This document shows positions 1 to 64,000 of a DNA stretch of 64,000 nucleotides, piece by piece. This DNA comes from Laetmonice hystrix. Its lineage: Eukaryota. The DNA lies in NCBI GenBank assembly GCA_965235115.1, contig OZ249436.1, positions 186,001 through 250,000 on the forward strand, read 5' to 3'. Numbering within the stretch: position 1 is the stretch's first letter; every line of letters begins with the position of its first letter. Under the pieces are notes generated by a model that searched no databases, was not told the DNA's origin, and worked only from the letters and a program-made list of their open reading frames with translations. A program made the translations under genes and the position numbers.

Positions 1-293
1 AAATTGCACAGAATGATGGCTCGTAGATATGCGCAGAAGTTGTAGCATGGATTTAGTGATATGACGTATATTGGCGGAGTCACGTGACAGCAAAGTTTGA
101 TTCTGTGGCCAGTTTCTCAGACATCGGTCATAGCTATGGCAGTTTTCAACAGATCTTAATGAAAATTGTTGTGCTTAAAGAGGGTAGGATGATAAGCCAA
201 ATTTATGAAAATTTTCTCCTGTGACGTCACTTTTTCGCGTCATGACGTCATTCAGACATTCTAGATAGCACCTTCGTACTTTTTGGTCTGTGT

Positions 294-365
294 GTCTCAA
301 TAGCTGAGTGGGTAACATACCCGACCGAAAAGCTGGAGATCACGGGTTCGAATCCCACTGAAGTA
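294..365 (+). mobile_element. tRNA-derived (SINE-head or pseudo-tRNA) sequence
   Basis: A-box-like TAGCTGAGTGGG (301-312) and B-box GGGTTCGAATCCC (344-356), followed by a T run. The acceptor stem pairs poorly, so probably not a functional tRNA. Confidence 0.5.
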
Positions 366-1152
366 TGGAATTTTTTTCTGAATTTTTTCGTATTCTTAAC
401 GTCAAAATGCAGATTTTGTAATTTAGAAAAAGTATTCACTTATGTTATCTTTTTCAATTTGATGGTCAGTCATATGACCTAAAAGCGGGGCTCTGTGGCC
501 CTTTCACCAGAAATCAATCATATCTCTTGCGGTTTTCAACAGATCTTTATGAAACTAGTTGTGCTTTTAAAGCAGGTGGGATGTTGACCCAAATTTTAGC
601 ACGCAATATTATTGAACTACAAATTATTCCAAAAACCAACACCACAGCAGACCGCTGACTCAGGGAGAATACTCCTTTCAATGAGTTCCTATACATTGTG
701 GGGTTTAGCCCAATTTGGTTTAAATTTGTTGATATAAGTTACGTGACCTAGAATTTTCACTATTTCAAGGGCTCTGACCACACAACTGAATGCAAGTAAA
801 ATATGTGGGCTGGTTCCTTAGTAAATTTGTTACCAATATTTTACTGATGACTTTTGACCTTCGTAAGGACTGGGTCACAGGTCACACCTCACATAAATGT
901 ATGATTTTGAAGTAGATCTCTTCCAATTATCCTTGTCAAATTTGGCATAATGGTTCCACGACAAAATGCGCTCTACATATCAATCTTCGTCGTGTAGCCT
1001 ATGGGTCAACAGGCTTACAAAAATGTCTGTATGTATTTTAGGGAAATGGGATCAATGATTGCAGGCAATCATGCTGACTAGTTCTTGTTTGATGTTGGCT
1101 CTTTTCCTCAAATTAGAAATAATACAAGCGCATATAAATAAAACGTAACGGG

Positions 1153-1270
1153 AGTTGGCTCCTTCACGGCGGAAAAGTATGTAACTCGATGTGGGGCGCA
1201 TGAATACGGCACTCCACCTTCAGTGTCGTGCCGTATTCATGCGCCAGGCATCTCGTTCCATACTTTCCCA
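1153..1270. repeat. Palindromic hairpin element (MITE-like core); partial second copy at ~10680-10745
   Basis: Perfect 18-bp stem GGCGCATGAATACGGCAC / GTGCCGTATTCATGCGCC with imperfect outer arms. A diverged half copy (GAACGAGATGCCTAGCGCATGAATATGGCAC) lies near 10.7 kb. Confidence 0.7.
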
Positions 1271-1345
1271 CAGGCTAGCACCCTTATCCTGTTACGTGTT
1301 TATACCGTACCTCGCTCTAAAAATAGTGCTATGCTTATTTTGAAG

Positions 1346-1437
1346 ACATTAATGAATGCCTACCGAATTCTTGTCAGAATGGGGCAACATGTAACGATGG
1401 CATTAACAATTTTACATGTCATTGCGCACCAGGATAG
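1346..1437 (+). pseudogene. Truncated Ca-binding EGF exon with in-frame stop and no donor
   Basis: After acceptor TTTTGAAG it reads [33 protein letters not shown] at 1435-1437 replaces the expected Y/F; the sixth Cys and the GT donor are missing. Confidence 0.7.
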
Positions 1438-1491
1438 CCTCAATGGATTTGTCACTGCCCTTTCTTACTGACTTTCTTTGTTATTACACAG

Positions 1492-1605
1492 ATATTGACG
1501 ATTGCCCCATGATGAACTGTATGAACGGGGCTACCTGTAACGATGGAGTTAACATGGCGACATGTTCGTGCGCGGATGGATATGAAGGCGCCATGTGCCA
1601 AACAA
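1492..1605 (+). CDS. Ca-binding EGF-repeat protein (fibropellin/Notch-like repeats), internal exon
   Basis: 114-bp phase 1-1 exon bounded by AG and [40 protein letters not shown], with the six-Cys EGF pattern. Confidence 0.85.
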
Positions 1606-2325
1606 GTAGGTCCATACCTCGTGCCTATAACAACCTTTTACATTATATACTGGCACACTCTGCCAAACAAGTAGGTCCATACCTCGTGCCTACAACAACC
1701 TTTTACATTATATACTGGCACACTCTGCCAAACAAGTAGGTCCATGATACATCGTGCCTATAACAACCTTTTACATTATATACTGGCACACTCTGCCAAA
1801 CAAGTAGGTCCATGATACATCGTGCCTATAACAACCTTTTACATTGTATACTGGCACACTCTGACATACAAGTAGGTCCATGATACATCGTGCCTATAAC
1901 AACCTTTTACATTGTATACTGGCACACTCTGACATACAAGTAGGTCCATGATACATCGTGCCTATAACAACCTTTTACATTGTATACTGGCACACTCTGA
2001 CATACAAGTAGGTCCATGATACATCGTGCCTATAACAACCTTTTACATTGTATACTGGCACACTCTGACATACAAGTAGGTCCATGATACATCGTGCCTA
2101 TAACAACCTTTTACATTGTATACTGGCACACTCTGACATACAAGTAGGTCCATGATACATCGTGCCTATAACAACCTTTTACATTATACTGGTACCCTCT
2201 GCCAAACAAGTAGGTCCATGATACCTCGTGCCTATAACAACCTTTTACATTATATACTGGCACCCTCTGCCAAACAAGTAGGTCCATGATACAACGTGCC
2301 TATAACAACCTTTTACATTATACGT
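1595..2325. repeat. 68-bp minisatellite, ~11 copies, containing the exon end and splice donor
   Basis: The unit includes TGCCAAACAA|GTAGGTCCAT, the preceding exon/donor junction. TCCATG recurs at 1741 and 1809. Confidence 0.95.
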
Positions 2326-2509
2326 ACTGCATGCAAAGTGAGCTTTATATATAGCAGATATTTCTGATTGTAACGGGACATATGACTTTAGAGGCACTGG
2401 TGTGGAGGAACGACCCAAACTTTCTAAATTTGGTAATTGATGTTTCCGGGAAGGCGTTCTTAGTTATACATTACCTCGGTCTTATAGAAATAATATCTTT
2501 ATTTTACAG

Positions 2510-2623
2510 ACATTGACGAGTGCGAGTCAATCCCTTGTGAGAATGGGGGAACATGTCAGGACAGCATTAACAGTTTTACATGTGATTGCGAGGCAGGATA
2601 CACAGGCAATACATGCCAATCAG
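2510..2623 (+). CDS. Ca-binding EGF-repeat protein, internal exon
   Basis: 114-bp phase 1-1 exon: [46 protein letters not shown] acceptor, GT donor at 2624. Not in the ORF track. Confidence 0.9.
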
Positions 2624-2866
2624 GTGGAGATTTAAATACTCTACAAATATCTAAGCTAATCACACACCTTTCGATTTTAGCTACGACTTTGGCCGAGGAG
2701 CATAGTGACATGCCTAGTATTGTTTGCAAGTTTGCACAAAATCACATACTATTATACACTTGGCGCAGCCAATTAAACAATCTGATTGGTCCATTTGGAC
2801 CACATGACCGTCCCGAAAATAGGAAACAATGTTACGATATGGGATGGTTTGCTTGACCCAGAATGG

Positions 2867-4548
2867 GCATAAGTGTGTATTATAGCAAACGTTGGATCGT
2901 AACATTAGTGTGTGTATTATAGCAAACGTTGGATCGTAACATTAGTGTGTGTATTATAGCAAACGTTGGATCGTAACATTAGGATGGTAGCAGAAGTGTG
3001 TATTACAGCGAACGTTGGATGGTAGCATAAGTGTGTATTATAGCGAACGTTGGATGGTAGCATAAGTGTGTATTATAGCGAACGTTGGATGGTAGCATAA
3101 GTGTGTATTATAGCAAACGTTGGATGGTAGCATAAGTGTGTATTATAGCAAACGTTGGATCGTAACATTAGGATGGTAGCAGAAGTGTGTATTACAGCGA
3201 ACGTTGGATGTAGCATAAGTGTGTATTATAGCGAACGTTGGATGTAGCATAAGTGTGTATTATAGCAAACGTTGGATCATAACATTAGTGTGTGTATTAT
3301 AGCAAACGTTGGATCGTAACATTAGTGTGTGTATTATAGCAAACGTTGGATCGTAACATTAGTGTGTGTATTATAGCAAACGTTGGATCGTAACATTAGT
3401 GTGTGTATTATAGCAAACGTTGGATCGTAACATTAGTGTGTGTATTATAGCAAACGTTGGATCGTAACATTAGGATGGTAGCAGAAGTGTGTATTACAGC
3501 GAACGTTGGATGGTAGCATAAGTGTGTATTATAGCGAACGTTGGATGGTAGCATAAGTGTGTATTATAGCGAACGTTGGATGGTAGCATAAGTGTGTATT
3601 ATAGCAAACGTTGGATGGTAGCATAAGTGTGTATTATAGCAAACGTTGGATCGTAACATTAGGATGGTAGCAGAAGTGTGTATTACAGCGAACGTTGGAT
3701 GTAGCATAAGTGTGTATTATAGCGAACGTTGGATGTAGCATAAGTGTGTATTATAGCGAAGGTTGGATGTAGCATAAGTGTGTATTATAGCAAACGTTGG
3801 ATCATAACATTAGTGTGTGTATTATAGCAAACGTTGGATCGTAACATTAGTGTGTGTATTATAGCGAACGTTGGATCGTAACATTAGTGTGTGTATTATA
3901 GCAAACGTTGGATGGTAGCATAAGTGTGTATTATAGCAAACGTTGGATCGTAACATTAGTGTGTGTATCACAGCGAACGTTGGATCGTAACATTAGTGTG
4001 TGTATTATAGCAAACGTTGGATCGTAACATTAGTGTGTGTATTATAGCAAACGTTGGATTGTAACATTAGTGTGTGTATTATAGCAAACGTTGGATTGTA
4101 ACATTAGTGTGTGTATTATAGCAAACGTTGGATAGTAACATTAGTGTGTGTATTATAGCAAACGTTGGATTGTAACATTAGTGTGTGTATTATAGCAAAC
4201 GTAGGATCGTAACATTAGTGTGTGTATTATAGCAAACGTTGGATCGTAACATTAGTGTGTGTATTATAGCGAACGTAGGATCGTAACATTAGTGTGTGTA
4301 TTATAGCAAACGTTGGATCGTAACATTAGTGTGTGTATTATAGCAAACGTTGGATTGTAACATTAGTGTGTGTATTATAGCAAACGTTGGATCGTAACAT
4401 TAGTGTGTGTATTATAGCAAACGTTGGATCGTAACATTAGTGTGTGTATTATAGCAAACGTTGGATCATAACATTAGTGTGTGTATCACAGCGAACGTTG
4501 GATGGTAGCATAAAGTTTGTATTATAGCAAACGTTGGATAGTAGCATA
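2867..4548. repeat. 35-37-bp minisatellite with two interspersed unit types
   Basis: Units ATTAGTGTGTGTATTATAGCAAACGTTGGATCGTAAC and GTAGCATAAGTGTGTATTATAGCGAACGTTGGATG. Confidence 0.95.
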
Positions 4549-4549
4549 A

Positions 4550-4752
4550 TTTCGCTACTCCGGTCAAATGTTGCTACTCGGGTCGTCGATTTCGATCTTC
4601 GGCTCGCAGATTTCGGTACTCGGGTCCAATGTCCCGAGTAGCGAAATCTGCAAGCCGAGTAGCAACATTGGACCCGAGTACCGAAATCTGCGAGCCGAGG
4701 ATCGATATTGACGAACCGAGCAGCAACATCTTCAGGACCGGAGTAGCGACAT
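4550..4752. repeat. ~200-bp imperfect palindrome (MITE-like core)
   Basis: Inverted arms TCGCTACTCCGGTC...GACCGGAGTAGCGA and CTCGCAGATTTCGGTACTCGGGTCCAATGT...ACATTGGACCCGAGTACCGAAATCTGCGAG. Confidence 0.75.
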
Positions 4753-4998
4753 TTGTGACCCAAGGATCACAGTACTATCGTGTCCGGGCCCAGTTGGTGT
4801 CGAATCCTAGTCAGGGGACTAAGAATGTCGTTTTCCGACTGAGCTTTCATAGTTTTAGGTTTCAGAATCTTGACAAATCTACGGCAGGGCAAATAACAAA
4901 ATATAAAAAATAAGAAAATCGTCCTGGCTATTAAAGCTAGTCTCGCTTCCTGAAATAGCAATACCCAAATATTTAAAGATAGTACTGCATGTCGAAGT

Positions 4999-5610
4999 TT
5001 ACTGTCGAGATAGTCTAGGTACTTTGTGTGTGTTACTGTCGAGATAGTCTAGGTACTTTGAGTGTTACTGTCGAGATAGTCTAGGTACTTTGTGTGTGTT
5101 ACTGTCGAGATAGTCTAGGTACTTTGTATGTGTTACTGTCGAGATAGTCTAGGTACTTTGTGTGTGTTACTGTCGAGATAGTATAGGTACTTTGTGTGTG
5201 TTACTGTCGAGATAGTCTAGGTACTTTGTGTGTGTTACTGTCGAGATAGTCTAGGTACTTTGTGTGTGTTACTGTCGAGATAGTATAGGTACTTTGTGTG
5301 TGTTACTGTCGAGATAGTATAGGTACTTTGTGTGTGTTACTGTCGAGATAGTATAGGTACTTTGTGTGTGTTACTGTCGAGATAGTATAGGTACTTTGTG
5401 TGTGTTACTGTCGAGATAGTCTAGGTACTTTGTGTGTGTTACTGTCGAGATAGTCTAAGTACTTTGTGTGTGTTACTGTCGAGATAGTCTAGGTACTTTG
5501 TGTGTGTTACTGTCGAGATAGTCTAGGTACTTTGTGTGTGTTACTGTCGAGATAGTCTAAGTACTTTGTGTGTGTTACTGTCGAGATAGTCTAGGTACTT
5601 TGTGTGTGTT
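4999..5610. repeat. 34-bp minisatellite, ~18 copies
   Basis: Unit TTACTGTCGAGATAGTCTAGGTACTTTGTGTGTG. Ends ~30 bp before the acceptor at 5641. Confidence 0.95.
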
Positions 5611-5641
5611 AAGTAACCCTTTCTACGACCACGTGCTTCAG

Positions 5642-5746
5642 ATATCAACGAGTGTGATGACCCCGCCTCGTGCGCCAGTCCCTTCGGGGTCTCTGCGTGT
5701 TCAAACACTGTGGGCGGATTTGTCTGTGCATGTTCCGCCTGCGCTG
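5642..5746 (+). CDS. Ca-binding EGF-repeat protein, penultimate exon
   Basis: Phase 1-1 exon: DINECDDPASCASPFGVSACSNTVGGFVCACSACA. TTCAG acceptor, GTAGG donor. Confidence 0.8.
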
Positions 5747-6289
5747 GTAGGCACCTTCCTTCATTATAACCTGAGGCACTGTATGCATGGGGAAGTGTGG
5801 CACTGACCTGGCACTGGCGGATCGGGGGAGGGGGGGGGGCTCTGGTAGGCACCTTCCTTCGTTATAACCTGAGGCACTGTATGCATGGGGAAGTGTGGCA
5901 CTGACCTGGCACTGGCGGATCGGGGGGGGGGGCACATGGGGTCGGTCCAGACCCCCCCCCCCCCTCCTAAAATTTCATGGCGCCCCTCCTGCCGATCATG
6001 GCGCTCCACGAAATTGTAGGCCTAGGCCTACATAAGACTTTACACCTTGGTCATTGAATAGTTTAGACCTATTAGCTCCAAAATGCATCAGACTACACCA
6101 AACAACACCTTGACTTTCAAAATTTTCATAAAATGCCCCCGGACCACCCCCCCCCCCCCCACACACACACACACACCCTAGCAAGGCTTCGCGCCTTCGT
6201 AGCACCGGTAGCGCCCCTAAAAACTTTGGATCCCCCCATGCTAGACTAAAAGCTGGATCCGCCCCTGCCTGGGGAAAAGTGACGCTGAC

Positions 6290-6812
6290 CTAGGGGACAA
6301 CTGACACTGACATGGGGACGAGTGACACTGACCTGGGAACAACTGACACTGACATGGGGACGAGTGACACTGACATGGGGACGAGTGACACTGACATGGG
6401 GACGAGTGACACTGACATGGGGACGAGTGACACTGACATGGGGACGAGTGACACTGACATGGGGACCAGTGACACTGACATGGGGACCAGTGACACTGAC
6501 GGACGAGTGACACTGACGGACGAGTGACACTGACGGACGAGTGACACTGACATGGGGACCAGTGACACTGACATGGGGACGAGTGACACTGACATGGGGA
6601 CCAGTGACACTGACATGGGAACAACTGACACTGACATGGGGACGAGTGACACTGACATGGGGACGAGTGACACTGGCATGGGGACGAGTGACACTGACAT
6701 GGGGACGAGTGACACTGACATGGGGACGAGTGACACTGACGGACGAGTGACACTGACATGGGGACCAGTGACACTGACATGGGGACGAGTGACACTGACA
6801 TGGGGACGAGTG
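6290..6812. repeat. 21-bp minisatellite with a 17-bp variant
   Basis: Unit GACACTGACATGGGGACGAGT. It accounts for the repetitive ORFs at 6.2-7.0 kb. Confidence 0.95.
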
Positions 6813-6849
6813 AGGGATGAGTCACGCTCACCCCCCATGTGAGTGTCAA

Positions 6850-7065
6850 TGATTCATCGGGCGATGAACCAATGAATGCCTCTGTCTGTTGGAGGTAATG
6901 TCGGGTTAACAACCAGCCATGAGACGACAGCGACAACAGGCAAATAGATTGTTGAATTTCGTTAGGTTTCTCCATTTATGTGGGTATACATCTTTGTACT
7001 TTAAGGCCTTATCTAAGCTAACAGCCCATGTCGTCATTTAGGATCATATCTGAACTAAGATAATC
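6850..7065. mobile_element. Right half of the MITE family also found at 45.1-45.4 kb and 51.5-53.0 kb
   Basis: Shares ATTCATCGGGCGATG..CCAATGAAT, TTTCTCCAT...GTGGGTATACAT and AGGCCTTATCTAA.CTAACAGCCCATGTC with the other copies. Confidence 0.7.
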
Positions 7066-7071
7066 GTCGAA

Positions 7072-7706
7072 TGGTTTGAACGGGACTACTACCTTAGCGC
7101 CTGTTTGAAGGGGACTACATGTACTACCTTAGCGCCTGTTTGAACGGGACTACATGTACTACCTTAGCGCCTGTTTGAACGGGACTACATGTACTACCTT
7201 AGCGCCTGTTTGAACGGGACTACATGTACTACCTTAGCGCCTGTTTGAACGGGACTACATGTAGAGAGTCTACTACCTTAGCGCCTGTTTGAACGGGACT
7301 ACATGTACTACCTTAGCGCCTGTTTGAACGGGACTACATGTACTACCTTAGCGCCTGTTTGAACGGGACTACATGTACTACCTTAGCGCCTGTTTGAACG
7401 GGACTACATGTACTACCTTAGCGCCTGTTTGAACGGGACTACATGTACTACCTTAGCGCCTGTTTGAACGGGACTACATGTACTACCTTAGCGCCTGTTT
7501 GAACGGGACTACATGTACTACCTTAGCGCCTGTTTGAACGGGACTACATGTACTACCTTAGCGCCTGTTTGAACGGGACTACATGTACTACCTTAGCGCC
7601 TGTTTGAACGGGACTACATGTACTACCTTAGCGCCTGTTTGAACGGGACTACATGTACTACCTTAGCGCCTGTTTGAAGGGGACTACTACCTTAATTAGC
7701 GCCTGT
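7072..7706. repeat. 35-bp minisatellite, ~17 copies
   Basis: Unit GTTTGAACGGGACTACATGTACTACCTTAGCGCCT with palindromic TACATGTA core. Ends ~65 bp before the acceptor at 7771. Confidence 0.95.
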
Positions 7707-7771
7707 AAAATTGTCCAGTTTTGGTATAACTTATTATATGTGAAGATGCTCCGTGATTGTTTTCTCTACAG

Positions 7772-7863
7772 GGACCTGTGCGAACATCGGGGGCTGCGGC
7801 AATCCGAGGGCATGTAATGCTGTCACCATCCTCGTCACTGCCACTTTAGTCACCTGCGGCTGA
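7772..7863 (+). CDS. Probable terminal coding exon of the EGF-repeat gene
   Basis: TTTCTCTACAG acceptor. The phase-1 continuation gives GTCANIGGCGNPRACNAVTILVTATLVTCG* and supplies the Cys missing from the previous exon. Confidence 0.6.
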
Positions 7864-8975
7864 GCTTGATGGCCAGGGCTCTGAACCCAGTGGTTCTCTC
7901 TAGTAACACCAGATGGCGTGAGACGAGTTGGTGTCGTACTAGACCACGCCCACATCTCGGCCGCTGGCTCGCTCGACTGACAAAACCGCTTGACGGGAAT
8001 CGTTTAGGAACCTTCGATTGGCGAAAAATATTAAGGGGTTTAACAAGTACATGTATATGAATATATATTTAATATATCATTATATCGCTCAGTGATTATT
8101 TGGCCCTGTTGCCGTGTTTTAGTACGCTGGTTTAGGAGTAAGCCTATGGATATATAGGCCAACTGTCATTTTATTCGGTGGCCTAAGGTCTACATTTTAT
8201 TGGGCGGCCTACACCAAAAATTCCTCAGATATGTAGGTTACTTAGCTTTGAATCCAGGAATATATCTAGGCTGATTTGGAACGGCGACCCGCCGTGCCCC
8301 CAACAGGCTCCGCCACTCTATGCCCTTTTTTGCCCCAAAAGCTGCCACTGGTGCCTTTCTGACAACCAAAGATCCGCCGGTGGTGCCCTTATAACACTGC
8401 CACACATGCCTATAGTCAGGGAATATTATGAGAAATCGGGGCAATCTGGGAACAAATTCCTTACCAAGAAATTTCTTCACCAATGTGTTGATAAAGGTGT
8501 CTACTAACATATGTCAAAAAGTTTAAACTCAACTCCCCTAGGAGAACCCGTGGCTGCTGCTGAAAGTTGGGGTACGCGGAACCCTATGCTCCATATGGAC
8601 TGATTTGATTGTACACGTTACGGGGCGGTGTGACGTAAACTATGGGGCCCAATGGAAGCACAGGAACATGTATTACAAATTACAGATGTGTCCCTTACCC
8701 AGAGTGAGTAGTTGGTTGGGTTACAATGATAGGAAGAAACCCGCGCAGTTTAAATTCAACTCCTGTAGGAAAACCCATGCAGGGCCATACGCGGGGGGGG
8801 GGGGGGGGGTGCAGTCCACCCCACCCCCACCCCCCACCCCCACCCCCACACACAGAGGGCTGAAGGGAGTTCCGCAAAATTATAAAAAAAAAACAAAAAA
8901 AACTTAAAGTTCTGATTCTCTTTCATGCTTTGAACCAATTTCCATGAGAATTTTGTCTCCAATACCGGGAAATAG

Positions 8976-9351
8976 CAGGGGCGTAGGAAGCACTTTAATA
9001 GTGGGGGGGCCAACAGGGCCATGCGCAGGACTTTTCGAGGGGGATTACAGTTTGGCGGGGGGACTGGGCGAGCGCCGAAGGCGCGAAGCCATACTAGGGG
9101 GTCCGGGGCATGCCCCCCCCCGAAAAATTTTGAAATTTATAGTGTAATTTGGTGACATTTGGTGCATCTTAGAGCACAAAATAAGGTCTGAAATATGAGA
9201 AAATACCCTCCCCCCATAGACTTCCATACACTTCCAATGGCAAAAGTCAAGGGGAGGGAAAAAGTGGGGGGGCCAAAAGATACTCTGGCCCCCCTCATTT
9301 CAAAGTGGGGGGGCCATGGCCCCCCTGGCCCCCCCTTTTCCTACGCCCCTG
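8976..9351. mobile_element. MITE with TIR CAGGGGCGTAGGAA and 5-bp TSD AATAG
   Basis: AATAG|CAGGGGCGTAGGAA ... TTCCTACGCCCCTG|AATAG. Confidence 0.8.
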
Positions 9352-11319
9352 AATAGGGCTTACTGTTTACGGCCTCCCCGAATGAAAAATTTTGGGGACA
9401 ATCCCTGAACTCCCACCGGCGCTATAGCTACTCAACCATGCAGCGCACCCAAAGGGCCAGACCCCCCCCCCCCCCCCCCCCCACAAGTGACCCGCATCTG
9501 GAGGGTCGGACCCAGTGGCATATCCAGGGGGAAGGGTTGGCTCCCACGGAACCCCCTCCCCTGCCCTGGCAATAACATGGAAATGTGATCAATAGGACCC
9601 CCCCCCCTACCCGACCAATCCTGGATACACGACTGGGACCCGCAAACCGGCACCAAAATCCGCGCGCTCACCCGCGACGAGAGCCGTAGGACCCGCCTGA
9701 ATGATAAATCTATAGGCCTAAAACGGATGCCTACTGCTAGGCCTATCCCTCCTACTTTGTGTCTGCAGCAATTGAACACACATAATTAGTCAAATTATCT
9801 CAAAATAGGCCCTTATACGCGTCATACATTAGGGTTATAAGGGCCTGTCCACATAAAGTGGCCTAGGCCTATTATATAGGCCTAGATCTAACCATATCTG
9901 ATATAGATGGCGATTGCGACGCCTCCGCTTTTTTGTTTACCATCCTCAGGGCACGGGGTACAATGCTAGCAACCTGCCCTCAGGATGCTGACTTGGCAAA
10001 TCACTTTTCAATACCAACTATTTGGTCCCAGAATGCACTAGAGACTGCCATTTGGAGACCATTTTTTAACATTTTTTATTCTGGGAGGGGGGCATGGCAG
10101 CTGCTTAAAGTTGGGGTACCTGGAATTAGAAAAAAATGAAAACGTTAAATTATGCTTTAAGGTCCTGTGCTACACTAAGTCAAGCCCACTGCATATCAAT
10201 ATTATATATTTTGATAGAAAGAACAAGTGTTTCTGATTTTAAAAAGGTAAATATATCTTATAGTAAATATTATGTTACCGTGCTGACTTTTGTGGGGGTA
10301 GTCTATAGAAAATGCACGTTGCTGTTAATTTGAGTGCACCTGACCGTAATCTGGGGGCCACCAGGGTAAACGCAATTAAGGCTTTGCACAGGCATTATTT
10401 CCCTTAAACCTTGGCTTCTAACAAAAAAGTAACCATGGTGACATATAGGCCTAGATATAGTATCTAAATATTTTTTTAAAATCAAAAATACCTGTTCATT
10501 GTATTGAAATGCATTATATTGATATAATGTGTCCGGTAATCCGGATATGTCCGCAAATGTCAGCAAGACACTGATATTTGCGGACATATCCAGTTCTTCG
10601 GACACATCTAGCTGATGTTTGCGGACATATCTCCTTTTGGACATAACTAGCTGTTCGGACGTATCTAGCCGGAACAGGGTCCTTCACCGGGCGAAAGTGT
10701 GGAACGAGATGCCTAGCGCATGAATATGGCACAACACTGAAGATGGACCATATTTAAGTGCATTTCGTTCCATACTTATCTGCGGTGAAGGAGGCAAACA
10801 CTACAAAGGTCAGTGGATACGCTCAGAAAATTATAGCATTATAATATCTCTGTATAAGCATCACTGTAGGCCCCTGATCCGACAGAGCTTAGATCGCAAC
10901 TTGGCTGTATCAAAGTTTCGGGAACTGTTAAATTGCCAGAAAAAAAGCTCGCTGTATTCATAACTCTTGGAAGTTTCACTAAAAGAAACACTTCTGCGGA
11001 GACCTTACGACGTGGGAATAATTCTGGGTACTTTTTTTGATCATCGCAACAGATTTTGTGTGGCATGCCCTGCTATAGGTAGAAAGGGCACAAGTCCTCA
11101 GGTTTTTAAAACAATTTTTTGAAGGTTTCAAATGGCCATATGAAAAAGAATCATTGAATATAATTACACTTATGAACAAAAGCCAAATATGTCTAGTTAC
11201 TTTTGCAACAATTTCCATGTGAATTGATTCATTATTCCAACCGCGAACGGTTTTGAAGCACCCGAGTTAAGAAAAAATAATTTAGTCCCCAAATTACGCT
11301 GGATACGGGAGGGGAGGGA

Positions 11320-11512
11320 GGAGGGTTGAGGGCAGGATCTTGAACCAAAGGTTTCGAGTTCGAGCCTCGGGCGACGGACATTCTTGCATAGTAGTGCTGC
11401 CGACAGTGACTGCTTTATCAAAGGCCTGTCGTGTCGCCACACATCTATGTGAAGGGTTTACTCCAGTGTGCGGGTTTCTTCCTATTATTATGACCCAACC
11501 AACTACTCACTC
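11320..11512 (+). mobile_element. Diverged, internally deleted tRNA-SINE of the family at 49991-50324
   Basis: B-box GAGTTCGAGCCTC, body ACTGCTTTATCAAAGGCC...TCTATGTG and tail CCAACTACTCACTC match the intact copy. Confidence 0.7.
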
Positions 11513-13775
11513 TGGGTAAGGGACACATCTGTAATTTGTAATACATGTTCCAGTGCTTCCATAGGGCCCCATAGTTAACGTCACACCGCCCCGTAACGTG
11601 TACAATCAAATCGGTCCATATGGAGCATAGAGTTCCGGGTACCCCAACTTTCAGCAGCTGTCACGGGTTCTCCTAGGGGAGTTGGGTTTAAACTTTTTGA
11701 CATATGTTAGTAGACACCTATATCAACACATTGGTGAAGAAATTTCTTGGTAAGGAATTTGTTCCCAGATTTTTGCAATATTCCCTGACTACTAGTGACT
11801 GCTGCGAATTGACTGCAGTTTTAAGTGTATAGCTCTAGACTTCTACTGGTGAAGCCAGATATTTTAATGAGGCATAACCACAGATCATAGGGGAAGGAAG
11901 GTTTGAATTATTTGCTAAATGATTTTGACATCAGATTGTTCAAATGCCCCTTCGACACATAGTGCCGTTTTTTTTGGATATGAGCGCCATGCCCAACTCC
12001 ATGGAGAGCATGTTAAAGTTTCAGGGTCGAGTGATAATCGAAAGTGTTCAAAGCTCAATGGAAACATAGGCCTATATCTCCGTTGGCTTCCACTCCGATT
12101 CCACGGCATTAGGCTGCGGACGGGCGGTTAGGGTAACTCGGAAACCTAACATAACTCATGTTTTGCTTATCGCTCGGACCTGAAATTTTAACATGGTGTC
12201 CCTGGGGTTCAGTGGTAAGTATTTGGGGAATTTTTGGTGCAACTTTAAAGGTTTAAGGTTGTGAGTTTGTAGTGAGAATATCTGGTTCGATTATGGGCGT
12301 AATGGAATAATGATGGACTCACTGTAGGCCTAGGACTAATTAGGTCAATAGGACTAATTGACCAATCGGTCTAACATATTGCTAGGTCCTAAGCTAAGAC
12401 AAATAAGTACGGATTCTTATACAACCATGGAAATAAAAGGATATAACCAATACATTCTCGTCAATGTTTCATTTAAACCATATTTAAAGCATCGCCCCTG
12501 TTGATGTTTCATCTAATAGGGTGTTTCGGCCATTTCCAAAAAGGAAAGATACTGTTTTTTTATTGTTATCACTGCATAGAACACACAATTCTAAGACCTA
12601 CAGATTTTAAATGAAGTCTCTAGCACCATTATTAACAAAGTTATGACTATTTTAGTGGGTCAAAAAAGGGGTCCTCGAGGGGATCGCTGGGCCTATTCAA
12701 AGTAGTGGAAGCCATGGCACCAGAAATCCCACTTTTACAGAAATCTAGAAACTGTATTTTTAACAGAATATATGATATCTGAAAAAGTTTTGGTCTAATT
12801 TTAATTTGGTTTTTAATAATAAGTAGGTCAACCCCTCGCCTTTCATAATTTCGTCGAATCCAAGATGGCGGCCAAGATGGCGGCCAAGATGGCGGCCGTG
12901 TCACGAGTCAAAACAGATACCAAATAAAATTTCATGTTTTTTTTGCACAGCAGTCTGCTGAATCTTAAACTAAATGTACTCTATTTATTGTTTAATTGTT
13001 CCAAGACAGTTATTTAATGAATATAGACGTTATTTAAATTCAAAATGACGGCAAAAATGGCCCCTAAAATCTAAGGTGGATGAAAAAAAGCATGGAAGCA
13101 TGTAATCACAAGTAACAGAAAGTTCACAAAATCACAACTGATCAGGGAGGGGCAGATCCAGGTTTGTGCCGAGGGGGTGGGTGTTGTGGGGTGCCAAGAG
13201 GGGGGTTGTAGGTGCCTTTCAATCAGAAAGAAAAATCACTGCCTAAGCTAAGGGAAGGGGGGAGTTGCAATCCCAGAACCCCCCCCCCCCCCCCCTGGAT
13301 CCGCCAATCCAATGCTGGTCATTTCTAACTTTCATAACACATCTATGTTTCTTGCAAACTTGACTTCGGTTTACGGTTAATTAAGATGACTTTGAGTCAA
13401 GACAGAAGTGGCCATAAAGTAAAATACAAAGACACATTGTACCATTACCAGGACCAGCCAAACGCACACCGCCCCAGCCACCCCCCACTGCACTGGCTCA
13501 CTCGGCGGCCGAGCCGCCGTCAGTCACCGCCGTGTCGCCGTGCGTGTGACGGTGTGCTACCGCTGCGCTGTTGCCTGTTCAACAGGCTGTTGTCAGTTGG
13601 CGTACTCTCATCCTCAACAACTTTACAGTAAGGGTATACTAGAGCTGACCTCGTCTGCACTTGTTAAATCCATCTTTAAAAGCCCCAGTATGCTTCAGTC
13701 TATTGATAAGTAACTGCCAAAGACCCGGGCGCTGGCGGGTACAGCACTGCGGGAGCAACTGCCATCACAGGCCTA

Positions 13776-16700
13776 CGGTGGCCGGTTAGTGCCAACGACG
13801 ATTACAAAAGAGGAAACACGTTTACAAATTAAAAACGACGAATGCAAAAGAGAAAACACGTTTACAAATTAAAAACGACGAATGCAAAAGAGAAAACACA
13901 AACGCAAAAGTTAGAACGGCGATTACAAAACAGAAACCACGACCACAAATTCAAAAACGCAAAAACAAAAGAGAAAACACAAACGCAAACGCCAAAACGG
14001 CAATTACAAAACAAAAACCGCGAAAACAAATTCAAACACGCAAATGCAAGATAGAGATCACAAACGCGAACAACAAGTTGGCGTGTAGCACGCTCACAAG
14101 AATGGTATCCATGTTCGGGGCCCAGGGACGACCAGGGCGAGTCTAAGTGGACAGGGGTGTTTGCACTCTGACTAGTTCTGGCGATACTGAGACGCTGCGG
14201 TAGGAGATTGGCATAAGGGAGCCAAAGTCTCGGACATGCGCAACTCGTTCCAATTCCTACTAGGGCGGAAACTGTCCACGGGTGTGACTAATTACCGAAA
14301 TCTACCGGAATATACCGAAATCTACCGGAATCTACCGAAATCCAGAAACCCCATGACTAATTACCGAAATTGACCCCCAAAATTACCGAAATCGACCTCT
14401 AGTTGTGTTTGAGAGCCCACAAACTTACCGAAATTGACCTCTAGAACTTTGTGTTTGGGAGCCCCCAAACTTACCGAAATCGACCTCTAATAGTATTGGG
14501 AAGCCCCGAGACTTACCAAAATCGACCTCTGTAATTGGGTTTAGGAGCCCCTAAAATTACCGAAATCGACCTCTATAGTTGTGTTTGGGAGCCTCAAACT
14601 TACCGAAATGGACCTCTAGTTGTGTTTGAGAGCCCCCAAACTTACCGAAATCGACCTCTAGTTGTGTTTGGGAGCCCCCAAACTTACTGAAATCGACCTC
14701 TAATTGGGTTTATAGGAGCCCCCCAAATTACCGAAATCGACCTCTAGTGTTGTTTGGGAGCCCCCAAACTTACCGAAATCGACCTCTAGTTGTGTTTGGG
14801 AGCCCCCAGATTTCGGTAAGTTTGGGGGCTCCCAAACCCAATTAGAGGTCGATTTCGGTAAGTTTGGGGGCTCCAAAACCCAATTAGAGTGGGTCGATTT
14901 CCGTAAGTTTGGGGACTCCCAAACACAACTAGAGGTCGATTTCGGAAGTTTGGGGGCTCCCAAACACAACTAGAGGTCCATTTCGGTAAGTTTGGGGGTC
15001 GACTTCGGTAATTAGTCATGGGGTTTCTGAATTCCGGTAGATTCCGGTAGATTCCGGTAGATTTCGGTAACTAGTCACGCCGGTGCGGGGGTCGGTGCCC
15101 CCGGCTGGTGCCCCCGCCCCGCCCCGGCAACGCCCCCGCCCCCCCCCCCCCCCCCGACAAATTAAATAATGACCCCCCTAAATCCGCGCCTGGCCCGTTG
15201 GATCCGCCACTGCATTGACGGAGGAGCCACGCCAAAGCCCAAACACGCTAAAAGGGTTGCCTTTGGAACGAGTTTGAGAATGTGCCTCCCAACTCGAAGT
15301 CGAAGTTTACGTCGAAGTCGAAGTCGAAGTTATGGTCGGTGTCTCAGTAAATGTATGTACGTCGAGCTGGAAGTCGAAGAATTTCCCTTCAGGTATTCCA
15401 TAGCAGGCCTCGGTAGATGTCACCTCAGCTCACCCCTGTCCCACATTTACACTTAGACTCGTCCTGGTCGACTCTCGGCCCGGAACATGGATATCCTTTT
15501 TGTAAACGTGCTTCACGCCAAGTTGTTGTTTGTGGTGTGAGAGGGATTTGTATTCATCGTTTTTGCTTTTGTATTTGTCGTTTTGAATTTGTATTCTTCG
15601 TTTTGAATTTGTATTTGTCGTTTTTGCTTTTGTATTTGTCGTTTTGCTTTTGTATTCGTGGTTTTGAATTTGTATTTGTCGTTTTGCTTTTGTATTTGTC
15701 GTTTTGCTTTTGTATTCGTCGTTTTGAATATGTATTCTACGGTGGCCGATTAGTGCCAACGACGAATACAAATTCAAAACGACGAATACAAAAGCAAAAC
15801 GACAAATACAAAAGCAAAACGACAAATACAAATTCAAAACGACGAATACAAAAGCAAAACGACAAATACAAAAGCAAAAACGACAAATACAAATTCAAAA
15901 CGAAGAATACAAATTCAAAACGACAAATACAAAAGCAAAAACGATGAATACAAATCCCTGTCACACCACAAACAACAACTTGGCGTGAAGCACGTTTACA
16001 AAAAGGATATCCATGTTCCGGGCCGAGAGTCGACCAGGACGAGTCTAAGTGTAAATGTGGGACAGGGGTGAGCTGAGGTGACATCTACCGAGGCCTAGCT
16101 GCTATGGAATACCTGAAGGGAAATTCTTCGACTTCCAGCTCGACGTACATACATTTACTGAGACACCGACCATAACTTCGACTTCGACTTCGACGTAAAC
16201 TTCGACTTCGAGTTGGGAGGCACATTCTCAAACTCGTTCCAAAGGCAACCTTTTTATTTAGCGTGTTTGGGCTTTGGCGTGGCTCCTCCGTCCATGCAGT
16301 GGCGGATCCAACGGGCCAGGCGCGGATTTAGGGGGGGGGGGTCATTGTCGGGGGGGGGGGGCGGGGGCGTTGCCGGGGCCGGGCGGGGGCACCGAACCCC
16401 GCACCGGTGTGACTAATTACCGAAATCTACCGAAATCTACCGGAATCTACCGGAATTCAGAAACCCCATGACTAATTACCGAACTTCCCCCAAACTTCCC
16501 GAAATGGACCTCTAGTTGTGTTTGGGACCCCCCAAACTTTCGAAATCGACCTCTAGTTGTGTTTGGGAGTCCCCAAACTTACGGAAATCGACCCACTCTA
16601 ATTGGGTTTGGGAGCCCCCAAACTTACCGAAATCGACCTCTAATTGGGTTTGGGAGCCCCCAAACTTACCGAAATCTAGGGGCTCCCAAACACATGTGTG

Positions 16701-17557
16701 TTGCAACTATAGAGGTCAATTTCGGTAACTTTGGGGGCTCCCAAACAACACTAGAGGTCGATTTCGGTAATTTGGGGGGCTCCTATAAACCCAATTAGAG
16801 GTCGATTTCAGTAGATCTAAGTTTGGGGGCTCCCAAACACAACTAGAGGTCGATTTCGGTAAGTTTGGGGGCTCCCAAACACAAAGTTCTAGAGGTCAAT
16901 TTCGGTAAGTCTGTGGGCTCTCAAACACAACTAGAGGTCGATTTCGGTAATTTTGGGGGTCGATTTCGGTAATTAGTCATGGGGTTTCTGGATTTCGGTA
17001 TATTCCGGTAGATTTCGGTATATTCCGGTAGATTTCGGTAATTAGTCACACCCGTGGACAGTTTCCGCCCTAGTAGGAATTGGAACGAGTTGCGCATGTC
17101 CGAGACTTTGGCTCCCTTATGCCAATCTCCTACCGCAGCGTCTCAGTATCGCCAGAACTAGTCAGAGTGCAAACACCCCTGTCCACTTAGACTCGCCCTG
17201 GTCGTCCCTGGGCCCCGAACATGGATACCATTCTTGTAAGCGTGCTACACGCCAACTTGTTGTTCGCGTTTGTGATCTCTCTCTTGCATTTGCGTGTTTG
17301 AATTTGTTTTCGCGGTTTTTGTTTTGTAATTGCCGTTTTGGCGTTTGCGTTTGTGTTTTCTCTTTTGTTTTTGCGTTTTTGAATTTGTGGTCGTGGTTTC
17401 TGTTTTGTAATCGCCGTTCTAACTTTTGCGTTTGTGTTTTCTCTTTTGCATTCGTCGTTTTTAATTTGTAAACGTGTTTTCTCTTTTGCATTCGTCGTTT
17501 TTAATTTGTAAACGTGTTTCCTCTTTTGTAATCGTCGTTGGCACTAACCGGCCACCA
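13776..17557. mobile_element. 3.8-kb giant palindrome made of two inverted copies of a foldback-type non-autonomous DNA element, flanked by TA
   Basis: TA|CGGTGGCCGGTTAGTGCCAACGACG ... CGTCGTTGGCACTAACCGGCCACCA|TA. The arms are reverse complements almost to the centre (~15737), where a third terminus TACGGTGGCCGATTAGTGCC sits. Confidence 0.9.
14278..15085. mobile_element. Internal foldback module of ~42-bp inverted tandem repeats (mirror copy ~16402-17056)
   Basis: Termini CACGGGTGTGACTAATTACCGAAAT / ATTTCGGTAACTAGTCACGCCGGTG. The unit ACCGAAATCGACCTCTAGTTGTGTTTGGGAGCCCCCAAACTT switches orientation at ~14810. Confidence 0.8.
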
Positions 17558-19125
17558 TAATATTTTCCCATTGGTCCGACAGACCATGGCATTGGTCTGA
17601 CAGCCAAAGTAACCGGCCCAGGGGCGGGTCATTGCCGGCGCAGGGCAGGGGCACCTGGCGCGCACTGAAGGCGAACACGTCAGTGGTCGCGCGTTAAGTG
17701 TAAGTCGAAGTACAACTCGAAGTCGAACTCGAAGTCAAGTCGAATCTCCCTTCAGGGTTTCCGTAGTACGCACATTGTCCAGCCACGATGGCGAAATGTG
17801 GCGGAATCCCCTTGTTTTGGTCACGTGACGAAACTCCCTACATCTAAACCATATTTTTGAGAATCCTTGTGATGTAAATGTCAGTGTTGCATAGATTCTT
17901 CTAGGCCTAATAGGCTAAGCCATGTGTTAATGCACATTGTGTATTGTGGTCCCCTGGTCGTTGTGTGGGGGTCACAGATGTCAGTCAGGGGCCGCTGAGG
18001 GTCTGGATGGTCGAGACTGGAGAGTATCACGTTAGAGCAGAGGAGGGTTGCAGCGCTAGTGCTGCCACCTATATCCAAACCATATATGCGCGCGCGCTCA
18101 GCATGGCCGCGCCAGTTTCTGATATGGCAGCGAGGGAGACAGATCGGGCAGCGAGTATTAAAACCTTGCTCTGAAGCATAAACCTAGGCCTATGCCGTTT
18201 GGCGTAGGCCCTGCCACTAGAGCTGACTGGCTTCAGTTTAGGTGTGGGCGTAATCTAGCTTCCGTCGTACCCTATCACATGAATTCACATTCCGCTCAGC
18301 TACCTACCCGGATTGGAGCCATCACTGCCCGGGACTTGGAGTTGGACGCAGCAAGTCCCGTCAGCTGGCAGTTGGCCTGTCGGTGTCCTGCCGCGCACCG
18401 CAGTTTTTTAATTTCGACACAGAAAAAGGAACATGTTATATATATTTAAGCCCATCAGACTTAGGGACAACAGTGTTGAGGTTGGGTTTTATAAAATACC
18501 ATTTAAATAAGTACACAATCGTTTAAAAGTAAAAAGTACGATTGCGCGCTTCACGACAAGTCACGGGCAGAGAGACCGGCTGCCCTACTTCACTCTCGCG
18601 GCTGTCGGCCCGTGCAAGCGCCGGTCAGTGACAGCTCGAAGCCAGAAAGGTGCCTGAGCGGTATGTACAGTACAGGCGGAAAAAAACATAAAATCTTCGA
18701 GCTCTATTGAGCTCTATCAGGTTTTTAAAAAGTATGGGTATATATGTCTATGTCTGGGGCCCAACAAATCTGTAGAGCTTGATTTAGTAATAGTGTAGCA
18801 CTAGGTCAAAGTTAGGCTTTTTATTGCAACAAAAGCGGCCATTACGAGTGTCGACCCGATGCCCTTCAACCCAACTTATTATTAAAAAAACTATCGATAA
18901 ATTCTATAAAACAACAACTGGGTGTGAGAATAGACCCAGAAGAATCTAACCGCTACTTTCTTTTTGTTTGATACGTCATCGTTTGATAAATACAGCTGAT
19001 ATTTTGGGCGGCCTCTGAACGGCACTGTCCAAAAACTGCGCCTTTGTTTTGGTTCTGTATTATCGCTCAGTGTAGGGGGCAGCACTGGCGCTGCAACCCA
19101 GAGGGTCGCTACCATCATAGAAAAA

Positions 19126-19136
19126 TTGGCGCGAAA
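19126..19136 (-). promoter_or_regulatory. Consensus E2F site 27 bp upstream of the LIG1 start codon
   Basis: TTGGCGCGAAA is TTTCGCGCCAA on the minus strand. E2F sites are typical of S-phase replication genes. Confidence 0.65.
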
Positions 19137-19162
19137 CACGAGGTGGTCTGTTTACACCAGCA

Positions 19163-19182
19163 ATGGCCCAGCGGTCAATTAT
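19163..19182 (+). CDS. LIG1: DNA ligase 1, first coding exon
   Basis: ATG GCC CAG CGG TCA ATT AT|GTGAG. Joins the next exon to give MAQRSIMSFFSPK, the LIG1 N-terminal PIP box (QxxIxxFF). Confidence 0.85.
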
Positions 19183-19270
19183 GTGAGCATTACTTTAATA
19201 ACCATACATTATAAAATACCAATTTTTTAAAGAAAACATCAAAGATGATGAAGATATTTTTCTTTTATAG

Positions 19271-19330
19271 GTCCTTCTTCTCCCCAAAGATGAAGGAGAA
19301 GAATGGGGATGCGTCCAAGGAGTGCGAAAG
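19271..19330 (+). CDS. LIG1: DNA ligase 1, coding exon 2
   Basis: TTTTATAG acceptor, phase 2-2: SFFSPKMKEKNGDASKECE, GT donor. Confidence 0.85.
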
Positions 19331-19467
19331 GTGCGTTTATTATATATTATCGCCCAGTCCTACTGTGTACGTTACAACTACAACTTAGTACAAGGGTCTG
19401 TGTACAAGTACCAAAGATACTAGGACTACTACTAACATTCAAAACCGCTGACAAAGACGACTGAGCA

Positions 19468-19766
19468 GGGCCCGTTTTTTTTGTTTACTTTTCCACCGTG
19501 AGCAAGGTTGAGCTGAGCTGAGCAAGGGTGAGCATGAGCTCATTCTCATAGTTTTCATGTCTTTTGCCAGTTTTGGGTTGCTTTTTTTCATGAGGCGTGC
19601 TCAAAGAACCTCGATATCGAGGTTCTTTGGCGTGCTCATGGTGAGCAAGCTCGCGGAGAAAACACCCCAAAAACGAAAACAGTAAGCAAAACGGTGAGCA
19701 TGAGCTTCTGCTCACCGTGTTGCTCGCCGGTGAGCATGAGTTACTGGCACATGAAAAAATGGGCCG
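19468..19766. mobile_element. Probable MITE rich in GTGAGCA/TGCTCAC motifs
   Basis: Imperfect termini GGCCCGTTTTTT ... AAAAAATGGGCC with internal inverted motifs. Confidence 0.45.
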
Positions 19767-20997
19767 GGCCAGTGATTTAGTGCTTAAAGTTAAACGACTA
19801 TACGTACAGACAATGTTGACAAATTTCATATATTTCCCCCAAACGCTTTCAACATTAAGCAGAAACGCTATCATAGGTAAACCTGCCTTTGAGCTGAGAA
19901 ATGAACAATAATCTGGACATATTCACATGAATTCGTTAGCCGTGCACCGTTAATCCGTTCTTGTGCATTAATACGCCATTTGAACTGGGAATGGACAGGG
20001 GACGCGCACCTGCTTGTTGACAGATTCACACGGTGCCCTCCCGCCTGCCTTGCCTCTGTGATCGACATGCACTCGACTCAGTCAACCGCCCGCCCTGCCG
20101 CCCGTGGTGGTAAAAGCCGTCAACTTGACTAGGACAGTCTACTGAGTTAGAGGAGTGTACCAACAACCCTCGATTAACTACATGTATTGTAATCGCTAAG
20201 TTCCCAACAAAATGAGAGCCACCTCGTAGGTATAGGCTTAACGTGTCCCTTGCCGGGCGCCTCTCCAGCGAAGCGGCGAGGGCCGGACATGAAGGCATGA
20301 CCGGGGGTAGGGGCCTACAGGTAGACTTTCTGCGGTATGCGCACAAGTCGCGAGGCAAAAGAGTCCTAAGTTGCTACTCAAAAGTCTCCGTTATTATGAG
20401 TCATTCGCTGGGTATCTGGATCCTGAAATTGTACGGTTTGGGTGTACACTATTATTATTGTCGTAGTAGTTAAGGTCGGGTTTATCTCCCTCATTTTTCA
20501 AGATATCTGGATGAAACTTTCAGGCCAGGTACATCATGTCGAGGAGACCTCGACATATGATGGAATATGTCATGTGACGTCATGACGTCATTTTATGACG
20601 TCATATAGTCTGCAACTTTGATATCACCTGGTACACTTCTAGTCAGAGATAGACAAAAATTCTTCATGGCATCTTACTTAGAGCTAGTATCTTTATAATT
20701 TGCCACATACATTTGACCTTTGATCTTTGACCTTTCTGACATACAGGTCACAACATAGAAAACAAAATGTATCTCCCCCTTCATTTCTTGAAGAATCTTC
20801 TCCAGATTTGGTAGATATATATATACCTTCACCATAGGGGGGCTGATCACCTGATGGCAGCCTTTTTGTAATCTGACGTCATATGGCTGAGTCACGTGAC
20901 TTTGAAATTTGTCTATTTTGCATGGAATGAGGAAGTTCGTGGAATTTCTGTGATATCTATTGGTAATGGCATAATTCTCTTCCACTAGGCGTCCTTA

Positions 20998-21437
20998 AGG
21001 CTGAGTTCACATAGGAGTATACGGCACGGGTATACGGTGCACGTTTTGCAGGGTACGCGAATAGCTTAAATCGTACAATAGGATCTTATAATACCGGGTC
21101 ACATCAGAGGGCACTATTCGAAAAGGCGTATAGTATAGTATAGTGGGAATCGTGCGTGTTCGATTTTAGTGCAGCGTATACCTTGGGGTGCCTGTGTTTA
21201 AAAGTTCAGCATTAACACAGTTCTTGATATTTTTTAACTACATTTTCAGATCTAAGGGCCGATATATATGGGTAAAATTTCAAAGAAATCAGTTCAAGGG
21301 GAAGGGCAGGGGGGCACCTTTCAATTCATGTCGGGAATTAAGACACTGGCGGGCGTGACTCGCCGTGCCCGTATAGCGTATAGCGAATACCGAATAGCAA
21401 ATACCGTATACCGTATACTCCTATGTGAACTCAGCCT
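20998..21437. mobile_element. MITE with 27-bp TIR, flanked by TA (PIF/Harbinger-like termini, family uncertain)
   Basis: TA|AGGCTGAGTTCACATAGGAGTATACGG ... CCGTATACTCCTATGTGAACTCAGCCT|TA. Confidence 0.85.
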
Positions 21438-22907
21438 TATAAGCCTGCTATGACGTAACGATGGTATGACGTAAGACACAGTTATAACCCTATGCTCATT
21501 ATTGGTATGATTGACCTGCTTTCATGCTATACAGAACCTTTCTAGATACATCCATAGAGGAACGGGATACCTGATTGCCTGCAATCTGCATGTCTAGTTT
21601 TATGTTGCCACTGACACTTGTCAGCATGGCCTGTGGGGGTCATTACAAATTTACACAGGGGATGACATCTAGGTGACCCTCTCAAATGCCAAAATAACAA
21701 TATTGCACTTTTTTCATTTTTCACAAAATTTGTATGGAGACCGCCATGGTCTCAGCGTTAGCATTACCTGCCCCCCCCCCCCCCCCCCGACTGCAGACGA
21801 CACAGTGTACACACAGCCCCGGCCGCCAGTCGATGCTCTGATCCCCGCGGAGATGTAGATACCTCCCTGTCTCCCACTGTTATACTGCAGGCCTCCCAGC
21901 AAAACCTATAAAACATATAAAAACCTATTTTTCAAATTGGGAGCCTATAGTTTTTTAAATAACCTATATAACCTATAAAAACCTATATTTTTACTCTGCC
22001 ATAACTTAATAATTTTTTTAAAGGGAATTTAAAAATTAACCTGACCCAAAGTGTAGCCCAAACAACCACATTATCAATATACCTCTCTGAAATATTTTAC
22101 AACTGGTTCAGGATGAAACTGCCCGCCTTGGAATCAGTGTAAAGCAGGGTATTCACCGTTACCCTTACGCAATTAGCTTTCGGCTAACCCCCCCCCCCCC
22201 GTGTTAACAGCACAGCGTTACCATATCGCCCGTCATTTCTTTTTCCCTTTCCCAAATCCCTGTCGGTACTAGGACGGTCACAGTATTTTTTTAAATAATT
22301 GCCCCAAACTACCTCAGAGTATTTAGAAATCATCTATATTTTGGAATAACCCCACCTAAAAGCTATTTTTGAGGTTGTTTTTATTTTTTCCCTAACTATT
22401 TTTACCATTTCTTGTGTGAAAAAAATGTGTTGCATTGGGTTCAGGTGACCCCCAGAGACCCCTTAGCCAAAGTCAAGGATGTTGCCCAGATCTGCTGAAA
22501 ATTTAATCAAAAGGCAGAAGTGCAAAGGTATCTACAAGGAAAAATATGAAAGTAATCAAAATGCTGTAAAATAAATTAAAATTCATTCATGGATAAAATA
22601 ACAGAAATTACGCACTGAAACGGTAAAACCATAACAAGGCAGAGTGCTACAAACTGTATTATCAAGGAGGGACTCATTTGTCTGTCAGACAACTGGGCAA
22701 AGCGATGTCTCTTGACAACTCAAGATACATTAATTTGTGCTTCTTTATTCTGAACACTTTTTGGGAACTTCTTTGACCATTTTCTATGATTCAGGAAACC
22801 GTATGTTTCCCAATCCAAACACCAAACCGTTCAGATAAACGAGGTGTGATCATAATTGCTTGGGGGACAGTGCCAACACTTCTTTTGATTCATATTTCGC
22901 CTTGGGA

Positions 22908-25028
22908 CTGTATGCAGACCGATCCTTGAATTCTCTCTCTCAGCCTTGGGACTGTATGCAGACCGATCCTTGAATTCTCTCTCAGCCTTAGGACTGTATG
23001 CAGACCGATCCTTGAATTCTCTCTCTCTCTCAGCCTTGGGACTGTATGCAGACCGATCCTTGAATTCTCTCTCTCTCTCAGCCTTGGGACTGTATGCAGA
23101 CCGATCCTTGAATTCTCTCTCAGCCTTAGGACTGTATGCAGACTGATCCTTGAATTCTCTCTCTCTCTCTCAGCCTTGGGACTGTATGCAGACTGATCCT
23201 TGAATTCTCTCTCAGCCTTGGGACTGTATGCAGACCGATCCTTGAATTCTCTCTCAGCCTTGGGACTGTATGCAGACTGATCCTTGAATTCTCTCTCAGC
23301 CTTGGGACTGTATGCAGACCGATCCTTGAATTCTCTCTCAGCCTTGGGACTGTATGCAGACCGATCCTTGAATTCTCTCTCAGCCTTAGGACTGTATGCA
23401 GACCGATCCTTGAATTCTCTCTCTCTCTCAGCCTTGGGACTGTATGCAGACCGATCCTTGAATTCTCTCTCTCTCTCAGCCTTGGGACTGTATGCAGACC
23501 GATCCTTGAATTCTCTCTCAGCCTTGGGACTGTATGCAGACCGATCCTTGAATTCTCTGTCTCAGCCTTGGGACTGTATGCAGACCGATCCTTGAATTCT
23601 CTCTCTCAGCCTTGGGACTGTATGCAGACCGATCCTTGAATTCTCTGTCTCAGCCTTGGGACTGTACGCAGACCGATCCTTGAATTCTCTCTCAGCCTTA
23701 GGACTGTATGCAGACCGATCCTTGAATTCTCTCTCTCTCTCAGCCTTGGGACTGTATGCAGACCGATCCTTGAATTCTCTCTCTCTCTCAGCCTTGGGAC
23801 TGTATGCAGACCGATCCTTGAATTCTCTCTCTCTCTCAGCCTTGGGACTGTATGCAGACCGATCCTTGAATTCTCTCTCAGCCTTGGGACTGTATGCAGA
23901 CCGATCCTTGAATTCTCTCTCAGCCTTGGGACTGTATGCAGACCGATCCTTGAATTCTCTCTCAGCCTTAGGACTGTATGCAGACCGATCCTTGAATTCT
24001 CTCTCTCTCTCAGCCTTGGGACTGTATGCAGACCGATCCTTGAACTCTCTGTCTCAGCCTTGGGACTGTATGCAGACTGATCCTTGAATTCTCTCTCAGC
24101 CGTGGGACTGTATGCAAACTGATCCTTGAATTCTCTCTCAGCCTTGGGACTGTATGCAGACTGATCCTTGAATTCTCTCTCTCTCTCAGCCGTGGGACTG
24201 TATGCAGACCGATCCTTGAATTCTCTCTCAGCCTTGGGACTGTATGCAGACTGATCCTTGAATTCTCTCTCTCTCTCAGCCTTGGGACTGCATGCAGACC
24301 GATCCTTGAATTCTCTTTCAGCCTTGGGACTGTATGCAGACTGATCCTTGACTTCTCTGTCTCAGCCTTGGGACTGTATGCAGACTGATCCTTTAATTCT
24401 CTGTCTCAGCCTTGGGACTGTATGCAGACCGATCCTTGAATTCTCTCTCAGCCTTGGGACTGTATGCAGACCGATCCTTGAATTCTCTCTCAGCCTTGGG
24501 ACTGTATGCAGACTGATCCTTGAATTCTCTCTCTCTCTCTCAGCCTTGGGACTGTATGCAGACTGATCCTTGAATTCTCTCTCAGCCTTGGGACTGTATG
24601 CAGACTGATCCTTGAATTCTCTGTCTCAGCCTTGGGACTGTATGCAGACCGATCCTTGAATTCTCTCTCAGCCTTGGGACTGTATGCAGACCGATCCTTG
24701 AATTCTCTCTCAGCCTTGGGACTGTATGCAGACCGATCCTTGAATTCTCTCTCAGCCTTGGGACTGTATGCAGACTGATCCTTGAATTCTCTGTCTCAGC
24801 CTTGGGACTGTATGCAGACTGATCCTTGAATTCTCTCTCAGCCTTGGGACTGTATGCAGACCGATCCTTGAATTCTCTCTCAGCCTTGGGACTGTATGCA
24901 GACCGATCCTTGAATTCTCTCTCTCTCTCAGCCTTGGGACTGCATGCAGACTGATCCTTGAATTCTCTCTCAGCCTTGGGACTGTATGCAGACTGATCCT
25001 TGAATTCTCTCTCAGCCTTGGGACTGTA
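22908..25028. repeat. 42-52-bp minisatellite with an embedded variable (CT)n
   Basis: Unit CAGCCTTGGGACTGTATGCAGACCGATCCTTGAATT(CT)n. Ends ~85 bp before LIG1 exon 3. Confidence 0.95.
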
Positions 25029-25113
25029 TTGTATACAGATTCCTGCCACAGGAGCACAATCAAACATTTAAATTGGTCTTACACTTATTGCTGATTTCTT
25101 TTTATTTTCCCAG

Positions 25114-25279
25114 TAAAGTGAAACCGAAAAATAACTCTACACCATCAAAGTGTGAGGACTCTCCAGTTAAAGGCACAGTCCATAAAAAAGGGGGTAGAAG
25201 GATTATTGAAAGTGACGATGATGAGGACGAGAACGGAGTAGTGAAGACGGACCCGCTAACACCTCCTAAATCTACTGTG
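25114..25279 (+). CDS. LIG1: DNA ligase 1, coding exon 3
   Basis: TTTTCCCAG acceptor, phase 2-0, GTAAGT donor: KVKPKNNSTPSKCEDSPVK...RRIIESDDDEDE...TPPKSTV, with several CDK-type S/T-P sites. Confidence 0.8.
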
Positions 25280-26086
25280 GTAAGTACCAGTCTACTACAC
25301 GGTTCCCATGGAGTCGGAACGTCGGGAAATAGTCGAGAAACCCGTCAGGTCAGGATCCCGACCCGGAAAAGTCTGATTTCACCACAAAAAAAATTAAAAT
25401 GGTCCAATGTCCGTTAAAAAGGCCTTTTTTCAAAAAGAAAGGGTTAGATTCCTGAATCTCTTGACCATGTGTAGCCTGTATGCCAGGAAGGTCAGCAGAT
25501 GTGCAGCCAAGGGGCCCTTGGGTTGAGTAAGTGCGGATCCAAGATGGGGGCATGCAGGGGGTCCCCCTTTTGCAAAGAAGTAACAAAAACTATAGGCTAT
25601 GCCTAAATAGTTGGGGACTTTTCGTATTTGTTTGGTTTTTTTTTTGCCATCTGCATTTTCTGGGCCAATGTTCGACTCAGGCCTTCGGCGCTTGAGGGCA
25701 CCCTCCCCCCTTTCGTGCAGTGCTAGATCCGCGCCTGTGAAGGGAAGGGTGGTGGGGTGGAGGGATGACTTGCTATTAGTCCGGAAGAAGTTGGGAAATA
25801 GTCCTGATTCCTATGGGTCCTGATCTGTGGGAGCCCTGCTAGGAGTCAGCCGATTTCCGCAATTTTTTTTTTCTCCAGAAATCATGATTTCTGAGATTCT
25901 GAGATTGATGCCAGATACACTAACCACTTTTTAGTTACTTTTTTTTTATTGGCTGGGATCCGTGAAGTAGAAAGTGAGACAATAAGGAAGCTTAATTTCA
26001 TATTACTTATGGGCTTGTTGAAGTAATGAATTGTAAAACTCTTGTTAAAATGTAAAATATATGACTGCATTACCAAACTTTTCTAG

Positions 26087-26213
26087 GCTGATAAGACAGG
26101 AGTGGAAACACTGAATCCCGAATCAACTTCACCACTAGAAGCCGAGAAGAGATCAAAGGTTGAGATTTCATCATCAGTCACACCAAGCCATGGCATACCA
26201 TACAGAACGACAG
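26087..26213 (+). CDS. LIG1: DNA ligase 1, coding exon 4
   Basis: TTTTCTAG acceptor, phase 0-1: ADKTGVETLNPES...TPSHGIPYRTT. Confidence 0.8.
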
Positions 26214-26302
26214 GTAGTCCTCAGTCATTTTTCACATTTACTGGGGGTATTGCAAATTTCATTGATGATAACGTTTGTTTATTATTATAATTAGGCAATG
26301 GC

Positions 26303-29300
26303 TACTGACACAGTACTGTACACCCAGAGATCCCTGTACTTACTGACACAGTACTGTACACCCAGAGATCCCTGTACTTACTGACACAGTACTGTACACC
26401 CAGAGATCCCTACCCTTACTGACACAGTACTGTACACCCAGTGATCCCTACCCTTACTGACACAGTACTGTACACCCAGAGATCCCTGTACTTACTGACA
26501 CAGTACTGTACACCCAGAGATCCCTGTACTTACTGACACAGTACTGTACACCCAGAGATCCCTACCCTTACTGACACAGTACTGTACACCCAGAGATCCC
26601 TACCCTTACTGACACAGTACTGTACATCCAGAGATCCCTACCCTTACTGACAGTACTGTACACCCAGAGATCCCTACCCTTACTGACACAGTACTGTACA
26701 CCCAGTGATCCCTACCCTTACTGACAGAGTACTGTACACCCAGTGATCCCTACCCTTACTGACACAGTACTGTACACCCAGAGATCCCTACCCTTACTGA
26801 CAGTACTGTACACCCAGAGATCCCTACCCTTACTGACAGTACTGTACACCCAGAGATCCCTACCCTTACTGACACAGTACTGTACACCCAATGATCCCTA
26901 CCCTTACTGACAGAGTACTGTACACCCAGTGATCCCTACCCTTACTGACACAGTACTGTACACCCAGAGATCCCTACCCTTACTGACAGTACTGTACACC
27001 CAGAGATCCCTACCCTTACTGACAGTACTGTACACCCAGTGATCCCTACCCTTACTGACACAGTACTGTACACCCAGTGATCCCTATCCTTACTGACAGT
27101 ACTGTACACCCAGTGATCCCTACCCTTACTGACACAGTACTGTACACCCAGAGATCCCTACCCTTACTGACACAGTACTGTACACCCAGTGATCCCTATC
27201 CTTACTGACAGTACTGTACACCCAGTGATCCCTACCCTTACTGACACAGTACTGTACACCCAGAGATCCCTACCCTTACTGACACAGTACTGTACACCCA
27301 GAGATCCCTACCCTTACTGACACAGTACTGTACACCCAGTGATCCCTACCCTTACTGACACAGTACTGTACACCCAGAGATCCCTGTACTTACTGACACA
27401 GTAGCGGTGGGAGTGGCGGTGGCCTAGTGGGCATGGATGTCGACACCTTATGCTATGCGAATGGGTGCAGTAATCTTAGGGCCTGGGTTCGATTCCTGTA
27501 GAGGACTATACAACTTTTCTCTTTAGGGACATTGTCAAAGTAATTGGGTTACCCCTGATGCCCGTGCATTTCAAAAGAAAAATACAGTACTGTACACCCA
27601 GAGATCCCTGTACTTACTGACACAGTACAGTACACCCAGTGACCCTATCCTTACTGACACAGTACTGTACACCCAGTGATCCCTGTACTTACTGACACAG
27701 TACTGTACACCCAGTGATCCCTACCCTTACTGACACAGTACTGTACACCCAATGATCCCTACCCTTACTGACACAGTACTGTACACCCAGTGATCCCTGT
27801 ACTTACTGACACAGTACTGTACACCCAGTGATCCCTACCCTTACTGACACAGTACAGTACACCCAGTGACCCTATCCTTACTGACACAGTACTGTACACC
27901 CAGTGATCCCTGTACTTACTGACACAGTACTGTACACCCAGAGATCCCTATCCTTACTGACACAGTACTGTACACCCAGTGATCCCTATCCTTACTGACA
28001 GTACTGTACACCCAGTGATCCCTATCCTTACTGACACAGTACTGTACACCCAGAGATCCCTACCCTTACTGACACAGTACTGTACACCCAGAGATCCCTA
28101 CCCTTACTGACACAGTACTGTACACCCAGTGATCCCTATCCTTACTGACAGTACTGTACACCCAGAGATCCCTATCCTTACTGACACAGTACTGTACACC
28201 CAGAGATCCCTACCCTTACTGACACAGTACTGTACACCCAGTGATCCCTACCCTTACTGACACAGTACTGTACATCCAGAGATCCCTACCCTTACTGACA
28301 CAGTACTGTACACCCATTGATCCCTACCGTTACTGACACAGTACTGTACACCCAGAGGTCCCTGTACTTACTGACACAGTACTATACACCCAGTGATCCC
28401 TACCCTTACTGACACAGTACTGTACACCCAGAGATCCCTATCCATACTGACACAGTACTGTACACCCAGTGATCCCTACCCTTACTGACACAGTACTGTA
28501 CACCCAGTGATCCCTGTATTTACTGATACAGTACTGTACACTCAGTGATCCCTACCCTTACTGACACAGTACTGTACACCCAGAGATCCCTACCCTTACT
28601 GACACAGTACTGTACACCCAGAGATCCCTACCCTTACTGACACAGTACTGTACACCCAGAGATCCCTATCCTTACTGACACAGTACTGTACACCCAGAGA
28701 TCCCTACCCTTACTGACACAGTACTGTACACTCAGTGATCCCTGTATTTACTGACACAGTACTGTACACTCAGTGATCCCTACCCTTACTGACACAGTTC
28801 TGTACACCCAGTGATCCCTACCCTTACTGACACAGTACTGTACACCCAGAGATCCCTACCCTTACTGACACAGTACTGTACACCCAGAGATCCCTACCCT
28901 TACTGACACAGTACTGTACACCCAGAGATCCCTACCCTTACTGACACAGTACTGTACACCCAGTGATCCCTACCCTTACTGACAGTACTGTACACCCAGA
29001 GATCCCTACCCTTACTGACACAGTACTGTACACCCAGTGATCCCTACCCTTACTGACAGTACTGTACACCCAGAGATCCCTATCCATACTGACACAGTAC
29101 TGTACACCCAGAGATCCCTACCCTTACTGACACAGTACTGTACACCCAGTGATCCCTGTACTTACTGACACAGTACTGTACACCCAATGATCCCTACCCT
29201 TACTGACACAGTACTGTACACTCAGTGATCCCTATCCTTACTGACAGTACTGTACACCCAATGATCCCTACCCTTACTGACACAGTACTGTACACTCAGT

Positions 29301-32300
29301 GATCCCTACCCTTACTGACACAGTACTGTACACCCAGAGATCCCTACCCTTACTGACACAGTACTGTACACCTAGTGATCCCTATCCTTACTGACAGTAC
29401 TGTACACCCAATGATCCCTACCCTTACTGACAGAGTACTGTACACTCAGTGATCCCTACCCTTACTGACACAGTACTGTACACCCAGAGATCCCTACCCT
29501 TACTGACACAGTACTGTACACCCAGTGATCCCTGTACTTACTGACAGTACTTTACACCCAATGATCCCTATCCTTACTGACACAGTACTGTACACCCAGT
29601 GATCCCTACCCTTACTGACACAGTACTGTACACCCAGTGATCCCTGTACTTACTGACAGTACTTTACACCCAATGATCCCTATCCTTACTGACACAGTAC
29701 TGTACACCCAGTGATCCGTACCCTTACTGACACAGTACTGTACACCCAATGATCCGTACCCTTACTGACACAGTACTGTACACTCAGTGATCCCTATCCT
29801 TACTGACAGTACTGTACACCCAATGATCCCTACCCTTACTGACACAGTACTGTACACCCAATGATCCCTACCCTTACTGACACAGTACAGCACACCCAGT
29901 GATCCCTGTACTTACTGACACAGTACTGTACACCCAGAGATCCCTACCCTTACTGACACAGTACTGTACACTCAGTGATCCCTATCCTTACTGACAGTAC
30001 TGTACACCCAATGATCCCTACCCTTACTGACACAGTACTGTACACTCAGTGATCCCTACCCTTACTGACACAGTACAGTACACCCAGAGATCCCTACCCT
30101 TACTGACACAGTACTGTACACCCAGTGATCCCTATCCTTACTGACAGTACTGTACACCCAATGATCCCTACCCTTACTGACAGAGTACTGTACACTCAGT
30201 GATCCCTACCCTTACTGACACAGTACTGTACACCCAGAGATCCCTACCCTTACTGACACAGTACTGTACACCCAGTGATCCCTGTACTTACTGACAGTAC
30301 TTTACACCCAATGATCCCTATCCTTACTGACACAGTACTGTACACCCAGTGATCCCTACCCTTACTGACACAGTACTGTACACCCAGTGATCCCTGTACT
30401 TACTGACAGTACTTTACACCCAATGATCCCTATCCTTACTGACACAGTACTGTACACCCAGTGATCCGTACCCTTACTGACACAGTACTGTACACCCAAT
30501 GATCCGTACCCTTACTGACACAGTACTGTACACTCAGTGATCCCTATCCTTACTGACAGTACTGTACACCCAGTGATCCCTACCCTTACTGACACAGTAC
30601 TGTACACCCAATGATCCCTATCCTTACTGACAGTACTGTACACCCAATGATCCCTATCCTTACTGACAGTACTGTACACCCAGTGATCCCTACCCTTACT
30701 GACACAGTACTGTACACCCAATGATCCCTACCCTTACTGACACAGTACTGTACACCCAGTGATCCCTACCCTTACTGACACAGTACTGTACACCCAGTGA
30801 TCCCTACCCTTACTGACACAGTACTGTACACCCAGTGATCCCTACCCTTACTGACACAGTACTGTACACCCAGTGATCCCTACCCTTACTGACACAGTAC
30901 TGTACACCCGGAGGTCCCTATACTTACTGACACAGTACTGTACACCCAGAGATCCCTACCCTTACTGACACAATACAGTACACCCAGTGATCCCTACCCT
31001 TACTGACACAGTACTGTACATCCAGAGATCCCTACCCTTACTGACACAGTACTGTACACCCATTGATCCCTACCGTTACTGACACAGTACTGTACACCCA
31101 GAGGTCCCTGTACTTACTGACACAGTACTATACACCCAGTGATCCCTACCCTTACTGACACAGTACTGTACACCCAGAGATCCCTATCCATACTGACACA
31201 GTACTGTACACCCAGTGATCCCTACCCTTACTGACACAGTACTGTACACCCAGTGATCCCTGTATTTACTGATACAGTACTGTACACTCAGTGATCCCTA
31301 CCCTTACTGACACAGTACTGTACACCCAGAGATCCCTACCCTTACTGACACAGTACTGTACACCCAGAGATCCCTACCCTTACTGACACAGTACTGTACA
31401 CCCAGAGATCCCTATCCTTACTGACACAGTACTGTACACCCAGAGATCCCTACCCTTACTGACACAGTACTGTACACTCAGTGATCCCTGTATTTACTGA
31501 CACAGTACTGTACACTCAGTGATCCCTACCCTTACTGACACAGTTCTGTACACCCAGTGATCCCTACCCTTACTGACACAGTACTGTACACCCAGAGATC
31601 CCTACCCTTACTGACACAGTACTGTACACCCAGAGATCCCTACCCTTACTGACACAGTACTGTACACCCAGAGATCCCTACCCTTACTGACACAGTACTG
31701 TACACCCAGTGATCCCTACCCTTACTGACAGTACTGTACACCCAGAGATCCCTACCCTTACTGACAGTACTGTACACCCAGAGATCCCTACCCTTACTGA
31801 CACAGTACTGTACACCCAGTGATCCCTACCCTTACTGACACAGTACTGTACACCCAGAGATCCCTGTACTTACTGACAGTACTGTACACCCAGAGATCCC
31901 TATCCATACTGACACAGTACTGTACACCCAGAGATCCCTACCCTTACTGACACAGTACTGTACACCCAGTGATCCCTGTACTTACTGACACAGTACTGTA
32001 CACCCAATGATCCCTACCCTTACTGACACAGTACTGTACACTCAGTGATCCCTATCCTTACTGACAGTACTGTACACCCAATGATCCCTACCCTTACTGA
32101 CACAGTACTGTACACTCAGTGATCCCTACCCTTACTGACACAGTACTGTACACCCAGAGATCCCTACCCTTACTGACACAGTACTGTACACCCAGTGATC
32201 CCTATCCTTACTGACAGTACTGTACACCCAATGATCCCTACCCTTACTGACAGAGTACTGTACACTCAGTGATCCCTACCCTTACTGACACAGTACTGTA

Positions 32301-35300
32301 CACCCAGAGATCCCTACCCTTACTGACACAGTACTGTACACCCAGTGATCCCTGTACTTACTGACAGTACTTTACACCCAATGATCCCTATCCTTACTGA
32401 CACAGTACTGTACACCCAGTGATCCCTACCCTTACTGACACAGTACTGTACACCCAGTGATCCCTGTACTTACTGACAGTACTTTACACCCAATGATCCC
32501 TATCCTTACTGACACAGTACTGTACACCCAGTGATCCGTACCCTTACTGACACAGTACTGTACACCCAATGATCCGTACCCTTACTGACACAGTACTGTA
32601 CACTCAGTGATCCCTATCCTTACTGACAGTACTGTACACCCAATGATCCCTACCCTTACTGACACAGTACTGTACACCCAATGATCCCTACCCTTACTGA
32701 CACAGTACAGCACACCCAGTGATCCCTGTACTTACTGACACAGTACTGTACACCCAGAGATCCCTACCCTTACTGACACAGTACTGTACACTCAGTGATC
32801 CCTATCCTTACTGACAGTACTGTACACCCAATGATCCCTACCCTTACTGACACAGTACTGTACACTCAGTGATCCCTACCCTTACTGACACAGTACTGTA
32901 CACCCAGAGATCCCTACCCTTACTGACACAGTACTGTACACCCAGTGATCCCTATCCTTACTGACAGTACTGTACACCCAATGATCCCTACCCTTACTGA
33001 CAGAGTACTGTACACTCAGTGATCCCTACCCTTACTGACACAGTACTGTACACCCAGAGATCCCTACCCTTACTGACACAGTACTGTACACCCAGTGATC
33101 CCTGTACTTACTGACAGTACTTTACACCCAATGATCCCTATCCTTACTGACACAGTACTGTACACCCAGTGATCCCTACCCTTACTGACACAGTACTGTA
33201 CACCCAGTGATCCCTGTACTTACTGACAGTACTTTACACCCAATGATCCCTATCCTTACTGACACAGTACTGTACACCCAGTGATCCGTACCGTTACTGA
33301 CACAGTACTGTACACCCAATGATCCGTACCCTTACTGACACAGTACTGTACACTCAGTGATCCCTATCCTTACTGACAGTACTGTACACCCAATGATCCC
33401 TATCCTTACTGACAGTACTGTACACCCAGTGATCCCTACCCTTACTGACACAGTACTGTACACCCAGAGATCCCTACCCTTACTGACACAGTACTGTACA
33501 CCCAGAGATCCCTACCCTTACTGACACAGTACTGTACACCCAGTGATCCCTACCCTTACTGACACAGTACTGTACACCCAGAGATCCCTGTACTTACTGA
33601 CACAGTAGCGGTGGGAGTGGCGGTGGCCTAGTGGGCATGGATGTCGACACCTTATGCTATGCGAATGGGTGCAGTAATCTTAGGGCCTGGGTTCGATTCC
33701 TGTAGAGGACTATACAACTTTTCTCTTTAGGGACATTGTCAAAGTAATTGGGTTACCCCTGATGCCCGTGCATTTCAAAAGAAAAATACAGTACTGTACA
33801 CCCAGAGATCCCTGTACTTACTGACACAGTACAGTACACCCAGTGACCCTATCCTTACTGACACAGTACTGTACACCCAGTGATCCCTGTACTTACTGAC
33901 ACAGTACTGTACACCCAGTGATCCCTACCCTTACTGACACAGTACTGTACACCCAATGATCCCTACCCTTACTGACACAGTACTGTACACCCAGTGATCC
34001 CTGTACTTACTGACACAGTACTGTACACCCAGTGATCCCTACCCTTACTGACACAGTACAGTACACCCAGTGACCCTATCCTTACTGACACAGTACTGTA
34101 CACCCAGTGATCCCTGTACTTACTGACACAGTACTGTACACCCAGAGATCCCTATCCTTACTGACACAGTACTGTACACCCAATGATCCCTACCCTTACT
34201 GACACAGTACTGTACACCCAGTGATCCCTACCCTTACTGACACAGTACTGTACACCCAGTGATCCCTACCCTTACTGACACAGTACTGTACACCCAGTGA
34301 TCCCTACCCTTACTGACACAGTACTGTACACCCAGTGATCCCTACCCTTACTGACACAGTACTGTACACCCGGAGGTCCCTATACTTACTGACACAGTAC
34401 TGTACACCCAGAGATCCCTACCCTTACTGACACAATACAGTACACCCAGTGATCCCTACCCTTACTGACACAGTACTGTACATCCAGAGATCCCTACCCT
34501 TACTGACACAGTACTGTACACCCATTGATCCCTACCGTTACTGACACAGTACTGTACACCCAGAGGTCCCTATACTTACTGACACAGTACTATACACCCA
34601 GTGATCCCTACCCTTACTGACACAGTACTGTACACCCAGAGATCCCTATCCATACTGACACAGTACTGTACACCCAGTGATCCCTACCCTTACTGACACA
34701 GTACTGTACACCCAGTGATCCCTGTATTTACTGATACAGTACTGTACACTCAGTGATCCCTACCCTTACTGACACAGTTCTGTACACCCAGTGATCCCTA
34801 CCCTTACTGACACGGTACTGTACACCCAGAGATCCCTACCCTTACTGACACAGTACTGTACACCCAGAGATCCCTACCCTTACTGACACAGTACTGTACA
34901 CCCAGAGATCCCTATCCTTACTGACACAGTACTGTACACCCAGAGATCCCTACCCTTACTGACACAGTACTGTACACTCAGTGATCCCTGTATTTACTGA
35001 CACAGTACTGTACACTCAGTGATCCCTACCCTTACTGACACAGTTCTGTACACCCAGTGATCCCTACCCTTACTGACAGTACTGTACACCCAGAGATCCC
35101 TACCCTTACTGACACAGTACTGTACACCCAGTGATCCCTACCCTTACTGACAGTACTGTACACCCAGAGATCCCTATCCATACTGACACAGTACTGTACA
35201 CCCAGAGATCCCTACCCTTACTGACACAGTACTGTACACCCAGTGATCCCTGTACTTACTGACACAGTACTGTACACCCAATGATCCCTACCCTTACTGA

Positions 35301-38300
35301 CACAGTACTGTACACTCAGTGATCCCTATCCTTACTGACAGTACTGTACACCCAATGATCCCTACCCTTACTGACAGAGTACTGTACACTCAGTGATCCC
35401 TACCCTTACTGACACAGTACTGTACACCCAGAGATCCCTACCCTTACTGACACAGTACTGTACACCCAGTGATCCCTATCCTTACTGACAGTACTGTACA
35501 CCCAATGATCCCTACCCTTACTGACAGAGTACTGTACACTCAGTGATCCCTACCCTTACTGACACAGTACTGTACACCCAGAGATCCCTACCCTTACTGA
35601 CACAGTACTGTACACCCAGTGATCCCTGTACTTACTGACAGTACTTTACACCCAATGATCCCTATCCTTACTGACACAGTACTGTACACCCAGTGATCCC
35701 TACCCTTACTGACACAGTACTGTACACCCAGTGATCCCTGTACTTACTGACAGTACTTTACACCCAATGATCCCTATCCTTACTGACACAGTACTGTACA
35801 CCCAGTGATCCGTACCCTTACTGACACAGTACTGTACACCCAATGATCCGTACCCTTACTGACACAGTACTGTACCATCAGTGATCCCTATCCTTACTGA
35901 CAGTACTGTACACCCAATGATCCCTACCCTTACTGACACAGTACTGTACACCCAATGATCCCTACCCTTACTGACACAGTACAGTACACCCAGTGATCCC
36001 TGTACTTACTGACACAGTACTGTACACCCAGAGATCCCTACCCTTACTGACACAGTACTGTACACTCAGTGATCCCTATCCTTACTGACAGTACTGTACA
36101 CCCAGTGATCCCTACCCTTACTGACACAGTACTGTACACTCAGTGATCCCTGTACTTACTGACACAGTACTGTACACCCAGTGATCCCTGTACTTACTGA
36201 CACAGTACTGTACACCCAGAGATCCCTACCCTTACTGACACAGTACTGTACACCCAGAGATCCCTACCCTTACTGACACAGTACTGTACACCCAGAGATC
36301 CCTACCCTTACTGACACAGTACTGTACACCCAGAGATCCCTATCCTTACTGACAGTACTGTACACCCAGTGATCCCTACCCTTACTGACACAGTACTGTA
36401 CACCCAGTGATCCCTGTACTTACTGACACAGTACTGTACACCCAGTGATCCCTGTACTTACTGACACAGTACTGTACACCCAGTGATCCCTGTACTTACT
36501 GACACAGTACTGTACACCCAATGATCCCTACCCTTACTGACACAGTACTGTACACTCAGTGATCCCTATCCTTACTGACAGTACTGTACACCCAATGATC
36601 CCTACCCTTACTGACACAGTACTGTACACTCAGTGATCCCTACCCTTACTGACACAGTACTGTACACCCAGAGATCCCTACCCTTACTGACACAGTACTG
36701 TACACCCAGTGATCCCTATCCTTACTGACAGTACTGTACACCCAATGATCCCTACCCTTACTGACAGAGTACTGTACACCCAGTGATCCCTATCCTTACT
36801 GACACAGTACTGTACACCCAGTGATCCCTGTACTTACTGACACAGTACTGTACACCTAGTGATCCCTGTACTTACTGACACAGTACTGTACACCCAGAGA
36901 TCCCTATCCTTACTGACAGTACTGTACACCCAGAGATCCCTACCCTTACTGACAGTACTGTACACCCAGTGATCCCTATCCTTACTGACAGTACTGTACA
37001 CCCAGTGATCCCTATCCTTACTGACACAGTACTGTACACCCAGTGATCCCTGTACTTACTGACACAGTACTGTACACCCAGTGATCCCTACCCTTACTGA
37101 CAGTACTGTACACCCAGAGATCCCTACCCTTACTGACAGTACTGTACATCCAATGATCCCTATCCATACTGACACAGTACTGTACACCCAGAGATCCCTA
37201 CCCTTACTGACAGTACTGTACACCCAGAGATCCCTACCCTTACTGACACAGTACTGTACACCCAGTGATCCCTACCCTTACTGACACAGTACTGTACACC
37301 CAGTGATCCCTGTACTTACTGACACAGTACTGTACACCCAGAGATCCCTACCCTTACTGACACAGTACTGTACACTCAGTGATCCCTTAGGGCCTGGGTT
37401 CGATTCCTGTAGAGGACTATACAACTTTTCTCTTTAGGGACATTGTCAAAGTAATTGGGTTACCCCTGATGCCCGTGCATTTCAAAAGAAAAATACAGTC
37501 TACGCCAGTGCCAGGATTACCTTAACAGTCAATGTTCGGTAGAAATCATGTGTAGCTCTAACTAGGAAAATATGGATTCCGTCTCATTTCAAAAAGATGT
37601 GTGTAGGGGGGAGGGTCCATTGTCCTGCTCGACCACCAAAGCTCCTTTATTAGGGGAGTGGCGGTGGCCTAGTGGGCATGGATGTCGACACCTTATGCTA
37701 TGCGAATGGGTGCAGTAATCTTAGGGCCTGGGTTCGATTCCTGTAGAGGACTATACAAATTTTCTCTTTAGGGACATTGTCAAAGTAATTGGGTTACCCC
37801 TGATGCCCGTGCATTTCAAAAGAAAAATACAGTACTGTACACTCAGTGATCCCTATCCTTACTGACAGTACTGTACACCCAATGATCCCTACCCTTACTG
37901 ACACAGTACTGTACACTCAGTGATCCCTACCCTTACTGACACAGTACTGTACACCCAGAGATCCCTACCCTTACTGACACAGTACTGTACACCCAGTGAT
38001 CCCTATCCTTACTGACAGTACTGTACACCCAATGATCCCTACCCTTACTGACAGAGTACTGTACACTCAGTGATCCCTACCCTTACTGACACAGTACTGT
38101 ACACCCAGAGATCCCTGTACTTACTGACAGTACTTTACACCCAATGATCCCTATCCTTACTGACACAGTACTGTACACCCAGTGATCCCTACCCTTACTG
38201 ACACAGTACTGTACACCCAGTGATCCCTGTACTTACTGACAGTACTTTACACCCAATGATCCCTATCCTTACTGACACAGTACTGTACACCCAGTGATCC

Positions 38301-39085
38301 GTACCCTTACTGACACAGTACTGTACACCCAGTGATCCCTACCCTTACTGACACAGTACTGTACACCCAATGATCCCTACCCTTACTGACACAGTACTGT
38401 ACACCCAATGATCCCTATCCTTACTGACACAGTACTTTACACCCAGTGATCCCTATCCTTACTGACACAGTACTGTACACTCAGTGATCCCTATCCTTAC
38501 TGACACAGTACTGTACACCCAGAGATCCCTATCCTTACTGACAGTACTGTACACCCAGTGATCCCTATCCTTACTGACACAGTACTGTACACCCAGTGAT
38601 CCCTGTACTTACTGACACAGTACTGTACACCCAGTGATCCCTATCCTTACTGACACAGTACTGTACACCCAGTGATCCCTGTACTTACTGACACAGTACT
38701 GTACACCCAGTGATCCCTATCCTTACTGACACAGTACTGTACACCCAGTGATCCCTGTACTTACTGACAGTACTGTACACCCAGTGATCCCTATCCTTAC
38801 TGACACAGTACTGTACACCCAGTGATCCCTACCGTTACTGACAGTACTGTACACCCAGTGATCCCTATCCTTACTGACACAGTACTGTACACCCAGTGAT
38901 CCCTATCCTTACTGACACAGTACTGTACACCCAGTGATCCCTGTACTTACTGACAGTACTGTACACCCAGTGATCCCTATCCTTACTGACACAGTACTGT
39001 ACACCCAGTGATCCCTGTACTTACTGACACAGTACTGTACACCCAGTGATCCCTATCCTTACTGATACAGTACACAGAGATCCTT
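26303..39085. repeat. 12.8-kb 38/36-bp satellite with higher-order structure, inside LIG1 intron 4
   Basis: Unit ACTGACACAGTACTGTACACCCAG(A/T)GATCCCTACCCTT with palindromic ACAGTACTGT core. Rare variants recur about every 2.8 kb. Confidence 0.97.
27404..27585 (+). mobile_element. tRNA-derived SINE-like fragment embedded in the satellite (further copies at ~33608-33790 and 37386-37830)
   Basis: A-box GGTGGCCTAGTGG and B-box GGGTTCGATTCC; the copies are near-identical. Confidence 0.75.
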
Positions 39086-39493
39086 CCTAGATATCACGGT
39101 CGCCAGACTCACTTGATTTCCTTTCTGGTGACCACATCGGGATGCTTCTTCATCTAGATCCTATCCCCCGAGGCTCTCAGAATTCACTGTAGACAGCAGG
39201 TCTAGCTTTCTTTTCTGCGTCCAAGACTGCCAAAAAGACAAATTAGAAAACTTGCTTCCTGCCTCCATCATTGAAAATGGCGCAGCTATGGACGCGGGAA
39301 CGTCACATGACCTAGCGACGGCCTAAGTTGTGAAGTCGCTATTGATTGGACAGTGTTGATAACAGCTGACTTGCTTATTATTGACACAGTACTGTGTCTT
39401 TTGCCCGTCCAAACGTATATCTTTTAAGTGTACTGGGTGCTCCTTCAGAAAATGGCTCTTATTGTCAGCTTTATACACTTCCTGACTGTTTAG

Positions 39494-39618
39494 CCCGGAA
39501 ACACATGCGAAAAAGGAAAGTTGATGAAGATCCAGAATCAACCGAGATATGTAAGAAAACCAAGCCAACAGATGAGAGCACTGAATCTGGTGGACAGGTG
39601 AAAGTGAACATAAAGGAG
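39494..39618 (+). CDS. LIG1: DNA ligase 1, coding exon 5
   Basis: GTTTAG acceptor, phase 1-0: ARKHMRKRKVDEDPES...VNIKE. Completes GIPYRTTARKHMRKR, comparable to mammalian LIG1 GIPKRRTARKQLPKR. Confidence 0.8.
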
Positions 39619-39871
39619 GTGGGTGGCTAAGAAAATATTTCAGTTGTGTGTGTATTCTATGTGCCTTTCTCAGACATATTTACGCGAATCAGTACAGTTT
39701 CCAATGAAAGTACCATGAGGACCTAAAACCTGCAATCGATATCATGAGATTCCTTTACCAGTTTTTTTTTTTTTTTGGGGGGGGGGGGGGGACTATGATA
39801 ACTTACCATTATATGACAGAATAAAAAGGCTTAAAAGGACGGCATCATCATATCCTTGTCATCTTATCCAG

Positions 39872-39977
39872 GAAACCATGGAAAAATCGATACAAGACGA
39901 AGTAGTTACAGATGAGGGGCCAACAAACAAGACAGTTAAAGAAAAAAATGTGGGAAAAGAAGCAGAAGATAAAAAAG
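39872..39977 (+). CDS. LIG1: DNA ligase 1, coding exon 6
   Basis: CTTATCCAG acceptor, phase 0-1: ETMEKSIQDEVVTDEGPTNKTVKEKNVGKEAEDKK. Confidence 0.7.
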
Positions 39978-40350
39978 GTAAAAAAGAGGCTTTTGTCACA
40001 GATATTAATATGAGATGTCAACTTCTGTAAGGAGAAGCAAACCATCTTTAGTGTGTCATTTACAGAAGTTGTCTGTCACAGAGAATTGCTGTTTATTTAG
40101 TTATTTTAATTGCACCTTAAATTACAAATGGTCTGTGAAATGTTGAGTACTCTTTAGTATTGAATGCCCAATTCCAGTGTGCATCCTTTTAAAATTACTC
40201 TCCAGAGCTCCAGAAAACATGACCTGAATTCATAGAAAACTCATGAAATATTGATAGGCTGTATTGTGCTCTTATTTTTAAGTTTTAAAACGTGAATTAC
40301 CAGCACTGAGCAGTATATTATATTTTACTGAATTTAAATGTCTTTTCTAG

Positions 40351-40618
40351 GACCAAAGAGTTGCAAGACCAAACCCCAAAAATGCAAGTCCCCAAATTCC
40401 AAGAAAACGGTTAAAAATAATTCCAAGGAGTCATCAGAACTAGACGAGACTTGTACAAAGAAATCTAAAAAATCAGAGGACAGGGTGAAAAAGAGTCCTG
40501 TGGTGGAGAATTCTTCAAAGTTGAAAAAGCATGTGAAAGAAGAGCCCAAGTCTGAGACGTCTAGTTCCAAGAGTGTTGGCAAAGTGGAAGGTGCTTCAAC
40601 ATCAAATACTCCCAAAAA
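40351..40618 (+). CDS. LIG1: DNA ligase 1, coding exon 7 (last one found in the window)
   Basis: CTTTTCTAG acceptor, phase 1-2, GTAAGT donor; Lys/Ser/Glu-rich GPKSCKTKPQK...STSNTPK. Confidence 0.75.
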
Positions 40619-40697
40619 GTAAGTCATCTTTTACACTTTAGATCATTCAGATGTGTATCTCTTCCGAATCCGTTTTGTGTGAGAGTGTGCTTTATTT

Positions 40698-41158
40698 GGC
40701 TATAATGTTCAATAAGACAATTACTTATGAAGCTGATGGTAAAGTTTATTATTAGGCTATAATGTTCAATAAGACAAATGAAGAAAAATTACTTATGAAG
40801 CTGATGGTAAAGTTTATTATTAGGCTATAATGTTCAATAAGACAAGTGAAGAAGAATTACTTATGAAGCTGATGGTAAAGTTTATTATTAGGCTATAATG
40901 TTCAGTAAGACAGTCACACGTAAAGAAGAATTACTTATGAAGCTGATGGTAAAGTTTATTATTAGGCTATAATGTTCAATAAGACAAGTGAAGAAGAATT
41001 ACTTATGAAGCTGATGGTAAAGTTTATTATTAGGCTATAATGTTCAATAAGACACGTAAAGAAGAATTACTTATGAAGCTGATGGTAAAGTTTATTATTA
41101 GGCTATAATGTTCAGTAAGACACGTAAAGAAGAATTACTTATAAAACTGATGGTAAAG
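40698..41158. repeat. ~68-bp minisatellite, ~7 copies
   Basis: Unit GGCTATAATGTTCAATAAGACAAGTGAAGAAGAATTACTTATGAAGCTGATGGTAAAGTTTATTATTA. Starts ~80 bp after the donor. Confidence 0.95.
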
Positions 41159-41196
41159 TGTTCTTCAATTTAAAGTTGTAGTAAGGATGTCCAATT

Positions 41197-41408
41197 CCAG
41201 GCCTGATTTTAAGACGCGAACGATCGTTTCGTTCGCGTGTCGTTCACCTAAAATTGAAAGGCAGAGAACAAAAATCCGTTTACCTGGAAATTTTACAAGC
41301 CTGAGATTAACAGGCAAACGGTCGTTTCGTTCAACTGTCAGTTACCTAAAATAAAAAACAGGCAAACGAAAAAAGGGTTATGCAAGTTTCCCTTAAGATC
41401 AGGCCTGG
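41197..41408. mobile_element. 212-bp MITE flanked by AATT
   Basis: AATT|CCAGGCCTGATTTTAAG ... CTTAAGATCAGGCCTGG|AATT. Confidence 0.8.
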
Positions 41409-43364
41409 AATTCATAGCTATGACGGCAAGATGGAACTTAGAAAAATAAAGAGAGAAAACCTTGACAGATCATTCAATGTAAGATAACGACATTTTATTG
41501 ACATACATGACGCATGATACAAACTGGCATTAGGAGTTGGATGTCAAGTTGTTAAAGGTTCCATACTACATGATACGACATGAAACATCAGTCCTCTCAC
41601 AATATAATGTGTGCAGTAATAGGGCGTACAAGTCTCGCAGCCTTGACACATAAATGAGCAGAAATAGCCTCGAAATGCGTCACTTTGGTCCCTAAACGAT
41701 TGTTACGTCACAACTGCTCCATTGGTTTAACATGGGATGAGTAAACACACTTTCAAACATCGACCAGATTTTTGTCAGTTTTGACATCTAAGACATGAAA
41801 TGTGTTCTTTTATACGTAAAACAGGTTGGTGCTCCTGTTTTGTCAGTTACAAGATTGAAAGCGCCCTAACCATGAAATAATAATATTTAGAAGCTGAGAG
41901 TTGCCGGCTCCTATGGGAGTCGCAATGCTAAAGTGTCGAGATTACATGACACGTTAGGACCAAAGTCGGCGGTTCTTGGGTTTTCTCATGTTTTCTCTTG
42001 ACCCACTTGCACACCCTATTGACACAAGCAGTCGCCTAACGTTCAGATTATGTAGAAACAGCACACAGTAGTTAAAGTGTATCTGTTACGGAAATAGAGT
42101 CCTTTGTAGCAACAGGAAGGCCTATATCATATTATAAGACACCTCTGTGTGTTTTTAATATATTAACTTACCAGCGTTAAGAAGTTATTGCCAACCAATT
42201 GACAGTCGTGGTACCAAAGAACGTGGGTAACAAAGTAAAATGGTCAACACGTGAGTCGTCCAGTTGTTTTAGACTGCACTCGGAGATGTAACTTCTGTTC
42301 ATTCTTTGCCAAGTCGGGCTAAAAACCCGAACATTCTACAGCAGTGCTAAGTGCTACTGCTGAAGTCGACCGGCAGCTCGAAAACGGCCGCCCATAACTT
42401 GAGTTTAACCAAATCTATAACGTTAGTTTAACTATATTATATTCTTCTATCTGTAACGAGGTTGAAATGTTCAGCAAGTGACAACTGCTCCGGTAAGGAA
42501 AAACTGAGAAAGTAATCTGAATTAACGTTAGATGTAGGCTTATTTGGGCCGGCACACGTGTGGAAGGAGGCCCCGTCACTTAGGCCACGAGCGGCCGCCT
42601 GCTCGTCAATTCAGCCATACTAGGCCTACAACTAAGCGACTTACACTAACGTTATAGTTACAGTCGGATATCAAGCTTAAAAGCCCTATGTGTAAGTATA
42701 TCGTATAGTTTAACTTCCGATTACAGAGTTTATGTAGGCCTACTGACTAGGCCTATACCAGGTTATAATCAGATGCTGCATCCGATCATGTCAGTGGGAT
42801 AAGGCTCGACGCCAAATGGCAGCTGATTTCCAACGCAAACGAGGGCTGATTTTGATCGACACCAGTCTGCTCTATGACTTTCCGAAGCTAACTTTACCTT
42901 GGACAGATCACGTCTATGGTAGATAGATGGACATACCGTCTATAGCCTATCTAGTACATACAAGTTTCATTGAATCAAACGGTGATCCCCATTCCGCTCC
43001 GATGCCGCTACTGGTGCTAGGCCTAGCCTAGTGCTAGACCCTAACCCTAACCCTAATCTTCGTTCTCAGCCTCGCTGTCCACCAGATCGTCTCGAAAAGG
43101 ATCTAAAAATCGCCTCAATACACAAAAGTCCAATATAGGTAGTTCATGATCAGATGACACTCAAGTTCTCTCCAACCCATTCTATAGATGTGAACTTCTA
43201 CCTTCACTCAGGCCTGTGGGGCTGGGAGTGGCCCCAGGCTTCACCTTTCGTGACGTCACAAGTTCAAAGGTCAATTAACTGGGTCAATCAGCCCGATATT
43301 TGACAGCTCTGTATATCCAAGCGTTTTTATTAGAAAGTATGCACATTGAGAGATTTAAACTTAA

Positions 43365-44147
43365 GCCCCTTAATTGTTGCATGACCAGTTCCCGACTACC
43401 TGCAACGGAAAATCGCTTCCATTGCACGACCACTCGCATGGTATCGTACAAGTGATCCTCCCTGTTGCAAGCCGTTGCAGCCGGTCGCGGCTGGGTTTTT
43501 GACATGTCAGAAATTTAGAGGCGACTTGATGCAACCAAAATTATCTCAGTCCGTTGCACGACCGTTGCAGACGGTCGTGCGATCGATCGCACGACTGTGT
43601 GCGACTGAAAGCTTGCACATGATCAGCCGGAGGTCGTGCATCAGTCGCACGAGTGCTAGCGACCACTGGCGATCAGTCGTACGTCCTGGAAAATGTGTCC
43701 TGCGACCATGAGACTGTTGTACGACAAGCCACATCTCATTGTGCAACATTGTGCGACCACTGCGCGAGTGTATGCATGCATTGAAAGGAGAAGTCGTCGT
43801 CATGGCGACCTGAGCGATCGCATGCTCGTACAACAGGTCTCCCCTAAACGTGCGAGCGATCGCATGCTCGTACGACCAGTCGCACGAGCATGCGATCGGT
43901 CGCACTGGTTGCACGAGTGACGTCAGCTCGCTCGCAATGGATCGTGCAACACTGACACGTGGACGCACGATCGATCGCATGAGCATATGCGACTGGGTCG
44001 TGCAACACTCGCATGTGGACGCACGAACACGATCGCATTAGTGAAAGCTACTGCAATTCACTTGCGATTCAAAAATTTTTCGGACGATCGCACGACCGGT
44101 TTGGCCATTTCGGGCGCAATTGATCATGCGCCAATTGTGAAAGGGGC
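43365..44147. mobile_element. ~780-bp MITE flanked by TTAA/TA, rich in CGATCG/TCGCA internal palindromes
   Basis: TTAA|GCCCCT..AATTG..GCATGA ... TCATGCGCCAATTGTGAAAGGGGC|TTAA. Confidence 0.7.
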
Positions 44148-45139
44148 TTAAGGGGAAATGCATTATCATGCCATAAAGATAAACTAATCAAACGGTGATC
44201 CCCATTCCTCTCCGATGCCGCTACTGGCGCTAGCCCTAGGCCTAGCCTAGTGCTAGACTCTAACTAGAATCTTCGTTCTCGGCCTCGCTGTCCACCAGAT
44301 CGTCTAAACATGTACACTTTAGTGGATCTAACATGGTTTGTTGTTCGAAACCCTTCGATAAACAACAACAGTTTTCGAACAGAGGCAATCAAATTATGTA
44401 CTTTTCCAGTCAAAAAAATCTAAATGATAATCTAAAGTTAGTGTTAGGTTGAGCTCTGAAGTCCGAGTCATATTAGAAATGTAAGAAGCATGACACAAGT
44501 TTGTCATACGGTACGAAAGCAACGTCACATCACTGCAAGACATCACTCCAAGACATGTAATCATGTAGAAAAATATCACGGAATCGGCAACTTTATGTAC
44601 AATAGCACATTGAACGAATGTAGATCAGTCTCTGACAGCGTTTTCTGGGAGACTCCAAGAGTTGCAATTGATTGCATTAAGTGTGTGAAATAGTACTGGG
44701 GGCTATGACTATAAACTCCATACAACATACCAACAATTATTGTCTAGTTAACTTTTCAAACAAAGAACAAAATATTGCTAAAATTGTAGGCTTATTACAT
44801 CCATGTTCACCCAAAGTATTCTATAGGTCTGTTCCCATCACAAGTATTCACAATATGAGTTCCATGACTTTGACCTGATTAATATCTATTCTCAATGGGT
44901 TTTTTTTATATACCATGGCAAATAGCTTCCATTGTATCATATTCATTAACGGGTCTGGAAATAATCTGTTTTGTAAATTCCTCACTCCACCTAATCTATC
45001 CTATGACGATTCCACGACATACAGCAGTATACATAATGATATTTAGACCATCATAATTATTTACATCATAACTACATGATAGTAAATATGACTTCTTAAA
45101 AGACTGCGTTGATAAATCGGGCAGGCGGGCGGACAGGAA

Positions 45140-45401
45140 GGCATCTTAGATGAATGACTCCAACTCCATAAATCAATATTTACCCACAGAAATGGAGGAA
45201 ACTAATGAAATTCAACTTTCCAGCTTTCCTGCTGTCGCCATGAAGCGAACGTCTCATGTCTGGTTTGTTAATTAGATTTCTCCATTTCTGGGTTATAGCC
45301 TACATTTATTGATTTCTGTAGTCTAAGGCCTTACCTAACCTAACAGGCCATGTCTGCATTTTGGAGTCATTGAAATGAGAGATACGTGCTGATTGCTTTA
45401 A
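45140..45401. mobile_element. Internally deleted copy of the 51.5-53.0 kb MITE family
   Basis: Right end ATTTTGGAGTCATTGAAATGAGAGATAC..TGCTTTAA matches 53000-53043; left-arm motifs CAGAAATG..AATGAAATTCA are present. Confidence 0.75.
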
Positions 45402-45800
45402 GAGTAATTAAGACTCTTTTACTCCATATTTTTCCAAAACAGATGTGTTTGTTACAGTGGCCGTCAATGGACCAATCGGCAGGCGGACCGCGATACTACT
45501 AACCCTGTCTGTCAGTGCAGATTCTATATTGTTAAGTTCAAACATCGCGCCGCGAGAAGAAATCTGCTCTGACTATTATAGAGACGGTGGTTCCACCTGG
45601 CGGCTATGGCCGGTATTTGTACACTGTGTGCCAGGGGATTGATGTAGTACCCATCTGTCCGGCAGGTGGTGCTCGTACTGCCTTGGTCCGCCCCCAAACC
45701 AAAGTGTCAATGTCGCTGAATCCATGACGGCGATGTTATAATCTAGTGGTCACCAACAATTAACACTGTAACAAGGCCTTGCCATAAAGACACCCAGTAA

Positions 45801-46497
45801 TGATCCTGATCTCGTGCCCTGTCTGTGTGTTGTGATCCTGATCTCATGCCCTGTCTGTGTGTTGTGATCCTGATCTCATGCCCTGTCTGTGTGTTGTGAT
45901 CCTGATCTCATGCCCTGTCTGTGTGTTCTGTGATCCTGATCTCATGCCCTGTCTGTGTGTTGTGATCCTGATCTCGTGCCCTGTCTGTGTGTTGTGATCC
46001 TGATCTCATGCCCTGTCTGTGTGTTGTGATCCTGATCTCATGCACTGTCTGTGTGTTGTGATCCTGATCTCATGCCCTGTCTGTGTGTTGTGATCCTGAT
46101 CTCGTGCCCTGTCTGTGTGTTGTGATCCTGATCTCGTGCCCTGTCTGTGTGTTGTGATCCTGATCTCATGCCCTGTCTGTGTGTTGTGATCCTGATCTCA
46201 TGCCCTGTCTGTGTGTTGTGATCCTGATCTCGTGCCCTGTCTGTGTGTTGTGATCCTGATCTCATGCCCTGTCTGTGTGTTGTGATCCTGATCTCATGCC
46301 CTGTCTGTGTGTTGTGATCCTGATCTCATGCCCTGTCTGTGTGTTGTGATCCTGATCTCATGCCCCGTCTGTGTGTTGTGATCCTGATCTCATGCCCTGT
46401 CTGTGTGTTGTGATCCTGATCTCATGCCCTGTCTGTGTGTTCTGATCTTGATCTCATGCCCTGTCTTTGTGTTCTGTGATCGTAACTCCGATCTCAT
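45801..46497. repeat. 32-bp minisatellite directly downstream of the C1q stop codon (presumed 3' UTR)
   Basis: Unit TGATCCTGATCTCATGCCCTGTCTGTGTGTTG; copies become degenerate toward the stop codon. Confidence 0.95.
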
Positions 46498-46510
46498 GGT
46501 CGGTGTCGGA

Positions 46511-47070
46511 TTAGTCCTCAAACAAAAGGTACCCGGAGAAGGTGGAGTAGTCATTCAGCAATCCCGAGTCTTTAGACAGCTGAATCCACACATGGTCGTC
46601 GTATTTGAGGTGAAGAATGACAGATTGTGAGCCGGTGCCATAACCAGCGCGGCTATCGCCATGTAGAGGGACTTTATGTTTGTTATTCATCATAATCCAC
46701 GCGTACACGTCCTTGTTGTTCTGCCCCAGTATGTGTGTCATGAAGAGATATGTGCCGTTTGTACGGCACACGAAGTGCGAGGAGTACTCGTCGAAACCTT
46801 CGCCGATGTTGGTGATGACTCGGTCAAAGATGACGGGGGTGTCCTGCATGACGGGGCCAAGCTTCATGCTACGAACCATGGAGAAGGCCACCCGGCGGGC
46901 AGCCTTGGCCGCCTCCCCACGGCTTCCCTTGGGGCCCGGCAGGCCCGGGTATCCCCGGTCACCTCGGTCGCCCTGCTCACCCCTCTCGCCCTTGTCGCCA
47001 GATCCGCCGACGGCGCCCTTCTTCCCACGGTGTCCAGGGGGTCCGAGGGGCCCTATCTGCCCGATCTCAC
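46511..47070 (-). CDS. Collagen-C1q (C1q/TNF-related) protein, last exon
   Basis: Gly-X-Y run [13 protein letters not shown]...GSRGE, then a complete gC1q domain (VAFS..., [54 protein letters not shown]). Phase-1 acceptor at 47071-47072. Confidence 0.93.
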
Positions 47071-47351
47071 CTGGAAAATACAACATTTAGTATGTCATCC
47101 ACTCTTGATGGTGCAGGAATTATGACATCCATGTGGTGAGCTAAACTCGGTTCTGAAAGATTGGTTTCTTCTTAAATTGAATAGGAAGATAAATCAAACA
47201 TGGAATGTCCCTAAACGTAATTTGTGAACTATCCTGTAGGAAGGAATAGTAGATTCATAGAAGTGTTAGTAGATTCATGATTGACATATATTTTACATGA
47301 TTGACATATATTTAGTAGATTCATGATTGACATATATTTTAGATGGCACAA

Positions 47352-48418
47352 GGGTCATTCCATGTCAAATCGACCAATTTTGGAAAATCTTCCCGGGGGA
47401 CCATCTTCGATTTTTTCAAATTTGGCATGCAGTTAGACCTGTGTATTTGCAGTACAATCCTAAAATTTTGCTCCAAAATACCCAACGGTCTCCGAGTCTC
47501 CGATAAGCGAGGGTGGGGGTACCCTGAACAACGCACGTTTAATTCTGAGCCATTTTTAGAGGGCTACCATTCAGAAACTGTAAGAGCTGGCAACTTGTAT
47601 TTTTCCCCACTGAAACTGCAATATGTAGAGAACTGCAAGTAATTAATTAATTGTAAATAAATGTATAAGTTATTTTTATATTTTATTTTATATTATTATA
47701 TTTTATGATTTTAAGTTATTAAATCAATAATTTAATTAATTAATTTAATTAATTAAATAAATGTATTTATAATTAATTAATTAACTAATTAATTTAAAGA
47801 CAAAAATCTACAAAAGACCAACAGTTTAGGATATTTACCACTGTCCAGAATTGGCAACATAGGTAAAATGGCCTCTCAAAATGGGTCATATTTAGCGATC
47901 GGCCAACTTTGGCCACTAGTGGCGCCACCTGTGTCTATTTTTAGAAGATTATTTTGGTGTTTGCATGCACCTCATATAGCCATAAATCAAATCCCCAAAG
48001 ATCAAGAAGTTACAAAAAGGAACTTTTGCATGAAAAATGTTAGAATATTGAATTTTTTTTCTCCGATGTGTTTTTTTTCTATTTTGGGGGGCATGGTGTT
48101 CCAAGAAATAAGCAAAGAATTAGAATGTTATTACTTTTTCCTGGTCTCTACATATTAAAGTTTCAGTGGGCAAAAATATAAGTTGCCAGCTCTTATTATT
48201 TCTGAATTGCAGCCTAAAAACGGCTCAGAAAATAAAGCGTTTTTTTCAGGGGTACCCACACCCAAACTCATGGGGGTATAACATGGGAACCATTGGGAAT
48301 TTGGAAGAAAAATTTCAGAAATGTACTTCAGATATATAGATCTAACTACATGCCAAATAAGAAAAAAATTGGAGATGGTCACCCGGGAGCCACTGGTCGA
48401 ATTGACATGGAATGACCC
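47352..48418. mobile_element. 1.07-kb non-autonomous DNA element with long imperfect inverted arms (Sola2-like GGG terminus, probable 4-bp TSD)
   Basis: ACAA|GGGTCATTCCATGTCAAATCGACCA ... TGGTCGAATTGACATGGAATGACCC|ACAG, inserted in a short ATATTTTAGATGGCACAAGTAAG repeat. Family assignment rests on termini only. Confidence 0.8.
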
Positions 48419-48547
48419 ACAGGTAAGATATTTTAGATGGCACAAGTAAGATATTTTAAATGGCACAAGTAAGAAAACTATAAGTAAATATCGAGGGGCT
48501 GCCAAAAGCTCGGAGTTGCAAATTACCCGGCCAGCTTAGGCTTAGGC

Positions 48548-48820
48548 CAGCCAATCAGAAGCCTCAGCCATTCAGAAGCCTCAGCCAATCAGAAGCCTCA
48601 GCCAATCAGAAGCCTCAGCCAATCAGAAGCCTCAGCCATTCAGAAGCCTGTTAAGTTAAGTAAGCTAAATTACTCAAGGTGAGAATTTTTGGAAAACTGG
48701 GCCCAGATTTCCGGCTACCATTGGTAACATGCCGGGTACCATTGGTAACATGCCGGGTACCATTGGTAACATGCCGGGTACCATTGGTAACATGCCGGCT
48801 ACCATTGGTAACATGCCGGG
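48548..48820. repeat. Two short arrays: 17-bp AGCCAATCAGAAGCCTC and 21-bp CCGGGTACCATTGGTAACATG
   Basis: About 5-6 direct copies of each unit. Confidence 0.9.
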
Positions 48821-49363
48821 TCTATTTACGACCGGGAATTGTGTACGTAGCTGTAGCGGGCGCTCTGTGGACGGTCCCGTCGGCCCCGCCAGGCCCAGCC
48901 CCGGCCCGTGGACAGAGACCACCTCTGCTTGTTAAAGCCTTCCCGACATGGACCGACCTTAGTGGGTGAGGCCAACACAAATACAAGGCTTTCACTCAGG
49001 CATGGAGGCTCATCGTTATGTCAGGTGTTAAAACAGTCCAACGTGCCGCAGTTTGCCAGCTGTGGTTTGTTTTAACAGGAGATGGCGGTCTTGGCATGAC
49101 ACAGGAGAACCAACAAATGGGGGGTCGAGTTACTGGCATTACAGGTACGCCATTCAGGTGTATGTAAGACGATGGCACGACTAGCTTCTACCTGGGCACT
49201 TAGGTAAAGCCACTTCAAATTTCCCATTCTGCATTCTGTATTATCAAATTAAAAGGACTTTAGGGAAAATTTATTAAAACTAACTCATTTTTACCCCAAA
49301 AGAATTAATTGAAATTCATTGAAATTCCGTGGTATTTGAGCACCGTAATTAGAAGGAGTGGAA

Positions 49364-49764
49364 TTGGTGCAGGTATTAGCAAGAGTTTGTGCAGGTATTA
49401 GGTAGAGTTTGTGTAGGTATTAGGTAGAGTTGGTGCAGGTATTAGGTAGAGTTGGTGCAGGTATTAGGTAGAGTTTGTGTAGGTATTAGGTAGAGTTGGT
49501 GCAGGTATTAGGTAGAGTTTGTGCAGGTATTAGGTAGAGTTGGTACAGGTATTAGGTAGAGATGGTACAGGTATTAGGTAGAGTTGGTGCAGGTATTAGG
49601 TAGAGTTGGTGCAGGTATTAGGTAGAGTTGGTGCAGGTATTAGGTAGAGTTGGTACAGGTATTAGGTAGAGATGGTACAGGTATTAGGTAGAGTTGGTGC
49701 AGGTATTAGGTAGAGTTGGTGCAGGTATTAGGTAGAGTTGGTGCAGGTATTAGGTAGAGTTGGT
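49364..49764. repeat. 21-bp minisatellite
   Basis: Unit TTGGTGCAGGTATTAGGTAGAG and close variants. Confidence 0.9.
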
Positions 49765-49990
49765 CTCTTGATTAAAGTTGATGCTATAGGGTGCGCTCAG
49801 AGGTTGTTATAAATATCAGTCGGTGGTGGTAATACAAGATTTTCAATCTGCTCTAGTTGTAAATGAAAAGACCTTATGATTCCTGGCTGTGAAAGTTGAG
49901 ATAGATCAGTTAAATTTGAGGCTGGGAGATGGGACACCTACCGTCAGCTGGTTGCACTAAACGTCACGTGACCACCACGGAGATAGATGG

Positions 49991-50324
49991 TGAGTGAGTG
50001 AGTAGTTGGTGTTTAACGCCCAGTCAGCAGTATTTCAGCTATTTCAGGGCGAGAACAAGGTAACTAACTCAGTGAAATCCATTGGGTGATAATGAGATGA
50101 TAGGAGGAAACCTGGCATTGGGGCGAACCCCATCTCTTATCGATAGGTGCCAAGGGATCTTTAACGTGCCCCTCCACATAGACGTATCGTGACACGGCCG
50201 GCCTTTGATAAAGCAGTTGGTAGCACTGCTTATGCAGGAAAGTCCGGCGCGGCCGCGGATCGAACCCAGGACCCTTGGATCAAAGATCCCGTGCTCTAAC
50301 CACTGCGCCACCCCGGTCCCCCCT
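49991..50324 (-). mobile_element. Full-length tRNA-derived SINE with (ACTC)n tail and 13-bp TSD
   Basis: Minus-strand head GGTGGCGCAGTGGTTAGAGC...GGGTTCGATCC and tail AACTACTCACTCACTCA. CGGAGATAGATGG is repeated at 49978-49990 and 50325-50337. Confidence 0.9.
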
Positions 50325-50332
50325 CGGAGATA

Positions 50333-50836
50333 GATGGAATAACGTTATTGGAGAGGTGGTTTGATTCATGGTCAGATGGGATAACGTTATTGGAGAGGTG
50401 GTTTGATTCATGGTCAGATGGGATAACGTTATTGGAGAGGTGGTTTGATTCATGGTCAGATGGGATAACGTTATTGGAGAGGTGGTTTCATTCATGGTCA
50501 GATGGGATAACGTTATTGGAGAGGTGGTTTGATTCATGGTCAGATGGGATAACGTTATTGGAGAGGTGGTTTGATTCATGGTCAGATGGGATAACGTTAT
50601 TGGAGAGGTGGTTTGATTCATGGTCAGATGGGATAACGTTATTGGAGAGGTGGTTTGATTCATGGTCAGATGGGATAACGTTATTGGAGAGGTGGTTTGA
50701 TTCATGGTTAGATGGGATAACGTTATTGGAGAGGTGGTTTGATTCATGGTCAGATGGGATAACGTTATTGGAGAGGTGGTTTGATTCATGGTCAGATGGG
50801 ATAACGTTATTGGAGAGGTGGTTTGATTCATGGTCA
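50333..50836. repeat. 39-bp minisatellite, ~13 copies
   Basis: Unit AGATGGGATAACGTTATTGGAGAGGTGGTTTGATTCATGGTC-type with palindrome ATAACGTTAT. Begins within the SINE TSD. Confidence 0.93.
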
Positions 50837-51479
50837 GGCCAAAATATCAAATTAATCAATGGCTTTCATCGTTGTGACATATCGTCGCGTGATTGTAAGG
50901 TGCAAAATAGAATAAATCATGATGGGCCTACAATCAATTGAAAGGCGGCGAAACGACTCGCTACTCGCCAATTCGCCAATGGTGATTACTTTCTTAAATT
51001 GGCGAAGAAGCTTAATAATGGCGATAGTTTGGGCGAATTGTACTCAAAATATCTTCCAGCAACGACACTGTAGAATGGACATGTGGTTGTCTGAGATTGT
51101 GACGAGTAGAATGGGGAGGGAAGGGGATTGATGGTCGTGTCAGGTATAGCAAAGGTGGGCGTGAGCTGCTAGAGGCTACTTCCAGGGTAGTACGGGGGCA
51201 GGGTGTCATGGTAAAAAAAAACATCTGAGAAAGATTTCCAGTAGCACACTCCTACTTACAACTGTAGAGTAACTGGGAGGATCTACTAGATCTTCATTAT
51301 CATTATTGCCAAGTATTTCAGGCCTTGGCCAAATATATTGCCCGAGTCCGAGTTTCTAGTAATGTTACATCATTTTCAGGTTTTGTTTGATTTTTTTTCA
51401 GATCAGAATTGTGATTTTTTTTCTGACATTGTTGTTAACTTGACAGGAAGAATTCTCGGGGTGAGATGGGTAGTATTAA

Positions 51480-53039
51480 AGCAGTCAGAGAGTATCTCTC
51501 ATTTCACTGACTTCAAAATGCAAACATGGGCTGTTAGGGCCTTAGACTACATAAATCAATAACTGTATACCAACAGAAATGAAGAAATCTAATGAAATTC
51601 ACCATTTTAGTTGCCTGTTGTCGCCATGAAGTGATCGGCTCATGGCTGGCTGTTGACCTGGCATTGACTTTTATTGAAATGAAATTCATCGGGCGATGGA
51701 CCAATGAATTTCATTGCCTGTTCAAGGGCAGCACGGGTTGTAAGGCCAAAACGGGCTGTAAGGGCAGCACGGGGTGTAAGGGCAGCACGGGTTGTAAGGG
51801 CAGCACGGGTGGTTGTAAGGGCAGCGCGGGTTGTAGGGGCAGCACGGGGTGTAAGGGCAGCACGGGTTGTAGGGGCAGCACGGGGTGTAAGGGCAGCAGG
51901 GGCGGTTGTCAGGGCAGCACGGGGTGTAAGGGCAGCACGGGTGGTTGTAAGGGCAGCACGGGTTGTAAGGGCAGCACGGGGTGTAAGGGCAGCACGGGTG
52001 GTTGTAAGGGCAGCACGGGGTGTAAGGGCAGCACGGGTGGTTGTAAGGGCAGCACGGGGTGTAAGGGCAGCACGGGGTGTAAGGGCAGCACGGGGTGTAA
52101 GGGCAGCACGGGTTGTAAGGGCAGCACGGGGTGTAAGGGCAGCACGGGTGGTTGTAAGGGCAGCACGGGTTGTAGGGGCAGCACGGGGTGTAAGGGCAGC
52201 ACGGGTTGTAGGGGCAGCACGGGGTGTAAGGGCAGCACGGGTGGTTGTAAGGGCAGCACGGGGTGTAAGGGCAGCACGGGTGGTTGTAAGGGCAGCACGG
52301 GTTGTAAGGGCAGCACGGGGTGTAAGGGCAGCACGGGGTGTAAGGGCAGCACGGGTGGTTGTAAGGGCAGCACGGGGTGTAAGGGCAGCACGGGTTGTAA
52401 GGGCAGCACGGGTTGTAAGGGCAGCACGGGGTGTAAGGGCAGCACGGGTGGTTGTAAGGGCAGCACGGGGTGTAAGGGCAGCACGGGTTGTAAGGGCAGC
52501 ACGGGTTGTAAGGGCAGCACGGAGTGTAAGGGCAGCACGGGGTGTAAGGGCAGCACGGGTTGTAAGGGCAGCACGGGGTGTAAGGGCAGCACGGGTTGTA
52601 AGGGCAGCACGGGGTGTAAGGGCAGCACGGGTTGTAAGGGCAGCACGGGTGGTTGTAAGGGCAGCACGGGGTGTAGGGGCAGCACGTGGTGTAAGGGCAG
52701 CACGGGGTGTAAGGGCAGCACGGGTTGTAAGGGCAGCACGGGGTGTAAGGGCAGCAGGGGTGGTTGTAAGGGCAGCACGGGGTGTAAGGGCAGCACGGGG
52801 TGTAAGGGCAGCACGGGGTGTAAGGGCAGAACGGGTCACAAGTTGTAAGGGCAGCCATAAGACGTTCGCTTCATGGCGAAAACAGGCAACTGGAAGTGGA
52901 ATGTTGAATTTCATGAGATTTCTCCATCTCTGTGGGTATACATGTATTTATTGATTTATGTAGTCTCAGGCCTTATCTAACCTAACAGCCCATGTCTGCA
53001 TTTTAGAGTCATTGAAATGAGAGATACTCGCTTTTTGCT
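51480..53039. mobile_element. TTAA-flanked MITE with ~190-bp inverted arms (Kolobok-like AG..CT termini), expanded by an internal minisatellite
   Basis: TTAA|AGCAGTCAGAGAGTATCTCTCATTTCA ... TGAAATGAGAGATACTCGCTTTTTGCT|TTAA. The arms pair inward to GTCGCCATGAAG / CTTCATGGCGA. Confidence 0.8.
51725..52855. repeat. 18/21-bp G-rich minisatellite, array 1
   Basis: Unit TGTAAGGGCAGCACGGG(G/T) with an optional GGT. Confidence 0.95.
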
Positions 53040-53115
53040 TTAATGCAGCAGTATTCCGTTTCAGAAATTGGTTTAGAATTTTAGTTACAGAGAGGGAACA
53101 CCCCCCACCCCTCCA

Positions 53116-53778
53116 CACCCTGCCTGTTACAGCCAAAACCCCTGCCTGTTACAGCCAAAACCCCTGCCTGTTACAGCCAAAACCCCTGCCTGTTACAGCA
53201 AAAAACCCTGCCTGTTACAGCAAAAAACCCTCCCTGTTACAGTCAAAACCCCTGCCTGTTACAGCCAAAACCCCTGCCTGTTACAGCCAAAACCCCTGCC
53301 TGTTACAGCCAAAACCCCTGCCTGTTACAGCAAAAAACCCTCCCTGTTACAGTCAAAACCCCTGCCTGTTACAGCCAAAACCCCTCCCTGTTACAGTCAA
53401 AACCCCTCCCTGTTACAGTCAAAAACCCTCCCTGTTACAGTCAAAACCCCTCCCTGTTACAGTCAAAACCCCTCCCTGTTACAGTCAAAACCCCTGCCTG
53501 TTACAGTCAAAATCCCTCCCTGTTACAGTCAAAACCCCTGCCTGTTACAGTCAAAACCCCTCCCTGTTACAGTCAAAACCCCTCCCTGTTACAGTCAAAA
53601 CCCCTGCCTGTTACAGTCAAAACCCCTCCCTGTTACAGTCAAAACCCCTGCCTGTTACAGTCAAAACCCCTCCCTGTTACAGCCAAAACCCCTGCCTGTT
53701 ACAGCAAAAAACCCTCCCTGTTACAGTCAAAAACCCTCCCTGTTACAGTCAAAACCCCTGCCTGTTACAGCCAAAACC
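53116..53778. repeat. 22-bp minisatellite
   Basis: Unit CCCTGCCTGTTACAGCCAAAAC and variants. Confidence 0.95.
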
Positions 53779-54397
53779 ACAATGTGTCTGACTGACAGTA
53801 AGTCGTGTTACCAAGGTGACGGGGACATTGACAGAAGCAGAGGGCAGTCTTTGGTCGGATCTCAGGGACCTTCAGGACTTAGTCGTCAAGCAGCGGGGTA
53901 GGCCAGCTCTATCAGCGCTCCTCCAGGTGTTGATATGTAAGTGCTGGGGGAGCTAATGGATCCAACCAATCACTTAGCACAGAGCCCTGCTCTCAGTCGG
54001 CCATAGATACCATGTCCGTATAGATACAGTTGCTCGTGCTGCAGGCAGGGATAAGAAAGTCTGACGGTCCGGTACCAAGACTCGCTGATCTCACTACAAA
54101 ACTGTCCACAAACACGAAAATCTTCACGTTTTACAATGTTGTAATTTTTTGTAATTATTCCTGTGTGATCCATGGGTAATGCGCTAACAAAGTGAACCTC
54201 GGTGTTTAGGCCTAGTATAGGATTCAAACAACCCTAAGGGGTCGACCACCATAACAATATTTCAGTGATTCAGTGTGGACTCTATGTGGACTATATATGG
54301 ACTTTATGTGGACCCTATGTGGACACCTGTCAGACCTAACGCCCAGATATGCGCAAGATTGTGCGATGGCGAATTCCCTTTTGACGGAGCTGGAGAA

Positions 54398-56896
54398 CGG
54401 GTTGTAAGGGCAGCATGGGGTGTAAGGGCAGCACGGGTTGTAAGGGCAGCACGGGGTGTAAGGGCAGCACGGGTTGTAAGGGCAGCTTGGGGTGTAAGGG
54501 CAGCACGGGTTGTAAGGGCAGCACGGGGTGTAAGGGCAGCACGTGGTGTAAGGGCAGCACGGGTGGTTGTAAGGGCAGCACGGGTTGTAAGGGCAGCACG
54601 GGGTGTAAGGGCAGCACGGGTGGTTGTAAGGGCAGCACGGGTGGTTGTAAGGGCAGCACGGGGTGTAAGGGCAGCACGGGGTGTAAGGGCAGCACGGGTT
54701 GTAAGGGCAGCACGGGTGGTTGTAAGGGCAGCACGGGTGGTTGTAAGGGCAGCACGGGGTGTAAGGGCAGCACGGGTTGTAAGGGCAGCACGGGGTGTAA
54801 GGGCAGCACGGGGTGTAAGGGCAGCACGGGTTGTAAGGGCAGCACGGGTTGTAAGGGCAGCACGGGTTGTAAGGGCAGCACGGGGTGTAAGGGCAGCACG
54901 GGTTGTAAGGGCAGCACGGGTGGTTGTAAGGGCAGCACGGGGTGTAAGGGCAGCACGGGTTGTAAGGGCAGCACGGGTGGTTGTAAGGGCAGCACGGGTG
55001 GTTGTAAGGGCAGCACGGGGTGTAAGGGCAGCACGGGTTGTAAGGGCAGCACGGGGTGTAAGGGCAGCACGGGGTGTAAGGGCAGCACGGGTTGTAAGGG
55101 CAGCACGGGTTGTAAGGGCAGCACGGGTTGTAAGGGCAGCACGGGGTGTAAGGGCAGCACGGGGTGTAAGGGCAGCACGGGTTGTAAGGGCAGCACGGGT
55201 TGTAAGGGCAGCACGGGTTGTAAGGGCAGCACGGGGTGTAAGGGCAGCACGGGTTGTAAGGGCAGCACGGGTGGTTGTAAGGGCAGCACGGGGTGTAAGG
55301 GCAGCACGGGTTGTAAGGGCAGCACGGGTGGTTGTAAGGGCAGCACGGGTGGTTGTAAGGGCAGCACGGGGTGTAAGGGCAGCACGGGTTGTAAGGGCAG
55401 CACGGGGTGTAAGGGCAGCACGGGGTGTAAGGGCAGCACGGGTTGTAAGGGCAGCACGGGTTGTAAGGGCAGCACGGGTTGTAAGGGCAGCACGGGGTGT
55501 AAGGGCAGCACGGGGTGTAAGGGCAGCACGGGTTGTAAGGGCAGCACGGGTTGTAAGGGCAGCACGGGTTGTAAGGGCAGCACGGGGTGTAAGGGCAGCA
55601 CGGGTTGTAAGGGCAGCACGGGGTGTAAGGGCAGCACGGGGTGTAAGGGCAGCACGGGTTGTAAGGGCAGCACGGGTTGTAAGGGCAGCACGGGTTGTAA
55701 GGGCAGCACGGGTTGTAAGGGCAGCACGGGTTGTAAGGGCAGCACGGGTGGTTGTAAGGGCAGCACGGGGTGTAAGGGCAGCACGGGTTGTAAGGGCAGC
55801 ACGGGTTGTAAGGGCAGCACGGGTTGTAAGGGCAGCACGGGTTGTAAGGGCAGCACGGGTTGTAAGGGCAGCACGGGGTGTAAGGGCAGCACGGGTTGTA
55901 AGGGCAGCACGGGTGGTTGTAAGGGCAGCACGGGGTGTAAGGGCAGCACGGGTTGTAAGGGCAGCACGGGGTGTAAGGGCAGCACGGGTGGTTGTAAGGG
56001 CAGCACGGGTTGTAAGGGCAGCACGGGTTGTAAGGGCAGCACGGGTTGTAAGGGCAGCACGGGGTGTAAGGGCAGCACGGGTTGTAAGGGCAGCACGGGT
56101 TGTAAGGGCAGCACGGGTTGTAAGGGCAGCACGGGGTGTAAGGGCAGCACGGGGTGTAAGGGCAGCACGGGGTGTAAGGGCAGCACGGGGTGTAAGGGCA
56201 GCACGGGTGGTTGTAAGGGAAGCACGGGTGGTTGTAAGGGCAGCACGGGGTGTAAGGGCAGCACGGGGTGTAAGGGCAGCACGGGTGGTTGTAAGGGAAG
56301 CACGGTTGGTTGTAAGGGCAGCACGGGGTGTAAGGGCAGCACGGGGTGTAAGGGCAGCACGGGTGGTTGTAAGGGAAGCACGGTTGGTTGTAAGGGCAGC
56401 ACGGGGTGTAAGGGCAGCACGGGGTGTAAGGGCAGCACGGGTGGTTGTAAGGGAAGCACGGTTGGTTGTAAGGGCAGCACGGGGTGTAAGGGCAGCACGG
56501 GGTGTAAGGGCAGCACGGGTGGTTGTAAGGGAAGCACGGTTGGTTGTAAGGGCAGCACGGGGTGTAAGGGCAGCACGGGGTGTAAGGGCAGCACGGGTGG
56601 TTGTAAGGGCAGCACGGGGTGTAAGGGCAGCACGGGTTGTAAGGGCAGCACGGGGTGTAAGGGCAGCACGGGGTGTAAGGGCAGCACGGGTGGTTGTAAG
56701 GGCAGCACGGGGTGTAAGGGCAGCACGGGTGGTTGTAAGGGCAGCACGGGGTGTAAGGGCAGCACGGGGTGTAAGGGCAGCACGGGATGTAAGGGCAGCA
56801 CGGGTTGTAAGGGCAGCACGGGGTGTAAGGGCAGCACGGGGTGTAAGGGCAGCACGGGGTGTAAGGGCAGCACGGGGTGTAAGGGCAGCACGGGTT
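54398..56896. repeat. 18/21-bp G-rich minisatellite, array 2 (same unit as array 1)
   Basis: Same unit and orientation as array 1; source of the 827-884 aa ORFs. Confidence 0.95.
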
Positions 56897-57550
56897 AGGC
56901 CTGGAAAACGTATTTTTTATATTCTATAAAATTGCTACTGGTGGTGATTTTTGATAGAATTGGAAGGCAGGGTTTCTGACAACGTATCAATTATCCTAGG
57001 TGTTTTTGACCTAACCTCAAGATGTTATTTATAGTATGTATTGACATGTTCAGTATTGTGGCTCGAGGCTGTATGTATCGGAATATACGACGACTTAAAG
57101 GGTATTTCAGCTGCTCCGAGGCGCTGGGATTGAAACATGATTACATGATTATCGGATTCTTTCTAACACCCCGATCAGGGCGCTGACTCGCACCCCTCCC
57201 CACGTCGAGAGTGAATTCAGTACTGACTTGTAGTAGTAGTATACCGTCGATCCGTGTCCTAGCAATCCCTCAGCCCGGGGTACAATATACAGCTGATTCT
57301 GCCATTGGATTGGACAGATTTACATAAAGCAACGGGTGATTTACATATTTCACACCTGCACTGGGGATGTAAAATGATGCTAATGTACGTGAACAAAGTG
57401 AGGGTATTCTGCTTGACATCGGTCAACAGTCTACAGCTTGCGGATACTGTGAATTATTTCGTTACCATCGTGGTTCAATCTTTTTACTATTATACGGACA
57501 GGCAAGCTGGTAAATGAAAATACGAGTGAATTTTGAAGACACTAAATTTG

Positions 57551-59853
57551 GCTCAACTTGGCAGTGGTCAAAGGGGTTGTCAGCTCACCTTAGGGGTGAG
57601 CACTGCTCAACTTGGCAGTGGTCAAAGGGTTGTCAGCTCACCTGAGGGGTGAGCACTGCTCAACTTGATAGTGGTCAAAGGGGTTGTCAGCTCACCTTAG
57701 GGGTGAGCACTGCTCAACTTGGCAGTGGTCAAAGAGGTTGTCAGCTCACCTTAGGGGTGAGCACTGCTCAACTTGGCAGTGGCCAAAGGGTTGTCAGCTC
57801 ACCTTAGGGGTGAGCACTGCTCAACTTGGCACTGGTCAAAGGGGTTGTCAGCTCACCTGAGGGGTGAGCACTGCTCAACTTGGCACTGGTCAAAGGGGTT
57901 GTCAGCTCACCTGAGGGGTGAGCACTGCTCAACTTGGCAGTGGTCAAAGGGGTTGTCAGCTCACCTTAGGGGTGAGCACTGCTCAACTTGGCAGTGGTCA
58001 AAGGGGTTGTCAGCTCACCTGAGGGGTGAGCACTGCTCAACTTGGCAGTGGTCAAAGGGGTTGTCAGCTCACCTTAGGGGTGAGCACTGCTCAACTTGAT
58101 AGTGGTCAAAGGGGTTGTCAGCTCACCTGAGGGGTGAGCACTGCTCAACTTGGCAGTGGTCAAAGGGTTGTCAGCTCACCTGAGGGGTGAGCACTGTTCA
58201 ACTTGGCAGTGGTCAAAGGGGTTGGCAGCTCACCTGAGGGGTGAGCACTGCTCAACTTGGCAGTGGTCAAAGGGTTGTCAGCTCACCTGAGGGGTGAGCA
58301 CTTCTCAACTTGGCAGTGGTCAAAGAGGTTGTCAGCTCACCTTAGGGGTTAGCACTGTTCAACTTGGCAGTGGTCAAAGGGGTTGTCAGCTCACCTGAGG
58401 GGTGAGCACTGCTCAACTTGGCAGTGGTCAAAGAGGTTGTCAGCTCACCTGAGGGGTGAGCACTTCTCAACTTGGCAGTGGTCAAAGAGGTTGTCAGCTC
58501 ACCTTAGGGGTGAGCACTTCTCAACTTGGCAGTGGTCAAAGGGTTGTCAGCTCACCTTAGGGGTGAGCACTTCTCAACTTGGCAGTGGTCAAAGAGGTTG
58601 TCAGCTCACCTTAGGGGTGAGCACTGTTCAACTTGGCAGTGGTCAAAGAGGTTGTCAGCTCACCTGAGGGGTGAGCACTGCTCAACTTGGCAGTGGTCAA
58701 AGGGTTGTCAGCTCACCTGAGGGGTGAGCACTGCTCAACTTGGCAGTGGTCAAAGAGGTTGTCAGCTCACCTGAGGGGTGAGCACTGCTCAACTTGGCAG
58801 TGGTCAAAGGGTTGTCAGCTCACCTGAGGGGTGAGCACTGCTCAACTTGGCAGTGGTCAAAGAGGTTGTCAGCTCACCTTAGGGGTGAGCACTGCTCAAC
58901 TTGGCAGTGGTCAAAGAGGTTGTCAGCTCACCTGAGGGGTGAGCACTGCTCAACTTGGCAGTGGTCAAAGGGTTGTCAGCTCACCTGAGGGGTGAGCACT
59001 GCTCAACTTGGCAGTGGTCAAAGAGGTTGTCAGCTCACCTGAGGGGTGAGCACTGCTCAACTTGGCAGTGGTCAAAGGGTTGTCAGCTCACCTGAGGGGT
59101 GAGCACTGCTCAACTTGGCAGTGGTCAAAGAGGTTGTCAGCTCACCTTAGGGGTGAGCACTGCTCAACTTGGCAGTGGTCAAAGAGGTTGTCAGCTCACC
59201 TGAGGGGTGAGCACTGCTCAACTTGGCAGTGGTCAAAGGGTTGTCAGCTCACCTTAGGGGTGAGCACTGCTCAACTTGGCAGTGGTCAAAGGGTTGTCAG
59301 CTCACCTTAGGGGTGAACACTGCTCAACTTGGCAGTGGTCAAAGAGGTTGTCAGCTCACCTGAGGGGTGAGCACTGCTCAACTTGGCAGTGGTCAAAGAG
59401 GTTGTCAGCTCACCTTAGGGGTGAGCACTGCTCATCTTGGCAGTGGTCAAAGGGTTGTCAGCTCACCTGAGGGGTGAGCACTGCTCAACTTGGCACTGGT
59501 CAAAGGGGTTGTCAGCTCACCTTAGGGGTGAGCACTGTTCAACTTGGCAGTGGTCAAAGAGGTTGTCAGCTCACCTTAGGGGTGAGCACTGCTCAACTTG
59601 GCACTGGTCAAAGGGGTTGTCAGCTCACCTGAGGGGTGAGCACTGCTCAACTTGGCACTGGTCAAAGAGGTTGTCAGCTCACCTTAGGGGTGAGCACTGC
59701 TCAACTTGGCACTGGTCAAAGAGGTTGTCAGCTCACCTTAGGGGTGAGCACTGCTCAACTTGGCAGTGGTCAAAGAGGTTGTCAGCTCACCTTAGGGGTG
59801 AGCACTGCTCAACTTGGCAGTGGTCAAAGAGGTTGTCAGCTCACCTTAGGGGT
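57551..59853. repeat. 53/54-bp minisatellite with internal hairpins
   Basis: Unit GCTCAACTTGGCAGTGGTCAAAG(A/G)GGTTGTCAGCTCACCT(T/G)AGGGGTGAGCACT. Confidence 0.95.
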
Positions 59854-61619
59854 GTTTTCAGTGAGGAAGTAGACATATTAGTATTAAATGTGAACCAATA
59901 TTTGTTTAGTTTGTGATATGAATTGTCTCAACTAGGGTTTGTTCGCTCAGTGTCCAATGGTTAAAGTGGTTTTGTTTTGTGGTTCAGCGCTCGGATTGCA
60001 ATTAGCGGGAGTTACCCTACCCAAATCATGGAAGGTAAAAGAAAAATCGACTTTCAAAAATTCTAGAGTGGATATTTGTGAACCCTTGTTCTTGGAAGTG
60101 ATCTCGGCGCAATGTCAGCCAGTATTTACCGTTGTCCACGCTTCTTTTCATGAGGTTTGGGATAAAGAAAGAATTGGTGCCCACCTTGTAAACATTATTG
60201 GCCGACAACAGGCCTCAGTATGTGCGTATCGTAGAGCTATACATCCAGTGTGGGTAGTTGTTTATGACTACGGACATGGATTCGTATTATACATCATTTT
60301 AAAGTGCAAGGTTGGTTGTTTATAATTGGATCATCAGGTACAAAGTACCTAGTCACACCTTTTTACAAAGGGCGTTTTTGTCGTTTTATCCAGTGATGTC
60401 TCTGGTTCTTTTCAAAGTTTATCTTATATAATCTCTCAACAAATATTTCCAAGGAGTGATAAAATATATCTTTGTATAGAGCAGGTCTAGAGCCTCTTAT
60501 ACGTGGTTTCTTTATAATTGTGTACCTAACTCTTTCCTGGGAATAAAATCCCAAACATTTCTAGAAAACACAGGTGACGGTCAGGAGTGGCGGCTGGCAA
60601 AGCTTTATCAAGCCTGTTCTCACCTACGTCCGCGCTTTTGCGGGTGATTGGTATATAATCCCCACCGTCAGATCAGACGGGACACTCATACACTCAGTGA
60701 CACACTCAGACTCAGACTCAGACACTCAGACTCAGACACACATACACAGAGAGATATCAGTTCATGGGTCATGGGTATGGGTCACTCTCTGGACCCACGC
60801 TGACCAGCCACGCCACGCCGCTGCCCTCTTGACCGCCGACCGCTACTATGGACAGCCATTGCCAGGTTGGTGAGTATTGTATATTGTAGCCAGGTACGCC
60901 ATGTATCTCTTCTTTGTATAATGTTTCCGGCATCCTGCCATCTTCTGTGACACTATGGACATTCCCTGGTGTCCACTCCTGGCCTTGGCCATTTTTATTT
61001 AACACCATCGTAGTGTTTTACTCGTAGGCCGTTAGGCCTATATGTTATTAACAAGGACAGTAATGTAATAAAATCATGAATGTTCACTAGTACTTCTTAT
61101 TACGTTTTCTTCATTAATTAACAATTTGACTCCCCCACACAAGGCAGAGTCGGCCATGATCCGGTATTATTCGTTGGTGTCGGGTATACGCACTTAAACC
61201 CGCTCCACGAAATGCGTGTCGATCATTCCGAGCTAAGAACCCCTTTAAAACTGAGATCCTGCCATGTACAGTTAACGTGTAGATCAGGAACATCGTTTTG
61301 AAGGAAGTCCAAGTCGCTCAGGCTAGGAGGGGCGCAGAAGGGAGGGGGTGATTGACAGGGTTAACAACCCCTCAGTGAGAGGACAAAACTGGCGTCCCCT
61401 CACCCGCCCCCGTTTTAGTGGCAATTTTACTGCCATGTCAGTTGTGAGGATTGGTATGGGTCAAAGCTCGGCTTGAGAACCTGTACTTGATACAGCAGTT
61501 TGCCGTTATCGTAGGGTTTATGCTGTCCACTGATACTAACAAATCGACGTTGAGAGGTACACTTTACCGGGAACCTTCTGTCAAGGAAAGCGGCCAGTGT
61601 TACTCTGTGGAGACGAACA

Positions 61620-62468
61620 CAGAGGCAGGGCTGAGGGAGGAATAAGTTTTTGGGAGGTCTTGGCACCGACAATTAGGGTTAGGGGCAGGGCTGGGGGAGG
61701 AATACTTTTTGGGAGGTCTTGGCGCCGACAATAAGGGTTTGGGTTAGGGGCAGGGGCAGGGCTGGGGGAGGAATACGTTTTTGGGAGGTCTTGGCGCCGA
61801 CAATAAGGGTTTGGGTTAGGGTTAGGGGCAGGGCTGGGAAGGGTTAGGGTTAGGGGCAGGGCTGGGAAGGGTTAGGGTTAGCGGCTGGGAAGGGTTAGGG
61901 TTAGGGGCAGGGCTGGGAAGGGTTAGGGGCAGGGCTGGGAAGGGTTAGGGGCAGGGGCAGGGCTGGGAAGGGTTAGGGGCAGGGCTGGGAAGGGTTAGGG
62001 TTAGGGTTAGGGGCAGGGCTGGGAAGGGTTAGGGTTAGCGGCTGGGAAGGGTTAGGGGCAGGGGCAGGGCTGGGAAGGGTTAGGGTTAGGGGCTGGGAAG
62101 GGTTAGGGTTAGGGGCAGGGCTGGGTAGGGTTAGGGGCAGAGCTGGGAAGGGTTAGGGTTAGCGGCTGGGAAGGGTTAGGGGCAGGGGCAGGGCTGGGAA
62201 GGGTTAGGGGCAGGGCTGGGAAGGGTTAGGGGCAGGGCTGGGAAGGGTTAGGGGCAGGGCTGGGAAGGGTTAGGGGCAGGGGCAGGGCTGGGAAGGGTTA
62301 GGGTTAGGGGCTGGGAAGGGTTAGGGTTAGGGGCAGAGCTGGGAAGGGTTAGGGGCAGGGCTGGGAAGGGTTAGGGGCAGGGCTGGGAAGGGTTAGGGTT
62401 AGGGGCAGGGCTGGGAAGGGTTAGGGTTAGGGGCTGGGAAGGGTTAGGGGCAGGGGCAGGGCTGGGAA
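61620..62468 (+). repeat. Interstitial telomere-like G-rich array
   Basis: TTAGGG units mixed with GCAGGG, CTGGG and AAGGG; continuous GGG tracts. Confidence 0.9.
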
Positions 62469-62602
62469 TAGTGAGAGTTGTTTGTTATTATCCCAGTTTT
62501 GATGTATAGGTTACGACGAGGATCTACTGTGACAGCCACCATTGGGTTCACTTAGGTACATGTTGGGACGCGGTCATTGAGGGCTAATCGAGCAGGACTT
62601 AC

Positions 62603-62720
62603 CTTTTAATCCCGTTAATCCAAGTTCACCCGTCTCGCCCTTCTCACCCTTCCGACCGTCGTCTCCCCGCGAGCCGTGCATCCCTGGCACGCCCGGCACG
62701 CCTGGAGTGCCGGTCGGTCC
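62603..62720 (-). CDS. Collagen-C1q protein, upstream collagen exon
   Basis: ACACAG acceptor, GTAAGT donor: [39 protein letters not shown]. Ends in phase 1, continuing Gly-X-Y into the exon at 47070. Not in the ORF track. Confidence 0.9.
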
Positions 62721-62996
62721 CTGTGTTCAAGGTCACAATAAGGTCATTGGTGACTTTCTGATGGATAGACCCTCAGTCATAGCTCACATCTACACTAACA
62801 AACAGTTCGTACAGTTAGGTTTGTTCACGTTTCTCCCACAGCGCTTTTAATCACGGACAATTCTTGAAGTTCAAACGACTTGGGTCAGACAGTCAACTGT
62901 TTACTGACCTCGTTATAACGATAAGCATGTTTTGAATACACCAAAGAAAAGTCGTGGATGATTAGGGAAAGGATATTTTAAAGGACAGTCACTTTG

Positions 62997-63747
62997 CATG
63001 TTACTTTGTGAACCACAGACGTTGGTTTGTGTCATACCTGCTACATGTTACTTTGTGAACCATAGACGTTGGTTTGTGTCATACCTGCTACATGTTACTT
63101 TGTGAACCATAGACGTTGGCTTGTGTCATACCTGCTACATGTTACTTTGTGAACCACAGACGTTGGTTTGTGTCATACCTGCTACATGTTACTTTGTGAA
63201 CCACAGACGTTGGTTTGTGTCATACCTGCTACATGTTACTTTGTGAACCACAGACGTTGGTTTGTGTCATACCTGCTACATGTTACTTTGTGAACCATAG
63301 ACGTTGGTTTGTGTCATACCTGCTACATGTTACTTTGTGAACCATAGACGTTGGTTTGTGTCATACCTGCTACATGTTACTTTGTGAACCATAGACGTTG
63401 GCTTGTGTCATACCTGCTACATGTTACTTTGTGAACCATAGACGTTGGTTTGTGTCATACCTGCTACATGTTACTTTGTGAACCACAGACGTTGGTTTGT
63501 GTCATACCTGCTACATGTTACTTTGTGAACCATAGACGTTGGTTTGTGTCATACCTGCTACATGTTATTTTGTGAACCATAGACGTTGGTTTGTGTCATA
63601 CCTGCTACATGTTACTTTGTGAACCATAGACGTTGGTTTGTGTCATACCTGCTACATGTTACTTTGTGAACCATAGACGTTGGTTTGTGTCATACCTGCT
63701 ACATGTTACTTTGTGAACCATAGACGTTGGTTTGTGTCATACCTGCT
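62997..63747. repeat. 47-bp minisatellite, ~16 copies
   Basis: Unit CATGTTACTTTGTGAACCA(C/T)AGACGTTGGTTTGTGTCATACCTGCTA. Confidence 0.95.
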
Positions 63748-64000
63748 CCATTTTAAACGCTCATAAAAGTTGTATCCACTTACACACACCCACACACCCG
63801 CACACACACCCCCCCCCCCCACACACACACACAATAAAATCAGATTTATAGTAAATTTAGAGAGAACAATATCGAAAGAGAACGAATCACCCCATGAGGT
63901 TCTGATATAGAAGATTCTACGGAATAAAAGTCTATGGGAGTCGATATGACTGACTGACTGACCGTGAGACAGCACTGGTCCTTGGAGACAGCGTTCACGT

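Follow-up and report, generated by a model that had tools for sequence, protein, structure and literature searches.

What has filled this locus with minisatellites, and why do so many of them lie beside exon edges? The window, meaning the whole stretch of 64,000 bases analysed here (C1:186001-250000), had been described in a first-pass annotation as holding about 18 arrays of mostly unrelated units across roughly 45% of its length. Analysis with TRF returned 93 rows, which were merged and kept when the period was at least 10 and the length at least 150 bp. The resulting 25 arrays cover 31,486 of the 64,000 bases (49.2%), and merging 35 intervals by hand gives 32,190 bases (50.3%); counting the seven arrays within one palindromic element as a single array brings the number to 19. 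The earlier description is borne out. Periods range from 17 to 98 bp, with within-array matches of 76-98% by TRF. The units are indeed mostly unrelated, since only two of 171 pairs stand out against shuffles: the 68-bp unit paired with its own paralogue, and the 21-bp unit paired with a piece of the adjacent 98-bp unit (22 of 26 positions identical). The 18-bp arrays at 51724 and 54397 form a single family.

Arrays and exons are closely associated in a multi-EGF gene on the forward strand that continues upstream of the window. Exon A1 (1492-1605, 114 nt, phase 1-1) matches Pfam EGF (PF00008) at 30.5 bits (cut-off 21.5) and has predicted splice signals cag/AT (acceptor) and AA/gtaggt (donor). 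Exon A2 (2510-2623), of the calcium-binding type, has predicted splice sites and matches the same family at 35.5 bits, and cbEGF exon A3 (5642-5746, 105 nt) scores barely above the cut-off for EGF_CA (PF07645; 27.3 bits against 27) and is distinguished from its paralogous exon by an indel of 3 nt that stays in frame. At a duplication junction lies a truncated piece of an EGF exon (1345-1434), and given this fragment the gene may be partly decayed. The first unit of a 68-bp array (1596-2322, 10.8 copies) consists of the last 10 nt of A1 plus the donor, which the array reiterates about 11 times; the sole other copy of this array has about 8 units at 91% identity and adjoins a paralogous EGF exon at C1:172 kb. 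Similarly, a 98-bp repeat (5744-5932, 1.9 copies) starts 3 nt inside A3, so that this donor too is repeated. Directly upstream, the same gene has three further arrays: one of 57-bp units that takes in about 20 nt of exon, one of 63-bp units that begins at donor +1 and one of 65-bp units that takes in 22 nt of exon. All exons bearing such arrays, in the window and upstream, match Pfam EGF. The gene also holds a 37-bp array (2873-4547, 45 copies) common to a segmental duplicate at C1:3.515 Mb, a 34-bp array (4999-5611, 18 copies), a 21-bp array (6270-6813, 27 copies) within a 0.9-kb stretch (6025-6944) missing from the paralogue, and a 35-bp array (7087-7687, 17 copies) that matched only itself in a genome query. 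The 21-bp array has weaker relatives (71-80%) on four chromosomes.

Paralogous copies of this DNA provide a view of how such arrays begin and change. At the site of the 17 units of the 35-bp array, a paralogue 3.3 Mb away (L040) has one 29-bp copy. The first and last copies in the window retain the 29-bp form, inner units have a 6-bp insertion, and the ancestral segment has TGAA microhomology at either end. This comparison shows the birth of an array from local single-copy sequence, although L040 may instead have lost units from a longer array, in which case its one copy would not be the ancestral state. Unique DNA is 93-99% identical between paralogues, and the 98-bp unit is present in 1.9 copies in the window versus about 21 (2.1 kb) in the paralogue. 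The 37-bp array measures 1.7 kb in the window versus 3.1 kb in the segmental duplicate, the 34-bp array has 18 units versus about 20 (at 98% identity), and the 68-bp array has 10.8 units versus about 8. Differences of this kind show turnover of copy number between paralogues.

Other arrays have come from elsewhere. A putative K/E/S-rich orphan gene (gene B) is modelled on the forward strand with exons B1 (25114-25279), B2 (26087-26213), B3 (39494-39597), B4 (39872-39977) and B5 (40351-40619, ending at either a TAA stop or a donor); the model was drawn solely from open reading frames, consensus splice sites and phases that agree across the B2-B3, B3-B4 and B4-B5 junctions. Because none of its exons matched Pfam and protein searches with B5 returned no homologue, 26214-39493 is treated here as a putative B2-B3 intron. 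A 38-bp array of 337 copies (26303-39073, 12.8 kb) fills this interval, and it has 176 matches on nine contigs, the stronger ones at 85-93%, placing it on at least nine chromosomes. It is followed by a conserved tail of about 325 bp (39074-39398), which is 80-90% identical beside the array at six fetched loci that overlap pairwise and so represent about four distinct places, on C12 and C21. The tail terminates in an 18-nt palindrome, beyond which the flanks diverge among loci. As judged from these comparisons, the 38-bp array is imported and belongs to a dispersed element family. A similar combination of satellite-like array and dispersed conserved flanking module is described, in the part of the source drawn on here, for the non-autonomous Helentrons of the Pacific oyster (Cg_HINE), which carry tandem repeats (PMC7492417); unlike those elements, the 38-bp loci share only their right flank, and the likeness consists of array plus tail. 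A second import, a near-perfect palindrome (98%) of 3.8 kb (13774-17559), comprises two head-to-head copies of a dispersed element of about 2 kb that carries the seven internal arrays mentioned above. It has at least 219 matches among the best 40 of 474 candidate loci scored, with dozens full-length at 91-98%. Gene B is bordered by a 42-bp array (22899-25029, 48 copies) and a 68-bp array (40692-41159, 6.4 copies), each of which matched its own locus only.

The third gene is C1q/TNF-like and lies on the reverse strand. Its last exon, C3 (47070-46511), encodes collagen and C1q domains (Pfam Collagen 6.9e-10, C1q 1.7e-25) and a stop codon and has a predicted acceptor; homologues are 56-76% identical, those named being from chiton, tubeworm, abalone, octopus and nemertean, which points to a spiralian host of annelid- or mollusc-like affinity. 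Collagen exon C2 (62720-62603; Pfam Collagen 33 bits) is colinear in tblastn with homologue residues ~44-92, and the C2/C3 junction matches in phase (G + GT). The 15.5-kb intron between them (47071-62602) contains seven arrays of at least 150 bp totalling 8,328 bases (54%), at 49364 (22 bp), 50332 (42 bp), 51724 and 54397 (the 18-bp family), 53118 (22 bp), 57551 (54 bp) and 61624. The last of these (61624-62468) is a degenerate, interstitial telomere-like array with a TTAGGG-derived TRF consensus, and it matches arrays at the ends of chromosomes C1, C2, C3, C6, C8, C12, C17, C18 and C20. Past the stop codon, likely in the 3' UTR, is a 32-bp array (45801-46473, 21 copies) with only weak relatives elsewhere (63-70%), and upstream of exon C2, in the first intron or 5' flank, is a 47-bp array (62997-63755, 16 copies) that matched its own locus only.

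We consider it probable that at least three origins together account for these arrays: local birth, import and segmental duplication, with arrays at donors tolerated as mirages. Under this explanation, a local segment of 20-100 bp would be duplicated in tandem on the spot, probably via slippage between short direct repeats, after which the newborn array might grow or shrink quickly through slippage or unequal exchange. Other arrays arrived within inserted mobile elements that carry their own tandem repeats, as is shown by flanks in common and numerous copies at other loci, and one derives from telomere repeats. Further arrays would have been inherited through segmental duplication. Arrays that repeat a donor could persist if the spliceosome picks the most upstream donor, as in human F7. 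In the mirror case on the acceptor side, the true acceptor would be preceded by false ones; this would account for arrays touching donors yet keeping at least 30 nt from acceptors. Such selective tolerance accounts for the persistence of arrays and not for their enrichment at donors.

Each of these behaviours is of an already known kind. By their sequence arrangement, the donor-anchored arrays of the multi-EGF gene match the mirage minisatellites of amphioxus and human F7. In amphioxus these are described for Adh3 and the globin genes BflGb6 and BflGb9 (PMC3087553, citing Canestro et al. 2002), and in the portion of that article used here, as in the window, units of tens to ~160 bp span an exon-intron boundary and repeat its splice signals, copy number varies between copies and several arrays can occur per gene. 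Amphioxus is a chordate and the present host a spiralian, the window cases are on the donor side only whereas amphioxus has both sides, and the variation seen here is between paralogues, as opposed to alleles or tissues, with splicing predicted (PMC3087553). In human F7, intron 7 holds a 37-bp VNTR, and similar arrays are listed for CBS, LMNB2, PDGF and an interferon-induced gene in the excerpted text of PMC1557585. Its first unit likewise joins the last exon bases to the intron start (4 + 33 nt, compared with 3-22 nt of exon here), identical pseudo-donors follow the true donor, and experiments have demonstrated that the most upstream donor is used (PMC1557585). Unlike F7, upstream-donor use is assumed here, and up to four arrays occupy consecutive introns of one gene. 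Earthworm metallothionein genes offer a parallel for size and turnover, with large minisatellite-class clusters in intron 1 that differ between tandem gene duplicates with like exons; their monomers are longer (25-216 bp) and conserved between two species, and the excerpted sections of that source report no link to exon boundaries (PMC12783039).

Proximity to exon edges was claimed in the first-pass annotation, and most of its distances were borne out by remeasurement. The array placed over a donor at 1595 begins 10 nt inside A1, the one placed ~30 bp before an acceptor ends 30 nt before A3 (at 5611), and that placed ~85 bp before an acceptor ends 84 nt before B1. The 38-bp array starts 89 nt past the B2 donor (~90 bp claimed), the telomere-like array is 134 nt from the C2 donor (~135 bp claimed), and the 32-bp array, which reaches ~46497 if a degenerate copy is included, is 14-37 nt beyond the C1q stop codon (~14 bp claimed). 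Two cases needed adjustment: the array said to end at 7706, ~65 bp before an acceptor, ends at 7687, 84 nt before a putative acceptor at 7772, and that said to start at 40698, ~80 bp after a donor, starts at 40692, 69-72 nt past the end of B5, whether this is a stop or a donor. Of 12 terminal gaps observed in this window, 7 are at most 90 nt, versus 2.7 expected when arrays are placed randomly within each inter-exon interval (P ~6e-4), in a small sample that uses the author's own exon model and a window picked for showing the pattern. When single intervals are dropped in turn, P ranges from 1e-4 to 0.043.

This proximity might be a by-product, an alternative that we regard as possible though doubtful. 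If ancestral introns were short (~100-450 nt), the region saturated with arrays and the 30-90 nt nearest each acceptor obliged to stay, there would be little room, and therefore a 57-98-bp duplication would fall next to the donor. Consistent with this, the non-array DNA left in array-bearing introns is just 187-730 nt, the C1q intron excepted, and the putative B2-B3 intron shrinks to about 185 nt once the 38-bp element is removed. For the upstream 57-bp array, with an ancestral intron of ~100 nt, the chance expectation is already ~0.33, and the terminal-gap result weakens to 0.043 without the 3'-UTR interval. Donor anchoring was seen in 4 independent arrays among 7 array-bearing introns versus 0.76 expected (P ~0.002, or only 0.025 under a looser null), where the input lengths are estimates. 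However, both nulls already allow short spacers and nevertheless give P ~6e-4 and 0.002, two mirage arrays lie in introns with ~400-450 nt of room, and the gap between genes B and C offers 4.7 kb of non-array DNA, yet each of its two arrays is only 37-69 nt from a gene end.

Alternatively, and in our estimate improbably, a process linked to splice sites could make or favour donor arrays, either through transcription-linked damage and repair at 5' splice sites or through selection of reiterated U1-binding sites that aid splicing of small exons beside growing introns. The four arrays of the multi-EGF gene have unrelated units and all start between -22 and 0 nt of the donor, which recurs in every unit; none overlaps an acceptor, and the amphioxus and human genes show the same pattern in the text available (PMC3087553, PMC1557585). 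Against this, every case is within one gene of related exon-intron modules, and despite their unrelated units the four arrays may have arisen in events that were not independent. Of six independent EGF donors examined, two lack an array at the donor, the arrays near gene B and C donors are 89 and 134 nt off and both imported, and the mechanism is called unclear in the part of PMC3087553 consulted.

A third alternative, in which most of the arrays reflect dispersed satellite or transposon families that have spread, on the precedent of the Cg_HINE elements (PMC7492417), seems distinctly unlikely. In its favour, 9 of the 25 arrays, holding 15,623 of the 31,486 array bases (50%), are telomere-derived, dispersed or internal to an element, a figure that leaves out the 544-base 21-bp array, classed as ambiguous (16,167 bases with it), and the 54-bp unit occurs as single units at six other loci. 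Five arrays of ambiguous class, which count against the favoured explanation, have relatives at other loci that are weak (63-80%) or consist of one unit. However, of 17 queries with arrays or elements against the assembly (627 Mb, 35 contigs), six matched their own locus only, the paralogue holds a single-copy seed, and the mirage units include the local exon end; dispersed families as the sole explanation are refuted by this seed and the exon-derived units. The earlier proposals are accordingly divided. Local seeding stands for the 35-bp array and the exon-derived units and fails for about half of the array DNA, and the same half (the 38-bp array, the high-copy element and the telomere-derived array) contradicts the view that satellite families did not spread. 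Privacy of units fits the six self-only queries, but the idea of one private array per intron is wrong: introns contain one to seven arrays, and segmental duplicates share four arrays with the window. That arrays or their lengths are assembly artefacts is scarcely credible: assembling long tandem arrays is difficult and lengths here are as assembled, but their variant structure is ordered, their unique flanks are clean, paralogous copies assembled independently carry related arrays, and three sequencing runs, which look like DNA of a single sample, contain 67-72% of the sampled words of 39100-47200, though these may come from the source sample.

The combination of local birth, import and segmental duplication is also to be read in its chromosomal setting, 186-250 kb from the end of a chromosome of 73,773,988 bases (73.8 Mb). 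In human chromosomes, minisatellites cluster subtelomerically, and interstitial telomeric sequences have also been described. Like human subtelomeres, the window combines a high density of locus-specific minisatellites with segmental duplication and telomere-like repeats, all no more than a few hundred kb from the end; unlike them, two other stretches 200 kb from an end disagree, with 65% array in one and 1.7% in the second. A small sample of the interior (ten stretches of 10 kb, 100 kb in total) is about 10% minisatellite, ranging from 0 to 36%, and shows only that minisatellites are common.

The host genome is minisatellite-rich, and the window is gene-bearing, segmentally duplicated DNA near a chromosome end. 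All five introns of at least 0.9 kb hold arrays, which occupy 54-96% of their length and account for the size of each, whereas none of the three introns of 274-807 nt does (B1-B2, 807 nt; B3-B4, 274 nt; B4-B5, 373 nt). On the gene models used here, the arrays appear to have inflated introns of three genes, now 0.9-15.5 kb long, that would otherwise measure about 0.2-0.7 kb, or 7 kb in the case of the C1q intron.

Arrays in this stretch of DNA have arisen from local unique sequence, changed rapidly in copy number and been copied along with segmental duplications, and others have been imported by dispersed elements. Tandem Repeats Finder returned 93 rows for the window, and arrays were defined as merged rows with a period of at least 10 and a length of at least 150 bp. 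The resulting 25 arrays cover 31,486 of 64,000 bases (49%), and a hand merge into 35 intervals covers 50%, so the abundance of arrays reported in the first-pass annotation is real and slightly greater than it had estimated. Unit sizes range from 17 to 98 bp, and matches inside arrays from 76 to 98%. When units of the window and its paralogue were compared against shuffles, only 2 of 171 pairs proved related, namely the 68-bp unit with its own paralogue and the 21-bp unit with part of the 98-bp unit next to it, where 22 of 26 positions agree.

Because the window occupies positions 186001-250000 of contig C1 (73.77 Mb, in an assembly of 627 Mb and 35 contigs), it lies 186-250 kb from the chromosome end. 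One of its arrays is an interstitial telomeric sequence whose consensus holds GGGTTA repeats and which matches, at 70-74%, the first or last few kilobases of C1, C2, C3, C6, C8, C12, C17, C18 and C20; as similar arrays terminate at least nine contigs, the assembly's contigs are nearly complete chromosomes. In ten arbitrary 10-kb stretches of the chromosome interiors, arrays make up 9,978 of 100,000 bases (range 0-36%) and at least one is present in six. Minisatellites are thus widespread in the genome, with the window forming a hot spot. Two other stretches 200 kb from an end consist of 65% and 1.7% array, and these samples do not establish enrichment toward chromosome ends.

The arrays are set among several genes. 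Gene A, a multi-EGF gene on the forward strand, has exons at 1492-1605 (A1), 2510-2623 (A2) and 5642-5746 (A3) that match Pfam EGF or EGF_CA. Its predicted splice sites are of phase 1 and rebuild the D/N-I-D/N-E-C motif, and further EGF exons are found a short way upstream of the window, in segment L038. Gene C, a C1q/TNF-like gene on the reverse strand, has a predicted in-phase join between a collagen exon (62720-62603) and a last exon encoding collagen and C1q (47070-46511). These exons align in order with homologues 261-276 residues long, and the best named homologues are from chiton, tubeworm, abalone, octopus and nemertean, which places the animal among the spiralians; no close paralogue of this C1q gene was found in the genome, where the next-best match is 37% over 67 residues. 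Gene B, on the forward strand at 25114-40619, comprises five open-frame pieces (B1-B5) that are rich in K, E and S, carry consensus splice sites, and agree in phase at the B2-B3, B3-B4 and B4-B5 junctions. Gene B stays putative because Pfam gave no match and homologues of exon B5 were found neither among 259 word-sharing candidates nor in a second search, of 1.84 billion representative proteins; it either encodes a lineage-specific disordered protein or is not a gene. An identification of gene B as RFC1 was rejected, as the RFC1 domain (PF08519) maps to contig C20.

Genes B and C are convergent across 40623-46510, with an array lying no more than about 70 nt from the coding end of each gene. 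The roughly 4.6 kb between these two arrays holds no array of at least 150 bp, and repetitive open frames are present between the genes at 43.3-44.1 kb. Among predicted introns, all five of at least 0.9 kb carry arrays (1, 2, 3, 1 and 7, accounting for 79%, 76%, 66%, 96% and 54% of intron length), and three introns of 274, 373 and 807 nt are array-free. The large introns are large because of their arrays. It had been proposed that most large introns carry one private minisatellite each; arrays are indeed present in every such intron, but their number varies from one to seven.

The privacy of the units was evaluated with 17 array or element queries against the window's own genome, in a search that was limited to scoring the top candidates and passed over highly frequent words, such that a self-only result denotes that no close relative was found. 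Six queries matched only themselves: the 35-bp array, the 42-bp arrays at 22899 and 50332, the 68-bp array at 40692, the 22-bp array at 49364, and the 47-bp array. The 68-bp array at 1596 has its only other copy in a segmental duplicate at C1:172 kb, and the 37-, 34- and 98-bp arrays are common to the window and a second duplicate at C1:3.515 Mb, with one additional weak match each (66-69%) for the 37- and 34-bp arrays. Only weak relatives (63-80%) were found for the 21-, 32- and 18-bp arrays and for the 22-bp array at 53118. As an array, the 54-bp repeat (57551-59854) occurs only here; isolated units with 86-91% identity are present at six other loci, and the array may have been seeded by a fragment of a dispersed element. 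This unit can form two short hairpins (-10.5 kcal/mol with DNA parameters).

The locus specificity of the six self-only arrays is not shared by the 38-bp array (176 matches on nine contigs), the arrays internal to an element at 13774-15746 (219 matches), or the telomere-like array (105 matches genome-wide). Approximately 50% of array bases are dispersed, element-internal or telomere-derived, about 26% are self-only or shared with a paralogue, and about 25% are unclear, with the 21-bp array counted among the latter. The view that arrays are private and locally seeded thus applies to no more than half of the array DNA, clearly to one quarter and unclearly to another, and it fails for the largest array, the element-borne arrays and the telomere-like array.

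The largest array, 12.8 kb of 38-bp units, is followed by a right flank of 325 bp (39074-39398) with 80-90% identity to the sequence beside the same array at six loci examined on C12 and C21, which overlap pairwise and represent about four distinct places. This flank ends sharply at an 18-nt palindrome, beyond which the loci differ, and the left flank (25700-26302) had no match in the genome search. As judged from these alignments, the array is an apparent import, an element bearing its own tandem repeat that is probably mobile, or at least dispersed. In this it resembles oyster Helentron derivatives (PMC7492417) and may be a candidate for that type; such an array would be accompanied by conserved flanking modules, and here the right flank alone appears conserved. 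With this element removed, the putative intron between B2 and B3 would shrink to about 185 nt.

A 3.8-kb palindrome at 13774-17559, with arms that are 98% complementary and 8 nt between the inner arms, consists of two head-to-head copies of an element of about 2 kb. This element, which is built of tandem and inverted sub-repeats, is represented in the genome by dozens of near-identical copies (474 first-look candidates, with dozens of full-length copies at 91-98%). Several other repeats were encountered. Long poly-G/poly-C tracts recur next to arrays and within the 98-bp unit (5835-5850, 8819-8849, 16331-16389 and others). A short dispersed repeat at 6841-7081, with 1,391 first-look candidates genome-wide, often occurs elsewhere in inverted pairs and looks MITE-like. 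Word depth summed over contigs from three sequencing runs is very high at 5964-6007 and 6206-6249, where depth does not equal copy number, suggesting that these pieces belong to very common repeats. Rfam yielded no families at gathering score across the whole window.

Toward its left end, the window is pieced together from segmental duplicates of DNA on the same chromosome, both nearby and 3.3 Mb away, with identities of 76-99% (about 88% or more for most pieces) and with EGF exons included. Positions 1-1083 pair with 6061-7988 of segment L039, positions 1434-2121 with 4018-4698 of L038, and positions 2459-8175 are colinear with C1:3.514-3.522 Mb (in segment L040, C1:3513001-3523000), with 93-99% identity in the unique parts. 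At 1345-1434, 57 nt before A1, lies a truncated EGF exon fragment that has a Pfam EGF/hEGF match and runs into a stop. Its position at the junction of two duplicated segments suggests that the EGF gene may have been partly scrambled here.

These duplicates show the local birth of one array directly. The 35-bp array has 17 units in the window, compared to one 29-bp copy in L040; the first and last window copies have the 29-bp form, and the inner units carry a common 6-bp insertion. The ancestral 29-bp segment is flanked by TGAA microhomology. A single-copy ancestral seed, as anticipated in the first-pass annotation, has thus been found in a paralogue, although the single copy in L040 could instead reflect a collapse. 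Furthermore, array copy number is unstable between paralogues. The 98-bp unit is present in 1.9 copies in the window and about 21 in L040, the 37-bp array spans 1.7 kb versus 3.1 kb, and the 34-bp array has 18 units versus about 20. The 68-bp array has 10.8 units versus about 8 in its paralogue, and a 0.9-kb piece with the 21-bp array is missing from L040. Contigs from the three sequencing runs covered 5612-6269 with short fragments only, and the variant contigs correspond to the paralogue rather than to an allele.

Some arrays in gene A have the form of mirages, which are minisatellites that span an exon-intron boundary such that the splice site is repeated in each unit. In addition to the 68- and 98-bp repeats of the window, short-unit tandem arrays of 57, 63 and 65 bp in L038 share this arrangement. 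The 68-bp array starts 10 nt within A1 and includes a predicted GT donor in each unit, and the 98-bp repeat starts 3 nt within A3 in both paralogues, with its GT donor included. Upstream, the 57-bp array takes in about 20 nt of exon end, the 63-bp array has the donor G as its first base (0 nt of exon), and the 65-bp array, a paralogue of that at A1, includes 22 nt of exon. All adjacent exons are EGF exons by Pfam. Overall, of six independent EGF donors, four anchor an array of independent origin and two have none, and the 57-, 63-, 68- and 98-bp units have no mutual similarity beyond shuffles.

Four such cases compare with 0.76 expected (P about 0.002) for seven array-bearing introns with known donors and even start points, under a null in which ancestral intron lengths are the analyst's estimates; a wider target zone gives P = 0.025. 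The broader proposal that arrays lie near exon edges more often than chance predicts holds in the window, where 7 of 12 terminal gaps are at most 90 nt versus 2.7 expected (P about 6e-4 in a simulation over all inter-exon intervals; 1e-4 to 0.043 when intervals are left out one at a time). This effect is real here, and it stems from gene A and from one array shortly beyond the end of gene B and one shortly beyond that of gene C, which likely lie in 3' UTRs. No array overlaps an acceptor, the closest approach being an array that stops 30 nt before one.

Related arrangements have been described in other animals. PMC3087553 applies the name mirages to boundary-spanning repeats in amphioxus Adh3, which are present in amphioxus globin genes as well, and describes them as haplotype-variable, without disturbance of splicing, and of unclear origin. 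Intron 7 of human F7 carries a 37-bp VNTR whose first unit includes 4 nt of exon and from which the most upstream donor alone is used, and similar arrays occur in CBS, LMNB2, PDGF and an interferon-induced gene (PMC1557585). In two earthworm reports, metallothionein genes have large repeat clusters in intron 1 that differ between tandem duplicates (PMC12783039), and one genome is given as 9.8% tandem repeat (PMC12130307). Given these precedents in amphioxus, human and earthworm, the parts of the finding are of known kinds, and the locus extends known repeat behavior (mirages, transposon-borne arrays and telomere-like repeats) to another animal group. A search of one paper collection turned up no genome-wide study of boundary-spanning minisatellites.

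Minisatellite arrays have been modeled as arising by slippage at short direct repeats. By this mechanism, the arrays here might have been born at such repeats and then grown by slippage or unequal exchange. Donor-side mirages might persist because splicing would choose the first donor, and acceptor-side copies would presumably be harmful. Donor clustering beyond what short introns predict could reflect geometry combined with the history of one gene, or it could reflect a process tied to splice sites. A bolder reading along the latter line holds that a process linked to splicing or transcription makes 5' splice sites the preferred birthplace of minisatellites in this spiralian genome, that they are a main engine of intron growth, and that they exchange sequence with exon ends. 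This proposal is considered improbable at present. Its last element derives from exon A1, whose final 10 nt (1596-1605) are the repeat-unit version rather than the end of the paralogous exon (L038 4167-4188). The last 11 residues of these two exons differ at 8 positions and the first 27 at 1, which hints that the array and the exon end might have exchanged sequence.

The original interpretation, a genome-wide intron expansion seeded locally near exon edges, is therefore upheld in part and for this locus: a local seed and an exon-edge effect are evident in the window, but around 50% of array bases belong to dispersed or imported sequence. For annotators, the locus is a warning that tandem repeats can make up half of a gene region. 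Its paralogues offer a rare view of the states before and after an array was born (1 versus 17 copies) or expanded (2 versus 21). If donor-anchored arrays are common genome-wide, this animal would provide a natural system for studying minisatellite birth, intron growth and a spliceosome that ignores perfect false donors. If minisatellites were in fact born preferentially at 5' splice sites, mirages would be a general way in which introns and exon ends evolve in bilaterians rather than an oddity of amphioxus.
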